The position numbers and the translations under genes were made by a program. Shown one piece after another: positions 1 through 64,000 of a DNA stretch of 64,000 bases (positions within the stretch are counted from its first letter, which is position 1; each line of letters starts with the position of its first letter). The stretch is from IMG/VR virus record IMGVR_UViG_3300024252_000005. The stretch is one strand, 5' to 3'. This stretch comes from a virus (lineage: Duplodnaviria; Caudoviricetes). The notes under the pieces were generated by a model. That model was given only the letters and a program-made list of their open reading frames with translations, ran no database searches and was not told the origin of the DNA.

Positions 1-2
1 TA

Positions 3-1238
3 CTTGGATATACTTACGGCTACTTTTGCTTTCAAGAGCAATTCATGTTGATGGCACAAAAGCTTGCTGGGTTTTCACCGGGTGAGAGTGATAAGTTACG
101 AAAGACGCTTGTAAAGAAATCACTAGATACTTTGCATTCTAAAGGATCAGAAAAGGCAATTGCTAGAGAGAAGTTTATTAAAGGCGCCAAAGAGCTCAAT
201 GACATTCCTGAGAGTATTTCTTCGAAGCTCTGGCAAGACATAGAAGGTTTCGCAGTTTATGGCTTCAATCTTTCCCATGCAGTTGCATATGCTATTGGGT
301 CGTATTATGCGGCATGGCTACATACACATCACGAGACTGAGTGGATGGCAGCGATATTGCAATCTGAAAATGGTAATCCTAAAGGGATGTCAAAAGCTAT
401 TTCAGAGATTAAATCATTTGGTTACGAGATTGCTGCAATAGATATAAATCACTCAGGATTAGAATGGGAATACTCTGAAGAACTTGCAGCTTTCGTGCCT
501 CCTTTAACTTCTCTTAAAGGAGTAGGAGACAAAGCTGTTGAAGAAGTATTTGCAAATAGGCCATACAACAATTTAAATAACTTATTTTATAATGAAGAAG
601 GTGTATGGAAGCACTCAAAACTAAATAAGACAGCTTTTTCTTCGCTAGCAAAAATGGAAGCATTTAAATCTCTTTCTGAGTTTAAAGATAATACACTTGA
701 TAATCATAGACAACTCCATGATCTAATTCTAGATAACTATAATCTTCTTAAAAAAGGTAATTATGGAATGACAAAGACTGCAGCCAAAAGAGCATTAAAA
801 AACAATGAGGAGCTCACGTTAATTGTTGATAATTTATTAGATAAATATAAAATTGTATCTGATTGGAGCAGAGCAGAAAAGATTAGTAACTATTTTGATC
901 TATCTAATGACGCATCTGCAGACTTGTTGTTTCCGCCAGCTTTAATAAAAAAGCTACAGCAAAAGTCAATACAATCAATATTTGATATTGAGTCTGGAAA
1001 GAGAGGTATTGGCTGGTTTACGGTTGTTGAAGTCATTCATAAGACAACAAAGAACGGCAAGGCATTTATGCGTTGGAAGTGCGTTGACTCTAACAATAAA
1101 AGTGGTTGGTTAAGAGTTTGGGGAAACATGACTGGTAACATAGAATATTCAACTTGGTTAACAGATGTAAAAAACGATGCGGGCTGGGGAATGTCAACAA
1201 CACTTGGGAAGCTTAGAAAGATAAATGCTTTTGATTAG
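3..1238 (+). CDS. dnaE: DNA polymerase III alpha subunit (DnaE), C-terminal part; 5' end lies outside the window
   Basis: Frame is open from position 3: GYFCFQEQFMLMAQKLAGFSPGESDKLRK matches DnaE QEQ.M..A..LAGFS.GEAD.LR. Also YGFNLSHAVAYA (FNKSH motif), HhH LTSLKGVGDKA and a C-terminal OB-fold-like segment. Confidence 0.9.
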   Translation, partial: LGYTYGYFCFQEQFMLMAQKLAGFSPGESDKLRKTLVKKSLDTLHSKGSEKAIAREKFIKGAKELNDIPESISSKLWQDIEGFAVYGFNLSHAVAYAIGSYYAAWLHTHHETEWMAAILQSENGNPKGMSKAISEIKSFGYEIAAIDINHSGLEWEYSEELAAFVPPLTSLKGVGDKAVEEVFANRPYNNLNNLFYNEEGVWKHSKLNKTAFSSLAKMEAFKSLSEFKDNTLDNHRQLHDLILDNYNLLKKGNYGMTKTAAKRALKNNEELTLIVDNLLDKYKIVSDWSRAEKISNYFDLSNDASADLLFPPALIKKLQQKSIQSIFDIESGKRGIGWFTVVEVIHKTTKNGKAFMRWKCVDSNNKSGWLRVWGNMTGNIEYSTWLTDVKNDAGWGMSTTLGKLRKINAFD

Positions 1239-1267
1239 TACTGACTCTAATGAATTAACTACTTGTT

Positions 1268-1297
1268 CGTGTAAATATAATTATTATATTATATAAT
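1268..1297 (+). promoter_or_regulatory. Repeated phage promoter CGTGTAA-N17-TATAAT
   Basis: Read directly; 19 nt upstream of the ORF at 1317; same architecture at 7 other sites. Confidence 0.75.
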
Positions 1298-1316
1298 AAA
1301 ATAAAAAAGGATTACA

Positions 1317-2210
1317 ATGCGATTTACAAATATTAATATTGAAGGTCCTGACTGTAGTGGCAAGACTACATTATTTAATAGACTTCATAAAGAAACAAAT
1401 TTTAAATATAATATACAAGACAGAAGTTGCATGTCAATGTATGTTTATTCAAAGTTATATGAGCGAAGTGATACTTCTTTTTGGTTTGACAAGATCATGG
1501 ATGACATTAAGAGACTAGACACACTTTATATTATTTTGTTACCAACTGAAGATGTTTTACTTGAGAGGTTGCAAAAAAGAGGTGATGAGTTTCAAGATGA
1601 AAGTAGTATTCTTAAAGTAAGAAGTCATTTTTTAAATCTTGCAAAGGTAGGCTTTGGTTCTTACCCGAATGTTTTAGCACTATCAAACATAGAAGACATA
1701 TGTGAAAAAGTTGATTTGAGCTTGAATTTTATTGAGTCGTTAAATGATATGCCAAGTGGTGAACTCATCAAGTCAATAGTAATCAATAGTGGAAGGAATG
1801 AATTAGTAGATGTTCAATGCAAAGAAGAAGTTAAAATAGATTCACTAGATTTCTCTGTTTTAAACTTTCCTCAAGAAAAAAGTTATTATGAGGACATAAT
1901 GCAAAAGATTGAACAGAAGTTATTTAGAGAATTCTCTGGCCTAAATAATAGTAATGCACCACAAAAACATAATAGCAGAAGATTTATATACTCTGGTGAC
2001 AGTTGTATATCTTTAATTCATGCCTTATTCAGGCAAAATAGATTAAATGTTTCAGTTACAATGAGATCTTCTAACGTAATCAAAACTTTATGGGCTGATT
2101 ATGAATTTCTTAAGATATTAAGCGTAAAAATTGCTGAGCTAATGAGTCTAGAAGAGAGTATACCAGTTGATTTAACAATTAATATAAGGTCAGCACATAT
2201 TGTTCCTTAA
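1317..2210 (+). CDS. P-loop dNMP/thymidylate kinase fused to a thymidylate-synthase-fold domain
   Basis: N-terminal GPDCSGKTT and DRS. C-terminal NSRR, C230, MRS (R250, 20 aa after the Cys as in ThyA C146/R166), D261 at the ThyA N177 position, and SAHI. Confidence 0.7.
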   Translation: MRFTNINIEGPDCSGKTTLFNRLHKETNFKYNIQDRSCMSMYVYSKLYERSDTSFWFDKIMDDIKRLDTLYIILLPTEDVLLERLQKRGDEFQDESSILKVRSHFLNLAKVGFGSYPNVLALSNIEDICEKVDLSLNFIESLNDMPSGELIKSIVINSGRNELVDVQCKEEVKIDSLDFSVLNFPQEKSYYEDIMQKIEQKLFREFSGLNNSNAPQKHNSRRFIYSGDSCISLIHALFRQNRLNVSVTMRSSNVIKTLWADYEFLKILSVKIAELMSLEESIPVDLTINIRSAHIVP

Positions 2211-2833
2211 TCACCAAAATCGTAAAGATCTTTTAGATAAGATTTGAATTTATTTAGTGCGTCTTTATATGTACAAGAACCAGAATTAATATCACTATAA
2301 TATTCTTCTTTAGCATGGCTAATCAATCCTTTAACTTTTTTTCTTTCTTCTTCGCTTTGCAAGTTTAATCTGCTAAATATTTTTGATACAATATCATTAG
2401 ATACAAGATGATTTTCTAACTCTGATATTGTAAAAATATAGCATATATTACTTGTTTTGTCTTCGATACAAACATAATCATTTATATTTACACCCGGACT
2501 CTCAATAATGCCAAATAAAAATAAATCTCCATACTCCATTGCATAGTCTTCATCATAGTCACCATGATCATTTAAAGGCATATATATTAAAAGACTTTCA
2601 GGACTACAACCTAATATTTTTGAAGCTTGATCTGCATTATAGTCAAAATTGTCTTCTTTTGGATTGAAACCTACTTCTGGAAATGAAGGTTCAACTTTTT
2701 CCCAATATACATTCATTTCAGCTACTGTCTCGTCGTCATGGTTGTAAAAAGAAGGATCTGGTCTACCACCTTCTATTATTATACTTCTAATTAATCTACG
2801 AAGTTTATTCTCTGTGATTGTGAATTTTTTCAT
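2207..2833 (-). CDS. Hypothetical protein with N-terminal helical tag (KLRRLIRSIIIE)
   Basis: 208-aa ORF converging on the upstream gene; no family recognised. Confidence 0.7.
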   Translation of the reverse strand: MKKFTITENKLRRLIRSIIIEGGRPDPSFYNHDDETVAEMNVYWEKVEPSFPEVGFNPKEDNFDYNADQASKILGCSPESLLIYMPLNDHGDYDEDYAMEYGDLFLFGIIESPGVNINDYVCIEDKTSNICYIFTISELENHLVSNDIVSKIFSRLNLQSEEERKKVKGLISHAKEEYYSDINSGSCTYKDALNKFKSYLKDLYDFGD

Positions 2834-2846
2834 TTCATGCCTTGCT

Positions 2847-5636
2847 TTATTTGCAATATAATTCTTTTAGTGTTCTACCCAACAAGACTCTATGGCTTAG
2901 ATCGAGCTTAGGTGTCATTAGTTTAGTTAAGGGGCTTTTAACAAACTTTTCTAATCGATCGATTTCATTTTTATATGAACTTATCTTAGAAGAACTCCTA
3001 AATGTTTCGATAAATCTATTGTAAAATGATTCATTGTCATTGCTAATAATATCTAAAAGCCTAACTTTAGAAGTAATTAAATTATGTGCGCTATTCTTTA
3101 ATTCTACTTCTTTCTGGAAAGATTGTATTAAAATACCTATTACTAATTTTACAAAGTTAGTTATTGGTACTTCAACTAACATCTCAATTGCTTCACTACT
3201 TTCAGACATAATTCTATATAAGTTTATTGAATAAGCTAAATCATCGTATACAAACAACTTGTTGTTGTTAGAAATTAATTTATCAATGCCATATAAATAT
3301 AATTCTTTACTAATGTTGCTTCTAGAAATTGTTCTTTCAAGTTCGTTAACAAGACTATTTTTCGATAGAACATCTATTAGCTTTTTAACTTTTTCATCAC
3401 CAAGTTCAATTTTAAATTCCTCTACTACATTTACAAAGCGTGAATAAACTTCTTTACTTCTTAAGTTTTCAAATTGCTGTGTCGCGTTTATAACATCTTC
3501 AAGAAAAGTAGTTTTTTCTTTTTTTGTCATTTCTAGAAATATAGGTCTGCAAAGATCAAATTCTTTATTAGGATCCCAACCACATAAAAATATAGCGCCA
3601 AGAAGTTTAGATAAAGTTTTATAATGTATAGATTTGTTAATTATTTTACTGTGAATTTTTTGAAATTTTTGTTTTGAATTGTCAATAAGTGATGTGTATA
3701 TATCATTTATATATAAAGATGTGTCTTCTGAGACTGTGTATTTAGTTGTATACTTGTACAAAGTAGATGATATAGGAAATATATCAGATGCTGCTGATGG
3801 TTTGTTATCAATGTCAAAATCTTCGTATAATTCTGTAAATATATTTACTAATTTTTCTACCGTGCCAGACCCAAATTCTATATTGAAATTTGAATACTTG
3901 CAAAGCAAAATAAAGTTTGTAAGCAAATTTGTCCTTGCAAAGTATGTGCTAAGATTTCCTACAAAATCTACGCTTTTATCAATAAAATCATTTGCTGAAT
4001 TTTTGAATTCTTGCTCAATGCTTCCAGACCTGTTTTCTTCTTTATCATATTCATTGTGATTAAAGATTGTTGGAGAAGAGTGATAACAGTATTTAATTAT
4101 TCTTGATTTCATTTCTTCGTTAACATTAGCGTACTCATATATCACAGGAGCTAGCTCTCCTTGTGTAATAATATTTACCCACGAATAGTCTTTAAGTACT
4201 TTTTCAAACTCTACTTCCCATTTTTCTTCTATTTTATTTCTTTTTCTTAGAATATATCTAAATGCTCTTTGATATGCGTTGAGCAATTGATATTTGCTTT
4301 GATTAACGTCTTCAAAAAGATCACGATAACCTTTTAATGCAATACTAAAAAAAACATTAGAAATAATCCTAGCTTGAAAAGATAAATAATTTGAACATAA
4401 AAAATTTGTAAAACTACTTGGTTTGTATTTGCTGCTATCAATTTTTTCTATTACCATAGATAATATCTCATAAAGTGCTTCAGCGTTGCCTCTTGGGTGA
4501 TCACTTTCTATTACACTGTTTGACATGCCTAATAGAAACTTAGAAGCAAATGATCTTAGAAACGATATCTTGTCTTCTTCATTTAGTTTCTGTATACTTA
4601 ATAATGCGACTCTAATGTTTTTTAGACTTATTTCTTTTAATATATAAATACTGTTTAGATCTATAACCCCTCTAATCTTTTTCTTTTCTTTGTTTTTTTC
4701 TTCTAGCGAATAGTTTTCTTCTGCAATGTTATTCATTGTTTCAAAGTCAAGCTTATTTCTAGATTTGCTGCCTACGAAATCATTTAAGCTATCGTACCAA
4801 TCTACAAAATCAGAATTTTTTGAATCTAGTCTGCCTAAACCAATTAGCTTTGCATCGTGTTTAGGTAAAAAAGAAGCGCAGACAGGACCGTCACTACCAC
4901 CGTAAAGAATAATACCGTCGTAAAGATTAATAATATTTTCTCTTTCAAACTTTTTCATTATTATTTTACTTATCTTAGCTGTAATAATTTTTTCTTCATC
5001 TAACGTTTTGTTTAATTTAAAATCATCTACATTTATCTCATCTAACATTTTTCTTAAAACATCAGTGCTTTTATGAACAACACTTGTTTCGTTATTCAAA
5101 GAAAACATTTTTAATATTTGATTTTTTATGCTCCAGTTTTTACCATGAACTTGTTTAGCCAAGTCTTCAGTGAGTATTAGGAATCTGCTTATATCTATTT
5201 CAAATACAAGACATATGTTGCCGTAAGTTTGTGCAATAGATGGATTAAATTTATAACATGTATATAATCCTACACCATGATACGCGCCACCCCCGGGATT
5301 GAATCCGCTAGAGTCTGTATAAGGATCTCCGATCATATCTGATATTACTTGCTCTTCTACATCATTTTTAGTGACAGTTGCTACTCTATTTTTATTATGG
5401 AGATTTTTTAGTATTCTTTGTGATCTAGAGTCATCTTGAGATACAGTCCTTTCTTCACCTGTTCTAGTGGGTTTATTTAATTGATCAGTAACTCTTTCGT
5501 TATATTGTGCCCACTTTTGGTGGCTAGTTAAGTGATAACATATTAGCTTGTTTGTACTTGCATCAAAGTTAACTATACTAGGATCTAGACTAGATACTTT
5601 TGATTCTGCAAGTAACCATCTTATACTTCTGTTCAT
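2847..5636 (-). CDS. Large protein with N-terminal ADP-ribosyltransferase(PARP-like)-type domain; paralog of 5633..8479
   Basis: YHLTS...GFNPGGGAYHGVGLYT...YGNICLVFEID resembles the H-Y class ART strands; shares about 280 N-terminal aa and the C-terminal LDLSHR...TLKE.Y with the neighbour. Confidence 0.55.
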   Translation of the reverse strand: MNRSIRWLLAESKVSSLDPSIVNFDASTNKLICYHLTSHQKWAQYNERVTDQLNKPTRTGEERTVSQDDSRSQRILKNLHNKNRVATVTKNDVEEQVISDMIGDPYTDSSGFNPGGGAYHGVGLYTCYKFNPSIAQTYGNICLVFEIDISRFLILTEDLAKQVHGKNWSIKNQILKMFSLNNETSVVHKSTDVLRKMLDEINVDDFKLNKTLDEEKIITAKISKIIMKKFERENIINLYDGIILYGGSDGPVCASFLPKHDAKLIGLGRLDSKNSDFVDWYDSLNDFVGSKSRNKLDFETMNNIAEENYSLEEKNKEKKKIRGVIDLNSIYILKEISLKNIRVALLSIQKLNEEDKISFLRSFASKFLLGMSNSVIESDHPRGNAEALYEILSMVIEKIDSSKYKPSSFTNFLCSNYLSFQARIISNVFFSIALKGYRDLFEDVNQSKYQLLNAYQRAFRYILRKRNKIEEKWEVEFEKVLKDYSWVNIITQGELAPVIYEYANVNEEMKSRIIKYCYHSSPTIFNHNEYDKEENRSGSIEQEFKNSANDFIDKSVDFVGNLSTYFARTNLLTNFILLCKYSNFNIEFGSGTVEKLVNIFTELYEDFDIDNKPSAASDIFPISSTLYKYTTKYTVSEDTSLYINDIYTSLIDNSKQKFQKIHSKIINKSIHYKTLSKLLGAIFLCGWDPNKEFDLCRPIFLEMTKKEKTTFLEDVINATQQFENLRSKEVYSRFVNVVEEFKIELGDEKVKKLIDVLSKNSLVNELERTISRSNISKELYLYGIDKLISNNNKLFVYDDLAYSINLYRIMSESSEAIEMLVEVPITNFVKLVIGILIQSFQKEVELKNSAHNLITSKVRLLDIISNDNESFYNRFIETFRSSSKISSYKNEIDRLEKFVKSPLTKLMTPKLDLSHRVLLGRTLKELYCK

Positions 5637-8479
5637 TGCTTTGCCTTTACATTATAAAATCTATATACTTCTTTTAAAGTATTACCTACTATTAAACGAT
5701 GACTTAAATCAAGTTTCTTGTCTAAATTATTATTTTCTTGACCATTTGTTGGGGTTTGTATTTTTGATTTCTTTGCATCAATATTCATTTCAAGAGTAGA
5801 AATAGCTCCTCTTAATCCACTTCCTTTACTCGACTTAACCATTTTAAGAAAATATTCAAACCACGCAATATCGTTTAAGTTAATGATTTGCGGTATTGTA
5901 GTTTCTTCTTCATTAATATTTATAAAAGGAAGACTATTATGTGAGAAGAAATTATATGTAGTTGATTTTAACTTTCCACTACCTCCCCACGTGTATTCAG
6001 GAGTAGGATTTCCAGCAATAGTGTTAGCAAGATTTAAGATAATCATTTTAAGTAAGCCCGGTCTAGCAGCTCGAGCAAAAAGATTTACAATGCTTCTATG
6101 TTTATATAGTAGTCTATATACTCCTGGGTTAAATTCAAAACCTTTAAATGATAATCCTGCGCCCATTCCACCTTTTATCATGTCAGGTTCAAAAAGTTCA
6201 ATAAAGGCATCAGGATCAATATGCTTATAGGAAGCCATAGAATTTTTAGTATTGTGGTGAGATCTACTAATTTTTCTAGTAAATTTAAGCTGCTCTTCTT
6301 TTGTCAATACTATATCGTGACTTTTGATAAGTGCAATTATATAATCTGCCTGTTTTTGTCCTAAAACTTGTTTGATAACTGCAATATTGCCTATAACCAT
6401 TTTAACAAAGTTTGAAAACCATTCGCTTGATTGTCTACTTAAATAGCCAATATAATCTTGATTTTCGATCTGTTTTAAAAGCTCTGTCCCAAGCTGTCTT
6501 TTTGTAATTACTCCTAATCTTAGTTTGTACATGAAGTTGTCAATATCATTTTTAGCAGCTTTTTCATTTTCTGCTAATATTTCTTGTATTTTATCCATCA
6601 CAGGATGAGATCTATCTAGTTCTTTAACAAGATAGTTAGCTATGTTATCAAAGACGCTTTTGTTTGTCATACTTTTTATTTCATCTATATTTTCTAAAAA
6701 AGCACTTGCCAAATATTCACTTGCTTTGCTAGAAAAATAATTTATCTTGGGCAAGAAATAAAATAAATTGCTTAATAGACTCAAGTCATAATTTTGTCTT
6801 AGACTGCTAGCTGTAGGTTGTTTTTTAATTTCATCTATTGTTTTTTCTAACAATTCATTTGTTACTTTATAGTTTTTAAGCGTAGAGTCCCAGTTTAATG
6901 TATATATGGTCGAATTGACAAAAGAGTCAACTATAAGAACAATAACTCTGCTCTTTTGATATTCATCAGCATCTTTATAATAGTTTGATATTTCTTCTAA
7001 AGAGAGCGTTGATACTACAAGTTGTGGGCGAAGATCGTACACTTTCTCATTGAAATCTTTTTTAATTGCTTCACTTACTTCATTATTTTCTATATATTGT
7101 GAAATAAACTTATAAAAATCTCTTGTATCTATAGCACTTCTCTGGAATGCTTTTTCATTCATAACATATTTGATGCAGGTTTTTAAGAAAAAATCAGATG
7201 GTTTTATATTATATTTCAAATAGTTTTCAAATAATGTCCTTGAAAAATATGTTTGTGTTTGCAACACATTTTTTTGAATTAGTACATTAATTGTTTGATC
7301 AACTATCTCGTTATAAAGCGGGCCTGATTTTACAACACTTTCAGCCCAAACATATTGTGAGCTTTTAAAAGACATTAAGAAGAACTCAAGCATGTTTTTA
7401 TCATTTTTTGATTTTATATCTTCGTAATAATCAAAAAATCTTACTCTTTTTTCTTCACCTACGTCAGAAAGATTCGAATGACTCTTGAAAAATGTCGATA
7501 TTTGTAAATATTGCACATCAAAAGGAATACGCTCACTTAATTTCATTGCCTCTAATTCTTGAGGATCAGAATTTTCTGCTGCAATAGCATTTATAGTTTC
7601 AAAGTCTTGCTTTAATTTTGCACGTCCTCTTACAAAATCATTTAAGCTATCATACCAGTCAACAACTTCAGGTCGAGATGGATTTAGTCTACCTAAACCA
7701 ATTAACTTTGCGTCATATTTAGGGAAAAAAGAAGTACAAACAGGACCATCAGACCTACCATATAAAATTACTCCGTCATATACAGAAGTTATTATGTTTT
7801 TTCCAAATATCTGTAATAGATGTTGACTTATACCAGCAGTTCTTTCATTGAAAGAATTAATAGTTTTTGCCATCTTTGTTTTTTCGTCATAATCTGGAAT
7901 ATCATTAAGAACTTGTTTAAATTTCTGAATACTTTCCTCAGACTTTTCTTCTCTTTTATAGAACTTTAAAAGTTGATCTCTTATTGACCAGTCTTCACCA
8001 TGAACTTGTTTGGCTAAATCTTCAAAAGTTATTAAAAAGTTACTTATATCTACTTCAAACACTAAACATATATTACCATAGTGACTAGCAATAGAAGGAT
8101 TAAATTTGTAGCACGTATATAAACCTTTCCCATGATAGTCACCTCCGCCAGCTACAAAGCCGCTTGTCTCTGTATAAGGATCAGAGATTAAATCTTCGAC
8201 AACAAGCTCTTCTATTTGCCAGTCTTTATAGCTTTTGTTTTTTGAAACATTAGAAATTCTTTTTACAATACTTTTCGCTCGAGTATCTGTTGGCAATATT
8301 TCCCTATCAGGTCTTGAAGGAGGTGTGTCCATTCTTTTTGCAAACTCGTTATGTCGTATCCAATTTTGTTTTGAAGTCAAGTGATAACATATTAATTTAT
8401 CACCTACAATGTTTATTTTGTTTGTATCTAGTCCAGATAATTTTGCTTCTGTCAATAACCATCTTATACTTTTATTCAT
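5633..8479 (-). CDS. Large protein with N-terminal ADP-ribosyltransferase(PARP-like)-type domain; paralog of 2847..5636
   Basis: YHLTS...GFVAGGGDYHGKGLYT...YGNICLVFEVD...DGVILYGRSDGPVC; 4-nt overlap with the downstream paralog. Confidence 0.55.
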   Translation of the reverse strand: MNKSIRWLLTEAKLSGLDTNKINIVGDKLICYHLTSKQNWIRHNEFAKRMDTPPSRPDREILPTDTRAKSIVKRISNVSKNKSYKDWQIEELVVEDLISDPYTETSGFVAGGGDYHGKGLYTCYKFNPSIASHYGNICLVFEVDISNFLITFEDLAKQVHGEDWSIRDQLLKFYKREEKSEESIQKFKQVLNDIPDYDEKTKMAKTINSFNERTAGISQHLLQIFGKNIITSVYDGVILYGRSDGPVCTSFFPKYDAKLIGLGRLNPSRPEVVDWYDSLNDFVRGRAKLKQDFETINAIAAENSDPQELEAMKLSERIPFDVQYLQISTFFKSHSNLSDVGEEKRVRFFDYYEDIKSKNDKNMLEFFLMSFKSSQYVWAESVVKSGPLYNEIVDQTINVLIQKNVLQTQTYFSRTLFENYLKYNIKPSDFFLKTCIKYVMNEKAFQRSAIDTRDFYKFISQYIENNEVSEAIKKDFNEKVYDLRPQLVVSTLSLEEISNYYKDADEYQKSRVIVLIVDSFVNSTIYTLNWDSTLKNYKVTNELLEKTIDEIKKQPTASSLRQNYDLSLLSNLFYFLPKINYFSSKASEYLASAFLENIDEIKSMTNKSVFDNIANYLVKELDRSHPVMDKIQEILAENEKAAKNDIDNFMYKLRLGVITKRQLGTELLKQIENQDYIGYLSRQSSEWFSNFVKMVIGNIAVIKQVLGQKQADYIIALIKSHDIVLTKEEQLKFTRKISRSHHNTKNSMASYKHIDPDAFIELFEPDMIKGGMGAGLSFKGFEFNPGVYRLLYKHRSIVNLFARAARPGLLKMIILNLANTIAGNPTPEYTWGGSGKLKSTTYNFFSHNSLPFININEEETTIPQIINLNDIAWFEYFLKMVKSSKGSGLRGAISTLEMNIDAKKSKIQTPTNGQENNNLDKKLDLSHRLIVGNTLKEVYRFYNVKAKQ

Positions 8480-8613
8480 TATTAAACTACCTTTTTATAT
8501 ATTCTATATAAATATAAAACTAATTTTAATTCTTTTAAATAATTATGTTGTATAGTTTATGTTTAATACACCTTTATTTTAAAAATAGAGGTGTAAGAAA
8601 AGGTAGTTTAATA

Positions 8614-9300
8614 ATGAAAAATAATTCAGTTATTGTAGAGTATATTAAAGAGGCGATTAATGAAAATGTTCTTGAAGATAGTGAAGAACTTAGCTATAAT
8701 GATCATTTAATAAAGCTGGGTCGCGATCACTCTCCTGAAATAGAAAATATTTTAAAGGACAATATATACTCTGACAATAGATATGGTGGTACTTCAATGT
8801 ACAGTTTCTTCAACAAAGAGGGTGAAGGTTACAGCATGTCAGAACTTGCTGAAGAGGGTGAAGGTGCTACAAACGATATACTCGAGTATTTTCCGTCAAT
8901 ACCCTATATAGAAGATGGTTTAGATGAAAGCATTAGTGATATGGTTAGAAATCAAATAGAAAGATTACTTGACAATTTTATTAAACTCACAAGAAGTAAG
9001 TATCGTTTAAGTGAAGGTAACATATATAAAGCAATAAGAAATTCTGCTAAGTATATTACAGATGAATGGTCTTTGATATATTTAAAAAAGAAAAAAATGT
9101 TAACAGAATATATTGACAGTGAAGATCCAATAAATCAAATAATTAATAAACTACAGCTTTCAGGCTCTGAAGAGAAATATCAACTTGATTATCTTGTTAA
9201 AGATTATTTTAATCAATATTACGATGACGTTACTTCTAGCCCAGAAACATCTTTGCAAGTTTTAAAAGATAGCTTAAGTTATTATATTGACGTAGACTAA
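8614..9300 (+). CDS. Hypothetical acidic protein
   Basis: Track ORF 8545..9300; ATG at 8614 follows AAGG and gives MKNNSVIVEYIKEAINE. Confidence 0.65.
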   Translation: MKNNSVIVEYIKEAINENVLEDSEELSYNDHLIKLGRDHSPEIENILKDNIYSDNRYGGTSMYSFFNKEGEGYSMSELAEEGEGATNDILEYFPSIPYIEDGLDESISDMVRNQIERLLDNFIKLTRSKYRLSEGNIYKAIRNSAKYITDEWSLIYLKKKKMLTEYIDSEDPINQIINKLQLSGSEEKYQLDYLVKDYFNQYYDDVTSSPETSLQVLKDSLSYYIDVD

Positions 9301-9330
9301 TTTGTAATTTAAACGAAATAGTTATATAAT
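9301..9330 (+). promoter_or_regulatory. Variant promoter TTTGTAA-N17-TATAAT
   Basis: Same spacing as the CGTGTAA promoters; upstream of thymidine kinase. Confidence 0.5.
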
Positions 9331-9356
9331 TCTTTTAAAGCTAGGAAAGAAAATTA

Positions 9357-9926
9357 ATGAATCCATTTTTCAATGTTTATATAGGCCCAATGTTTGGTGC
9401 TAAGACTACAAGATTACTTGCAGATATTGATAGATTAAAGTATAAAGGTCGTAAAGTTATTGCTTTTAAGCCTAATGTTGACAAGAGATATGCAGAAGAT
9501 AAGATATCATCACATAATAATGGGACTATAAAAGCATGTTGCATAGATGATGCTAATGATATATTTAATGTAATAGAATCATTTAATCTTGACGGGACTT
9601 CTATTGACACTATTGCTGTAGACGAAGCATTTATGATAAAATATATAGATAGCGTATTAATTAGCTTGTATAGACAAGGATATAATATAATTGTAGCATC
9701 AATTCAAATGGACACTAAAGAGAAGCCTTTTGAAAATATAAAGAATATACTTCCTTGGGCAACTAAAATAGAAATTTGCCCTGCTGTATGTACAATGTGT
9801 AATGAAGATGCGTATTTTACAGAAGCATTATTTGATATTGAAAATGCTACGCAAGAAGAAAAAATTGGCGGGAAAAGTATGTATGAGCCAAGATGTGCAA
9901 AGCACCTTTCAGGATTTTCAATTTAA
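9357..9926 (+). CDS. tdk: Thymidine kinase (type II)
   Basis: GPMFGAKTTRL P-loop, IAVDEAF, CTMC...YEPRC zinc/lasso motif. Confidence 0.92.
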   Translation: MNPFFNVYIGPMFGAKTTRLLADIDRLKYKGRKVIAFKPNVDKRYAEDKISSHNNGTIKACCIDDANDIFNVIESFNLDGTSIDTIAVDEAFMIKYIDSVLISLYRQGYNIIVASIQMDTKEKPFENIKNILPWATKIEICPAVCTMCNEDAYFTEALFDIENATQEEKIGGKSMYEPRCAKHLSGFSI

Positions 9927-10354
9927 TGAGTTCTATTGATCGACCGTCGTGGGATAGTACGTGGATGAAAGTTGCAGAAACGATTGCACTAAGAAGTCAC
10001 CATTCAGAGTTTAAAGTAGGAGCACTTATTGTAACGTCAGATAATACACAAGTTCTTTCTTTAGGGTATAATGGTAATGCAGCAGGAATGTCAAACGTGC
10101 CTCAATCTGAGAAACCTGGCTGTAGTGGTTTGCTGCATGCTGAAATAAATGCTTTGCTTAAGCTTGATTATAATAATCCTAAAGACAAAGTCATGTATTT
10201 GACATTGAGTCCTTGCGAGATGTGTGCAAAAGCTATTATTAATAGTGGAATAGATAAAGTAGTATATAAAGAGAAATATAGAGATGAAACAGGAATTAAT
10301 CTATTACGAAAAATGAACGTTTCTATAGAGAAATATATTATTGATGAGGAATAG
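9926..10354 (+). CDS. dCMP deaminase
   Basis: RPSWD, HAEINA and SPCEMC zinc motifs; ATG at 9926 overlaps the tdk stop (track start 9893). Confidence 0.9.
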   Translation: MSSIDRPSWDSTWMKVAETIALRSHHSEFKVGALIVTSDNTQVLSLGYNGNAAGMSNVPQSEKPGCSGLLHAEINALLKLDYNNPKDKVMYLTLSPCEMCAKAIINSGIDKVVYKEKYRDETGINLLRKMNVSIEKYIIDEE

Positions 10355-10424
10355 TTTAATATTAAAAAACAATTCTTAATATATAGTTACTATAAAGAAA
10401 TACAAAGTATAAGAGGATTGTTTC

Positions 10425-13400
10425 ATGAATATTAAAATGGCAGACTTTTTGTTTGAAGATGAAAATAAAGAAGCTGAAGGCCAGGGCTTAGAAGGTCAAA
10501 GTGGAAGTAATCAATCTAAAGAAAATGATGCTGACAAGGACGGCAGAGCGAAATTTAGATCTAAAATAAGTGATGAAAAGTTATTTAGTAAAGACAATCC
10601 TGAGTTAAAACTTTCAGAATTAAAAACAGTTGCTGTAAAAATTGTTGATGTTATTAATAGCTTAAATCCAAATATAGAAAAAAATCATGATTTTCATAAA
10701 GAACTTGAGAGCATTGAAAGTGCTGAAGACTTGAGTGATGAACAAAAAACTCAAATAAAAAAAATACATAATGCTGTTAAAGATTCACCTTTAGGATTGT
10801 CAACAAAGCAGTTTTTAATGACTTTATTTAAGAGAAATTTAACTGCAGGTCAAACTGGGAAAATAGGAAGAGTACATTTAAACCCTCTACAACTTGTCAA
10901 AGGTGCAGGACAGATAGAAGGTGGGACGCCTGCTGACATTAAAAAATATGAAAACTATAAAATGTTTTTTGGAATGTTGGCAAATCAAGATTCAAAGCCT
11001 ATTATGTGCAATGGTAAAATTGTTATCATGGCGATACCAGCTTTTGGAGAAAATTGTTTAGAAGCAAAACAACTTTATGACATAACTTATCCGGGAATGA
11101 TTACAAAAGAGGCTCCTGTAGCGGGAATAGTATCTCAGGTTTACTTTGGTTTAGCAACAAAAGAAACTCTAGATCTGATGCAGACAAGTCCTGTGCGTGC
11201 AATAGGAATAATGAATACAAAAGTCATGCAATCAGAAAGCTTTGTCTATAGAAATGGAATCTCTTCGTTGTTAAACGAAAACATTCTGATTGAATCGAAC
11301 CAAGGTGTGGGTATTGGCTTGCCATTTATTTCATTGGATAAAGAAGAAGAAGAGCCAACAGAAGAATCTAAAGAAGACGCTGAGAAAGACGCTGCTGCTA
11401 AGGCTGCTGAGAAAGAAAAGAAAAGTGATGAAGATGCTCCAGGCAAAAGCAAACTTGAATATGACAAAATCTATAGTTTATTTGACGATTTAAACAATCT
11501 GCATGATGGTCCAAAAAAGAAAAAAGAAGCTGCTAGAGTATATACTATTTATGCTTTAACAGCATTAGCTTGCGCTGAACATGAAGGTGCATACAGTAAG
11601 GAAGAAGTTGACAGAATAATTGATAGTACAACCAACTTTAGACAATTGTTTACAACTTTATCTAGTAAGTTCCATCCTGATAGAAATAAAGCAACTTGGG
11701 CTGAAGATATCCAAGTAATACTTCAATATTTAAATGAAAAATCATATAGACAAACACCTGGAAATTATGAATTTAAAAAATCACTTTTTGAAGCTTTATA
11801 TGGTGTTAGAGACACTGATAATGGTCATCTTTTTATTAAAAAAGCAGAATTTAAGGCTGCAATGGATAAAGTCAGAAGTAGTTATGATTCTCATATAAGA
11901 GCTTCAGATGTCTTAAATTCAGCAGAACAAGCTGTACCGGGTGAGATCGATGCTGAAGGTGAGCCCCTCGACGACGAGACCGATCGCGATCTTTTGGAAG
12001 TTATTAGTAGTTTTATTAGTTCAGTTAAAGAAACAATTAAAAATCAAGAAATTGAAAATGGAAGTATTGAAAAGTCAGAAGTTCTTAGTGGTATTGAAGC
12101 CGGCTTCTTCATGACAGATATTCTTGAATCTCATAGAAGAAGAAGAAATGGTGTTGACGAGTCTGTCCTCTACAGTGATATTGAAGATCTTCGAAACGAG
12201 TTAAATGATCTTAGAGATCAAGTAGAGGTCATAGAGGTAGATGGTGAGACTCCTCAAGAAGCAGCTGCTGAAGAGAGAAATATTGCAAAAGTAAAAGCAA
12301 AAGCAAAAGCAAAAGTAAAAGAATTTGAAAAATTGCCTTTGCCCTCGCAACTCAATGCTTTACAACAAAAGGTTAACAATTGGAATGATATATTTAATTT
12401 AGCTGATGGTTTATTTTCCCAGGATGATGCTGATGAGATCTTTGAGTTCGATTTTGAAGATTCATCTGATGAAGAGGCCGAAACAGAAGAAAGTCGTGAT
12501 GATATTGACTTAAAAAAAGAGTTCGGCGTAGAATACAATGTTTTCTATGAAACTTCTGATTTCAAAGAAAGAATATTAAAATTTATTGATAAAGATTATA
12601 ATGGCAAAGGCAACCCAGAATTTCAATATAAAAATTGGGACAAAAACTTTAAGAAAACAGGTTTCATTATAATTAGTCCTTTATCTGATGAGAATCAAAG
12701 TGCGCTTATTAGTAATGTTGCAGTTCCTTGTCAAATGTTTAATATTTTTAATTTCAAACAAGTCTTAGAGAATAGTGGTAGATTGCCAAAATTTCACATG
12801 GAGATGTCAAAAGACAATGATAATCCGCGATATAAATACGGACATTCAAGTAAAGGTAATTTAGGAATAGGCGGCAAAAACCGACGTCGCGCAAATCCTC
12901 TGACCGCTGATTATTGGAATAGTATGTCTAGAATAATGTTTTTTGACAATACTGAATATGATGAAGGTACAACAGAATTTGAGAATATTTATTATGCTTT
13001 AAATGAAGCTTATCTAGTAAATAAAGTAAAAGCAGCACCAGAAAAAGTATCAGATTCAGAAAGTCAAGAAAAAGATACGCCAAACATAGAATATAATAAA
13101 TTAATTAAAAAACAAAACCCTCTATCTAAAGATTTCGTAAGAAGGGTCTTTGGTAACGTTGGGAATAGTGTAAGTAGATACTTTAATAATAAAAATCCTG
13201 ATAAGCTCAAAGACATAGTTAAACTTGAAAATAACTCAGGCTATATTTATTTTAAGTTTGATAGGAGGGGGACGACGAAAGTGCCACATGGTTCACATTT
13301 TGTTATTATACACAAAGATGAAAGCGGTAATGTTTACGCATATGATCATAGTGGAATATCTCGAGATTATCCGGATATCAAGGTAATGAGAAAAAATCAA

Positions 13401-16400
13401 ACATTTGACTCGCGATGGCAATACAATCAAGTATTTGAACTTGATTGGAGGGATACTGACACTGCCATGTTTTTCAGGTCTTCAAACGATGATAGTAATT
13501 TTGGTGATGTTTTTAAAAAAGTACATGAATTACTTAATGAAAAAGAAGAAACAACTGATAGTGAAGAAACAACTGATAGTGAAGAAACCAGTGATAAAGA
13601 CTACAATCCTGTAAAAGAATTAGAAGAAGGTATTGGCAAAAAAGATATAGAGAAATGTAAAAAAGCGCTTGAGCATGAAGTAGATGGAGAAAGGGTTGTA
13701 ACTAAAGATAATGTTACAGATATTATAGGAAATGACTATAGTTTTCTTAATTATTTAGATGATGAATCTATTAAAGCAGTTGTTAAACATAGGAATGAAG
13801 CTGAAGGGGGTCAATACGACACTATTCAATTTGGAATGTTTTTAGGTGGTTATTGCAAGGATGAACCTAAAATTGCAGAAAGCATATATAAAAGAATACA
13901 TGCAGCTTACCTTGATAACAATTTAGAAGCTAAGGTTTCACAATTTAAAAAAGAATATGAAAATCAAAAGAAAAATGCAAAGCCATGGAGTGGAGCATGG
14001 GGAAAAGTTAAAGAGTCAATAGCAAATGTTGTTCATATCAATGATTTTAGTTTTAAAGAAGGTGCACAATATGAATTTGCAAAAAGAAAAGAAGATAGAA
14101 AAAAAGCTTTAGACCTTAGTGTAGAAGATTTACGTATCGCGTTTAAAGAAGGTAATGTTGATAAACTGAATGATGTTTTAAAACAATTTGATGATGATAA
14201 AAAATTAGATAATTTGAAATATTCAATTAATGTGTTTAATAAAGATATACTTTCATTCTTAGATGACAGAACTGTGCAAACAGCATTAAAAGAAATCAAT
14301 AAGGAAGACATTGTTCACTACTCTTTTTATTGTGCAGAAAGCTCTAAGCAAAAAGCATTTAAAAATATATCACAGCGTGCGGCTGAGATGCTCAGAAAAG
14401 ATATAGGACTTATAAAAGGAGATAAAGTAACAAGAGGAGATGGCGAAGGAAATGGGCGACCTAAAGATAGTGTAATAGAAAAATCCACTGAAAGTATTGT
14501 AGACGCAATATCAGCGTTGATCATCTCTGGTAATTTTGCATTTGATAAAAATCATATTGAATCTATTGCTTCTAAAGAAAAAGAAAGTGGTTCTAGAACA
14601 GGTTCTTATGAAGATTTTAAAAGTGACATGGCAGAAAGTTATGGCGTCTCTGCAGAACACGTTGATCTTTCAAAAGCTGTTGCATCTTCTATTTTTAAAA
14701 ATATAGACTCTGATTTAAAAGATGAAAAAATAAACGATGTAATAATAGAACATATCATAAAAGACATTTTAAAGACCAGCAAAGAATACAAAGAAAGTAA
14801 AGAAGAGTTCACGGTTGATGAAGATAAAGATGATAAGTTAAAGAGCTCTTTTAAAGACTATTTAGAAAAATCTGGTATTGAAAACGAATCTATTAAAAAA
14901 GATAACCTTAAATCTATTATACTTTGGTTATTTTCTAACCACATTCATGGCAGTGGTAGCCCAAACAACGTTAATGATGAGTATTTTAAACCTGAAAATA
15001 AAGATAAATTTATTAGTGAGATATTTAAAAAATTTAACATTGAAGATTTAGTAAAAGACGTTAAAAGTGTTATTGATGAAGATGGCTTTTTAACTGTTGA
15101 TAAAGACAGTGAAGAATTAGCAGAAAAATATCAGAAAAAGTTTGGTCCTACTAATTGGAAAAAGTTTAGGATATACGCTTACTTTAACAACAAAAAAAGG
15201 CTTGCAAGATTAATATCAGAAAACAATAATCTTTATAAGCAAAAATTATTATCAAGAGCTATATTTGACTTTGACGATAAAGCAGCAATAAAATTATTTG
15301 AAGCAGATGCATTATCTGCTGATGGTGCTTTTAGACATCTTAGTTCAAAAGCTAAAAATCTTGCATCAAAAGCAAAACAAAGGGTAATGTCAAAATATGG
15401 AGAAACTTCTTCTGAAACTTCTTCTGAAACTTCTAGACCAGATTATAGACACAAGCCTCTTGATGAAAAAGAAGTTGAAGAATACTTGAAGTTATCGATC
15501 ATGTCGTATTTAGGTATTAGTAGTGAAGAAGTTAAAAAGCCTCTAGGCTGGATGTCTTCTATAGATGATACAGATCCTGAAGGGGAGCTTAGTCCTGAAG
15601 AAGCTCATAATCTTAATCAAAAGAAGATTAAAGCTTTATGCAAATTAACAATTGAATCAACTTATAAAAGCTTAGTTAAGCAAGAATGGAAAGCACGTAC
15701 TTCAGACGAAGAGAACATACGAAAAGATAAAAAGAGTGAAAGAAAGCAGTTCTACAAAGAAGCTGGTAACTTAGGAAAGTCTTTCGTAGGCGCTGGGGTA
15801 TTTGCTACAGCAGCATTTGCTCCTTGGGCAGCGCTACCTTATGCAGCAGGTGCAATGATTTTTCAAAATGAGCTTGGTGCTGCTTCAGGTTTTGGTTTTA
15901 AAGCTATAGCAAACTACTTTGACGAAAAACATGACGGAGAAGATGTTAGTAAAAGAAAAGAATCTATACAGAAAAAGCTAGAAGAACTCGGATATGATGT
16001 TGACTTAAAAGAAGAGGTAGACAGATTATATGAAGCTTACAATGACATAGTTAAAGAAATGTCTCAGGATAAAGAGTCTGCAGAGGGTGATACTGAAACC
16101 TTGCAGGCTGGATATTACTTGCATACAAATTCTTTAAAAAGTTTGCTTTTTGAGGATTCTTCTAGCAAAGAAGAAACTAAAGCTTCAAAAGGAAAGAAGA
16201 AAAATCTTGTTGAAATCGATGAACAAGATGTAATGGAAATCATAAGAGGATCTGGCCTAGAGTTATTTTCAGCTGAGTTTAATAGCGAAAAAATATACAA
16301 TAACTTCATGGAAAAACTAAATGGTATGCTTAGAAAGTATGCTAACATAACAATAAAGAACATTAAAAAGAAAAGTATAACTAAGACTTTAGCAGCTGAA

Positions 16401-17477
16401 CATGCAAATAGTCTTGTAGATCCTGATGCTAAAAGAGGGCAAGCTGCTTCTCCTTTAATTGATATGATTATGCGACAGATTGGCGAAAGTGATGATGCGA
16501 CTTCTGTAGCACTGGCTAATGTTATAAATAGTTTAAATCACAGCGGGTCAGATGCAGGTAGATTATTAATATTAATGATGATACTAAACCCAGAAGGATT
16601 TACACAAATGGCATCAAAAGCACAATCTTCAGGCAATAGAGATAATATGATGTCAAATATTCTAGGTGCTATGGCTGAGGCTCCTGTTCCGAATGCAAGT
16701 CAAACAGTCGAAGAAATAAAGACAGAAGGTCCTGCTGAAGTTCCTGCAAAACTCAAGGTCTCTGCTAAACAAATGAAGGCTATAAAAGGAGTTGTTGAAC
16801 ATATTAGAGTTAATTTTAAGAAAGAATACTTAACCGACAAAATTCTTGCAGATGAAGAAGCTGAGAGTGTCATTGATGACTTAATAGAAGTTAGTGATAA
16901 TCAACAGGATAATCAACATAATGCGTGTCATATAATTGAAAATAAAATTTTTAAAAAACATTGTATAGAAGACGATAACATGACTGCCTTTAAAGACTTA
17001 TTGTTTGCTAAAACAATTATCAACTTAATATTCCTAGAAGGACAAGATTACAACGTTGAAGAGATTAGTTTAAAAATGATTCTTAAAGCGCTTAAAAGAG
17101 ATAACGATCATCGTAACATTTCTGACTTTGAACATATGAAACCCTTTGCAAAAGACTTTAACAATCTTATAGGAAATGTATTTAAGATATTCAGCATTAC
17201 TACCCAAAGTAGTATACCTGTAAGTGTTAAATTTAGTGATCTTTTTAAAGATACAGCAAACTGCAAGTTTATAAAAGCTTCAATAAATAGCAATACAACT
17301 ATTAAATTAACTGAATCGTTTAGAAGAAGAGATGTATTAAGAAGCAAGAGTTATATTGCAGGTAGTTTAAGTAGTTTATTATTTGAAGATTTTAGTGGCA
17401 AAAAAGAGAGAAACATCAACAAAAAAGATGATAAAATAGATTTAAGAAAAGAATGGTTAAAGTTGTGGGATATTTAA
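10425..17477 (+). CDS. Giant 2350-aa acidic protein, probably virion-associated; contains a J-domain-like HPD segment and a hydrophobic Ala/Gly stretch
   Basis: Uninterrupted ORF; LSSKFHPDRNK near 11660-11690; FLFED/LLFED motifs; SFVGAGVFATAAFAPWAALPYAAG near 15780. Confidence 0.8.
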   Translation: MNIKMADFLFEDENKEAEGQGLEGQSGSNQSKENDADKDGRAKFRSKISDEKLFSKDNPELKLSELKTVAVKIVDVINSLNPNIEKNHDFHKELESIESAEDLSDEQKTQIKKIHNAVKDSPLGLSTKQFLMTLFKRNLTAGQTGKIGRVHLNPLQLVKGAGQIEGGTPADIKKYENYKMFFGMLANQDSKPIMCNGKIVIMAIPAFGENCLEAKQLYDITYPGMITKEAPVAGIVSQVYFGLATKETLDLMQTSPVRAIGIMNTKVMQSESFVYRNGISSLLNENILIESNQGVGIGLPFISLDKEEEEPTEESKEDAEKDAAAKAAEKEKKSDEDAPGKSKLEYDKIYSLFDDLNNLHDGPKKKKEAARVYTIYALTALACAEHEGAYSKEEVDRIIDSTTNFRQLFTTLSSKFHPDRNKATWAEDIQVILQYLNEKSYRQTPGNYEFKKSLFEALYGVRDTDNGHLFIKKAEFKAAMDKVRSSYDSHIRASDVLNSAEQAVPGEIDAEGEPLDDETDRDLLEVISSFISSVKETIKNQEIENGSIEKSEVLSGIEAGFFMTDILESHRRRRNGVDESVLYSDIEDLRNELNDLRDQVEVIEVDGETPQEAAAEERNIAKVKAKAKAKVKEFEKLPLPSQLNALQQKVNNWNDIFNLADGLFSQDDADEIFEFDFEDSSDEEAETEESRDDIDLKKEFGVEYNVFYETSDFKERILKFIDKDYNGKGNPEFQYKNWDKNFKKTGFIIISPLSDENQSALISNVAVPCQMFNIFNFKQVLENSGRLPKFHMEMSKDNDNPRYKYGHSSKGNLGIGGKNRRRANPLTADYWNSMSRIMFFDNTEYDEGTTEFENIYYALNEAYLVNKVKAAPEKVSDSESQEKDTPNIEYNKLIKKQNPLSKDFVRRVFGNVGNSVSRYFNNKNPDKLKDIVKLENNSGYIYFKFDRRGTTKVPHGSHFVIIHKDESGNVYAYDHSGISRDYPDIKVMRKNQTFDSRWQYNQVFELDWRDTDTAMFFRSSNDDSNFGDVFKKVHELLNEKEETTDSEETTDSEETSDKDYNPVKELEEGIGKKDIEKCKKALEHEVDGERVVTKDNVTDIIGNDYSFLNYLDDESIKAVVKHRNEAEGGQYDTIQFGMFLGGYCKDEPKIAESIYKRIHAAYLDNNLEAKVSQFKKEYENQKKNAKPWSGAWGKVKESIANVVHINDFSFKEGAQYEFAKRKEDRKKALDLSVEDLRIAFKEGNVDKLNDVLKQFDDDKKLDNLKYSINVFNKDILSFLDDRTVQTALKEINKEDIVHYSFYCAESSKQKAFKNISQRAAEMLRKDIGLIKGDKVTRGDGEGNGRPKDSVIEKSTESIVDAISALIISGNFAFDKNHIESIASKEKESGSRTGSYEDFKSDMAESYGVSAEHVDLSKAVASSIFKNIDSDLKDEKINDVIIEHIIKDILKTSKEYKESKEEFTVDEDKDDKLKSSFKDYLEKSGIENESIKKDNLKSIILWLFSNHIHGSGSPNNVNDEYFKPENKDKFISEIFKKFNIEDLVKDVKSVIDEDGFLTVDKDSEELAEKYQKKFGPTNWKKFRIYAYFNNKKRLARLISENNNLYKQKLLSRAIFDFDDKAAIKLFEADALSADGAFRHLSSKAKNLASKAKQRVMSKYGETSSETSSETSRPDYRHKPLDEKEVEEYLKLSIMSYLGISSEEVKKPLGWMSSIDDTDPEGELSPEEAHNLNQKKIKALCKLTIESTYKSLVKQEWKARTSDEENIRKDKKSERKQFYKEAGNLGKSFVGAGVFATAAFAPWAALPYAAGAMIFQNELGAASGFGFKAIANYFDEKHDGEDVSKRKESIQKKLEELGYDVDLKEEVDRLYEAYNDIVKEMSQDKESAEGDTETLQAGYYLHTNSLKSLLFEDSSSKEETKASKGKKKNLVEIDEQDVMEIIRGSGLELFSAEFNSEKIYNNFMEKLNGMLRKYANITIKNIKKKSITKTLAAEHANSLVDPDAKRGQAASPLIDMIMRQIGESDDATSVALANVINSLNHSGSDAGRLLILMMILNPEGFTQMASKAQSSGNRDNMMSNILGAMAEAPVPNASQTVEEIKTEGPAEVPAKLKVSAKQMKAIKGVVEHIRVNFKKEYLTDKILADEEAESVIDDLIEVSDNQQDNQHNACHIIENKIFKKHCIEDDNMTAFKDLLFAKTIINLIFLEGQDYNVEEISLKMILKALKRDNDHRNISDFEHMKPFAKDFNNLIGNVFKIFSITTQSSIPVSVKFSDLFKDTANCKFIKASINSNTTIKLTESFRRRDVLRSKSYIAGSLSSLLFEDFSGKKERNINKKDDKIDLRKEWLKLWDI
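13545..13598 (+). repeat. In-frame 18-bp tandem repeat (EETTDS, about 3 copies)
   Basis: GAAGAAACAACTGATAGT twice plus one imperfect copy. Confidence 0.9.
15402..15434 (+). repeat. In-frame 12-bp tandem repeat (ETSS, about 2.75 copies)
   Basis: GAAACTTCTTCT repeated. Confidence 0.9.
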
Positions 17478-17498
17478 ATTTAGTTTTTGGAGTTTTAG

Positions 17499-18086
17499 AT
17501 GAAGCTTAATAGTGAATTGATGTTAAAGTTATTAAAAGAAGAGTATGATAAGAGGCTAGACTATTATCTTAAAGAAGTAGAGACTAGAGCTGAGCATAGT
17601 CAAGAAGACGCAGAGTTAGTTAATAATGCTCGTGGGTTGAAGCTTAAAGATAGAGCAGGCTTTTTATATACTTTGTTTGAGATCATTAAAGACGAAAGTG
17701 GCAAGATATTTGCTTTGCTTATTCCGCCTGGAGAAGGTGATGATGAAATGATAGGGCCTGCCTCAACACGTTTGCATGACGATTTACCCGCTAGCGATCA
17801 TGAATTAGAAGACATGCAGTTCTCTGAAGAGCCTGAATATATTTATTCGGGAGTCAATGAAAACGAAGATACAGCAGAAGAAAATAAAAAAAGTGTAAAA
17901 CAAAAGTCAGAAGCTTCAAGCAAAGACGTCAAAGTAAAAGACGATGGCATTAGAGAACCAAATCCTGATGCAGCAAAGAAAAAGTCATTTAAACCAGACG
18001 TTTCAGCGCAAGTCAAAGAATATGAAGAAGTTAATGACATGATTAAAGTAAGTCTAGAAGAGTTAGAGAAAGAGTTTTCACTATGA
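17499..18086 (+). CDS. Hypothetical acidic protein with N-terminal tag (MLKLLKEE)
   Basis: 195-aa ORF coupled to the SOD gene. Confidence 0.75.
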   Translation: MKLNSELMLKLLKEEYDKRLDYYLKEVETRAEHSQEDAELVNNARGLKLKDRAGFLYTLFEIIKDESGKIFALLIPPGEGDDEMIGPASTRLHDDLPASDHELEDMQFSEEPEYIYSGVNENEDTAEENKKSVKQKSEASSKDVKVKDDGIREPNPDAAKKKSFKPDVSAQVKEYEEVNDMIKVSLEELEKEFSL

Positions 18087-18826
18087 GCAACTTAGAAGAT
18101 ATTATCAATAAAGCTATAGAAGCTACTTTAGAAGAAAATGGTATTAACAATCATAAAAGCAAAAATGTTTTAACAGAAGAAAAACAGAAAACAAATAGAA
18201 CCATATCTGAAGCTTATGTGACGCAAGCTGGTTCATTTGATTTACAAACTGAACTTTTATCTTCTAAGACTAAGAAAGCACATAAAGAGCTTTTGGATGG
18301 TTATGTTAAGAAATTAAATAAGATCTCTTCTGAACTTGATGGTGTTGACAAGTCAAGTGCTAATCTAAATAGCTCTCAGTTTCGAAGCTTAAAGATTGAT
18401 GAAACTTATAATCATAATGCAGCATTTTTGCACGGTCTTTACTTTGAAAACATAAGTGATCTAAGTAGCAATATTACAATGGACTCACTTGTCTATATGA
18501 GATTAGCAAGAGACTTTGGTTCATTTGACGCCTGGCAAGAAGATTTCGTTGCATGTGCACTTTCAGCAAGAAATGGCTGGGCAGTAACTTATTTTGACAT
18601 GCATCTTCAGAGATATATGAATACAGTCATTGATTTGCATAGTCAAAGTGTTATGACAGGAATGTTTCCTGTTGTAGTTATGGATTGCTGGGAACATAGT
18701 TATTATAGAGATTATCTTAAAGATAGAAAATCGTATGTTTTTGGTATGATGAAAGAATTAAACTGGTCAGTTATCGAAGATAGAGTTAAAAAAGCTGATA
18801 AGATATCTAAGGTTTTAAGAGGTTAA
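18083..18826 (+). CDS. sod: Fe/Mn superoxide dismutase with N-terminal extension
   Basis: Metal-ligand pattern: KAH, NAAFLHGLYFENI, GWA, and DCWEHSYY (D.WEHAYY signature). Confidence 0.88.
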   Translation: MSNLEDIINKAIEATLEENGINNHKSKNVLTEEKQKTNRTISEAYVTQAGSFDLQTELLSSKTKKAHKELLDGYVKKLNKISSELDGVDKSSANLNSSQFRSLKIDETYNHNAAFLHGLYFENISDLSSNITMDSLVYMRLARDFGSFDAWQEDFVACALSARNGWAVTYFDMHLQRYMNTVIDLHSQSVMTGMFPVVVMDCWEHSYYRDYLKDRKSYVFGMMKELNWSVIEDRVKKADKISKVLRG

Positions 18827-18827
18827 C

Positions 18828-19655
18828 ATGAATAAAAAGTTTAGTAATAGTGTTTATAAAAGCTTGTTAGAAAACACTGCTTTGAGTCTTAGGCTTTTGC
18901 TCGAAGAAGAAGATAAAAAAGAAGATGAAGATCCTTTTTCAATGCCAGAAGATAATGAAGACGAAGAATCAGCTGGGGAACAAGAAGGTGGTGTTGAAGC
19001 TGACGTTGGTGATTTAGATGTTGTTAAAGATGACTCATCTGAAGATGAAGATGAAAGCGTAACTAAAGAGCAGTTTAATCAGCTGCTTGATGATCTGAGC
19101 ATGATAAAAAGAATAATTCTAGGTACACAGGATCCTGATTCTGACGGAACTGAAGAGGGAACTGGATCTATAGAAAGCCATATTTCTTACGGCATTTCAG
19201 GATTAAGTGAATCTGACGTATCTAGAAAAAACAAAAATCTAGTGAGAGAATCTTATATGAACATCTTTAAATCTTTTTTGTTAGAAGAAGATGACAAAGA
19301 TGCAGTAGATGCTGTTGAAGCTGAGATTGATGATTTAGACAGAGTTCTAACAAAAGGTACAGAACTTGTAGATAAGTTTAAAAAAGGAAACGAAGTTGAC
19401 ATAGAAAAATATGTGAATGTTTCTTTGAACGCATTTAAGAATTTTGACAATTTATTCTCAAAAGAAAGTATTGTTAAACAAGCAACTATAAATGTATTAG
19501 TATTGAATAGTGGAGCGAAAGCAGAAGAAAATATATCTAAATTCAAAGAAAGATTTCACGAAGAGCTAAGTAAACAGTTTGGAATTAACTATGAAGATCA
19601 AGTACTTGTTTCAGATAAAACTTCAACAGCTTCTGGAGCAAAAAGTCAAGGGTGA
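18828..19655 (+). CDS. Hypothetical acidic protein
   Basis: 275-aa ORF with SVYKSLLE and RLLLEEE motifs. Confidence 0.75.
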   Translation: MNKKFSNSVYKSLLENTALSLRLLLEEEDKKEDEDPFSMPEDNEDEESAGEQEGGVEADVGDLDVVKDDSSEDEDESVTKEQFNQLLDDLSMIKRIILGTQDPDSDGTEEGTGSIESHISYGISGLSESDVSRKNKNLVRESYMNIFKSFLLEEDDKDAVDAVEAEIDDLDRVLTKGTELVDKFKKGNEVDIEKYVNVSLNAFKNFDNLFSKESIVKQATINVLVLNSGAKAEENISKFKERFHEELSKQFGINYEDQVLVSDKTSTASGAKSQG

Positions 19656-19663
19656 TATAAGTT

Positions 19664-19966
19664 TTGAAGTCTAAATCTTCTAAAAGCAAAAGACAAATAA
19701 AAAAAATTGTCAACAACAAAACAGTTCACGTTGAGATTCCAGGATCTATACACAAGAAACTGAGAGCATTGTTGTTCTTAAATGAAATGTCTATGCAAAA
19801 GTTTTTCTGCTTGATGGCAGAAAAATACATAGAAAAAGATAATCATATACATTCTCTTGTAGATGAGCGAGTGAATGAAATAAAAGACAACAAGCTTAGC
19901 AAACTTAGAGATATTGAAGAGAAAGATTTGTATAATGTTATTGAAGAAAACTCACCTTTTAAATAA
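19664..19966 (+). CDS. Putative ribbon-helix-helix DNA-binding protein
   Basis: TVHVEIPGSIHKKLRALLFLNEMSMQKFF fits the RHH strand-helix-helix pattern. Confidence 0.5.
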   Translation: MKSKSSKSKRQIKKIVNNKTVHVEIPGSIHKKLRALLFLNEMSMQKFFCLMAEKYIEKDNHIHSLVDERVNEIKDNKLSKLRDIEEKDLYNVIEENSPFK

Positions 19967-20267
19967 AACTAAAAAGTTTTTAAAAGTTTTAGACGAAGTA
20001 TCAAAAAATCAAGAAGAAATCTCTATTCTTAAAAAAGAAATAGAAGCTTTAGTGTTAGCTAAAAAAGAAGACAAAGAAAAGATATCATCACTAAACAATA
20101 TTGTAGAAGAACTAAAATCTCATAATAAAGTTATTGTCAATGACATAGTAGTAATTTCAGCAGCACTTAAAGATTTATATACTATACTATTAAAAGAATA
20201 TGGGTATGATGAATTTAGCTTGATAGAGTTCATTAATTCAAAAAAGAAAAAAATTGATTATCATTAG
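19914..20267 (+). CDS. Hypothetical coiled-coil protein
   Basis: Heptad-like periodicity; start uncertain. Confidence 0.55.
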   Translation: MKRKICIMLLKKTHLLNKTKKFLKVLDEVSKNQEEISILKKEIEALVLAKKEDKEKISSLNNIVEELKSHNKVIVNDIVVISAALKDLYTILLKEYGYDEFSLIEFINSKKKKIDYH

Positions 20268-20317
20268 TATGATATTTAGTTATTGTTAAATAATTAAATA
20301 AAAACAAGGTAATCAAA

Positions 20318-20707
20318 ATGAAGAAAACTAGTGTAGATAGCTTAACTAAGTTAGCTAATAATCTTTTGTTTGAAAATATTGCTGGACCAGTTGGTGACTC
20401 AATGTATGTTAATAATAGCAGAATGGGTCAATACGATACTCCCGGGCCTCAAACAAAAAACGACGATCTAAGAGATGAAGAAGAAGAAAAAGCTTTTATA
20501 CCTGTAGTTCCTACTGAGGTCGTTAATAATCAATCATTGATAAATGTTAATTATGATAGAGGAGACAAAAGCTTTATGCCCGACAATACTACAGAATTAT
20601 CGTCAGCGTTAGCAAGTGAGTTCTCTGATTTAGGTATTAATGATCTTACAATAAAACAAGTAAGAAAAATATGGAAAAGTTTTAAAAAAATAGTTGACGA
20701 GGTCTAG
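20318..20707 (+). CDS. Hypothetical protein with N-terminal tag (KLANNLLFE)
   Basis: AAGG upstream; 129 aa. Confidence 0.7.
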   Translation: MKKTSVDSLTKLANNLLFENIAGPVGDSMYVNNSRMGQYDTPGPQTKNDDLRDEEEEKAFIPVVPTEVVNNQSLINVNYDRGDKSFMPDNTTELSSALASEFSDLGINDLTIKQVRKIWKSFKKIVDEV

Positions 20708-20708
20708 A

Positions 20709-23700
20709 ATGAAAAAAATAAAAAATAGAGTTAACAAGCTTTTAGAATATAAAAGCAAAGTGTATAAAAGAAAATACTTTTTGCTTTCAAAATTTTCTAA
20801 TACTAACATTAACAAAAACAAATATATGTTAGAAGAATTTAATTGCTATATAAAAAGCTTAAACAATTCCGAAGGTTTGTTTCCCACGGAAGTTTCAATT
20901 GTTGATCTTTATAAAAGGCAAGTTTTCAATGAGACTAGATCAGAAAAAATAGCAGAAAAGCTTTCTTGTAATTTGATTAAAGAGCTAAACTTAAAAATAA
21001 GCAAAAGAATTGTTAACAAAAAAGATGCTGTAGAAAGTCTTTTAGACGAAGTCAAGATTAATAGTAATAAATTAAACAAAAAACTAGAAGAGACTCTTTT
21101 AAAGTCTATAAAAATTAAAAAATCAATTCTTAGTGAAAGCTATGGCAAAGAAGATAATGTTGTTGACTTAACAGATATGTTTGACAAAACTAATCCAGAT
21201 GACGAAGATTTATCATCTATAGCAGGAGAAGATAGTATTGAAAGTGAAAGCGATGAAATTGTTGACATAGACTATAAAGACAATGATATTGTTGCATACT
21301 TTGGAGGTAAAGATCCTAGAAAGTTTAGTAAAAAAGACTACAAGTCAATGTTTGATATTGAACCAGACAGGAACTATCATTCTGAAATAAGTAAAATTGT
21401 TAGAAAAATTAGTGGTGATCTTACTCCAGAACAGACTAAAGATATTAAGAATATGAGATCCATGGTAAAGGGATTTCCTGTAAGATCAGCTGAAGACAAG
21501 GTTGATCAAATTGCAATTGAAGCAATCAGTAGAATGTCTATCGAAGCAAGAAAGAAACATTTTATACTTGACAAGATGTATAGAATGCTAAGCGTACAAA
21601 CGGGATCACTAAAGTTTTTAGGATTAAATGAAAAAGAAAAGCAGCGACATTTAGAAAAACTTTCTAGTACTAAAATGGGTAGTCAAGAAAGAAAAGAAAA
21701 ATTAGCAAGTATTCATAATAAAGATTCTGAAATTAGAAAATACATTTCAGGCTCGACAGAAGATTTAGATTTTGTTAAGCTTGATAGATCTGAAGGCGCT
21801 GATGAATATAAGCGGAAAGGAACGTTTGTAACATCTGGAAGAAGGAGTAGAAGATCTAGAGGCGGATTAATGTCGCAAGAAGAAATTAAATCTTTTGACA
21901 AAGAAATACAAGATATTTTATTAAAGCACGACTATGATCTTGAAGATGAGATTTTAAGGCTCGACGACTTACTTGATATTGCTAGAAGACTTTTTAATGA
22001 TCCTATTAAGTTTAGACAGCTAACAATTGATTTAGACATAATGTTTGGAGACAATCAATCATCTTCTAAAATTAATCCTTTATCTCAAAGCGAATTTGAA
22101 GAGTATGAATCTGAAAATTTGAGAATTGATAGAGAGCTTGATGATGAAGCTTCATCATCGCTAGAACAAGACAGAAATGAAGTGATCAACGTTACTCAAG
22201 CTGCATATTCATCTCTAGATGAGCCTGAGATTATGCTGACTGAGCTTGAATACAAAGAGTATCAAGATCAAATGAATGATCTAAGAAATAGAATTGCTGA
22301 GCTAAATAAAAAATTGGAAGCAACAAAGCCTAATGTATTTGCTAAATTTGAAACAGATACTCAAGGTAATGTTATTATTGAAGATTTAGAGGACGTACCT
22401 GCAGAAGGCTTAACATCTGAAGAAGCTAGAGAATATGAAGACATTGTATCTAAACTAACTAAAAGCATGAAGATAACTGTTATAAGCTTAGATCAAAAAG
22501 GTAAAATTTACGAAGAGTTATATAACAATGCAGCTGCAACTCCAGAAGATTATGCTAAATTCATGAAAAGATTTGGTTTAAAGGAAAAAGCTGGTCCTCA
22601 AAAGTATAGAGATATAGGTATGCAAACCTATGGCGAAATGACAGGAACATCAGGCCCTAGGCAGTATTCACTTAAAGCTTGGTTTAAAGGAAACCACTAT
22701 TCGCTTTCTATTCCAGAAAAATCTGAAATATATTCTCAGTTAGCACAAAAATGGTTTGATACTTTAACTACTCTTGACCTTATTCATGACGAAGCCTTTA
22801 AGCTTCCAGGATCTCCGGAGATGAAAAAGCTCGTTAGGTTTTTCGATGAGATGTCTAGATATACTACATCCAAGGGCTTTGAAAGATACTTTGATGACAA
22901 AGGTGATGAAAGTGAAAAAGAAATTGTAAGAGAAAAAATAAATTCAGCTTGGCGTTATGCAGGAAGCGAAAACAACAATGAATTTTATGAAGCAATTAAA
23001 AAGCTAGAAGAAGAAGATTCTCAATTTAAGAAGTATGCAATATTAGATTGTTTAACATCGGGAAATTCTTCGTTTAGAGTATATGCTACTACAATGATGA
23101 AAGAATTTTACAATAAATATATTTGGAGTAGCGTTGAAGAAGAGTTGACTTTCGCAATAAGAGATTATTTTAAAGCGCATACAAAAGGAGGGAAAATAGG
23201 TACTTCTTTAGCAAGAAAGAAAATAGACCCAAATACAGGCAAAGAGCTGTCAAAAGCAATAAGACTAAGAGACATACCTAAAGATGAAGGTAAAGATTTG
23301 TTTGGTACAATAATAAATGTTACCATGAATAGGTCTGGTTTACCTAGCGCTGAGTCATATAAACAAGACAAAGATATGAATACACAGAAGTATCAAAGAG
23401 ACTACATTTCAGGTAATATCAATAACAAAGGAGACTTTTTGGCAAAGATAAGAAGTTTTAATTCTGATCACCCAAAATTTAAAATTATGAGCAAAGATGG
23501 TAGTGAATTTGGAAGTGATGATGTTGATGATTTGCTAGATGATATTTTTGACTCAAATGGTATTATTGGTAGGTCTAAGGTTAGGATGATGCGCATGTCA
23601 AAAGGTTCATCTAAAGAATTCGTTGCATTCTTGTTTGATTACGAAGAAGGACGTCATGATGAGATTGTTATTAACTCTTTAGCAATTAGTAAAGTATTAA

Positions 23701-23915
23701 GAAGAGGCGCTGATCCGTTAAATATTAAAATTTTTAAAGAAGTAGGCAAAGATACATTTAAAGCATTTAGTAAATATAAGAAACAGTTCGCACCTATATT
23801 AAAATCAAAAGATTTTGCAGAGTATCTTGAAGATGAATTAGGACTTTCTACTATTGACACTAAAAGCCCTGGCTCATCAAAACCTGAGTATGTGACTTCA
23901 AAGTATTCTCTATAG
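20709..23915 (+). CDS. Large hypothetical protein (about 1070 aa)
   Basis: Long ORF (track start 20694 TTG; ATG at 20709); no family recognised. Confidence 0.8.
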   Translation: MKKIKNRVNKLLEYKSKVYKRKYFLLSKFSNTNINKNKYMLEEFNCYIKSLNNSEGLFPTEVSIVDLYKRQVFNETRSEKIAEKLSCNLIKELNLKISKRIVNKKDAVESLLDEVKINSNKLNKKLEETLLKSIKIKKSILSESYGKEDNVVDLTDMFDKTNPDDEDLSSIAGEDSIESESDEIVDIDYKDNDIVAYFGGKDPRKFSKKDYKSMFDIEPDRNYHSEISKIVRKISGDLTPEQTKDIKNMRSMVKGFPVRSAEDKVDQIAIEAISRMSIEARKKHFILDKMYRMLSVQTGSLKFLGLNEKEKQRHLEKLSSTKMGSQERKEKLASIHNKDSEIRKYISGSTEDLDFVKLDRSEGADEYKRKGTFVTSGRRSRRSRGGLMSQEEIKSFDKEIQDILLKHDYDLEDEILRLDDLLDIARRLFNDPIKFRQLTIDLDIMFGDNQSSSKINPLSQSEFEEYESENLRIDRELDDEASSSLEQDRNEVINVTQAAYSSLDEPEIMLTELEYKEYQDQMNDLRNRIAELNKKLEATKPNVFAKFETDTQGNVIIEDLEDVPAEGLTSEEAREYEDIVSKLTKSMKITVISLDQKGKIYEELYNNAAATPEDYAKFMKRFGLKEKAGPQKYRDIGMQTYGEMTGTSGPRQYSLKAWFKGNHYSLSIPEKSEIYSQLAQKWFDTLTTLDLIHDEAFKLPGSPEMKKLVRFFDEMSRYTTSKGFERYFDDKGDESEKEIVREKINSAWRYAGSENNNEFYEAIKKLEEEDSQFKKYAILDCLTSGNSSFRVYATTMMKEFYNKYIWSSVEEELTFAIRDYFKAHTKGGKIGTSLARKKIDPNTGKELSKAIRLRDIPKDEGKDLFGTIINVTMNRSGLPSAESYKQDKDMNTQKYQRDYISGNINNKGDFLAKIRSFNSDHPKFKIMSKDGSEFGSDDVDDLLDDIFDSNGIIGRSKVRMMRMSKGSSKEFVAFLFDYEEGRHDEIVINSLAISKVLRRGADPLNIKIFKEVGKDTFKAFSKYKKQFAPILKSKDFAEYLEDELGLSTIDTKSPGSSKPEYVTSKYSL

Positions 23916-23927
23916 AATAGGTAGAAA

Positions 23928-24281
23928 ATGTATTTACAAAATATTATGTCAAATTATTTAAATGAAAATGCTAAGACATTTTCTGTTGAAAATCAATTCA
24001 AGCCTTTAAAAGTATCAAAAGATACTTGGGCATATGAGGAAAAAAGAGTTATCAAATCTTATGTTTTTGAAAAAAGAAAATTTCTAGAAGCGTTTATAAT
24101 ACAACTAATAAAATTCAATAGAGAGACAGATGCTTCTATTGAATTCAGAGTTAAAGAAATGAAAGTCGGCTGTATAATACACGCTTTATCTCCATCGATA
24201 TCTGAAATTGAAATTGAAGCTGCGAGAGACATAGACAAAATAAAAAAAGATGTAATGTATTATTATGCAGATAAACAATGA
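23928..24281 (+). CDS. Degenerate pterin-4a-carbinolamine dehydratase-like protein
   Basis: W...IKSYVF...F...IH...ISEIEIEAARDID matches the PCD fold pattern but lacks the HHP motif. Confidence 0.45.
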   Translation: MYLQNIMSNYLNENAKTFSVENQFKPLKVSKDTWAYEEKRVIKSYVFEKRKFLEAFIIQLIKFNRETDASIEFRVKEMKVGCIIHALSPSISEIEIEAARDIDKIKKDVMYYYADKQ

Positions 24282-24666
24282 AATAATAAAAGAATTAGAA
24301 AAACAAGAACAAGTTAACGAAAACTCTTTGCTTCTAAGTGAAGATTTAGAAGAATTGTTATATTCTGATTCTGATATTGAAGTAAATCGAACCAATAATC
24401 CTTATGTTTATTTTCAAACTAAAAATGAAGTATTTAAAGCTAAGTTAGTTAATTATCAAAAAAAAGACAGACAAGAAATTTTACATGTTTTGTCAAACAT
24501 ATCTTGTTTTAATTTACTAGATAGAAATTTAATAGATAAAGTCCACATAGAGTTTGACGAAGATAATTTTAAAGAAATACTGTGTAGTTCAAAAAAAATT
24601 AATTATAAAATAAAACTATGTGAGTCAAATATTTATTTACTAAAGATAAAGATTAAGGATGTATAA
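24265..24666 (+). CDS. Hypothetical protein
   Basis: 133-aa ORF in a coupled operon. Confidence 0.6.
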   Translation: MQINNEIIKELEKQEQVNENSLLLSEDLEELLYSDSDIEVNRTNNPYVYFQTKNEVFKAKLVNYQKKDRQEILHVLSNISCFNLLDRNLIDKVHIEFDEDNFKEILCSSKKINYKIKLCESNIYLLKIKIKDV

Positions 24667-24667
24667 A

Positions 24668-24838
24668 ATGAATTTTGAATTTGATAAGTTTGTTAAAGAT
24701 ATAGAGAAGAGACAAGTTAAAGAAAAAAAGAGTAAAGAAAATAGTCAGAGTATCATAGACCATGATGAAGCTAGAAGACTTAGGGATAGTATGTATCAAG
24801 AGAGATGGCAAAATAGAATTGTTTGGGAGAACAAGTAA
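24668..24838 (+). CDS. Small hypothetical protein (56 aa, not in ORF track)
   Basis: ATG 1 nt after the previous stop; MNFEFDKFVKDIEKR...WENK; TAATG overlap with the next start. Confidence 0.65.
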   Translation: MNFEFDKFVKDIEKRQVKEKKSKENSQSIIDHDEARRLRDSMYQERWQNRIVWENK

Positions 24839-25479
24839 TGGACTATAAGCTAATAGAAGAGTTTAATGGTATACTTGAAAACTCTTGGAAGCAAGAAAGA
24901 GAAGAGTTTATTAGAGATTCTAGAGAAATGGGTTTTAATCACGAGCTATCAGAAGAACTAAACGAAGATGATGTTGAAGAAGAAGAAGAAGATTCTAGAA
25001 AAGAAGCCTCTATTAAAGATGAAGAGTATGAAACAGGTGACGAATCCCCTTCAACACTAACCCTTTCAGATGCATTAGACTATGACAGAGTAAAGCGAGA
25101 CTTAAATCAATTTAGAGCTTCACATTCCTTGTCAGACCCTGAAGTTGACTCAGAACTTAAGAATTATTTTGATAGACTTAGCGAAGATGAAAAAAAGATT
25201 CTTTATGTCTTTGTTAAAGGCTTAACTCAAGTAACTCTTTTAGATGTTTCTGGCAAAACTGCAAACGTGCCTTCAGATATGAAATTCCAAGTAACAAAAA
25301 AAGGTTCAGCAACTAGTGAAAAGCTCAAGTCAAAAGCTCGAGCCCAAGAGCTTTCTGTTAACTTAGATGATGAAGAAAAAATGCAAGACTTGACAAATCA
25401 ACCTATTGTCATAGGTGATAAAACAAAGCAAAAAGAGTCTATACAAGAAATAATTAAAATAGTTAAAGAGAATGCCTAA
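24838..25479 (+). CDS. Hypothetical acidic protein
   Basis: ATG overlaps the previous stop (track start 24823). Confidence 0.7.
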   Translation: MDYKLIEEFNGILENSWKQEREEFIRDSREMGFNHELSEELNEDDVEEEEEDSRKEASIKDEEYETGDESPSTLTLSDALDYDRVKRDLNQFRASHSLSDPEVDSELKNYFDRLSEDEKKILYVFVKGLTQVTLLDVSGKTANVPSDMKFQVTKKGSATSEKLKSKARAQELSVNLDDEEKMQDLTNQPIVIGDKTKQKESIQEIIKIVKENA

Positions 25480-26491
25480 GTTAATAAAAGTACTTCATCC
25501 TTATGAATTTAAAAATATCAATACTGTAAGTGACTTTTTAATATTTTCAAAAAATATATTTAGAATAGTCAAGAAGAACGGCTGCTATGAAAAAAAAGAC
25601 GGCATTTTAATTCCCTTAAGATGGTCTAAAGAAAAAGAATCGTGGGTTGTTGATAGAGGCACAGACTTAAAGAGAGACATTGAAGGAATAAGCTTAGATA
25701 ATATTGACTTGTTTTTTGCTAAAGAAGAAATTATCTATAAGGCAATTGTTTTTATTTTGAACTCTGTTAAACAAAATAACGAGTTTAATATTATTGCTAA
25801 TAAATTTAACTTAGTTAAAAACGACACTAAATTCATTGCATTTGAGTATACTAATAAAACAACTAATATAATCGATAATAAAATAGAGACTGCATATCCT
25901 ATAGGATTGTTTGAATTCTGCCAGACAAAAAAAAGAAAAGGTCGATACAGTAAAAATAATTCTGAGCTTATTGATAATTCACACAAAGTATTAGAAATGA
26001 TTTGTAATACTAATAAAGAAAACTTTGCAATTCTTGATGTTCTTACACTTAAAGAAAGCTATACTTCTTCCTACAATAGTTTCTTAAGATATATAATAGA
26101 AAAAGAGTATAACTTTAAATCAAAAGATACAGATATTTTATTGTCTTTTAAAGATATACTTGAAGAAAGATGTCTTGATATAACAAACAACTTTAGAATT
26201 AAAGAAATAGTAAAAGCTATTAATGATAAAAATATGTCAAATTACTTTTTTAGGAAAAACAAAAAAAATATTATATCGCTGTTACTAAATGTTATACTTG
26301 GTGAGTTTATCAAAAAAGAATTAGAAATTGAAGAGTCAGAAGGTGTTGTTATTTGGGACAAGTTTTCTAGAAGCTTTATAAAACTAACAGGTAGCTTTTT
26401 ACTAGTTGAGAAAAAAAGTTTTAATGAAAAAATAGAAAAAGAAGAAGAATATAGTTTAGAAAATATTCCAATTTTACCAAGGACTTTTTAA
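25472..26491 (+). CDS. Divergent ligase-type nucleotidyltransferase-like protein
   Basis: HPYE, EKKDG (KxDG), AFEY, SEGVV and KLTGSF occur in the same order as in the C-terminal half of 36530..39778. Confidence 0.5.
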   Translation: MPKLIKVLHPYEFKNINTVSDFLIFSKNIFRIVKKNGCYEKKDGILIPLRWSKEKESWVVDRGTDLKRDIEGISLDNIDLFFAKEEIIYKAIVFILNSVKQNNEFNIIANKFNLVKNDTKFIAFEYTNKTTNIIDNKIETAYPIGLFEFCQTKKRKGRYSKNNSELIDNSHKVLEMICNTNKENFAILDVLTLKESYTSSYNSFLRYIIEKEYNFKSKDTDILLSFKDILEERCLDITNNFRIKEIVKAINDKNMSNYFFRKNKKNIISLLLNVILGEFIKKELEIEESEGVVIWDKFSRSFIKLTGSFLLVEKKSFNEKIEKEEEYSLENIPILPRTF

Positions 26492-26769
26492 TGTTTAGCA
26501 ATATAGATGACAATCATAAAGATAAAATAATTGAATTAATAGAAGAGCTATTAGAGTTTTACAATGATGACGACTGGATTATCTTAAAAAAATATCTACT
26601 AAGATATCTACACCCAGATATTAGAAAATATTTTTCAACAAGACACAGTTATACAAAAAAACACAGTCTTAATGAATTTGAGTCATCTTTAATTAAATAT
26701 ATAAGTACAGAGTATAATCACTATCTAGAACTTAAAGAAAAAGATAGACATAAAGATGGAGATATTTAG
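26491..26769 (+). CDS. Hypothetical protein
   Basis: 92-aa coupled ORF. Confidence 0.6.
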   Translation: MFSNIDDNHKDKIIELIEELLEFYNDDDWIILKKYLLRYLHPDIRKYFSTRHSYTKKHSLNEFESSLIKYISTEYNHYLELKEKDRHKDGDI

Positions 26770-26771
26770 AT

Positions 26772-28226
26772 ATGAATATGAAAAAGCTGATAATAAAAGA
26801 TAAGAAAGCTAAGTTTCTAAATGAAAATTTTACATTTGATCAGATAAAAGATGTTTTTGGCTTTAAAGAAATAACAGCAACTTTGAGTGATGTATTAAAA
26901 GTAGTCAGCGCAAATATAAAATATGCTATTGAATTTGTTTTATCTTTTAGATCTTTAAGTATAAAAAAAATACATCAAAACATGAAACAAGCAGATGCTA
27001 AATTTGCTAGAAGAGTAAGAAATGCTATGAGGAGTATTGACAGGACAAGTGAATCTTTATCTAGTGGGTCTTATATAAATGAAGCTTTTTTGTTTGCTGC
27101 TCCAGAATATGCAATTGTAGATAACTTTAGAAAAAGTGTTGATGATGCTGGAGGCATGAGATATTTTTTGCAAAGTGAAGATCAGAATTTGTATGTTGGT
27201 AATCTAGTAGATGATGTCTACTCTTTTTTTGAAAAAGGAACAGAAAAGCTGGTTGAAAAAGATTTCTGGAAAGATAGCGAAAGCTCAAGTAGCGAAAGCT
27301 CAAGTAGCGAAATACAAAATAAAAAAAACAAAAATTTAGATAATGAGCTAGAAAAAATCAATAACATGATAAGAGAAAGCTACGGTCTGAGAGCGCTGAA
27401 TGCAATTAGAGATTTACAAGCTGATAGAGTTTCAAATAAAGACGCAATGAACTTGAAAGTAATATTAGAAAATAATAGAAACTTAACTAAAGAAAGTCAA
27501 GCAAAGAAAATAACAGCTTACTTTGAAGGAATGAAAAACAATATAGGCTCAAATCAATTGAGGAAAGATATTAGTATTATTGAAAACAAACTAGTCATAT
27601 CAAATAATAAGATACTGATAAAAGAAAACAAAAAAAATGCGTCTAGTGCTTATAAAAATTTAATTGCTTTTATTTCAAACGATATCTATAAGTCAAATTT
27701 AGATGACATATTGTCGATTTTAAATCCTGTTGAAAGCTTTAGTAGCGACATGCTAAGCAAAAGATTGAAAGAAGATGTAAAAGAATATGAAGATTTAATA
27801 GGTTTTTTGTGCATTGATTGTCTTGTTATGCTTTTATCTAAAGAATACGAACAAAACAAAACAAATAAATTTGAAAAATCCTTTCAAATAATAGAAAAAA
27901 TTGTAGATAAAATAAGTCAAGATAAAGTTAAAAATGATCTGAATAGTGGTATTAATAAAATAAATAAATATCTAGAGAATGCTAAAGAAGAAGAATTGAT
28001 TCCTACTATAATCTGTTTATTAAAAGAAATAGATAAAAATAATCCAAATATTAATAAAGAGTATATTGCAAAGTTAAATAAGTTTAGTAATAGTAAAGAT
28101 CAAGATTTTATTGAGTTAAAGAGTTCATTTAAAAAATTATACAAAATATATCAAGATACTAATATAACATCACTAGTAGAAAATTTACAAAAACTTATTA
28201 AAGAAAAAGCAGAGAATAGTAAATGA
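26772..28226 (+). CDS. Hypothetical protein (484 aa)
   Basis: Long ORF; N-terminal KFLNE motif. Confidence 0.75.
   Translation: MNMKKLIIKDKKAKFLNENFTFDQIKDVFGFKEITATLSDVLKVVSANIKYAIEFVLSFRSLSIKKIHQNMKQADAKFARRVRNAMRSIDRTSESLSSGSYINEAFLFAAPEYAIVDNFRKSVDDAGGMRYFLQSEDQNLYVGNLVDDVYSFFEKGTEKLVEKDFWKDSESSSSESSSSEIQNKKNKNLDNELEKINNMIRESYGLRALNAIRDLQADRVSNKDAMNLKVILENNRNLTKESQAKKITAYFEGMKNNIGSNQLRKDISIIENKLVISNNKILIKENKKNASSAYKNLIAFISNDIYKSNLDDILSILNPVESFSSDMLSKRLKEDVKEYEDLIGFLCIDCLVMLLSKEYEQNKTNKFEKSFQIIEKIVDKISQDKVKNDLNSGINKINKYLENAKEEELIPTIICLLKEIDKNNPNINKEYIAKLNKFSNSKDQDFIELKSSFKKLYKIYQDTNITSLVENLQKLIKEKAENSK
27275..27312 (+). repeat. In-frame 15-bp tandem repeat (SESSS, about 2.5 copies)
   Basis: TAGCGAAAGCTCAAG repeated. 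Confidence 0.9.
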
Positions 28227-28501
28227 AAAACAAATTTAGCCAGCCAGGAATATTTTATGAAGAGTCAAGTGAAGGTTTAACTAATGGAATTCCATTTATG
28301 GAAATAGAAAAAGAAAAAAGCATTCCTAATGTATTGTTTATTGGTGCTGTTCAAGATACAGATGAACAAATAAATGAAAACGAAGTAGTTAAAGAAGTAG
28401 TTATACAAAGTTACTTTAATAGTGAAGCTATTAAAAGAGCTTTAGATGCAGAGCAATACAACAAGATTAAAGAAAGCCTAGGATTAACTTTAGTAAAATA
28501 A
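28223..28501 (+). CDS. Hypothetical protein
   Basis: 92-aa ORF with ATGA overlap. Confidence 0.65.
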   Translation: MKNKFSQPGIFYEESSEGLTNGIPFMEIEKEKSIPNVLFIGAVQDTDEQINENEVVKEVVIQSYFNSEAIKRALDAEQYNKIKESLGLTLVK

Positions 28502-28553
28502 AATTTATAAAATAATAAATTAGTTCTATAATATAAAATAAAGAGGATTAATT

Positions 28554-29009
28554 ATGTATAAAGTTGGTCAAATATTGTATACTCTCATAGAGAATAAACA
28601 TGCTATCTTTCCAGTTCAAGTAATAGAAGAAGTAACAATTAAAAACTTAGAAAGTGAAACTACTACTTATAAAGTTTTACTTCCTAATAGTAAAAATCAA
28701 AAAGTAGATTTAAATAGGTTTGACAAAGTATTTCCTGAGATAAACTCTGCTTCTAATTATTTATTAGAAAATGCAAAAAAAGCCATATCAGACATGCTTG
28801 TAAGTTCGAAAAAGTTAGAGGTTAAATTTCTTAAAGGCAATATTGAAAAAGAAGAATTAAAATCTCAAGTTGATATTGTCACGTGTAATAATGAAAAAGA
28901 AAGTGTTAAAATTGATTTAGGCGACGGACAATTAGCCAAAGTTAACATAGAAAATATTAGCAATTACTTAGACGAAAACATTCAAGAAGAAATACAAAAA
29001 AAAACATGA
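28554..29009 (+). CDS. Hypothetical protein
   Basis: AGAGG SD; 151 aa. Confidence 0.7.
   Translation: MYKVGQILYTLIENKHAIFPVQVIEEVTIKNLESETTTYKVLLPNSKNQKVDLNRFDKVFPEINSASNYLLENAKKAISDMLVSSKKLEVKFLKGNIEKEELKSQVDIVTCNNEKESVKIDLGDGQLAKVNIENISNYLDENIQEEIQKKT
28882..28912 (+). promoter_or_regulatory. Possible internal promoter CGTGTAA-N18-TAAAAT
   Basis: About 95 nt upstream of the exonuclease start. Confidence 0.4.
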
Positions 29010-29836
29010 AAAATATTTTATTGCTTGATGCGTATAACTTGATTTATAGAGCAAGATATAGCGGAATGAACAAAGGAGATAATTCAACAATTTTTAATTT
29101 CTTTAGAGGTATTAGACCTTTAGTTGAAAAATTTAATCCTGATGTTACTTACTTTGTTCTAGAGGGAAGACCTAAAAAACGTCTTGAAGTATCACCTGAT
29201 TATAAAGGGCAAAGAGTTTATACAGATCATGATGGTTTTAATAGGCAGCGAAAAGAAATTATTTCAATTGTAAAAAAATATTTCCCTTTTATTGTAGCTA
29301 AGCATGATGATTTTGAGTGTGATGATATTATTAATCATATTGCTGAGAAAAATCACAAAGATGACAATGTAACAATAATATCATCAGATACAGACTTTAT
29401 TCAAACAATAACAAAGAATATCAAACTCTATAGTCCTGTACAAAAAAAATATCTCGAGTCTACAGACTATGATTATGTGTCTTGGAAGTCTCTTGTTGGC
29501 GACAAATCTGACAATATTGAAGGATTTAAGGGTATTGGTGATAAAAAAGCTAAAAAGCTCCTGTCAGACAATACTTTATTAGAATCTTTTTTGTTAAAAG
29601 AAAATAATAGTGCTATCTATAAACATAATATGTTTATGATAAAGTTTCATGAATTAGATGAAAACGAAATAACAAACATTAAGCTTTCTAGCTTGACCAA
29701 TCCTCCAGATTGGTCAAAGTTAAAAGATATTTTTGTTAGTTATGATTTTAGTTCTATGACTAAAAAAGAAAAAACGTGGAATAACTTCATTGATACGTTT
29801 AATAACTTAGAAAGGAATATGACATATGTCAGTTGA
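29006..29836 (+). CDS. 5'-3' exonuclease / flap endonuclease (T4 RNase H / Pol I N-domain type)
   Basis: LLLDAYNLIYR, ECDD, SSDTDF, LVGDKSDNIEGFKGIGDKKA (H3TH). Confidence 0.92.
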   Translation: MKNILLLDAYNLIYRARYSGMNKGDNSTIFNFFRGIRPLVEKFNPDVTYFVLEGRPKKRLEVSPDYKGQRVYTDHDGFNRQRKEIISIVKKYFPFIVAKHDDFECDDIINHIAEKNHKDDNVTIISSDTDFIQTITKNIKLYSPVQKKYLESTDYDYVSWKSLVGDKSDNIEGFKGIGDKKAKKLLSDNTLLESFLLKENNSAIYKHNMFMIKFHELDENEITNIKLSSLTNPPDWSKLKDIFVSYDFSSMTKKEKTWNNFIDTFNNLERNMTYVS

Positions 29837-30044
29837 AAAGGTTTTGCCAAATAATATTTTAGAGCAGCTTAGGTCAAATGGCTTAATATCAAAGCAAGAA
29901 GTAGTCATCAACTCAGGAGACATCTATTACGCAAAAGATGTACTGACAAGTGACAAGAGAATTGTAGAAAATGCAATTATTGATCAAATACAAAGTATTA
30001 CTATTACAGAAAATTCAAACACAAGAACTATTTTAAAAGGTTAA
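29826..30044 (+). CDS. Hypothetical protein
   Basis: 72-aa ORF between the exonuclease and GroEL. Confidence 0.6.
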   Translation: MSVEKVLPNNILEQLRSNGLISKQEVVINSGDIYYAKDVLTSDKRIVENAIIDQIQSITITENSNTRTILKG

Positions 30045-30047
30045 TTA

Positions 30048-39778: not shown

Positions 39779-40140
39779 TTTTTGCCACCCCAGTATTCTT
39801 TTGCTAAACCTTCGTTAATCAATTTTTTATTATAACTATTTTCATACTCAAGTTTATCTTCTTCTAAGCTCCATATTGTACCTAACCACCTACCAAACTT
39901 TCCTTTTTTCTCTGTATGTATCATCACTTTCTTGCCAAGGATTCTCTCTCTCAACCAGTCTCTAGTTTCTTTGCCCTTCTTCTTTTCTTCTAAGTCTTTA
40001 GTTCTAATCTCTGGAGTATCAATACCTACAAGTCTAACTTTAATGCGAGCTGATAATTTGAATCCTAAGTCTACAACACATGTACATGTATCTCCATCAT
40101 AAACTTTAACAACTTCAGCTATATAAAAATATGGTTTCAT
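39775..40140 (-). CDS. Thermonuclease (SNase-like)
   Basis: VYDGDT, VRLVGIDTPE, KFGRWLG. Confidence 0.9.
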   Translation of the reverse strand: MKPYFYIAEVVKVYDGDTCTCVVDLGFKLSARIKVRLVGIDTPEIRTKDLEEKKKGKETRDWLRERILGKKVMIHTEKKGKFGRWLGTIWSLEEDKLEYENSYNKKLINEGLAKEYWGGKK

Positions 40141-40206
40141 TTTCTTCCTTATTATAATATTTATAACGTATAATTAATATATTTAAATATCAAGGCAAAC
40201 ATTAAA

Positions 40207-40692
40207 ATGAAAAAACAAAAGCTGTCTAAAGAAGATTTTGAAAATGTCAAAACTATTGGTAATCTAAAACAATTGCTTGAAAGATTTTTAAAAGAAATAA
40301 GATCAAAAGATGCAAAGTCAGCTTTGACAAAAGCAATAGTTTCAGAAGTACCGTTTTTAGGTACAGCAAAAAACGTTAAAGATATTATAAAAAGGCTAGC
40401 AGTTAAAAGACCTGATAGTGAAAGACCTGATAACGCTCTCGGCGTGTTAGATATTGATGATGAATTAGAAAAAATTATATCTTCTAAGGTGTTAGAAAAA
40501 TTTTTAGACTTTCTGGTAATGTCTATAAACGACGATGATTCTACGCCTATAAGCAATTGGAATATAAATAGCGAATTAGAAGAATATCTAAAAGAGTTAT
40601 ATAAAGGTAGAACTATAACTGGCTTTAACAAAAAAAGAATGAAAACAACAGAAAGCGTGTTAAAAGAGTACATAAAAAACTATTTGATTTAA
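40207..40692 (+). CDS. Hypothetical protein with C-terminal tag (TESVLKEYIKNYLI)
   Basis: 161-aa ORF. Confidence 0.7.
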   Translation: MKKQKLSKEDFENVKTIGNLKQLLERFLKEIRSKDAKSALTKAIVSEVPFLGTAKNVKDIIKRLAVKRPDSERPDNALGVLDIDDELEKIISSKVLEKFLDFLVMSINDDDSTPISNWNINSELEEYLKELYKGRTITGFNKKRMKTTESVLKEYIKNYLI

Positions 40693-40775
40693 ATCAATCC
40701 TCAAACTAATATTAACAATTTATTTTTATAAATTGAATTATAAAATATTATAATGAATTCTATATAGAGGAAAAA

Positions 40776-41843
40776 ATGAAGTCAAATAAAAATAAACTAA
40801 AAGAATCAAACAAGGCATTGAGCTTTGATGATGTAATATTAAAACCCAGATATTCTGATATTTTATCTAGAAAAGAAATAGATACAAGCATTAAACTGCC
40901 TGAACATATGCTTGATTTTGATATTCCACTAATTAGCAGTCCAATGTCAACTGTAACTGAAGCTTATATGTGTAACGCGATGTCTAATCTTGGAGGTTTA
41001 GGCATTATACATAGATATAATACAGTAGAATTCCAAACAAAATTATTATCTTACGTCTCTTGTCCAAATACAAAAGCAGCAGCAATAGGTGTTACAGGAG
41101 ATTTCAAAGAAAGACTAGCTTCACTTGTCAGTGAAGGTTTAACAATAGTCTGTATAGATGTTGCGCATGGAGATCATATATTAGTAAAGAATGCAATAGA
41201 ATTTATAAAGGAAAAATATCCAAGTCTTTTTATAATAGCAGGCAACGTAGCATCTGGCGAAGCTTACGCTAGATTGTCTTCTTGGGGAGCAAATGCAATT
41301 AGAACAAGTGTAGGTAGTGGAAGTATATGTACAACAAGAATACAAACAGGACACGGAATTCCAACTTTTCATGCTGTTGTTGACTGCTATAATGAAAAGA
41401 TTTTACTTGAAAAACAAAATAAACATGCTGCATGTATAATTGCAGATGGTGGAATTAAGAACAGTGGTGATATTGTTAAATCACTAGCTGCAGGTGCTGA
41501 CTTTGTAATGTTAGGCGCTATGTTAAGCGGGACAAAAGAAACACCAGGAAGAGTAATAACTAGTGATGAAGGCAAGAAAATAAAAAGATACAATGGAATG
41601 GCTTCAAAAGCAGCACAAAAAAACTGGAAAGGCTCATATTCATCAATAGAAGGTGTCTCTTCACACGTTCAGTATAAAGGAACGTTATCAAAAGTAGTTA
41701 ATGAAATAATGTCAAATGTTAGAAGCGGAATGTCTTATAGCAATGCTAGAAACTTAAAAGAGTTAAAAGACGTTGCTGATTTTATGATTCAAACTAACTC
41801 TTCTAATGTAGAAGGTAACCCACACATTTTTAATAAAAGGTAA
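40776..41843 (+). CDS. IMP dehydrogenase/GMP reductase family, no CBS domains; short flap favours GMP reductase
   Basis: LSFDDV, SPMSTV, IDVAHG, AGNV, GSGSICTTR, IIADGG, GMAS...EG. Confidence 0.88.
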   Translation: MKSNKNKLKESNKALSFDDVILKPRYSDILSRKEIDTSIKLPEHMLDFDIPLISSPMSTVTEAYMCNAMSNLGGLGIIHRYNTVEFQTKLLSYVSCPNTKAAAIGVTGDFKERLASLVSEGLTIVCIDVAHGDHILVKNAIEFIKEKYPSLFIIAGNVASGEAYARLSSWGANAIRTSVGSGSICTTRIQTGHGIPTFHAVVDCYNEKILLEKQNKHAACIIADGGIKNSGDIVKSLAAGADFVMLGAMLSGTKETPGRVITSDEGKKIKRYNGMASKAAQKNWKGSYSSIEGVSSHVQYKGTLSKVVNEIMSNVRSGMSYSNARNLKELKDVADFMIQTNSSNVEGNPHIFNKR

Positions 41844-41847
41844 GAAA

Positions 41848-43119
41848 ATGCCAACAAAATTAGTATTAGGCCTCCAACATGGAGATGAAGGTAAAGGTAG
41901 AGTTGTAGATGATATCGCAGTCGACTGGGCAGACGTTGTTGTAAGATTTCAAGGAGGAGGAAATGCAGGCCATACTGTGTATGACTCTGACGGGAATAAA
42001 CATGTAACGCATATCCTGCCCGTAGGTGTAATAATCAGCAACGAGTTAAATACACTAAAGAAATATAAGTATAACGAAGTCAAAAGACATATAACTAACG
42101 TTATAGCAAGAGGCTGTGTATTAAATGTATTTGATCTATATAATGAAATAAAAGAATTAAATATAGATATAACACCTGCTGACTTACAAATATCAGGTTA
42201 CTGTCCCTTGATAGAACCTACACATATTTTAATTGATAGACTTAAGTATCAAGGAAAACTAGGGACAACTGCAAGAGGAATAGGTCCCGCATACTCAGAC
42301 TTTTATGCAAGAGACTCTATTTTATTTAAAGACTTAATTGAAGACCCGCATAACTCTTTAAATAAAATGCAAAACAAGTTCTTTAAATTCCAAACAGATC
42401 TAGTGCAAGAGGGTCATGTACATACTCGACTTTCAAATTATTCACACAACGATCTTTTAAATGATAATTTTGCTTTCTTTAACAGCTGGACTGATAATTT
42501 CTTAGAAAAGATTGAGTTTATTAAACAGTTTGTTGTAAAAGATGAAAGTTTAATTATTGATTTTTATAATGAAGGAAAAAATATATTGCTAGAAGGAGCG
42601 CAAGGTTGCGGCTTAAATATTCATTCTAATAATTACCCAGATGTCACATCTTCAGCACCTACTGTTGGAGGAGCATTAAACTCGACTGGTTTGAATCATA
42701 ATCAAATTGATGAAGTAATTGGTGTAATTAAAGCTTATAAGACAAAAGTAGGCACAGGTACTTTTCCAAGTTTATGTGATGAACAAAGCGGCGATACTTT
42801 AGCTAAAGAAGGCAATGAATTCGGAGCAACAACTGGTCGCCCAAGAAAGTGTGGATGGCTTGATTTAGATGAAGTAAATCAGGCAATTAAAATGAACGGC
42901 GTAGATCATTTATGCCTTATAAAGACAGATGTTTTTACAAATATAGAAAAGCCTTTCGTGTATTATAAAAAGAATCTAATGCAGATAGCTAAGATTAACA
43001 CCGTTTCAATCGAAGACAAATCATTTGTAAACCTATTAGAAGCAATTAAAGATAAAACTGGCGTAAACAGAATATCTTTTACGACTGGCCCAAAGAGAGG
43101 TGAAATTGTTTGGGACTAG
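41848..43119 (+). CDS. purA: Adenylosuccinate synthetase
   Basis: GDEGKG, RFQGGGNAGHT, GTTARGIGPAY, EGAQG, GATTGRPRKCGWLD. Confidence 0.95.
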   Translation: MPTKLVLGLQHGDEGKGRVVDDIAVDWADVVVRFQGGGNAGHTVYDSDGNKHVTHILPVGVIISNELNTLKKYKYNEVKRHITNVIARGCVLNVFDLYNEIKELNIDITPADLQISGYCPLIEPTHILIDRLKYQGKLGTTARGIGPAYSDFYARDSILFKDLIEDPHNSLNKMQNKFFKFQTDLVQEGHVHTRLSNYSHNDLLNDNFAFFNSWTDNFLEKIEFIKQFVVKDESLIIDFYNEGKNILLEGAQGCGLNIHSNNYPDVTSSAPTVGGALNSTGLNHNQIDEVIGVIKAYKTKVGTGTFPSLCDEQSGDTLAKEGNEFGATTGRPRKCGWLDLDEVNQAIKMNGVDHLCLIKTDVFTNIEKPFVYYKKNLMQIAKINTVSIEDKSFVNLLEAIKDKTGVNRISFTTGPKRGEIVWD

Positions 43120-43283
43120 AAATAGGCAATTTAGCTGTTATAGAAAGCTGTGATTCTATTTGGAGATTTGCTAATACATCTTTGATTTGCTTAGGATATG
43201 ATTGGAGTGATATTGCTTCTATGGTGAAGAAATCAGAAGAATAGCAATTAGAGAAAAAGCATTAGAAAGAATGAAAATAAAAA

Positions 43284-44438
43284 ATGATACCAAGATATAA
43301 AAACAAAAAAATACATGAAATCTGGTCAACAGATAATAAGCTAAAAGTATGGCTTGGCGTAGAGTTAGCACATCTTTCAGCTTTAAATAGTAATATTATA
43401 GATAAAACTATAAACCAGCGCGAATATGAAACTATTGTTGACAATATTAAAATAGACAAAGATAGATGGAAGGAAATTGAAGCAGAAACTAAGCATGATG
43501 TTCAAGCTTTTGTTCAGATGCTAGAAGAGTTAATACCAGATAATAGTGGGCGATGGATACATTATGGATTAACTTCTTCAGATGTTCTAGACACTTCACT
43601 TACTATAATGTGTAGATATTCTATAAAAGAAATATTAAGTCACTGTGCTTCTTGTATTTACTATGTTGAGCAACTATGTAATAGAAAAGAATCTGAGTCT
43701 AGTATTTTAGCAAGAACACATGGCAAAGCTGCAGAAGTTCAAACTTATAAAGACATATTTACAAGATGGAAATATATGTTGCGAAGAGCATATGATGAAC
43801 TATCAAGATCACAAACAACTGTCAACAAAGGAAAGCTATCAGGCCCATCTGGAAACTATACTACTAACTCAGTTTTGAATGAAAACGTTGCTTTAAATAT
43901 CTTGGGACTTAGATCAACAAAAGCATCACAAATTATTCCTAGAGATATTTATTTAGATTATTTTTATGGAATTCTAAAAGTCATGCTAGCTGTAGAAAAA
44001 ATATCATATGATATTAGAATGTATAGTATCGATGGAATAAACGAAATGTCAGAAAGCTTTAGCAAAGGACAAAAAGGATCAAGTTCGATGCCACATAAAA
44101 AGAATCCCATAGGAACAGAGAATTTATGTGGCATTGTTAGATTATATAAATCATATTATCAAGCAGCAATTGATAATTGCTTCACACTCTTTGAAAGAGA
44201 CATATCCAATTCAGCTCCAGAAAGGATTATCTTTAAAGACTCAGCACATATTGCATGTTATTCTTTGGAAAGGTTAGCTAGCATTCTTAATCATTTAGTT
44301 ATAAAAGACGCCAACGCTGCTAAAAATATAGAGATATTTAACGAAAATATTGCCTCACAAGAAATAATGAATATTAAAATCAAAGAAGGCAAAAGCAGAA
44401 AAGAGTCGCACGATTTTTCACAAACTATGTCTAAGTAA
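43284..44438 (+). CDS. purB: Adenylosuccinate lyase
   Basis: TKHDV, HYGLTSSD, ARTHG, GSSSMPHKKNP signature, ERDIS. Confidence 0.92.
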   Translation: MIPRYKNKKIHEIWSTDNKLKVWLGVELAHLSALNSNIIDKTINQREYETIVDNIKIDKDRWKEIEAETKHDVQAFVQMLEELIPDNSGRWIHYGLTSSDVLDTSLTIMCRYSIKEILSHCASCIYYVEQLCNRKESESSILARTHGKAAEVQTYKDIFTRWKYMLRRAYDELSRSQTTVNKGKLSGPSGNYTTNSVLNENVALNILGLRSTKASQIIPRDIYLDYFYGILKVMLAVEKISYDIRMYSIDGINEMSESFSKGQKGSSSMPHKKNPIGTENLCGIVRLYKSYYQAAIDNCFTLFERDISNSAPERIIFKDSAHIACYSLERLASILNHLVIKDANAAKNIEIFNENIASQEIMNIKIKEGKSRKESHDFSQTMSK

Positions 44439-44477
44439 TATTTATTCTATATTAACTTTTCACAGAAAGAATTGAGT

Positions 44478-44942
44478 ATGAAAGAAAGATCACTAATAAG
44501 AGAATTCCTTGAGACAATGTACAAAGAACCTGCTATAGATATAGATACAGACTATAGCCTAGATTCTGTAAGCCACGATTCAAATCATGACATTGACCCA
44601 AATAGAGATGGTATAGTTAGTAAAGAAGATTTATACACGCATTTTGATTTAGACAATGATGGTATAGTAACAACTGATGAGTATGCAAATCATGTAGGCT
44701 TTCATTGTCAATATCCAGAATCTTTGGATCATTATAATACACTAAAGTCAAAATCTCATGAAGTTGTTCCCTGTAGAACTTCTTACGACTCTTGTTCACA
44801 GCACTTTTTGGGTAATACAGATGATATAGATATATATCTTTCACCATTAATGGATGCTACAGGCTCAACATGCAAAACTTCATCTGTTCAAGGACTTTTA
44901 GATGTATTACAGTCTTTGATAAATTGTGGAATGCTTAAATAA
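44478..44942 (+). CDS. EF-hand calcium-binding protein
   Basis: Paired loops DPNRDGIVSKED and DLDNDGIVTTDE; N-terminal SLIREFLE tag. Confidence 0.7.
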   Translation: MKERSLIREFLETMYKEPAIDIDTDYSLDSVSHDSNHDIDPNRDGIVSKEDLYTHFDLDNDGIVTTDEYANHVGFHCQYPESLDHYNTLKSKSHEVVPCRTSYDSCSQHFLGNTDDIDIYLSPLMDATGSTCKTSSVQGLLDVLQSLINCGMLK

Positions 44943-44946
44943 ATTA

Positions 44947-44976
44947 CGTGTAAAGTTTTATTAATTATTTTATAAT
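44947..44976 (+). promoter_or_regulatory. Promoter CGTGTAA-N17-TATAAT
   Basis: Read directly; upstream of 44998. Confidence 0.75.
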
Positions 44977-44997
44977 AAATAAAAACAAGGATAAAGC

Positions 44998-45195
44998 ATG
45001 ATTAAATTAGGTGACAAAGTTTACCACTGGCAAGAGATGAATAAAGTCGGTGTTATAGTAGAAGTTGTAAGTAACAAGAACAATCAAATGACTGTTGGCG
45101 GCACAACAGATGTTAGAATATATTATAAAGTAGAATACGAAAACGGAGAAATTAAAGTATATAACTCAGGTGATATACAAAAACACTATGAATAG
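44998..45195 (+). CDS. Hypothetical protein (SH3/KOW-like beta pattern)
   Basis: 65 aa, AAGG SD. Confidence 0.6.
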   Translation: MIKLGDKVYHWQEMNKVGVIVEVVSNKNNQMTVGGTTDVRIYYKVEYENGEIKVYNSGDIQKHYE

Positions 45196-45700
45196 CTTGA
45201 TTTTTAATGTTATTAAAGAGTTTGCTATATCATATGCATTGCAAGATGAATTTTGTATGGAAACATATAAACAACTATCTGGAGTAGAAGCCACTCTAGA
45301 AAATAGAATTGTTTGTTCTGCTGTGATAAATGCTGCTAAAAGCCATGAAATAAAACCCATTAGAGGATTAAGCGTTGCATGGGTTGAAAGTAGATTGACT
45401 AGTCAACTGGTTCCTACTAAATCTAAATGTATTGGGCCAATGCAAATAAAAACAAAGTATTGGTGTAAAGGAAAAAATGTTGATAGCTGTGAACCAGTTA
45501 CTGATGGTGTTAAAGCTTTAAGATACTATATAAAACATTTCAAGCCTATAAGAAAAGCTTATTGCTTTTATAACGATTCAAGAAAACCAGAATGCAAAAA
45601 AGACTATATGACTAAATATGTTAAAAAAGTAGTTAAGGCTTACGGAAATATTAAAAAAATAGCTATTAAAAAGAAATTTAAATCTCTTAATATTCTATGA
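45170..45700 (+). CDS. Lytic transglycosylase (SLT/lysozyme-like)
   Basis: AWVESR (catalytic E-S) and GPMQI; start uncertain. Confidence 0.65.
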   Translation: MIYKNTMNSLIFNVIKEFAISYALQDEFCMETYKQLSGVEATLENRIVCSAVINAAKSHEIKPIRGLSVAWVESRLTSQLVPTKSKCIGPMQIKTKYWCKGKNVDSCEPVTDGVKALRYYIKHFKPIRKAYCFYNDSRKPECKKDYMTKYVKKVVKAYGNIKKIAIKKKFKSLNIL

Positions 45701-45730
45701 CGTGTATTGATGAAAAAATTAATATACAAT
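45701..45730 (+). promoter_or_regulatory. Promoter CGTGTAT-N17-TACAAT
   Basis: Read directly; upstream of 45748. Confidence 0.7.
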
Positions 45731-45747
45731 AATATATGGAGGCATAA

Positions 45748-46218
45748 ATGGAAAAAATTAATTATGAGGATCAATATTACTTTTTAAAATGTTTTATGGA
45801 GGACAATTACAATGTGATAGTAAGACAAGAATCTTACTCGGATGATGCTTGGTATCCTTTGTTAGATCTAATAACTATTAATTCAAATTTAAAGTTTAGA
45901 GAACGGTTTTTTACATTAGTACACGAATCAGGACATGCAATAATAGATACAGATGTAAGAAAATTAAAAGGTACATGTTTCAATAAAAATTCTCCAGACT
46001 CTATAAGATCTAAAAAATCTTACGTCCATAATTTAAACGAAGAAATACTTGCTTGGAATTATGGGAAACAATTGATAAGCAACATAGGTCTAGCTTATGA
46101 TGAAGAAAAGTTTGAAGAGTACATGACAGACTGTATAATGTCTTATGTAAAATCAGGATTAGATTCTATCTATGGGAAAAACATAGATGTTAGCTCTATT
46201 AATACAAAATACGTGTAA
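45748..46218 (+). CDS. Putative zinc metallopeptidase (HExxH)
   Basis: LVHESGHA and downstream EE..AW. Confidence 0.6.
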   Translation: MEKINYEDQYYFLKCFMEDNYNVIVRQESYSDDAWYPLLDLITINSNLKFRERFFTLVHESGHAIIDTDVRKLKGTCFNKNSPDSIRSKKSYVHNLNEEILAWNYGKQLISNIGLAYDEEKFEEYMTDCIMSYVKSGLDSIYGKNIDVSSINTKYV

Positions 46219-46241
46219 TTTGTTTTTCTTTTTGTTATAAT
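46212..46241 (+). promoter_or_regulatory. Promoter CGTGTAA-N17-TATAAT
   Basis: Read directly; upstream of 46261 with AGGAG SD. Confidence 0.75.
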
Positions 46242-46260
46242 TATTTATAAGGAGAATGCT

Positions 46261-46593
46261 ATGTCATATTCTAAAAGCGATTTAAAACAAATTAAAAAAC
46301 AATTATTAAAGAGCAATCCACAAGCACTTAAAAGAAAAATAAAAACAGCATCTAAGTCTGTAGCTAGAAAAGAAATAAAGGCTAGTTATAAGAAACCAAA
46401 AAGCGTAGTTCAATGGAATTTTGATGTCAATGATCTAATTGAATTAAAAGATAGTTCTGGTATGTCTGGAAACATAGGCTTAATTGTTTCTGACTATATT
46501 TATCATTCTAGCAGAGTAGAAAAAAATAATTTCTTCGTGTTAGTAAACAATGCTGTTAGACAGATAGAAGGTAGATATTTAAAGAAAGTATGA
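46261..46593 (+). CDS. Hypothetical basic protein
   Basis: 110 aa. Confidence 0.7.
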   Translation: MSYSKSDLKQIKKQLLKSNPQALKRKIKTASKSVARKEIKASYKKPKSVVQWNFDVNDLIELKDSSGMSGNIGLIVSDYIYHSSRVEKNNFFVLVNNAVRQIEGRYLKKV

Positions 46594-46600
46594 TATCCCA

Positions 46601-46630
46601 CGTGCAATTTTGAATTTAAAGAATTACAAT
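46601..46630 (+). promoter_or_regulatory. Promoter CGTGCAA-N17-TACAAT
   Basis: Read directly; upstream of 46672. Confidence 0.7.
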
Positions 46631-46671
46631 ATTAATATAAAGCAAATAAAAATTTAACTGAGGCGGAATTA

Positions 46672-47421
46672 ATGAAGTTAAACATTAAAAGAGACGAAAT
46701 TGTTTTCGGTACAAATATTCTCGATATCAGAATTCCAGAAAAACTTCGAGAAAGACACCAATGTGGAATACCCTATCTAGACACAGCGTTTGGTGGTCAA
46801 GGCTTTACTCCTTCAACTATATCGCTTTTTACAGGAGAGCCTGGTGCCGGCAAAACAACTTTAATGTTAACTTTAGCTAATGCGCTTACAGCTGAAGGTC
46901 ATGTTTGCTTGTTTAATACAGCAGAAGAGAGCCTTTATCAAGTAAAACTTACTTGTGAAAGGTTAGATCTAGATGCCGGGTTTATCGCCGGTCAAGAATC
47001 ATATGTTCCAAGACTACTAAAGAACTGTGAGGTTCTAAGAAAAAGGACTAAAGGAAAGCATTTCTTTTTAATTGTAGATTCTTTACAGACGCTTAATGAT
47101 GGAAAATATGGTGAAGAAAGTACTAATAGCCATTCAGCAGTTAGATCACTTCAAATGCTGACTGATTATGCTAAAGAACATTACATAAACATTATATGTA
47201 TTGGTCAAGTAAATAAAAGTGGCTCAATGGCAGGTTCTCAAAAGCTCAAACATATGGTAGATGCTATGCTACACTTATCAATAGAGAAAAAAGATGAAGA
47301 CTTTAAAGGGCTTAGGGTTCTAGAGACTGTAAAGAATAGATTCGGAGGAGCTGGCTGGACATTCTTTCTAGATCTTAAGAAAGAAGGTTTCGAAGAAGTA
47401 GCAAGGGTTGGAGTTAAATAA
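46672..47421 (+). CDS. RadA/Sms-like RecA-fold ATPase (ATPase domain only)
   Basis: GEPGAGKTT, IVDSLQT, HMVDA, KNRFG. Confidence 0.85.
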   Translation: MKLNIKRDEIVFGTNILDIRIPEKLRERHQCGIPYLDTAFGGQGFTPSTISLFTGEPGAGKTTLMLTLANALTAEGHVCLFNTAEESLYQVKLTCERLDLDAGFIAGQESYVPRLLKNCEVLRKRTKGKHFFLIVDSLQTLNDGKYGEESTNSHSAVRSLQMLTDYAKEHYINIICIGQVNKSGSMAGSQKLKHMVDAMLHLSIEKKDEDFKGLRVLETVKNRFGGAGWTFFLDLKKEGFEEVARVGVK

Positions 47422-47423
47422 AT

Positions 47424-47759
47424 ATGTTGTATGCATTATGCGCTTACATGCTCGCATCTACATTAGCATTCTTTCAGCATAATCTACAGTTTATTTATCC
47501 ATGCTGTAAAGATAAAACAAGTCTAATTATTTTAACTTCAAGTATTCCCATATCATATCTATACTATTCGTCATGGACATATTTTGTAAAAATAAACAAT
47601 GGTTCAGTATGGTCTGCAAGATTCGTTTTCTTTGGTTTATCATACTTAATTTACCCTTTGCTTGTTTACATTTTCTTGGATGAATCACCTGTATCTTTAA
47701 AGACTTTTTTGTGTGTCTTGCTAAGTATGCTGATAATGTTTATTCAGTATAAGTTGTAA
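47424..47759 (+). CDS. Small multi-pass membrane protein
   Basis: About four hydrophobic segments in 111 aa. Confidence 0.7.
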   Translation: MLYALCAYMLASTLAFFQHNLQFIYPCCKDKTSLIILTSSIPISYLYYSSWTYFVKINNGSVWSARFVFFGLSYLIYPLLVYIFLDESPVSLKTFLCVLLSMLIMFIQYKL

Positions 47760-47766
47760 TTCAATT

Positions 47767-47796
47767 CGTGTAACAAAAATAAATAATAATTATAAT
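47767..47796 (+). promoter_or_regulatory. Promoter CGTGTAA-N17-TATAAT
   Basis: Read directly; upstream of the AAA gene. Confidence 0.75.
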
Positions 47797-47845
47797 ATAA
47801 CATAAAATAAATAATTTCAACACCTTTAATCAAGGAATAAATAAA

Positions 47846-48928
47846 TTGAATATTAAAAACTTCATTGAAACAGTATCTAATCTTCCACCTCATATTGCTG
47901 TTTTAATACGAGCATCAACAGGTGTAGGTAAATCAGAAATTGTAAACAGTATTTCAAAGAAAAAGACTTTACCGCTTATTGATGTTAGAGCTTCAATTAT
48001 GTCTGAAGGTGATGTGCAAGGTTATCCCGACATTGAGGGCATGAAAACAAAAGGTGTTATGACTTTTTGCATGCCATCTTGGTTTGTTAGGGCTTGCAAT
48101 GAACCTGTTGTTTTGTTTCTTGATGAATTAAATCGTGGTTTGCCTGCTGTTCAACAATCTTTTTTCCAAATAGTACTGGATAGGCAGTTAGGCAACGATG
48201 AAAACGGCAACCCATATGATATTCACCCTGACACTTGTATATTTGCTGCTATTAACCACGGAAACGAATATGATGTTAACGAGATGGATCCAGCACTTTT
48301 GCGAAGATTCTGGACAGTTGACTTAGAACCAAATACTTCTGACTGGATTGATTGGGCAAAAGAAAACAATATTGACAATCTAATTATTGACTTTGTCAAA
48401 ACAAGGACTTCACATCTTTACACTGATCTTGGAAAAGTCAAGCCAGGACATGTTTTCCCAACACCTGCATCATGGGCTAGACTAGATGAAACTTTAAAGT
48501 TTAGAAACATTAATCTTACAAACGATAGAGATAAAATCAATCTTTACAATACTTCGTTAGGTTTTCTTGGAATTGAAACTTCTATTGAGTTCTCTGACTT
48601 TGTAAAAAAATATGAGATTGATGTAACTCCTGAAGAACTTCTTAGAAGTTATAATAAATGTAAAGAAAAGCTGAGCTCTATGTCTAATGATCGTATTAAT
48701 TCTTTAATCGAAAGGCTAGGAGAACATGGTACACAAAACAATTGGACTGTTTCTCAATCGAAAAATGCTGCTAAACTTGGGAAATCAATATCAGAAGAGA
48801 TGATGATTCACTTTTGGTCTGTAATGACTAAAGGCAAAAACATCAAGACAATCCAAAACTTTCATAAAGAAATAGGTGAATATGTTGTAGAAATTGTTAA
48901 CAACAACAGAGACTTGCTCAACAAATAG
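47846..48928 (+). CDS. MoxR/dynein-type AAA+ ATPase
   Basis: ASTGVGKS, LFLDELNR, AAIN, MDPALLRRF. Confidence 0.88.
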   Translation: MNIKNFIETVSNLPPHIAVLIRASTGVGKSEIVNSISKKKTLPLIDVRASIMSEGDVQGYPDIEGMKTKGVMTFCMPSWFVRACNEPVVLFLDELNRGLPAVQQSFFQIVLDRQLGNDENGNPYDIHPDTCIFAAINHGNEYDVNEMDPALLRRFWTVDLEPNTSDWIDWAKENNIDNLIIDFVKTRTSHLYTDLGKVKPGHVFPTPASWARLDETLKFRNINLTNDRDKINLYNTSLGFLGIETSIEFSDFVKKYEIDVTPEELLRSYNKCKEKLSSMSNDRINSLIERLGEHGTQNNWTVSQSKNAAKLGKSISEEMMIHFWSVMTKGKNIKTIQNFHKEIGEYVVEIVNNNRDLLNK

Positions 48929-48942
48929 AGGGCTTAACAGAT

Positions 48943-50232
48943 ATGTCTAATAAAAAAGATAATAATAATAATAATCTCTATAGAAAAAAACAAATATCTG
49001 ATCTTAGATTAAAAGAATTTAGTCTTTCAAAAAATCTTGTTGATTTCCTGTGGTCAGAACCTTTTTATAGCAGAATTCTAAGATCATTAAACAAAATAGA
49101 GACAAAAGAAATTCCAACAGCTGGCGTATCAACTCAAGACGAAGAAATTACTTTATGGTGGAATAGAGAATTTTTAGCTGGATTAAACAACAAACAAATT
49201 AATGGTTTGTTAAAACATGAATGCCTACACTTAGTATTTGGTCACACTACAGAAAGAAGAAGATCACCACATTTAATCTGGAACTATGGCACAGATCTTG
49301 CAATAAACTCAACAATTCCTGAAGAAGAATTACCTGAGGGCGGTCTTATTCCTGGAAAGCATTTGAGTTTAGAAGAAGATCAGAAAAAACAGATGTCTCC
49401 AGATCAAATAGAAACTTATGAAAATATTTCTAAACTAATTGCATCTTTACCTAAAAATAAAACTGCAGAGTTTTATTTTGAAAAGCTTCTTCAAAATGAA
49501 GACATGAAAAAACTTTCTAAAGATGAAGAAATGATGGCTGGTATTGGGTTTGACTGTCATAATGGGTGGGATGAATTATCTGATGAAGAAAGAGAAAAGA
49601 TAGCTGCAAAAATAAAAGAGGTAATTAAAGATGCCGCAAGAGAAGCTGATGGTAGGGGTTGGGGATCTATTACTTCATCAACTAGATCAGAAATAATGAG
49701 ACTATTATCTAATGAAATAAAATGGGAAGCGCTTCTTAAAAGATTTTGCGGATTTACAAAAAGAGATGATAGAAGGTCTTCTATAAGAAAATTAAATAGA
49801 AAATATCCGGGAATTCATCCAGGCAGCAAAAAGCTATATAAGCCAGCTATAGCTGTATACATCGATGAAAGCGGGTCTGTATCAGACAAAGAGCTGAATG
49901 TATTTTACGGAGAATTAGACAGTTTATCTAACAGCACAGACTTCCATGTCTATAAATTTGATCATGGTGTTGATGATAAATCTAGTTTCTTGTGGAAAAA
50001 AAGAAAAAGACCAAAGCTTAACAGAACATTAACTGGTGGTACATGCTTTGAAAAAGTAACTGAGCATGCTTTGAAAAACAAGAAAAAGTTTGATGCTTAT
50101 ATGATTCTTACAGATGGAGGAGCTCCAAAGCCTTCAAGTTCTAGAGGTCTTAAGCGATGCTGGATATTAGCAAAAAACTGTAAATTAGTGTTTGATGCAG
50201 ACTCTTCTGACATTCAAATTCATATAAAATAA
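48943..50232 (+). CDS. Metallopeptidase-like (HExxH) plus vWA domain protein (DUF2201 type)
   Basis: LKHECLH...H, D.AIN, IDESGS MIDAS, GGT.F, ILTDG. Confidence 0.82.
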   Translation: MSNKKDNNNNNLYRKKQISDLRLKEFSLSKNLVDFLWSEPFYSRILRSLNKIETKEIPTAGVSTQDEEITLWWNREFLAGLNNKQINGLLKHECLHLVFGHTTERRRSPHLIWNYGTDLAINSTIPEEELPEGGLIPGKHLSLEEDQKKQMSPDQIETYENISKLIASLPKNKTAEFYFEKLLQNEDMKKLSKDEEMMAGIGFDCHNGWDELSDEEREKIAAKIKEVIKDAAREADGRGWGSITSSTRSEIMRLLSNEIKWEALLKRFCGFTKRDDRRSSIRKLNRKYPGIHPGSKKLYKPAIAVYIDESGSVSDKELNVFYGELDSLSNSTDFHVYKFDHGVDDKSSFLWKKRKRPKLNRTLTGGTCFEKVTEHALKNKKKFDAYMILTDGGAPKPSSSRGLKRCWILAKNCKLVFDADSSDIQIHIK

Positions 50233-50428
50233 ACTTATAAAAAAGGCTTAAAACTTGTATAATTTTAATGGTGAAACATTTAAAGTAAAAAAAACCGATG
50301 ATAAAACTTTTAAGTTATATCATCAAGCAAATAACAAATGGTCTTCTGGCTGGACATTTATTGGTAAATTTGAAAGTGAAGAAAAAGCTAAGAGATCAGC
50401 ACGTTTATACACAAACTAAGGAAACAAA

Positions 50429-50659
50429 ATGAAGAAAGTTTACAGATATAAGATTACTATTGACAAGAACGGACTAAATGATTATGAGTCTAACTTTGTA
50501 AAATATGTTTTTGAATCATCATCACCTAAAGATGCCTTAAGAAGAGTTGATGTTGTATATGATAGAAATGAAAAGATTGGTAAAAGAATTCCGTACAGAG
50601 CTAAACAATTTTTAGAAGCTTTAGCAATATCAGCTGAGGCCGATGTTTACAATCTTTAG
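50429..50659 (+). CDS. Hypothetical protein
   Basis: AAGGA SD; 76 aa. Confidence 0.6.
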   Translation: MKKVYRYKITIDKNGLNDYESNFVKYVFESSSPKDALRRVDVVYDRNEKIGKRIPYRAKQFLEALAISAEADVYNL

Positions 50660-50677
50660 GGATACAAAAAATAAAAC

Positions 50678-51982
50678 ATGATTGAAGAAGTAAACAACTT
50701 TTTAGACAAGATGAATTCTTCTAGCTCTTCTAACAACAAGGTTGAGGTTATAAGAAATTCATCTAGATTAATAAGGAAAATTCTTTATTATACTTATAAT
50801 AATTTTATGCAGTATAATGTTACATCTAATTTATTAGAAAAAAGAAAAGATCTTTGCAATAACAACACTAAATTTAATTCTATTTTTGATCTGCTTGATT
50901 CTTTAAATCAAAGATTAATTACAGGTCATAAAGCCATAGAAGAAACAAACGGGTTCATTTACAGAAACAAAGAGTATAAAGATGTATTATATCTAATACT
51001 CAAAAGAAATTTGAAAATAAGAGCTTCAGTTAAGTTAATCAACAAGGCTGTTCCAAGTCTTATTCCGACATTTAATGTTGCGCTAGCAAACAAGTATGAT
51101 GAAAAGACAAAGAAGAAAGTTGATTTAGAAAAAGATGTTTGGTATGTATCAAGAAAACTTGATGGTGTTCGCTGTCTTATTGTTGTCGATGAAAAAGGAA
51201 AAGCAAAGTCTTACTCTAGAGCAGGAAAACAATTTCATACGTTATCCTTGGTAGAGAAAGAAATAGAATCATTAGGTGTTAAAAACGTTGTTTTTGATGG
51301 TGAGATGTGTATTGTCAACAAAGATGGCAATGAAGATTTTCAAAGTATAATGAAAGAGATAGGCAGAAAAGATCACACAATCCAAAAGGGTTTATTTCAA
51401 TCATTTGATTACATTGTCTATGAAGACTTCTCGAAAGGTTACAGTACAAAAAAACTATTTTCTGAAAGATTTTTAGCTTTACAAGATTTATTGCAAGATG
51501 CTGTTATCAATAACTCAATTAAACATTTAAGCTTTTTGCAGCAGACACCTATATTTAGTTTCAAAGAATTAGATGATTTTGCATCAGAAGCTGCGTCAAA
51601 TGGCTGGGAAGGGTTAATGTTAAGGAAAAATGATCTTTACAAAGGAAAAAGATCTAATGACATTTTAAAAGTAAAGACTTTTTTTGATTATGAATACAAA
51701 GTTGAGTCATTGAACTTTGGGCCTTTTAGACATATAAAAGAAGGTAAAGAAGTAGAAGAAGAAATGCTTTCAGCTGTAACTATAAAACACAAAGGAAATA
51801 CAGTTAACGTTGGAAGTGGATTTACCATAGATCAACGCAAACGTTTTTACTCCAAACCTTCAGAAATTCACGGTAAAATAATTACAGTTCAGTACTTTGA
51901 AGAATCACAAAACCAAAGCGGTGATTATTCTTTAAGGTTTCCAGTTGTAAAGGCTATTCATGGTAATAAAAGAGAAACATGA
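50678..51982 (+). CDS. lig: ATP-dependent DNA ligase
   Basis: RKLDGVR, FDGE, FD, EGLMLR, LKVK, OB-fold VGSGF...LRFP. Confidence 0.93.
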   Translation: MIEEVNNFLDKMNSSSSSNNKVEVIRNSSRLIRKILYYTYNNFMQYNVTSNLLEKRKDLCNNNTKFNSIFDLLDSLNQRLITGHKAIEETNGFIYRNKEYKDVLYLILKRNLKIRASVKLINKAVPSLIPTFNVALANKYDEKTKKKVDLEKDVWYVSRKLDGVRCLIVVDEKGKAKSYSRAGKQFHTLSLVEKEIESLGVKNVVFDGEMCIVNKDGNEDFQSIMKEIGRKDHTIQKGLFQSFDYIVYEDFSKGYSTKKLFSERFLALQDLLQDAVINNSIKHLSFLQQTPIFSFKELDDFASEAASNGWEGLMLRKNDLYKGKRSNDILKVKTFFDYEYKVESLNFGPFRHIKEGKEVEEEMLSAVTIKHKGNTVNVGSGFTIDQRKRFYSKPSEIHGKIITVQYFEESQNQSGDYSLRFPVVKAIHGNKRET

Positions 51983-52151
51983 TCCACATATAAATTTTAA
52001 AAAAGGTAAAATTTATAAATTTAAAGATGACTATGTTTTAGTTGTTAAAAAGTCTAGAGATAGAGAAATAGACAGAGTAGCTGTTTACTCAGTTTTATTT
52101 TCAGATGGTACTATAGATACAGTACCTGTGACATTAATAAAACCTGTTTGA
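51960..52151 (+). CDS. Hypothetical protein
   Basis: 63-aa ORF ending just before a terminator. Confidence 0.5.
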   Translation: MVIKEKHDPHINFKKGKIYKFKDDYVLVVKKSRDREIDRVAVYSVLFSDGTIDTVPVTLIKPV

Positions 52152-52157
52152 TAGATT

Positions 52158-52182
52158 AAGCCAGCTTCTTGCTGGCTTTTTA
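52158..52182 (+). terminator. Intrinsic terminator
   Basis: AAGCCAGC-ttctt-GCTGGCTT followed by a T-run. Confidence 0.85.
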
Positions 52183-52312
52183 GTATTTACTTCCAGGCTT
52201 AGATTTGACGAAGCAGGTGGCTGTATACGCAAGTAAGGTTAAATTTTAAAACGTTATTTAAATCAATTAAAAGTTATATAATATTTATACATAAATAGAA
52301 AAAGGTAAATTT

Positions 52313-55300
52313 ATGAAATTGTTATCTCTAAAGTCAGTCTACAAAAACTTATTAAAAGAAGCAATAATAGATCAAGGGTCTTTCTTAGAAAAGTTAGTTG
52401 ACGTAATTACTAAGAAACTAACAGATGAAAGTAGTTTTGGTAACTTATTAAATAAAATAATTGTAACGACTAAAAAGTCTAGATTGCTAGAATTAAAAGC
52501 AGAGCAAGAAGAAATTGAAAATAAAGCAAAAGATGCTTCTCCTACACAAAAAGCTGATCTGAAAAAGAGAAAATCTTTAAATAAAAAAGCAAGAAAAAAA
52601 GCAGAAATATCAATACATAAAAGTTTGCAAGACATAAAAGGTCTTAACGGTGATCCTATCGATCTAAAGAAAATGAGGCCTTTGTATGACAGTATTATCC
52701 AGCATCTATCAGCGCCTAAAGATGTAGATATTGAGCACTGCTTGCTTGCAGCTGATTACTATATGCAAGATTTTTATGATAACGCAGATGATGATATAAA
52801 GCAAAAAATTAATAACGGTAAAATTGAGTTTGATGAAATTCTAAAGACAACAAAATTTTATGAAAGATACTTTGAATTTAAAAGTGAGATGGGTACTTTT
52901 AACAATGAAATCATTAGTGTTTATGAGGACCATAATATAAGAGTAGTATACCCGGTAAATCCACATTCTTTTAACAACTTTATTAATTCCACGGGCATAA
53001 GCGTTTCATGGTGTACACAATCTCCTTCAACATGGGAAAGCTATAACTCAAGACAGTTTGTCATGATAGTACACGACAAATCAGAAGTTGAAGGTATAAT
53101 AAGCCTAAAGGTCAACTTTGACGGAAGTATTGACTATGATGAAACTTGTAATGTATACAATGAGCATATGGATAGCTATTCTGTAGGAATGATTTTAAAT
53201 GGCGTTGCTCAAGAAGAAATTAGAGAAAAAGTAAATAGTGGCGAAATTTATAAAGCTGATCCTAACCCTCTTACTGCTGAAGACTTGACAGAATACCTAT
53301 CAGGACTTCTCGATACAAATAATGTAACAGAAATGTTCTCAATAATGATTGCTTCAATGCAAGGCTCAGAAGACGGCACAATGCTTGTTGACGCTTCTTC
53401 TGAGCTTTTCAAGTATGCTGCTGAAAACAATAAGGTTAATACGGCACTCGAAGTTTATGCAGATGTTTTTTCTAGTTTGATATTCGATGGCTTTGACATT
53501 AGCACTCGATTTGTTAAAATACCTTTGAGGAATAATAATCTCGAAGATCAATTTAACAATATTCTTTTTGAAAAAGCTTTAAATAAAAGAAGCCATATAA
53601 AATATTTTGTAGCCATTGCTGAGTCTTTTCAGCTGCCAATATTATCTAAAAGTGAACTTGATAATAAAATAAAAGAAATTACTTTTATAGCTGCAAATAA
53701 AAATAATCCTGCCAACTTCAAAAAAGTACTTGCTGCAATAAATAAAAATAGAGAAATACGCATTATTGTTACTAAGAAAAACTTTTTTCCTGAATTTTTT
53801 AAAACTAAAGGCTTTATACAATACTTTAAAGAAAAGAAAGCAAGCATACGCGTTTTTATAGATAAAAAAGATTATCATAGCATGGCTGATAAGTCTGGTA
53901 ACTTGTTATCAGAATTAATAACAAATAATATCGATTCCTTTAATGAAACTCTATACGCTCTTCAGGAGTCTGGAGAAACAGAAGTAACTTCTGAAGACAT
54001 GGACCTTTCTTTAATAGCAAGATTTATAATTCATAAGTCTGCTTTTCAAAACTTTGATATAGAAGATTATGAGTTAGATAGACTTAGCACTGTTACTTTT
54101 GAAATAAAAGAAGATCAACTTAATGACATTGCAAGTGTTTTATACACAGACTTAAGTTTAGTTAAGTTACTTTGCAAAAGTCATCCTGATTTAAACGATG
54201 TACTTTTGCAACATTTTTATTCTAAAGTAAATAAATGGCTTGATAAAAACAGAATAAACAAGTCAATATCTTTTAGTAACCAATCTTCTTATGATGTACT
54301 AGTTTATTTAATTAGTAACTCTAAAGAAAAAGTTGAAAGAATGCATACAAACAATGGAGATGATATGCCTTACTTAGCAATTGCAAATTTTGTTACTTCA
54401 ACTTTACTTTTAGTTAATAAATTTGGAAAAGGATATAATCTAGGTACTAGCTTGACAGAAGTTTTAAAGAAGATAATGATTAATCAATCTTTCTTTAGAG
54501 GTATTTTACACAAAAATTCAGATTTTAATAAATTAAATCAAAATTTAACGCATAATGTACTTAACATAGCTTCAGATATCGATTTTGATGACTCAGTTAA
54601 AGAACGCATTAAAAATGAAATAAAAAAGTTAGAAGCTTTAAAAAATTTAAATAGTAATGAAAATAGATTTTTATTTCTAAGAGATCTTGTAAAAATTACA
54701 AGTATTAAAGAATACATTATTTCTTCATTAAATTCAAGCAAACCACCTACACCAGCCCGACATAGACTAGACTACGATGATTTAGTTGATTTATATTCCA
54801 TGTTTTATGTTGTTGCTAACAATAATTTAAGCGAGGACGTGTTATTAAACATGTTTAAAAAGTATGCAAATCTTGTCTCGCTCGATGATAGCTCTCATAC
54901 TCCTGAATCATTAAATCTACTAGACAACGGTGGAAGTAATATTATTAGTAGAATAATATCTTCAACAATAACAATAGATAAAGAATTTACAAAATCAATA
55001 GGTAGCCTCATACATAAAAGGTTTTTTCATAATTCAATGCATTTTGTAAGCTTAATAATAGAAATCGTTACAAAGTGTAATGAAAAAAATATTGGTTTTC
55101 ATAAAGAACATTTAGCAAAAGTATTTTACAGTCAGCAATTTAAAAATTACGCAAGAAGTACTAGGCATAAATTTTTAACAAACTTTATCACAAAAGGATC
55201 TGATGGCGAGGATAACTTTTTAGACACAAGAGATAGAGTTATAGTTAAAAACTGTTTAAGAGACGGTATAAAAAAAGCACCTAAATCTTTAGCACGAGAC

Positions 55301-55447
55301 TATGATTTTATTATGGATTTATGCGCTAATTTAGACGAGTACTCAAAATTCCAGTTAAGAACTGCATTTCCAAACGAAGAAAGAATAAAAAGCAAAGATA
55401 CTAACGAGGTATTAATTAAAAAGTACATAAAACTATTTTTTAGTTAA
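52313..55447 (+). CDS. Large hypothetical protein with N- and C-terminal tags
   Basis: MKLLSLKSVYKNLLKEA...; internal VYP...SWCT motif; ends TNEVLIKKYIKLFFS. Confidence 0.8.
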   Translation: MKLLSLKSVYKNLLKEAIIDQGSFLEKLVDVITKKLTDESSFGNLLNKIIVTTKKSRLLELKAEQEEIENKAKDASPTQKADLKKRKSLNKKARKKAEISIHKSLQDIKGLNGDPIDLKKMRPLYDSIIQHLSAPKDVDIEHCLLAADYYMQDFYDNADDDIKQKINNGKIEFDEILKTTKFYERYFEFKSEMGTFNNEIISVYEDHNIRVVYPVNPHSFNNFINSTGISVSWCTQSPSTWESYNSRQFVMIVHDKSEVEGIISLKVNFDGSIDYDETCNVYNEHMDSYSVGMILNGVAQEEIREKVNSGEIYKADPNPLTAEDLTEYLSGLLDTNNVTEMFSIMIASMQGSEDGTMLVDASSELFKYAAENNKVNTALEVYADVFSSLIFDGFDISTRFVKIPLRNNNLEDQFNNILFEKALNKRSHIKYFVAIAESFQLPILSKSELDNKIKEITFIAANKNNPANFKKVLAAINKNREIRIIVTKKNFFPEFFKTKGFIQYFKEKKASIRVFIDKKDYHSMADKSGNLLSELITNNIDSFNETLYALQESGETEVTSEDMDLSLIARFIIHKSAFQNFDIEDYELDRLSTVTFEIKEDQLNDIASVLYTDLSLVKLLCKSHPDLNDVLLQHFYSKVNKWLDKNRINKSISFSNQSSYDVLVYLISNSKEKVERMHTNNGDDMPYLAIANFVTSTLLLVNKFGKGYNLGTSLTEVLKKIMINQSFFRGILHKNSDFNKLNQNLTHNVLNIASDIDFDDSVKERIKNEIKKLEALKNLNSNENRFLFLRDLVKITSIKEYIISSLNSSKPPTPARHRLDYDDLVDLYSMFYVVANNNLSEDVLLNMFKKYANLVSLDDSSHTPESLNLLDNGGSNIISRIISSTITIDKEFTKSIGSLIHKRFFHNSMHFVSLIIEIVTKCNEKNIGFHKEHLAKVFYSQQFKNYARSTRHKFLTNFITKGSDGEDNFLDTRDRVIVKNCLRDGIKKAPKSLARDYDFIMDLCANLDEYSKFQLRTAFPNEERIKSKDTNEVLIKKYIKLFFS

Positions 55448-55498
55448 TTTGCAAAAATAGTTATATAATAAAAACATGTAACTTAAGGAACATATTTA

Positions 55499-56326
55499 AT
55501 GAAAAAGTTTTTTTTAATCATAGCTATATTATTGATAAGTTGTGCATCTGATCTTGACACTTACCAGTTCTACAATCCTGACTTCAGAAACAAGTCATAT
55601 CTAGATGTTAAACACGTCGGTGCTTCATGCGATAATCATTGTGTATACTCGAGTTATGCGGTAACTCATAATATACAAAATAAACATTATGATTGCGTTG
55701 AAGGTCCTTGCGCTTGTGTAAAAGAAGGTGACGCTTATACTCTATGCAGTATAGATTCTGAACCTGAAAATTTGTTGTCTAAACAATCTACTTCACAACA
55801 AGTCAACATTCAACAAAATGTTGATATTCCATATTATAATCAATACGACAATAAAAACTATCCTTACTCAACATGTCAAAATACTTCTATAGCTATGGTG
55901 TTAAGTCATTTCCAGTTCAATATTTACCCAGACGATATTTTTATGCGTTGGGGCAAAGATATTGCACAGTCACCGTCTGGTTTGAACTATATTTATAGAC
56001 ATTATGCATCTACTAGCTTAATAAATACTTATACAAATGCTTCGCCTGAAGATTTGAGAGGCGCTTTATCACAAGGTTACATTGTAATTGTTCACGGTTA
56101 TTTTACATCTTACGGGCATGTTTTAGTTACAAGATATTTTGACGGCCAACATTATTACGTAAATGATCCTGCTGGTAAATGGAGTGGTTGCTTTAAATGC
56201 GGGTATACAACAGGTGACTACAACGGTGTAACTAAATATTCAAAACAAGCATTTGAAAATGCTGTATTCACATCAGACGGAAGTTCATATCTTCCTGGCT
56301 GGATTCACTTAATAAAAGGGCAATGA
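55499..56326 (+). CDS. Lipoprotein with C39-like cysteine peptidase domain
   Basis: Lipobox LISC; PYYNQ...TCQNTSIAM, GHVLV, YVNDP. Confidence 0.78.
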   Translation: MKKFFLIIAILLISCASDLDTYQFYNPDFRNKSYLDVKHVGASCDNHCVYSSYAVTHNIQNKHYDCVEGPCACVKEGDAYTLCSIDSEPENLLSKQSTSQQVNIQQNVDIPYYNQYDNKNYPYSTCQNTSIAMVLSHFQFNIYPDDIFMRWGKDIAQSPSGLNYIYRHYASTSLINTYTNASPEDLRGALSQGYIVIVHGYFTSYGHVLVTRYFDGQHYYVNDPAGKWSGCFKCGYTTGDYNGVTKYSKQAFENAVFTSDGSSYLPGWIHLIKGQ

Positions 56327-56327
56327 A

Positions 56328-57002
56328 ATGAAGTCATATTTTGGTCTCTGTTTAATTTTATTTATTTTCATGAACAATATATCATACGGGCAAAGTTATG
56401 AATGCGACAATAATTATGGTGACTGTGGCGCGCCCAATCAAAGCGGTGGAGGAGACGGCGGTGGAGGATCTGTGCTGATAGCAAATACAGATTTAGGCGA
56501 TACGTATCAAAATGCTGATGATTTTGACAACGATGGCGTTGAAGACCCAAGCGACAATTGCATGAGACTATCAAATCCAGATCAGTTTGATCGCGATGGA
56601 GATGGTATTGGTGACGCATGCGATAACTGTCTTCATGATTATAATATGCAACAAAAAGATTATGATGGAGATGGTATTGGTGATATTTGTGATGAAGACG
56701 ATGATGATGATGGCTTAGAAGATTTTGAAGATTCATGTCCAAAACAGTGGGGTATCTCTTGCGAGGAAATATTTATTGAATCTCGTCAAGAATATCAATC
56801 ATATAACTATACACAAAACACAAATGTAGAAGAAGCAGAAAAAATAATATTATTAAACAGGCCTGAAAGCTGTGATTCTTCTTCAAATACAAGCAATACA
56901 TTCTTATTTTTATTAACAATTCTTATTGTTTTGACAATAATTCTTTTATCTAAAAATAAAAAGCAAGAAACAGTAAGGTTTCTGACGAAACGAAACGTAT
57001 GA
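56328..57002 (+). CDS. Exported thrombospondin type-3 repeat Ca-binding protein with C-terminal membrane anchor
   Basis: Signal peptide; DxDxDGxxDxxDNC repeats (about 4); Cys-TM-basic tail. Confidence 0.8.
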   Translation: MKSYFGLCLILFIFMNNISYGQSYECDNNYGDCGAPNQSGGGDGGGGSVLIANTDLGDTYQNADDFDNDGVEDPSDNCMRLSNPDQFDRDGDGIGDACDNCLHDYNMQQKDYDGDGIGDICDEDDDDDGLEDFEDSCPKQWGISCEEIFIESRQEYQSYNYTQNTNVEEAEKIILLNRPESCDSSSNTSNTFLFLLTILIVLTIILLSKNKKQETVRFLTKRNV

Positions 57003-57307
57003 TTTGCAAGTCAAATAAGAATAGCTTAGCTATAATTAATAAAGGTATGTATAAAGATAATATATGTATTATACTAAAGAAGTGTGTGTATATAAATACA
57101 GAAAAATTAAAATATTATACAGTATACCAAAACAAAACTATCATGACTATTTCAAATAATTCGCTAACTTTATTGTAAATTAAATATTCAGAGTTATAAT
57201 TACGATAAGCAATATTAAGGTGAATAGAATGAAAATAGATAACACATCAAAAGAACCAATATTTTTAGCACTCATGTATTTAGTTATATTTTTTATACCT
57301 AGTTTTA

Positions 57308-57562
57308 TTGAGTTTTTATAAGAAAGGAATTAAAGTGAGCTTCATAGAAAAAGATTACCAACAATCTTTTATTGATCCAAAAACAAAAATTTTAAGTTTT
57401 CTAAACGAAATGAGAACTTTACTTGACAAGCACAAAGTAAAAATATACACTGCAAATTGTGAAGTATATATAGACGGGCTAGGATTTATTGGTAAGGTAG
57501 AGGATAACATAGAAACGTTAGATATAGTTGATGGCGAAGAAATATTGTATACTTCACAATAG
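57308..57562 (+). CDS. Hypothetical protein
   Basis: 84 aa; start uncertain. Confidence 0.5.
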   Translation: MSFYKKGIKVSFIEKDYQQSFIDPKTKILSFLNEMRTLLDKHKVKIYTANCEVYIDGLGFIGKVEDNIETLDIVDGEEILYTSQ

Positions 57563-57584
57563 CAAAAAAACGCTCATTTAAAGT

Positions 57585-57935
57585 TTATACTTGTTTTTTG
57601 CAACATTTCTTTATCGGCATTGTTATTGTTAATACACCGTTCATTAAACTGGCAAAAGATTGCTTGCTGTCAACTTCTTTAAAAAGCTTGAATTTATTGT
57701 TTATATCGAAATTAAAATCAGCATCAAACTTTTTTTTGTTCGACTTAACTTCTAATATCTTCCCTTCTATAAACAATTCAATGTCTTTTTCTTCATACGA
57801 TGGCGCAAGACATTTTAGCACTACATTGTTTTCTTCTTCGTAAACTTTAAAGTTTACGAAGTTTGTATTATTATTTATAAGATCGAGTTCTTTTCTCCCT
57901 AAATACTGTGTAAATAAATTATCGATATTTTGCAT
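57585..57935 (-). CDS. Small heat-shock protein (Hsp20)
   Basis: LAPSYEEKDIEL..EG..L...F.L...ASLMNGVLTITMP; AAGGAG SD. Confidence 0.82.
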   Translation of the reverse strand: MQNIDNLFTQYLGRKELDLINNNTNFVNFKVYEEENNVVLKCLAPSYEEKDIELFIEGKILEVKSNKKKFDADFNFDINNKFKLFKEVDSKQSFASLMNGVLTITMPIKKCCKKQV

Positions 57936-57995
57936 TTTATCTCCTTAATATCTTGTTATCTATAATTTAAACACAGAAATAAAAAATGCAACCCT

Positions 57996-58226
57996 TTAGA
58001 GTTTATTTTTTTTGTAATTTCTCACTAAATCTTTTATCGAAACAAGATCTATAGTGCCTCCCCAACTTTCTACTTGAATTTTCATTTCTTCGTAATTCAT
58101 CTTGTTAGTTTTAATAATTTCGCATATTTCTTCTTCATACTCATTGATATTATTGAATATAAAAACTTTGCTTTTGTTACCAATATCAAATACTTCATCT
58201 TCTTTAGTCACAGTAATTATTAACAT
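57996..58226 (-). CDS. Hypothetical protein
   Basis: AAGGAG SD; 76 aa. Confidence 0.65.
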   Translation of the reverse strand: MLIITVTKEDEVFDIGNKSKVFIFNNINEYEEEICEIIKTNKMNYEEMKIQVESWGGTIDLVSIKDLVRNYKKNKL

Positions 58227-58277
58227 AACATGCTCCTTTTTGTTATGTTAATAAGTAGGTCTTACGTTGGCTTTGAA

Positions 58278-58514
58278 TTACTCTATTATTTTTCTATTCT
58301 CAGCAAATTCTTTTCTAACAAGTAAGAGCTTTTTTTTATAAATAATCCAAGCGAACTTATTATTTTCTTCGAGTTTGCCTTCGTTTTTACAATGAAAAAC
58401 AAGGTAAATTCCGGAATTTAACCATACGTTTACAACACTTTTGTTGACTTTGAAATCAAAACCTATTAGATCTCTATTAGTCTTTAAATGAACTAAAAAA
58501 CTACTTTTTAACAT
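58278..58514 (-). CDS. Hypothetical protein
   Basis: 78-aa coupled ORF. Confidence 0.5.
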   Translation of the reverse strand: MLKSSFLVHLKTNRDLIGFDFKVNKSVVNVWLNSGIYLVFHCKNEGKLEENNKFAWIIYKKKLLLVRKEFAENRKIIE

Positions 58515-58984
58515 TTTCTCGTATGCAGATCTGCAATAGAAGAAGCTACAAAAGAGAAAGGCTTTATTCTTACGTCAAAACCACATCCAGTTATATAACC
58601 CATTATCATGTTTTTATGTCTGGATGATTCATGAATTATATCGGAATTTACGTCAGCATGAACTTCAATGTTTGCGTTTGAAAGCCTTTTTTTTATTTTT
58701 ATGGCAACACCTATAGAGTCTGAAGTTTCTTTAAGAAGTCTTTTATGCAAGTCTAAAAAAGAGTCGTCTTTGATTTTTTCTCTAAAATAAAAATATCGCC
58801 TGTCATAATAGTCATTATTAAGTATGCAAATCGCTTTAGTGAAAACAAAACCAGTACCTAGTTTAACACTATCTGATCCTACTATTATCTTGTGGTTTTT
58901 ACTAGATACTACTTTTTCCAATATGTTTAAAATATCATCGATTGATATAGTTTCTTTTGAACCAGTTTTCCAAGATTTAGACAT
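58508..58984 (-). CDS. RNase H-like protein (YkuK/DUF458 type)
   Basis: IIVGSDS, RL..E...S, IEVHADVN, IKP.SF.AS..AD. Confidence 0.75.
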   Translation of the reverse strand: MSKSWKTGSKETISIDDILNILEKVVSSKNHKIIVGSDSVKLGTGFVFTKAICILNNDYYDRRYFYFREKIKDDSFLDLHKRLLKETSDSIGVAIKIKKRLSNANIEVHADVNSDIIHESSRHKNMIMGYITGCGFDVRIKPFSFVASSIADLHTRKC

Positions 58985-59024
58985 TATATAATATTTCTTT
59001 TCTATAAACTAAATATTCTTTTTA

Positions 59025-59576
59025 CTAAAAACTTCTAGTGTAAATAACACTAACTCCAAATAATTTCTTTTTATACTCTTCAGCAGTTAGACCAGATCTT
59101 TGTATTTCTTCTTGCCAGTCTTTATACATGGCATAACCCAGCTCAGTCAGTTCTTCTTCTACGGGCGGATAATCAATAGGGTCATTAAAGCCGTCATCAG
59201 GTTTTTTCCATTTTCCTTTCTGTTTTTTGTCATTCGTCTTATAAAGCTTTAGCGTTTTCGGTGTACCTGAAAGATTGTTTGCATTTAAAATTGATTCGGG
59301 TGACAAAACAATTTCTACTTTATTGTTTTCTTTGTCAATTATATTACAGACGCATGTAAAGTTTTTTCTACCTTTAGTTTTTACAAACTTAATAAAAGCT
59401 TTTTCATGAAACTTAAAACTTTTTATTAAGTCAATTGCATTAGTTGAATTATAACTTCCATTCTTAATAGATTCAGTTATTTTATCAATAATAACGTAAA
59501 ACTCATTTGAATCAATATGAAACCATATCCACTTTTGACGTTGATTTAAGAATTTCTCTTTAATTCTTTCTTTCAA
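59025..59576 (-). CDS. Hypothetical protein
   Basis: 183 aa. Confidence 0.6.
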   Translation of the reverse strand: MKERIKEKFLNQRQKWIWFHIDSNEFYVIIDKITESIKNGSYNSTNAIDLIKSFKFHEKAFIKFVKTKGRKNFTCVCNIIDKENNKVEIVLSPESILNANNLSGTPKTLKLYKTNDKKQKGKWKKPDDGFNDPIDYPPVEEELTELGYAMYKDWQEEIQRSGLTAEEYKKKLFGVSVIYTRSF

Positions 59577-59581
59577 AAATA

Positions 59582-59785
59582 TTACTCTTCCATTTCAGCT
59601 AATTTAACTTCAAACCCATAATTTTCTGATAAGTACTCTACAACTTCTTCTTCACATGCATCTTCATCTAGCTCTTTGATTTTTAAGCTTTTTGGAAGAA
59701 TTGCAATTTTTCTTACTTCTTCATATAAGAGACCCTCGAATTCTGTTCCATCAAAATCCCATATTATTTTTTTTACATGAATCAT
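59582..59785 (-). CDS. Hypothetical protein
   Basis: 67 aa, AAAGG SD. Confidence 0.6.
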   Translation of the reverse strand: MIHVKKIIWDFDGTEFEGLLYEEVRKIAILPKSLKIKELDEDACEEEVVEYLSENYGFEVKLAEMEE

Positions 59786-59827
59786 ACATAAACCTTTCTA
59801 CTTATTTGATTATATATGGCCGTGCTT

Positions 59828-60112
59828 TTACTTTTCTTTTAATTTATCTATTTCAAATTGAATAAGCCATAAAGCCTTGTTCAAGTCTTCTGCAGTTTTT
59901 TCTTTGTTTTTCTTACCTGCGCGAGCAATATATTTTATAGCACTTCCTAGCTCAAAATTCAAAGACCAAGCATTTATAACATCAATTACTTCATGACCAG
60001 TATCTTTTAAATAATGTACAGGATGATCCACACTTTCAGTTTTTATTGTTTTCATACAATCACACATGATTCCTGCTTTACAGCTTCCACACCTTAAACT
60101 ACTTTTATTCAT
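59828..60112 (-). CDS. DUF3310-type phage protein
   Basis: VDHPVHY, EVID, F.LG.AIKY..RAGKK, EDL.KA.W. Confidence 0.82.
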   Translation of the reverse strand: MNKSSLRCGSCKAGIMCDCMKTIKTESVDHPVHYLKDTGHEVIDVINAWSLNFELGSAIKYIARAGKKNKEKTAEDLNKALWLIQFEIDKLKEK

Positions 60113-60164
60113 TGATTTAAATCCGTTCTTTTAAATTTATAACTATTTATTACTTGTTGTCTTG

Positions 60165-60779
60165 CTAAATTAAATCTTCTATAGTTTGAATTCCAAGATT
60201 TCGCAAGTCTTCTTTAGAGACTGGTATATCTATTAATTCTTTTTTTAATTTCAAATCTTCAAAGATGCCAGGCTCTAAACCAATTTTATGTGGAACACCA
60301 TCAAGATTTGAAATTTTTCCATTTAATACGTCTGCTGAATCAATATAAACTTTTATATGATAATCTAACTTTGAGCCTTTTGTTCTTAAATGAAAAACTA
60401 CCTTCTGTTTTGAAATAGAACCAAATCTCATCCATGCAAATCCTTCATTCTCGAACATATCAATCATGTTTGTATGTTCTTCAAATGATTTTGAAGATAT
60501 GTCTGATTCAAACAGTTCACTTTCCAGCGCTATTTTAATCTTGGACCAGACAATATTAGAATCAGAAACTTCTGTTCTTGCCCAAACTCTACCTCTACCA
60601 GAAAACATAGCTTTAATGCTTGAATTATTTGTATGACTAATATTAAGTGAACCGTTTATTGCTTCATTAAATATGTCTCTCAATATTACTAATTTTACTT
60701 CATGACTATTTTCTTCGAGCTTGACAATAACATCTTTTACTGCAGGAAAAATTATTTTTCTAATTGATTCAATATCCAT
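60165..60779 (-). CDS. Hypothetical protein; paralog of 62242..62796
   Basis: Shared GRG..W, EGFAWMRF, KGSK.D and P.K..LE motifs. Confidence 0.75.
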   Translation of the reverse strand: MDIESIRKIIFPAVKDVIVKLEENSHEVKLVILRDIFNEAINGSLNISHTNNSSIKAMFSGRGRVWARTEVSDSNIVWSKIKIALESELFESDISSKSFEEHTNMIDMFENEGFAWMRFGSISKQKVVFHLRTKGSKLDYHIKVYIDSADVLNGKISNLDGVPHKIGLEPGIFEDLKLKKELIDIPVSKEDLRNLGIQTIEDLI

Positions 60780-60821
60780 GTGATTGTCTCGCTTTATAAG
60801 TCAATTCTTTATTTGTGTTTT

Positions 60822-60851
60822 ATTATAAAATAAAATTAATAAAGTTGCACG
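60822..60851 (-). promoter_or_regulatory. Promoter CGTGCAA-N17-TATAAT (minus strand)
   Basis: ATTATA at 60822-27 and TTGCACG at 60845-51. Confidence 0.75.
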
Positions 60852-60854
60852 AAA

Positions 60855-61109
60855 TTATTTTCTCTTCATCATTTCATTAAAGTCTTTTCTAGACTCAGCA
60901 TATTTTGCTGTCATTCTTGCTGTAGGCTTCTTTATAATTTGATCAGATCTTCCCATTCTATACCCGCCGTTGACTAAACAGTGAAAGTTGAAATATTGAA
61001 TTTCACTATCTTTTTCACACCAAACTTCTTTTACTTCACCATATCCATAATCATTATGCGGACCTTTTAATATAACCCATATCATATCACCAGATTTCAA
61101 TTTAGACAC
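60855..61109 (-). CDS. Hypothetical protein
   Basis: 84 aa. Confidence 0.65.
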   Translation of the reverse strand: MSKLKSGDMIWVILKGPHNDYGYGEVKEVWCEKDSEIQYFNFHCLVNGGYRMGRSDQIIKKPTARMTAKYAESRKDFNEMMKRK

Positions 61110-61116
61110 ATTTTAC

Positions 61117-61347
61117 CTACTTGTATAAAATAACATAAGCACCAAACCAAATATCAAATGTTTTGATTAAATCTTCGTAGCTTCCCATCATCATTACGCT
61201 TTTAATGTCTTTTCTAATTTTGTTAGGTATGTTAAGTTGTTTGCCTATATCATCAACTATACTAAGTAGATACATAGCATTTCCATTTTTGCCATGAAGA
61301 TCAATCTCTATTTTTCTATTTTCTAATTCATCTCTTGATTTTATCAT
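61117..61347 (-). CDS. Small phage hypothetical protein (IDL.G..GNA motif)
   Basis: 76 aa. Confidence 0.65.
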   Translation of the reverse strand: MIKSRDELENRKIEIDLHGKNGNAMYLLSIVDDIGKQLNIPNKIRKDIKSVMMMGSYEDLIKTFDIWFGAYVILYK

Positions 61348-61357
61348 CTAGTAAATC

Positions 61358-61642
61358 CTATTTAACTACAAAGCTTGATTTGCCTTTTTTAAAGTTTTCA
61401 TAAACATCTTTTTCAACTAAAGCCCAATACTTTTCACAATTAAAGTTTTTAAACATCTTTTCTCTGCTTCTCCAGTGATCAATGCCATTTAAGAATTTAA
61501 TGCAACCAAGGATTTTTACATTTGTTCCTAATACACCTATACAAGCTGCGTAAACATATTCGTCAAGAGATAAGCAACATTTTAAATAGCCTATTTCTCT
61601 CAATAACTCTTTATAAGTTTTCATTCGTTTATAGTTTGACAT
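61358..61642 (-). CDS. Hypothetical protein
   Basis: 94 aa. Confidence 0.55.
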   Translation of the reverse strand: MSNYKRMKTYKELLREIGYLKCCLSLDEYVYAACIGVLGTNVKILGCIKFLNGIDHWRSREKMFKNFNCEKYWALVEKDVYENFKKGKSSFVVK

Positions 61643-61972
61643 TTAAACCTCTGAAAGAAATGAAACATCAGCTTTGCAAAAATAACTGTAGAGTTCGTTT
61701 TCACTTATAGCAAATTGCGTGCCATTATGTAGTCTAGTTAGATAACACTTTATTATTCTTTTATTGTTCTGTTTCTGTACAACGTAGTCATTAAAAACAA
61801 ACCTTTCAAATCTTGCAATTGGATTTTTTTCTCCTGAAATTCTCATTCCTAGCTTGGCCGGCATAAAGTAGAAACCTTTATTTTTTATCTTGACAACAGA
61901 ACCATGTCCATGGTTCTCTTTGAAATATACGATATCACCTTTTTTAAGTTCAACGTTCATATATACACTCAC
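61643..61972 (-). CDS. Hypothetical protein
   Basis: 109 aa. Confidence 0.55.
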   Translation of the reverse strand: MSVYMNVELKKGDIVYFKENHGHGSVVKIKNKGFYFMPAKLGMRISGEKNPIARFERFVFNDYVVQKQNNKRIIKCYLTRLHNGTQFAISENELYSYFCKADVSFLSEV

Positions 61973-62115
61973 TTAAACATCAAGTAGCTTGTAATTATTG
62001 ATAATTCTGATAGTAAAAAAATATAATATTTGTCAGTTTTTCTTCTATTGTTATGCTTTGAATGTAAATAAGAAAAGAAAAGAATAAATGAAGTTATTAT
62101 TAGCAAATCAAACAT
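61969..62115 (-). CDS. Small membrane protein (48 aa, not in ORF track)
   Basis: MFDLLIITSFILFFSYLHSK...; GTGA overlap with the next start. Confidence 0.45.
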   Translation of the reverse strand: MFDLLIITSFILFFSYLHSKHNNRRKTDKYYIFLLSELSIITSYLMFK

Positions 62116-62241
62116 AAAAACTAACCTTTAATATGAAAATCAAATATCCAGAAATTACTGATAATATTGCGTCGATAGACTTCATGCTTGAAACACATGT
62201 GATATTAACTAATAACCATGTTAGAAGGAAAAAATTAAGTG

Positions 62242-62796
62242 TTATTGCCATGAACTCTCTTCGTATATATTATTTATTTTTAAAAACTCGTACCAATTAC
62301 TAAGTTCTTTACTTGAAGGTTTTGATAACGCTGCTTCTTTTATTACCCTAATATCTTCAGCAATTTCTAGCAAATTATTTTTTTGTTTTAGACTTGCTTT
62401 CTTTTCCTCTTTCATGACACTTGCTTCTTTAAAAGATTTTAAACTTGTTTCTAGCTGAAGTTTTAAAGGCGTATTACCTAGCAAAACAAGATCTTTGACA
62501 GCATCATCTGGTATCTCTATTGAATATTCAGGCTGATCAAACTTTGATCCTTTTAGCCTGACTTCAAAAAGTACAACAGGATTATCGATAGAACCTACAG
62601 CTTTTTTGAATCTCATCCAAGCAAAACCTTCACGTTCAGTATGACAAATATAATCATGCTTTTCTGAATCAGAAACTTTTCCGTAGAGTGCTTTAATATA
62701 GCTGAAAGTTTTTGTATTAAAATCGACTCTAACCCAAGAGTTTCCTCTTCCTTTATATCTTTCGTTGATAGCTTTTTTAAAAGTATTTTTTGCCAT
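62242..62796 (-). CDS. Hypothetical protein; paralog of 60165..60779
   Basis: GRGNSW, EGFAWMRF, KGSKFD, PLKLQLE. Confidence 0.75.
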   Translation of the reverse strand: MAKNTFKKAINERYKGRGNSWVRVDFNTKTFSYIKALYGKVSDSEKHDYICHTEREGFAWMRFKKAVGSIDNPVVLFEVRLKGSKFDQPEYSIEIPDDAVKDLVLLGNTPLKLQLETSLKSFKEASVMKEEKKASLKQKNNLLEIAEDIRVIKEAALSKPSSKELSNWYEFLKINNIYEESSWQ

Positions 62797-62830
62797 TTTT
62801 CCCCAATATGATTATTTGTTATTATAATAT

Positions 62831-62860
62831 ATTATATTAAATTAAGTAATATATTACACG
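62831..62860 (-). promoter_or_regulatory. Promoter CGTGTAA-N17-TATAAT (minus strand)
   Basis: ATTATA at 62831-36 and TTACACG at 62854-60. Confidence 0.75.
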
Positions 62861-62865
62861 ATATA

Positions 62866-63114
62866 TCAACTATTTTTTTTAAATAAACTAGAAAAATAAA
62901 AAGAAATTTTTGTAAAAATTATCTCTAGATACAATACTATGCTAAATATTACAGAATGATCACCGATAACAGTTAAGAGTTTGTTAGCAGCAATACTTTG
63001 CGTTTTTGTTATATCACCTGAAGTTATCATAACTACTGAGCCTTCTTCATCTATATACAGTAAAATCGCCCCTCTATTTTCTGCTATGTCTTTTATTATT
63101 TTATCATTCATCAA
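62866..63114 (-). CDS. Hypothetical protein with C-terminal hydrophobic segment
   Basis: 82 aa, AAGG SD. Confidence 0.6.
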   Translation of the reverse strand: MMNDKIIKDIAENRGAILLYIDEEGSVVMITSGDITKTQSIAANKLLTVIGDHSVIFSIVLYLEIIFTKISFYFSSLFKKNS

Positions 63115-63170
63115 ATTACCTTATACTAAATTTAAAAATTCCTTATAGTTATTATAGAGGTTTTAAAAAA

Positions 63171-64000
63171 ATGAAAAATTATTTCTTAAAGTTATTCATA
63201 GTTTTTTCTCTATTATTCAATAGCGGAAGCAGTTACAACATAAATATTAATAAAACAAAAAGCTTGAGACTTGAAAATACTTTTGTTTTTATTAGTACAC
63301 ATCTTAAACTAGAAAAAATAAATAGTCAATGTGTTAATGCTAATTGTTATCAAATATTTGATAATGAAAAAGAAGTAGACAGAATAAACAATGTGTTAAT
63401 AGATACACCCATGATCGTTGGCTCAGGCTTTATATATGATTTATCGATGACGACAAAGATACTGACAGCAGATCATTTGTGCACAAAAATTGATGAGTAT
63501 TTAAAGTATTCAAAAGAGTTTAATGATTCCAAGATAGAGCTTTTAAGTGAGTTAGGTGAATCAATAAAGATTGATCATTTATTGTTTCTTCAAGTTTTAA
63601 ATAATCACAGCCTAATCCCAGTTGTTACATTATTTGATTTCAATGGTAATAAATACAAGTACAATAAAACCATAAAACAAGATAAAAACAAAGATCTCTG
63701 TGCAATAGAGTCTGATAGTTTGTTTGGCGAAAAGATAGAGTTAAGTGAAAAAAACTGTACGTATGGTGAAGAAGTCGTGAACATATCTGCAGCAGATGGA
63801 ATTTATCTGCCTAAAGCAATACCATATTATACAGGAATATATTCAGGTCACGTAAAAAATTCTAAATTTAAAGTGTACGAAAAAGGCGTTGAAGTTAGCT
63901 TGTATTCCATAGACATAAGTGAAGGTTCTTCAGGATCAGCAGTTTTTTCTAAAAAAACAAACAAACTTTGCGGAAATATTAATGCTTCTTTAAGAAAAGC
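63171..64000 (+). CDS. Exported trypsin-like serine protease (3' end outside the window; not in ORF track)
   Basis: Hand translation: signal-like N-terminus, GSGF, ILTADHLC (His), KDLCA (Asp), EGSSGSAV (Ser), no stop codon. Confidence 0.85.
   Translation, partial: MKNYFLKLFIVFSLLFNSGSSYNININKTKSLRLENTFVFISTHLKLEKINSQCVNANCYQIFDNEKEVDRINNVLIDTPMIVGSGFIYDLSMTTKILTADHLCTKIDEYLKYSKEFNDSKIELLSELGESIKIDHLLFLQVLNNHSLIPVVTLFDFNGNKYKYNKTIKQDKNKDLCAIESDSLFGEKIELSEKNCTYGEEVVNISAADGIYLPKAIPYYTGIYSGHVKNSKFKVYEKGVEVSLYSIDISEGSSGSAVFSKKTNKLCGNINASLRK

What the first reader, a model, noticed from the sequence alone, without database searches (positions are those of the whole stretch)
2207..55447. Shared terminal helical tag bounded by (L/I/F)-x-E on about 15 unrelated proteins: candidate capsid-targeting and protease-cleavage signal
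Seen at N-termini: RLIRSIIIE/GG (2833-), SIRWLLAE/S (5636-), SIRWLLTE/A (8479-), EYIKEAINE (8614), ADFLFE/D (10425), LKLLKE/E (17499), SVYKSLLE (18828), ANNLLFE (20318), AKFLNE (26772), SLKKVYKNLLKE/E (39778-), SLIREFLE (44478), SLKSVYKNLLKE/A (52313). Seen at C-termini, after an E: NE/SLIRNYVNSFLF (36518-), TE/SVLKEYIKNYLI (40207), NE/VLIKKYIKLFFS (52313), QE/SKKMSLKNVYKILF (39778-), plus TLKELY and TLKEVY on the ART-like pair. Established: T4 internal proteins carry a short capsid-targeting leader removed by gp21 after (L/I)-x-E. Inference: this is a modular packaging tag usable at either end, marking a cargo set injected with the DNA.
Basis: partly seen in the sequence, partly recalled or inferred. 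Interest (0 to 1): 0.78.

Follow-up and report, generated by a model that had tools for sequence, protein, structure and literature searches.

The report
Capsid-loading helix tag, either protein end
An uncultured 255-kb marine phage puts one short Ser-capped amphipathic helix on the front or the back end of many unrelated, strain-variable proteins; it is most likely a T4-style "load me into the head" label, and the back-end version has not been described.

Summary
About ten of the listed termini carry one real motif, S-h-h-[KR]-x-[YFW]-h-[KRN]-x-h-h. N-terminal copies end in (L/I/F)-x-E. C-terminal copies run to the stop codon and follow a near-invariant Glu. Position-weight models built from one end, or from another genome, pick out the other end's tags at the top of about 19,000 positions. 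The tags persist in homologues down to 27% identity, with synonymous codon changes. One protein family carries the tag at the C-terminus here and at the N-terminus in a close relative.

I could not retrieve the window genome's own head genes. A syntenic relative (239.5 kb, complete) and nine further relatives all encode a T4 gp21-type prohead protease. The relative also has T4-type portal and capsid genes, and the same kind of leader sits on small proteins beside its protease. T4 internal proteins start MKTYQEFIAE (checked).

Best reading: a T4-type capsid-targeting and propeptide signal that marks a variable packaged cargo, with a new C-terminal form. Packaging and cleavage are inferred, not measured. 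At the C-terminal junction the P3 residue is not L/I.

This scan has already noted N-terminal leaders of this kind in other marine T4-like phages. None of the notes I retrieved describes a C-terminal form or an end-swap.

The parts
2771..2833 (-). N-terminal leader MKKFTITENKLRRLIRSIIIE of a 208-aa protein (2207-2833); 'class A' form
   Evidence: Same form as G006 MKITERRLRQIIRSVIKE, MKITETKLRNLIRKVILE and MKITERRLRSIIKNIIKE.
5604..5636 (-). Short N-terminal leader MNRSIRWLLAE of a 929-aa protein (2847-5636)
   Evidence: Short S-h-[KR]-x-L-L-x-E form, as in some members of the 52313 family.
8447..8479 (-). Short N-terminal leader MNKSIRWLLTE of a 948-aa paralogue (5633-8479)
8614..8664 (+). 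N-terminal leader MKNNSVIVEYIKEAINE of a 228-aa protein
   Evidence: Rank 5 with the G006-derived PSSM and rank 12 with the C-tag PSSM.
10425..10457 (+). Possible short leader MNIKMADFLFE of the 2350-aa protein (weak)
   Evidence: No homologue available for a check. No G006 counterpart.
17499..17540 (+). Leader-like MKLNSELMLKLLKE (moderate)
   Evidence: The G006 orthologue starts MSLNKREMIHILKE/E.
18828..18872 (+). Leader-like MNKKFSNSVYKSLLE (moderate)
   Evidence: The G006 orthologue has a different N-terminus that also ends h-x-E (MKTELKKLIVFQKYFKE).
20318..20374 (+). Leader-like MKKTSVDSLTKLANNLLFE (moderate)
   Evidence: The G006 orthologue has ..FRSFVKDILFE/N.
23928..23966 (+).
   Evidence: Picked by the a-priori rule. 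The G006 orthologue starts MILKNIMFDYLNE.
26772..26825 (+). Possible leader MNMKKLIIKDKKAKFLNE (weak)
   Evidence: No support from any PSSM. No G006 homologue.
35736..35774 (-). C-terminal tag E/SLIRNYVNSFLF* of a 261-aa HxGH nucleotidyltransferase-fold protein (35733-36518)
   Evidence: Top hit of the G006 N-leader PSSM. Tag and preceding Glu conserved in 32 of 34 homologues at 38-100% identity; E249 is invariant in the 31-sequence alignment. AF2: core pLDDT mostly above 90, terminal helix 62-72. Fold.
36533..36562 (-). C-terminal tag SLKNVYKILF* of the 1082-aa protein (36530-39778)
39734..39778 (-). N-terminal leader MKYSLKKVYKNLLKE of the same 1082-aa protein
   Evidence: 11 of 12 residues identical to the 52313 leader in an otherwise unrelated protein. 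Six of the 11 shared residues use different codons.
40651..40689 (+). C-terminal tag E/SVLKEYIKNYLI* of a 161-aa protein (40207-40692)
   Evidence: Rank 2. Conserved in 4 homologues. The G006 positional homologue has the tag at its N-terminus, MNVIKDYVRNFLLLE.
44478..44513 (+). N-terminal leader MKERSLIREFLE of a 154-aa protein
   Evidence: The G006 orthologue starts MSERKLIREFLD (Glu replaced by Asp).
45188..45220 (+).
52313..52360 (+). N-terminal leader MKLLSLKSVYKNLLKE of the 1044-aa protein (52313-55447)
   Evidence: 39 of 41 full-length family representatives have an h-h-x-E leader within 26 residues, down to 27% identity.
55406..55444 (+). C-terminal tag E/VLIKKYIKLFFS* of the same 1044-aa protein
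   Evidence: 28 of 41 family representatives keep the C-terminal tag, preceded by E in 21 and by D in 4.
2850..2873 (-). Partial motif TLKELYCK* at the C-terminus of the 929-aa protein (weak)
   Evidence: Shared with the paralogue (TLKEVY..., 5636-5680) within a conserved block. No PSSM support.
39775..40140 (-). Staphylococcal-nuclease homologue heading the operon with the two tagged genes above; starts MKPYFYIAE
   Evidence: Pfam SNase, 1.6e-13. N-terminus compared with T4 MKTYQEFIAE. Exact TATAAATA 25 nt upstream.

Best explanation
The motif is a portable, Ser-capped amphipathic helix of about 11 residues. It most likely docks a protein onto the assembling prohead core (scaffold) of this T4-type head, as the capsid-targeting sequence of T4 internal proteins does.

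At an N-terminus the helix is followed by (L/I/F)-x-E. There the gp21-type prohead protease would cut and free the cargo inside the head.

At a C-terminus the same helix runs to the stop codon. It is joined to the cargo through a variable linker and a near-invariant Glu-Ser junction, which is a likely second cutting point. Large proteins often carry both versions.

The carriers are enzymes (an HxGH nucleotidyltransferase fold, a ligase-like module), large proteins of unknown function and probably small basic proteins. Most sit in strain-variable islands. They would be packed with the DNA and delivered into the host.

Shown: the motif, its restriction to termini, its conservation, its modularity (end-swap), the T4-type head module in relatives, and the leader on proteins encoded beside the protease.

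Inferred: binding to the core, cleavage, packaging and injection.
For: 1. Cross-validated motif at both ends.
2. Selection on the peptide. The 36530 and 52313 proteins are unrelated, yet 11 of 12 leader residues are identical, and 6 of the 11 shared residues use different codons. Tags persist in 34, 64 and 5 homologues of three families while the bodies diverge to 27-38% identity.
3. End-swap. The core of W40207 (aa 7-129) aligns with G006 S17920 (aa 28-162), E 1e-8. Its C-terminal SVLKEYIKNYLI aligns with the N-terminal NVIKDYVRNFLL of S17920.
4. G006 is a complete 239.5-kb relative: 56 of 72 window proteins have a G006 homologue and the order is syntenic. It has Peptidase_S77, Portal_T4 and Gp23. 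Its capsid protein reads ..AAQVLRE59/SS. The small proteins just downstream of the protease start MAKVSRSMLKSIVKECLVELLAE/G and ..TIRRMVLEE. The first roughly 35 residues of the former barely vary among the 120 listed of its 283 homologues (ECLVELLAEG in 99 of 120), while the rest diverges.
5. All 10 relatives' records that I searched have Peptidase_S77.
6. T4 IPII and IPIII begin MKTYQEFIAE/A. Review PMC9026906 places targeting at residues 4 and 7 and processing at residues 8 and 10. This is the same aromatic-x-x-h-h-x-E register as VYKNLLKE here and WRRFLKE in relatives.
7. Ten of the 16 window genes without a G006 homologue are tagged, against 8 of 56 with one (P 3e-4). This recalls the polymorphic T-even internal-protein loci.
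8. The residue before the capping Ser is Glu in 57 of 65 C-terminal tags, but K, R, N or L in the N-terminal copies. This fits a Glu-specific cut between cargo and tag.
9. G006 has an array of small Lys-rich proteins with the leader at 16091-17281.
Against: - There are no virion or cleavage data for any member of this uncultured lineage. The nearest isolates are below 40% identity.
- The head module of the window's own contig was not retrieved.
- At the C-terminal junction P3 is not L/I, so it does not match the T4 gp21 rule. Five C-tags in two families have Asp or Lys in place of the Glu.
- The gene at 52313 shares a sigma-70-like GTTATATAAT box with tdk rather than a clean TATAAATA. This would fit early rather than late expression.
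- Some carriers in relatives (HAD-type fold, nucleotidyltransferase) are not typical virion proteins.
- Several listed instances are short and compositionally easy to get in a 30% GC genome.
Confidence: 0.62

Rival explanations
1. The helix is a short linear motif for some other hub, unrelated to the capsid. One candidate is a sliding clamp or replisome/repair hub, which binds peptides at either end of many client proteins.
For: Clamp-binding peptides occur at N- or C-termini of unrelated proteins, and hydrophobic-aromatic C-terminal ends such as FLF* or LFF* recall them (my own knowledge). Two carriers are nucleotidyltransferase- or ligase-like. An earlier follow-up in this scan (e1-831089) compared a shared C-terminal tail in other viruses with clamp-binding peptides.
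Against: No Gln-based clamp consensus is present; the helix is basic and amphipathic. The same motif, followed by L-x-E, sits on the small proteins encoded beside the prohead protease and is their most conserved part. The near-invariant Glu before the C-terminal copies has no role in this model.
Confidence: 0.1
2. The terminal helices are membrane-targeting amphipathic helices, of the kind found on MinD, FtsA and MreB. They would bring the proteins to the cell membrane, where T4-type proheads also assemble.
For: They are basic amphipathic helices with aromatic residues at the extreme termini. This is the usual make-up of membrane-targeting sequences (my own knowledge).
Against: Sequence conservation goes far beyond amphipathicity: Ser cap, central Tyr/Trp, h-x-E or E-S boundaries. 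The motif is linked to the head-core genes. It resembles the T4 capsid-targeting sequence.
Confidence: 0.07
3. The leader is a recognition handle for another processing machine, with no role in packaging. Candidates are the phage-encoded GroEL (T4 gp23's N-terminus directs proteins to GroEL) or a modifying enzyme, as in RiPP leaders.
For: The window, G006 and G001 all encode a GroEL. Snyder and Tarkowski 2005 is listed in the references of PMC10052503. An earlier follow-up in this scan (e1-127136) re-read a shared phage leader as an enzyme recognition site.
Against: Small proteins of 72-125 aa carry the leader and are unlikely chaperonin clients. No modifying enzyme is consistently adjacent. 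The Glu boundaries fit a Glu-specific protease.
Confidence: 0.07
4. The C-terminal helices are ordinary structural parts of each protein family, and only the N-terminal leaders are tags. The resemblance between the ends would then come from amphipathic helices in an AT-rich genome.
For: In the AF2 model the C-terminal helix is a continuous helix (241-260) of the protein. In the shuffles one hit of 14.9 bits or more occurs somewhere in 7.7% of shuffled proteomes.
Against: Four unrelated families end with the same motif after a linker of variable length and a Glu. One family has the motif at the other end in a relative. No C-terminal window reached the score in 2000 shuffles. The helix has lower pLDDT than the core.
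Confidence: 0.1

Closest known systems
Capsid targeting sequence (CTS) of phage T4 internal proteins IPI, IPII, IPIII (and Alt), removed by the prohead protease gp21
   Same: A short N-terminal peptide on otherwise unrelated, polymorphic proteins. It has aromatic/hydrophobic positions three or four residues apart and ends in (L/I)-x-E. A gp21-type protease, Gp20-type portal and Gp23-type capsid protein are present in the lineage. T4 MKTYQEFIAE compares with MKERSLIREFLE..VYKNLLKE and MKPYFYIAE here. Function as described in PMC3012670 and PMC9026906.
   Different: Dozens of carriers rather than a handful, including proteins of 900-2350 aa. The helix is longer and Ser-capped. The signal also occurs at C-termini, in dual N+C arrangements and with an end-swap between orthologues. 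The phage has a DnaE-type polymerase, and its capsid protein is only 34-40% identical to its best matches in the phage collection. No experimental data exist.
N-terminal propeptides of head and ejection proteins in phiKZ-like giant phages (e.g. SPN3US gp245, motif A-x-E)
   Same: Many head-internal proteins are processed after Glu by a prohead protease, with Ser favoured at P1' (PMC10052503).
   Different: In SPN3US every substrate propeptide is N-terminal; only the protease's own propeptide is C-terminal. P3 there is Ala. Propeptides are mostly 111-254 residues and are not one shared short helix.
C-terminal capsid-binding end of herpesvirus scaffold proteins, cut off by the maturational protease (assemblin)
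   Same: A C-terminal segment of about 25 residues is needed for capsid assembly (Thomsen et al. 1995, listed in the references of PMC4379554). A cut just upstream releases the protein (my own knowledge). This is the arrangement proposed here for the C-terminal tags. From my own knowledge, the two proteases share a fold.
   Different: There it is the scaffold itself, with an Ala/Ser cleavage site. Here it is a portable tag on diverse cargo with a Glu/Ser junction. This is an analogy only and was not tested.
Cargo-loading peptides of encapsulins
   Same: A short terminal peptide, usually C-terminal, directs unrelated enzymes into an HK97-fold shell (my own knowledge).
   Different: No sequence similarity, no proteolytic release, and not a virus.

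Membership tests
T4-type capsid targeting sequence / gp21 propeptide | Short N-terminal peptide shared by otherwise unrelated proteins | tested here: met
   The carriers are mutually unrelated by BLAST except for one paralogue pair.
T4-type capsid targeting sequence / gp21 propeptide | Peptide ends in the gp21 cleavage motif (L/I)-x-E | tested here: met
   N-terminal copies: LLKE, LLAE, IIIE, FLE, INE in the window. 39 of 41 members of the 52313 family. Enrichment P 0.008 in the window and 9e-8 in G006.
T4-type capsid targeting sequence / gp21 propeptide | The same cleavage motif at the C-terminal tag junction | tested here: not met
   Glu at P1 in 57 of 65 sequences, but P3 is K, S, N, Q, T, A and others.
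T4-type capsid targeting sequence / gp21 propeptide | Genome encodes a gp21-type prohead protease (Peptidase_S77) with T4-type portal and capsid protein | tested here: inconclusive
   Met in the syntenic relative G006 and in nine other relatives. The window's own contig region was not retrieved. First-stage notes on the same genome claim the protease, but I did not check them.
T4-type capsid targeting sequence / gp21 propeptide | Same leader and cleavage site on prohead-core/scaffold proteins and on the capsid-protein propeptide | tested here: met
   G006: the proteins at 121786 and 121413 beside the protease; the protease itself starts MGAQRLITE/W; the capsid protein has VLRE59/S. Shown in relatives only.
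T4-type capsid targeting sequence / gp21 propeptide | Carriers are found in virions with the peptide removed | not testable with these tools
   No isolate or proteome of this lineage was found.
Sliding-clamp binding peptide | Consensus Q-L-[SD]-L-F, or PIP box Q-x-x-[LIM]-x-x-[FY]-[FY] | tested here: not met
   None of the window tags has the Gln-based pattern. Consensus recalled from my own knowledge.
ADP-ribosyltransferase (Alt-like) for the 2847/5633 pair | Recognisable ART fold or profile match | tested here: inconclusive
   No Pfam or PHROG hit. Atlas feature search gives only a lead: 0.92 to a cluster in which 21% of members carry ART-PolyVal. The AF2 model is unusable, pLDDT 36.

The most novel reading that the evidence does not exclude
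The helix is a position-independent capsid-loading signal. The C-terminal copies would be a natural 'reverse' capsid-targeting sequence, released by a Glu-specific cut with relaxed P3. N-only, C-only and dual tags together would define a strain-variable arsenal of more than 20 pre-packaged proteins injected with the DNA. The arsenal would include a nucleotidyltransferase/ligase-like set, a nuclease and proteins of 1000-2350 aa. If so, the injected proteome of a whole uncultured marine jumbo-phage family could be read from sequence alone.
Probability: 0.4. Interest if true: 0.8.

Novelty: new variant of a known kind. Interest (0 to 1): 0.6.

Why it matters
- If the tag loads proteins into the head, every carrier is a candidate first-minute effector (counter-defence, repair or take-over). 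The list can then be read directly from genomes of an abundant, uncultured marine phage family.
- A signal that also works at the C-terminus, and a natural example of the same protein tagged at either end, would widen what is known of T4-type head loading. The phiKZ-type proteomics paper I read (PMC10052503, SPN3US) reports substrate propeptides at N-termini only.
- It would also give a second handle for packaging foreign proteins whose N-terminus must stay free.
- The enrichment of tagged genes in variable islands suggests that the cargo set is a fast-evolving interface with the host.

Tried and rejected
- No whole genome is held for the window, and the 255-kb ENA contig cannot be searched as a record.
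- I tried to reach the window genome's own head module. I used peptides quoted in first-stage notes and exact-protein look-ups from relatives. All landed on relatives only.
- The search for related loci with the 52313 and 2847 proteins found nothing in IMG/VR.
- Pfam and PHROGs gave nothing for most carriers.
- A PSSM from the distant relative G001's 'KLIMENWRRFLKE' leaders does not pick out this window's tags. The flavours differ between lineages.
- Complex prediction of the G006 scaffold-like 513-aa protein with the C-terminal 40 residues of the 35733 protein returned no answer (collected). It is not used as evidence either way.
- AF2 of the 2847 N-terminal domain failed, pLDDT 36, and no ART profile matched.
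- Promoter comparison was ambiguous, because TATAAATA is not over-represented overall in this AT-rich DNA.
- I found no paper on this lineage, on Microcystis phage Mel-JY01, or on capsid-targeting leaders in cyanophages.

Full report
**Where the window lies.** The window is bases 3652-67651 of a 255,251-bp marine metagenome contig (ENA ERZ27250222, k141_576377), GC 30%. No isolate is close. The best phage-collection matches are 32% identity for a MoxR-type ATPase and 34-40% for the capsid protein (uncultured huge phages and Rhodothermus phage RM378).

**The observation.** Aligned, they give one motif: a Ser (sometimes Val or Asn) followed by h-h-[KR]-x-[YFW]-h-[KRN]-x-h-h.
- N-terminal copies continue to (L/I/F)-x-E: MKYSLKKVYKNLLKE, MKLLSLKSVYKNLLKE, MKERSLIREFLE, MKNNSVIVEYIKEAINE, MN[RK]SIRWLL[AT]E, ..KLRRLIRSIIIE.
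- C-terminal copies run to the stop codon: ..NE/SLIRNYVNSFLF*, ..TE/SVLKEYIKNYLI*, ..NE/VLIKKYIKLFFS*, ..SLKNVYKILF*.
- The carriers are unrelated to one another except for the 2847/5633 paralogue pair.
- The 1082-aa and 1044-aa proteins share nothing but 11 of 12 leader residues. Six of the 11 shared residues use different codons. The peptide, not the DNA, is therefore being kept.

**Is it more than chance?** I avoided circular tests.
- A weight matrix from the four C-terminal tags alone ranks the two best N-terminal leaders 5th and 6th of 19,259 positions. Five of the eight best non-training hits are terminal.
- A matrix from 13 N-terminal leaders of a different genome (G006) ranks the C-terminal tags of 35733 and 40207 first and second in the window. 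Seven of its ten best hits are terminal (P 4.5e-5) and four are C-terminal (P 2.3e-4).
- In 2000 composition-preserving shuffles no C-terminal window reached that score.
- A matrix from the window's tags, run on G006, puts 13 of its 30 best hits in the first 25 residues, against 10.6% expected (P 4e-6).
- A rule fixed beforehand (amphipathic spacing plus [LIVMF]-x-E) is four-fold enriched at N-termini in both genomes.
- Weak items: ADFLFE (10425), AKFLNE (26772) and TLKELY/TLKEVY have no independent support. tdk, purA, purB, guaB, GroEL and ligase have no tag.

**Conservation.**
- The 35733 protein is an HxGH nucleotidyltransferase fold (NMNAT/PPAT-like, weak match). It has 34 homologues at 38-100% identity. 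In 32 of them the C-terminus reads E-[S]-h-h-[KR]-x-Y-h..., after a linker that varies in length and sequence. The Glu is invariant in the 31-sequence alignment. In the AF2 model the core has pLDDT mostly above 90 and the terminal helix 62-72.
- The 52313 family has 64 representatives at the 50% identity clustering level. 39 of the 41 full-length members keep an N-terminal ..LLxE/A leader and 28 of 41 keep the C-terminal tag, down to 27% identity.
- The 40207 protein keeps its C-terminal tag in four homologues.

**The end-swap.** The positional homologue of 40207 in G006 (S17920) aligns over its core (aa 7-129 with aa 28-162, E 1e-8). It carries the motif at the N-terminus, MNVIKDYVRNFLLLE/Q. 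BLAST pairs it with the C-terminal SVLKEYIKNYLI of the window protein. G006 also has dual-tagged proteins. One example is a 789-aa protein that starts MNTKNLLREWKTFLLNE and ends ..LNE/SLLKKYISLLIF*.

**What the lineage is.** A peptide quoted in a first-stage note on another window of this genome (LIMENWRRFLKE) hit 16 IMG/VR contigs. In every one it sits at the N-terminus, on at least five different proteins.
- The five records I tested all carry Peptidase_S77, the T4 gp21 family.
- A search with a conserved ATPase found 338 related loci. Among them is G006 (IMGVR_UViG_3300033183_000491): 239,550 bp, terminal repeats, complete, GC 29%.
- G006 is syntenic with the window, and 56 of 72 window proteins have a homologue there.
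- G006 has Portal_T4, Peptidase_S77 and Gp23 in T4 order. Its capsid protein has ..AAQVLRE59/SS and its protease starts MGAQRLITE/W.
- The small proteins just downstream of the protease start MAKVSRSMLKSIVKECLVELLAE/G and ..TIRRMVLEE.
- The first of these has 283 homologues. Among the 120 listed, its first roughly 35 residues barely vary (ECLVELLAEG in 99 of 120) while the remainder diverges.
- LKSIVKECL is close to LKSVYKNLL of the window leaders.
- G006 also has an array of small Lys-rich proteins that start MNILLESYIKEILLNE and similar. These resemble T4 internal proteins.
- T4's own IPII and IPIII begin MKTYQEFIAE/A. Review PMC9026906 places targeting at residues 4 and 7 and processing at residues 8 and 10. 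The register is the same as in VYKNLLKE and WRRFLKE.

**Genomic setting.** The large tagged proteins of the window (2207, 2847, 5633, 8614, 10425, 26772, 35733, 36530, 52313) have no G006 counterpart. They lie between conserved syntenic genes. Ten of the 16 genes without a homologue are tagged, against 8 of 56 with one (P 3e-4). At the 52313 position G006 instead has a 114-aa protein that starts MKITERRLRQIIRSVIKE. This mirrors the polymorphic internal-protein loci of T-even phages.

**Mechanism proposed.** The helix docks the protein onto the prohead core. The N-terminal version is removed at h-x-E by the gp21-type protease.

The C-terminal version is the same helix placed behind the cargo. 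The residue before its capping Ser is Glu in 57 of 65 sequences from three families. In the N-terminal copies that position is K, R, N or L. I read this as a second, Glu-specific cutting point.

This last step is the weakest. P3 there is not L/I, and five C-tags in two families have Asp or Lys in place of Glu. If the tag is not cut, breakdown of the scaffold could still release the cargo.

The arrangement resembles herpesvirus scaffold proteins, whose C-terminal 25 residues are required for capsid assembly (Thomsen 1995, listed in PMC4379554). From my own knowledge, those residues are removed by the related protease. In SPN3US all substrate propeptides are N-terminal (PMC10052503). I therefore regard the C-terminal form as a new variant.

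**Limits.**
- There is no measurement of packaging or cleavage.
- The window genome's own head genes were not retrieved; only first-stage notes claim them.
- The complex prediction gave no answer.
- The 'ART-like' label is unconfirmed.
- Promoter evidence is mixed. An exact TATAAATA lies 25 nt upstream of the SNase gene, which heads the operon containing 36530 and 35733. The same box lies 21-31 nt upstream of the G006 capsid, scaffold-like and head-operon genes. But 52313 shares a GTTATATAAT box with tdk.

**Relation to earlier scan findings.** N-terminal leaders of this kind were already noted and followed up on other marine and freshwater T4-like phages, for example e1-5376900, e1-5389328 and e1-5368290. 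Unchecked notes describe them on other windows of this same genome. None of the notes I retrieved describes a C-terminal copy or an end-swap.

Noticed in passing
window 10425-17477 (+): The 2350-aa protein has a Pfam FliG_C match at residues 1270-1329 (32.6 bits; cut-off 23.3). This is odd for a phage protein. It has no homologue in the relative G006.
   Followed up: no
window 39775-40140 (-): The staphylococcal-nuclease homologue starts MKPYFYIAE, close to T4 IPII/IPIII MKTYQEFIAE. An exact TATAAATA lies 25 nt upstream. The gene heads the operon with the tagged genes 36530-39778 and 35733-36518.
   Followed up: partly
window 36530-39778 (-), residues about 620-638: An internal leader-like element, MILKEVYSNLYKKKIINE/GG, sits in front of a KxDG ligase-like module. 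Microcystis phage Mel-JY01 fuses an HxGH nucleotidyltransferase to this module in one 640-aa protein that starts MGKLINILLSELRLHIFSE. The window protein may be a polyprotein cut at internal sites.
   Followed up: partly
G006 (L130, L131), upstream of 116475-118283, 118327-119868 and 127661-128038: An exact T4-type late-promoter box, TATAAATA, lies 21-31 nt upstream of the capsid gene, the scaffold-like gene and the first head-operon gene. The 8-mer is not over-represented genome-wide, so only the positions are suggestive.
   Followed up: partly
window 9321, 52273, 55460 (about 36-40 nt upstream of the genes at 9357, 52313 and 55499): An identical GTTATATAAT box sits at the same distance upstream of tdk, the tagged 1044-aa gene and a lipoprotein-like gene. 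This may be a shared early or middle promoter class.
   Followed up: no
window 44478-44942 (+) and G006 9460-10002 (-): Orthologues start MKERSLIREFLE/T and MSERKLIREFLD/L, so Glu is replaced by Asp at the predicted cut. In T4 an Asp at that position blocks processing but not targeting (PMC9026906). The window protein also has weak EF-hand matches at residues 53-70.
   Followed up: no
L001 1-4889 (contig bases left of the window): DNA polymerase III alpha appears as separate genes: a 532-aa PHP-domain part, a 307-aa ORF with no Pfam match, and a 762-aa part. This suggests a split or interrupted polymerase gene.
   Followed up: no
window 17499-18086 (+), C-terminus: The C-terminal ..SLEELEKEFSL* is conserved in the G006 orthologue (..DIFEKEFSL*) and scores 4th with the G006 leader matrix. 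It may be a further terminal element.
   Followed up: no

What the first reader, a model, noticed from the sequence alone, without database searches (positions are those of the whole stretch)
1317..2210. Nucleotide kinase fused to a minimal thymidylate-synthase fold carrying the cytosine-type Asp
Seen: NSRR, C230, R250-S251 and D261-Y262, with spacing identical to E. coli ThyA C146/R166/S167/N177, and a terminal SAH. Established: N177 selects dUMP, while T4 dCMP hydroxymethylase has Asp there (MRSNDVVFGFRNDY versus MRSSNVIKTLWADY here). The domain is short, and the ThyA D169 position is Asn. Inference: a one-polypeptide dCMP-modifying plus phosphorylating enzyme, hinting at a modified-cytosine genome, or a repurposed TS.
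Basis: partly seen in the sequence, partly recalled or inferred. Interest (0 to 1): 0.72.

Follow-up and report, generated by a model that had tools for sequence, protein, structure and literature searches.

The report
Kinase fused to mini thymidylate-synthase fold
An uncultured marine large phage, like hundreds of relatives, encodes one protein joining a small nucleotide kinase to a stripped-down, cytosine-type thymidylate-synthase-like domain, which probably makes and phosphorylates a modified cytosine nucleotide, though no assay has shown this.

Summary
ORF 1317-2210 (+) encodes 297 aa.

- **Kinase, residues 1-140.** It is a compact YorR/thymidylate-kinase-class P-loop kinase.
- **Mini-TS domain, residues 140-297.** It has a thymidylate-synthase (TS) fold of only about 158 aa. 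In an exhaustive fold search the seven best PDB clusters are all TS family (Z 8.8-11.6); the next hit is Z 5.8.
- **Active-site residues.** The alignment gives R221/R222 = ThyA R126/R127, C230 = C146, R250/S251 = R166/S167, N253 = D169, D261 = N177 and H294 = H207. These are 90-99% conserved across 71 diverse homologues.
- **What is missing.** The C-terminal tail is absent, and apparently the folate-binding region too.
- **Closest relatives.** These are the phage dCMP-specific enzymes T4 gp42 and the flavin-dependent 5-hydroxy-dCMP synthases (HY126 AfhB, RB69 gp48). Those gene clusters also carry YorR/TMPK-like kinase genes.
- **Dimer.** A TS-like homodimer is predicted (0.87 against a best control of 0.32).

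My best reading is a bifunctional dCMP C5-modifying enzyme plus kinase (about 0.45).

Four points count against it:
- No dCTPase or glycosyltransferase was found in the window or in relatives' fragments.
- Relatives carry ThyX.
- The N253 signature flips N/D repeatedly in the family.
- No cofactor site could be tested.

This scan reached much the same reading on the same family in other genomes.

The parts
1317..2210 (+). Whole gene: 297-aa kinase plus mini-TS fusion protein (stop codon 2208-2210)
   Evidence: ORF list and translation. 324 homologues, nearly all 295-297 aa and full length. The AF2 model has pLDDT 97.6 and pTM 0.91.
1317..1736 (+). Residues 1-140: compact P-loop (d)NMP kinase domain of the YorR/thymidylate-kinase class
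   Evidence: Pfam PF02223 scores 28 bits against a cut-off of 27. TIGR00041 scores 33.8 against a cut-off of 83. The family profile matches YorR 2axp at E 8.9e-16. VIA gives Z 13.5 to 2axp and about 12 to TMPKs.
1344..1370 (+). P-loop G10-P-D-C-S-G-K-T-T18
   Evidence: G10, D12, G15 and K16 are at least 94% conserved in 71 homologues. The P-loop aligns to YorR EGPDCCFKST.
1419..1424 (+). D35-R36, the 'DR' motif of thymidylate-kinase-type kinases. About 28 residues that YorR has before it are absent here.
   Evidence: Alignment to YorR and Aquifex TMPK; conservation.
1566..1586 (+). LID-type basic motif R84-x3-R88-G-D90
   Evidence: R84 is kept in 70/71, R88 in 65/71 and D90 in 66/71. It aligns to YorR RLRVRGDE.
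1737..2207 (+). Residues 141-297: miniaturised thymidylate-synthase-fold domain
   Evidence: Fold searches; hhalign; PHROG 160.
1974..1985 (+). S220-R221-R222-F223. This equals the ThyA S-R126-R127 pair that reaches into the partner subunit's phosphate site.
   Evidence: hhalign. R221 is kept in 68/71 and R222 in 66/71. In the dimer model R221 touches the partner's R250.
2004..2006 (+). C230, equal to the ThyA C146 nucleophile
   Evidence: hhalign. Kept in 67/71. It is lost together with the other site residues in 4 members.
2031..2033 (+). R239, shared with T4 gp42 (LIR) and RB69 gp48 (YIR); ThyA has Ala here
   Evidence: Alignments; kept in 66/71.
2064..2075 (+). R250-S251-S252-N253, equal to ThyA R166-S167-C168-D169. 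Asn is at the D169 position.
   Evidence: hhalign. R is kept in 68/71 and S in 69/71. Position 253 is N in 40, D in 23, H in 4 and E in 2.
2097..2099 (+). D261, equal to ThyA N177 and T4 gp42 D179: the cytosine-type specificity residue
   Evidence: hhalign; kept in 70/71.
2190..2198 (+). S292-A293-H294, equal to RB69 gp48 SAH and ThyA D-T-H207. The protein ends 3 residues later.
   Evidence: hhalign to RB69 gp48 and to the TS alignment; H is kept in 67/71.

Best explanation
The gene encodes a homodimeric, two-activity enzyme of pyrimidine deoxynucleotide metabolism.

**Proposed mechanism (inferred).**
- The C-terminal mini-TS domain binds a cytosine 5'-mononucleotide, most likely dCMP.
- R250/S251, plus R221'/R222' from the partner subunit, would hold the phosphate.
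- H294 would hold the sugar 3'-OH, and D261 would read the cytosine N3/N4 edge.
- C230 would add to C6, as in all TS-family enzymes, which activates C5 for a substituent.
- The folate-binding tail, and probably the W80 region, are gone. The RSxN...D...SAH-end pattern matches the flavin-dependent 5-hydroxy-dCMP synthases. So 5-hydroxylation with a loosely bound flavin and O2 is the leading candidate chemistry. Hydroxymethylation or another C5 or C4 reaction is not excluded.
- The N-terminal YorR/TMPK-type kinase would then phosphorylate the product to the diphosphate, committing it to DNA synthesis.

**Shown here:** the fold, the residue equivalences, the conservation, the fusion architecture and its wide distribution, the conserved synteny, and a predicted TS-like dimer.

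**Inferred only:** substrate, cofactor, product, kinase specificity, and any modification of the virion DNA.
For: **Fold.** For the domain alone, all seven PDB clusters with Z of 8 or more are TS family. The best is 9iqc, the HY126 flavin dCMP hydroxylase: Z 11.6, 138 residues aligned, rmsd 2.9. Foldseek's top two matches are 9iqu and 9iqc.

**Residue equivalences**, with conservation in 71 homologues of 25-53% identity:
- C230: 67/71
- R221: 68/71
- R222: 66/71
- R250: 68/71
- S251: 69/71
- D261: 70/71
- H294: 67/71

The TS core (residues 219-297) is as conserved as the kinase, 39% against 35% mean identity.

**Co-loss of site residues.** Four members (P0124, P0131, P0222, P0229) have lost Cys along with other site residues (RS, SRR and/or His; in P0222 also Asp). 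All four keep the P-loop. That is how one catalytic site decays.

**Features shared with the dCMP-specific phage enzymes but not ThyA.** Asp at the N177 site; R239; and, with gp48 only, Asn at the D169 site, the SAH motif and an end soon after it.

**Published support (PMC13326640).**
- N177D plus D169N marks 5hodCMP synthases.
- A dNMP kinase co-expressed with the synthase gave a UV-visible 5hodC peak; the synthase alone gave only a mass-spectrometry trace.
- YorR/TMPK-like 'nucleotide kinase' genes lie 1-3 genes from the synthase in DLP3, RB69 and RL38JI.

**Dimer prediction.** The homodimer scores ipSAE 0.87 against a best control of 0.32. In calibration this mark was reached by 20 of 30 proteins solved as pairs of one chain and by 1 of 23 solved as single chains. 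Runs agree in 100% of contacts, and pLDDT is at least 90. The interface is the TS-type sheet, with R221' next to R250. TS dimers are well known, so this pass may come from the model's memory of solved structures.
Against: - **Size.** The domain is about 80 residues shorter than the smallest characterised relatives (217-246 aa). Its N-terminal half cannot be aligned with confidence. Equivalents of R21, E58, W80 and Y94, and any cofactor pocket, are therefore unverified.
- **Pfam.** PF00303 does not recognise the domain: no hit for this protein, and 3 of 52 members at E up to 1.
- **Position 253.** It switches between N and D at least 8 times on well-supported branches of the family tree. The D169N 'diagnostic' may therefore not carry over to this family.
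- **Accessory genes.** No MazG-type dCTPase and no GT1 or GT2 glycosyltransferase was found in the 64-kb window. None was found in five relatives' contigs of 74-116 kb either. Those contigs are only 29-46% complete.
- **Context.** The conserved neighbourhood is thymidine kinase, dCMP deaminase and ThyX, with a GMP-to-AMP operon. It reads as an A+T-nucleotide supply module. A plain dTMP kinase would suffice there.
- **Loss of the site.** Some members dispense with the TS site but keep the kinase.
Confidence: 0.45

Rival explanations
1. The kinase is the real function. It would be a dTMP or broad dNMP kinase feeding an A+T-rich genome. The mini-TS domain would be a degenerate, non-modifying module that dimerises the kinase and binds or senses a pyrimidine nucleotide. 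For example, it could bind dCMP as a regulator, or capture substrate in place of the kinase's missing NMP-binding segment.
For: - The gene sits in a conserved dTTP-supply context. DnaE, TK, a DHH phosphoesterase and dCMP deaminase flank it, with ThyX upstream, and this holds down to 33% identity.
- The kinase lacks about 28 residues that YorR has before the DR motif.
- In the dimer model, kinase residues 28-59 lie in the interface next to the TS sheet.
- Four of 71 members lost the TS site but kept the P-loop.
- No cofactor-binding region can be identified.
- No dCTPase or glycosyltransferase was found.
Against: - A binding or dimerisation module would not need a nucleophilic Cys kept in 67/71, nor the full set of Arg, Ser, Asp and His.
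- Those residues decay together only in a few lineages.
- A compact stand-alone kinase of the same shape exists: an Atlas cluster of 168 aa with 191 members, aligned over residues 1-162 at rmsd 2.0. So the kinase probably does not depend on the TS domain for substrate binding.
Confidence: 0.25
2. The domain is catalytically active but does something other than C5 hydroxylation or hydroxymethylation of dCMP. Options include Cys-assisted deamination or C5-H exchange, methylation with another donor, action on ribo-CMP as MilA does, or a composite reaction that uses the kinase's ATP.
For: - Conserved residues have no assigned TS counterpart. These are E162, E187, Y190/Y191, E205, G208 and N210, at 80-94%.
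- The folate tail is absent.
- The frequent N/D exchange at 253 suggests a chemistry that does not depend on that residue.
- MilA (CMP hydroxymethylase) is among the structural matches at Z 9.3.
- The two domains pack tightly, with whole-protein pTM 0.91.
Against: No positive evidence points to any particular alternative. H294 equals the His that binds the deoxyribose 3'-OH in ThyA. The phage already has a zinc dCMP deaminase.
Confidence: 0.2
3. The protein is a genuine thymidylate synthase (dUMP to dTMP) fused to thymidylate kinase.
For: The TS fold and the TMPK-like kinase would form consecutive steps. An ESM Atlas cluster of 437-aa viral proteins joins PF02223 to a full PF00303 domain.
Against: - Asp, not Asn, is at the N177 site in 70/71.
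- The C-terminal tail needed to close on folate is absent.
- PF00303 does not match.
- Relatives already encode a canonical ThyX (158-177 bits) on the same contigs.
Confidence: 0.03

Closest known systems
Flavin-dependent 5-hydroxy-dCMP synthases of the TS superfamily: phage HY126 AfhB (PDB 9iqu, 9iqc), RB69 gp48, DLP3 gp80 (PMC13326640)
   Same: - Best structural match: Z 11.6, and Foldseek ranks 1-2.
- Shares the Cys nucleophile, SRR, R-S-x-N (Asn at the ThyA D169 site), Asp at the N177 site, R239, the SAH motif, and an end soon after that strand.
- Those phages also keep a YorR/TMPK-like kinase gene beside the synthase.
   Different: - This domain is about 158 aa against 217-238 aa.
- It is fused to the kinase rather than encoded separately.
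- Sequence identity is only 17-20%.
- Flavin binding is untested.
- No arabinose or hexose-nucleotide genes, glycosyltransferases or dCTPase were found nearby.
- N at 253 is not fixed in the family.
T4 gp42 dCMP hydroxymethylase (PDB 1b49, 1b5d, 6a9a)
   Same: It is the best sequence-profile match: hmmsearch E 0.004 and hhalign 94%. It shares Asp at the specificity site, SRR, Cys, R-S and the Arg after the Cys strand.
   Different: gp42 keeps Asp at the D169 site and a folate site, and has 246 aa. Here position 253 is Asn, the tail is missing, and 14 residues between SRR and Cys are deleted.
E. coli ThyA and canonical thymidylate synthases (Pfam PF00303)
   Same: Same fold (Z 10-11.4), with identical spacing of Cys, Arg-Ser and the specificity residue. 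A TS-type dimer is predicted.
   Different: - Asp replaces N177 and Asn replaces D169.
- There is no P-C-H context around the Cys.
- 11 residues are deleted before the Cys, and about 55 C-terminal residues are absent.
- The W80/Y94 region cannot be identified.
- The Pfam model does not match.
B. subtilis SPbeta YorR (PDB 2axp, 3kb2) and bacterial/archaeal thymidylate kinases
   Same: The kinase half matches YorR at profile E 8.9e-16 and Z 13.5. It shares the GPDxxxK[ST]T P-loop, the DR motif and the RxxxRGDE lid.
   Different: It lacks about 28 residues before the DR motif relative to YorR, and about 55 relative to TMPK. It scores far below the dTMP-kinase equivalog cut-off, 33.8 against 83 bits. 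Its substrate is unknown.
Viral 437-aa 'thymidylate kinase/thymidylate synthase' proteins (ESM Atlas cluster, 62 members)
   Same: They combine the same two families in one polypeptide. The feature score is 0.91, and 178 residues align.
   Different: Their TS part is full length and matches PF00303 in all members. They did not appear among the phmmer hits of the mini domain. TM is only 0.45. I obtained no sequences, so their specificity residue is unknown.

Membership tests
Thymidylate synthase / dCMP hydroxymethylase superfamily (Pfam PF00303) | Match to the curated family HMM above its gathering score | tested here: not met
   There is no PF00303 hit for the protein at E up to 10. Only 3 of 52 family members hit at E up to 1, the best at 0.0047. 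PHROG 160 does match, at E 2.2e-5.
Thymidylate synthase / dCMP hydroxymethylase superfamily (Pfam PF00303) | TS alpha/beta fold | tested here: met
   VIA wide search: the seven best clusters are all TS family (Z 8.8-11.6, 138-145 of 158 residues aligned), and the next hit is Z 5.8. Foldseek's top 50 are all TS family.
Thymidylate synthase / dCMP hydroxymethylase superfamily (Pfam PF00303) | Catalytic Cys, with the Arg-Ser and Arg-Arg' phosphate-binding residues and the His at the sugar 3'-OH, in register | tested here: met
   hhalign registers; conservation of 90-99%. An equivalent of R21 was not identified.
Thymidylate synthase / dCMP hydroxymethylase superfamily (Pfam PF00303) | Obligate homodimer through the beta-sheet, with Arg-Arg' crossing into the partner's site | tested here: met
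   This rests on prediction only. ipSAE is 0.87 against a best control of 0.32, a mark reached by 20 of 30 solved homo-pairs and by 1 of 23 single chains. Runs agree in 100% of contacts, pLDDT is at least 90, and R221 touches the partner's R250 and S292. The result may reflect the model's memory of solved TS dimers.
Thymidylate synthase / dCMP hydroxymethylase superfamily (Pfam PF00303) | Folate-binding elements: the C-terminal tail that closes on the cofactor, and the W80/W83 helix region | tested here: not met
   The protein ends 3 residues after the H207-equivalent, whereas ThyA has 57 more. About 45-70 residues of the N-terminal half are missing, and that part aligns with no confidence.
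Flavin-dependent 5-hydroxy-dCMP synthases (AfhB / RB69 gp48 / DLP3 gp80) | Asp at the ThyA N177 position | tested here: met
   D261; kept in 70/71.
Flavin-dependent 5-hydroxy-dCMP synthases (AfhB / RB69 gp48 / DLP3 gp80) | Asn at the ThyA D169 position (diagnostic according to PMC13326640) | tested here: inconclusive
   N253 is present in this protein and throughout its own clade. Across the family the residue is N in 40, D in 23, H in 4 and E in 2, with at least 8 changes forced by supported branches.
Flavin-dependent 5-hydroxy-dCMP synthases (AfhB / RB69 gp48 / DLP3 gp80) | Acidic residue at the ThyA L143 position (three residues before the Cys) | tested here: inconclusive
   The sequence here is G227-D228-S229-C230, so the acid lies at -2, not -3. 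In the family, -3 is D or E in 27/71 and -2 is D or E in 43/71. The alignment has a gap at this point.
Flavin-dependent 5-hydroxy-dCMP synthases (AfhB / RB69 gp48 / DLP3 gp80) | Binds a flavin and uses O2 to hydroxylate C5 of dCMP | not testable with these tools
   This needs purified protein (colour, UV-Vis, HPLC of the cofactor) and an 18O2 or LC-MS assay, as in PMC13326640.
Flavin-dependent 5-hydroxy-dCMP synthases (AfhB / RB69 gp48 / DLP3 gp80) | Genomic company of dCTPase, NDP-sugar synthesis genes and DNA glycosyltransferases | tested here: inconclusive
   None was found by Pfam or PHROGs in the window. MazG, GT1 and GT2 were absent from five relatives' contigs, but those are only 29-46% complete. 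About 190 kb of this phage's own contig was not examined.
Thymidylate kinase / YorR-type NMP kinases | P-loop, DR motif and basic LID in a Rossmann-like NMP-kinase fold | tested here: met
Thymidylate kinase / YorR-type NMP kinases | dTMP-kinase equivalog score, and a complete NMP-binding segment between the P-loop helix and DR | tested here: not met
   TIGR00041 scores 33.8 bits against a cut-off of 83.25. There is a 28-residue gap relative to YorR and about 55 relative to Aquifex TMPK.

The most novel reading that the evidence does not exclude
An abundant, uncultured group of marine large phages makes a non-canonical cytosine nucleotide with the smallest thymidylate-synthase-fold enzyme yet seen. 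It would be a roughly 158-residue core with no folate pocket, working as a dimer in one polypeptide with its own kinase. It might use a cofactor arrangement or a composite TS-kinase site not described for any TS homologue. Their DNA would then carry a modified cytosine without the usual glycosylation genes.
Probability: 0.3. Interest if true: 0.8.

Novelty: new variant of a known kind. Interest (0 to 1): 0.62.

Why it matters
- **Minimal catalytic core.** If active, this would be the minimal core of the TS superfamily. It would show which parts of the fold are needed for Cys-C6 chemistry on cytosine nucleotides.
- **Fusion as evidence of coupling.** The fusion gives 'Rosetta-stone' evidence that the YorR/TMPK-like kinases found beside 5-hydroxy-dCMP synthases in RB69, DLP3 and RL38JI work on the synthase's product. 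That role is still untested in those phages.
- **Ecological reach.** The family is common in ocean metagenomes: 324 clusters at 90% identity, Tara samples, and contigs up to 278 kb. A modified cytosine in these phages would affect how marine viromes are sequenced, restricted and quantified.
- **Possible tool.** It could also supply a compact enzyme for making modified dCDP/dCTP.
- **If the domain is inactive.** It would then be an example of a TS fold reused as a nucleotide-binding dimerisation scaffold for a kinase.

Tried and rejected
- **Cultured phages.** tblastn of the whole protein found nothing at E 1e-3. The C-domain alone gave only weak hits (E 0.03-9). Seven of those nine fell on annotated TS or gp42 genes, which is suggestive but not significant.
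- **Longer fused forms.** A search for forms of 521-2000 aa found none. The 437-aa Atlas cluster lies in the 'near' length range, but it was not among the 120 rows listed or the phmmer hits. I could not get its sequences.
- **Window's own genome.** No whole genome is held for the window. ThyA/ThyX, dCTPase and glycosyltransferases could only be sought in the window and in relatives' fragments. ThyX-like ORFs of relatives have no tblastn match in the window.
- **RB69p045 kinase.** Its comparison with this kinase aligned only the P-loop. No claim of specific kinship is made.
- **N-terminal half of the mini domain.** A forced global hhalign gave zero confidence there. So I do not say which of ThyA helix B or helix H survives.
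- **Model coordinates.** These are not exposed. I could not measure the distance between the kinase and TS sites, or inspect a cofactor pocket.
- **Literature.** Searches for this fusion found no description of it.
- **Split form.** In L035 the kinase and the mini-TS are two ORFs one frame apart. This could be a real split or an indel, and I did not use it as evidence.
Full report
**The gene.** Window 1317-2210 (+) is an ATG-started ORF of 297 codons. It lies 79 bases after the end of a DnaE-type polymerase gene, and its stop overlaps the end of a convergent 208-codon ORF.

**The kinase half.** Residues 1-140 are a P-loop nucleoside-monophosphate kinase.
- Pfam Thymidylate_kin just passes its cut-off, 28 against 27 bits.
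- The NCBIfam dTMP-kinase equivalog is far below its own, 33.8 against 83 bits.
- A profile of 71 homologues matches the SPbeta protein YorR (2axp/3kb2) at E 8.9e-16, and thymidylate kinases more weakly.
- The model superposes on YorR at Z 13.5 and on TMPKs at about 12.
- The P-loop (GPDCSGKTT), D35-R36, R50 and the lid R84-x3-R88-G-D90 are kept in at least 90% of homologues.
- The kinase is unusually compact. About 28 residues that YorR has between the first helix and the DR motif are missing, and about 55 relative to Aquifex TMPK.

**The TS-like half: fold.** Residues 140-297 have a thymidylate-synthase fold.

Sequence evidence alone is modest but consistent.
- PHROG 160 (thymidylate synthase) matches at E 2.2e-5.
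- The domain profile finds T4 dCMP hydroxymethylase at E 0.004 in PDB, followed by the 9iqu/9iqc proteins.
- hhalign gives 94% to T4 gp42, 90% to RB69 gp48 and 59% to E. coli ThyA.
- hhalign gives 95.7% (E 3.6e-9) to an alignment of the three.
- Pfam's own model does not see the domain.

Structure prediction is confident: pLDDT 97.6 and pTM 0.91 for the whole protein, and 95.7 and 0.90 for the domain. An exhaustive comparison of the domain with 48,161 PDB representatives gives seven chains with Z of 8 or more. All are TS family:
- HY126 flavin dCMP hydroxylase 9iqc (Z 11.6)
- four ThyAs (Z 9.8-11.4)
- MilA (Z 9.3)
- T4 gp42 (Z 8.8)

The list then drops to Z 5.8.

**The TS-like half: residues.** The equivalences are R221/R222 = ThyA R126/R127, C230 = C146, R250/S251 = R166/S167, N253 = D169, D261 = N177 and H294 = H207.

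What has been removed:
- 11-16 residues between the SRR strand and the Cys.
- The whole C-terminal tail. ThyA continues for 57 residues after the His, gp42 for about 27, gp48 for 14, and this protein for 3.
- Some 45-70 residues of the N-terminal half.

That N-terminal part cannot be aligned with confidence. I therefore cannot say whether equivalents of E58, W80 and Y94 exist. Conserved E162, E187, Y190/Y191, E205, G208 and N210 have no assigned counterpart.

**Closest relatives of the domain.** The domain shares three things with the phage dCMP-specific enzymes but not with ThyA. These are Asp at the N177 site, an Arg at the end of the Cys strand (R239; LIR in gp42, YIR in gp48, YVA in ThyA), and a short C-terminus. 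With the 5-hydroxy-dCMP synthases alone it shares Asn at the D169 site and the SAH motif.

Lee et al. (PMC13326640) report three relevant points.
- N177D gives dCMP preference.
- D169N was found in every 5hodCMP synthase they tested.
- These enzymes carry a loosely bound flavin and take the oxygen from O2.

Their Table 1, together with the RB69 annotation, shows a YorR/TMPK-like 'nucleotide kinase' gene 1-3 genes from the synthase in DLP3 (gp78, best PDB hit 3kb2), RB69 (p045) and RL38JI (gp214). The present protein joins those two partners in one chain.

**The family.**
- 324 clusters at 90% identity match the whole protein. Nearly all are 295-297 aa, come from marine metagenomes including Tara, and sit on contigs up to 278 kb.
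- An exhaustive phmmer search with the C-domain finds 119 representatives at 50% identity. Most are about 300 aa with the domain at the C-terminus.
- ESM Atlas clusters with this shape are all viral.
- No cultured phage has the protein.
- In 71 diverse members the TS site residues are kept at 90-99%. The TS core is as conserved as the kinase.
- Four members have lost the Cys along with other site residues (R-S, SRR and/or His) while keeping the P-loop. That is what one expects if these residues form one working site that is occasionally abandoned.
- Position 253 is not stable. It is N in 40, D in 23, H in 4 and E in 2, with at least 8 changes required by well-supported branches. This protein's own clade is uniformly N.

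**Dimer.** A homodimer prediction scores ipSAE 0.87 against a best control of 0.32. In calibration this mark was reached by 20 of 30 proteins solved as pairs of one chain and by 1 of 23 solved as single chains. Runs agree in 100% of contacts, and pLDDT is at least 90.

The interface is formed by strands 162-165, 221-251 and 287-294, which is the TS sheet. R221 of one chain touches R250 and S292 of the other, as R126'/R127' do in ThyA. Kinase residues 28-59 also meet across the axis. Because TS dimers are well known, this pass may reflect the model's memory of them.

**Context.**
- The gene lies 5 kb from one end of a 255-kb contig, after a DnaE that is in pieces.
- In the window it is followed by two paralogous genes of about 930 and 950 codons on the other strand, then thymidine kinase and dCMP deaminase.
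- Further on are GroEL, a sigma factor, a GMP reductase-like/PurA/PurB operon and a DNA ligase.
- The order DnaE, fusion gene, GMP-reductase-like gene, TK, DHH phosphoesterase, dCMP deaminase is kept in a homologue of only 33% identity.
- Four of the five relatives' contigs searched carry two ThyX-like genes each and none carries a ThyA. ThyX is not inside the window.
- No MazG-type dCTPase and no GT1 or GT2 glycosyltransferase was found in the window or in five relatives' contigs. Those contigs are only 29-46% complete, and about 190 kb of this phage's contig was out of reach.

**Reading.** Architecture and residues favour an active cytosine-nucleotide enzyme coupled to a kinase. The nearest characterised chemistry is flavin-dependent 5-hydroxylation of dCMP. 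I put this at about 0.45.

The main rival, at 0.25, is that the kinase serves dTTP supply and the mini-TS domain is a nucleotide-binding dimerisation scaffold. The context and the missing cofactor elements support that rival. The conserved nucleophile argues against it. So does a stand-alone compact kinase cluster of the same shape, because it suggests the kinase can work alone.

Another chemistry on cytosine gets 0.2. A true thymidylate synthase is very unlikely (0.03).

**Novelty.** I found no paper describing this fusion. Earlier follow-ups of this scan, on the same family in other genomes, reached much the same conclusion. That agreement is not independent evidence. It is a new variant of a known kind: the TS superfamily and NMP kinases are known, but a roughly 158-residue TS core fused to its kinase is not.

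Noticed in passing
L017-L024 (IMG/VR relatives G001-G004); L032:3315-4734: Relatives carry two ThyX-like genes 2-4 kb apart. One is canonical (about 237 aa, 158-177 bits). The other is divergent (about 325 aa, 65-75 bits). In L032 the divergent one is followed by a PF05014 nucleoside 2-deoxyribosyltransferase-like gene, the superfamily of MilB and DNPH1. The second ThyX might itself act on another pyrimidine.
   Followed up: partly
window 40776-44438: A GMP reductase/IMPDH-family gene, adenylosuccinate synthetase and adenylosuccinate lyase lie in a row. Together they form a route from GMP to AMP that suits a 30% G+C genome. The scan had already noted this (e1-5410788).
   Followed up: partly
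window 9357-10354: Thymidine kinase (E 1.8e-36) and dCMP deaminase (E 1.7e-24) overlap by 34 bases. They are conserved next to the fusion gene in distant relatives, together with a DHH/DHHA1 phosphoesterase.
   Followed up: partly
L028:88-4889 (upstream of the window start; window 3-1238 is its tail): The DnaE-type polymerase is in pieces. A 532-aa PHP plus pol3-alpha N-terminal gene comes first, then a 307-aa ORF with no Pfam family, then a 762-aa gene with the rest. In L032 the PHP part is also a separate 233-aa gene.
   Followed up: no
P0124, P0131, P0222, P0229 (homologues; P0124 is the sister of this protein on the tree): These natural variants have lost the Cys along with other TS-site residues (Arg-Ser, SRR and/or His) but keep the kinase P-loop. 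They would serve as ready-made negative controls.
   Followed up: partly
L035:111-1039: The kinase (141 aa) and the mini-TS domain (169 aa) are two overlapping ORFs one frame apart, on a contig seen in two samples. This may be a real split gene or an indel.
   Followed up: partly
L031:37-2495: A D253-type homologue (P0138) is flanked by a fatty-acid-hydroxylase-family gene and an NDP-sugar epimerase/dehydratase gene. This is the only hint of sugar-nucleotide metabolism near any family member I looked at.
   Followed up: no
window 2847-8479 (-): Two adjacent genes of 929 and 948 codons have no Pfam family. They lie directly downstream of the fusion gene on the other strand. The scan noted them as paralogues with an ART-like head (e1-5410777).
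   Followed up: no
window 18083-18826: This 247-aa protein has only the C-terminal domain of Fe/Mn superoxide dismutase (E 1.1e-19). It is conserved after dCMP deaminase in a distant relative (L032:15723-16415).
   Followed up: no
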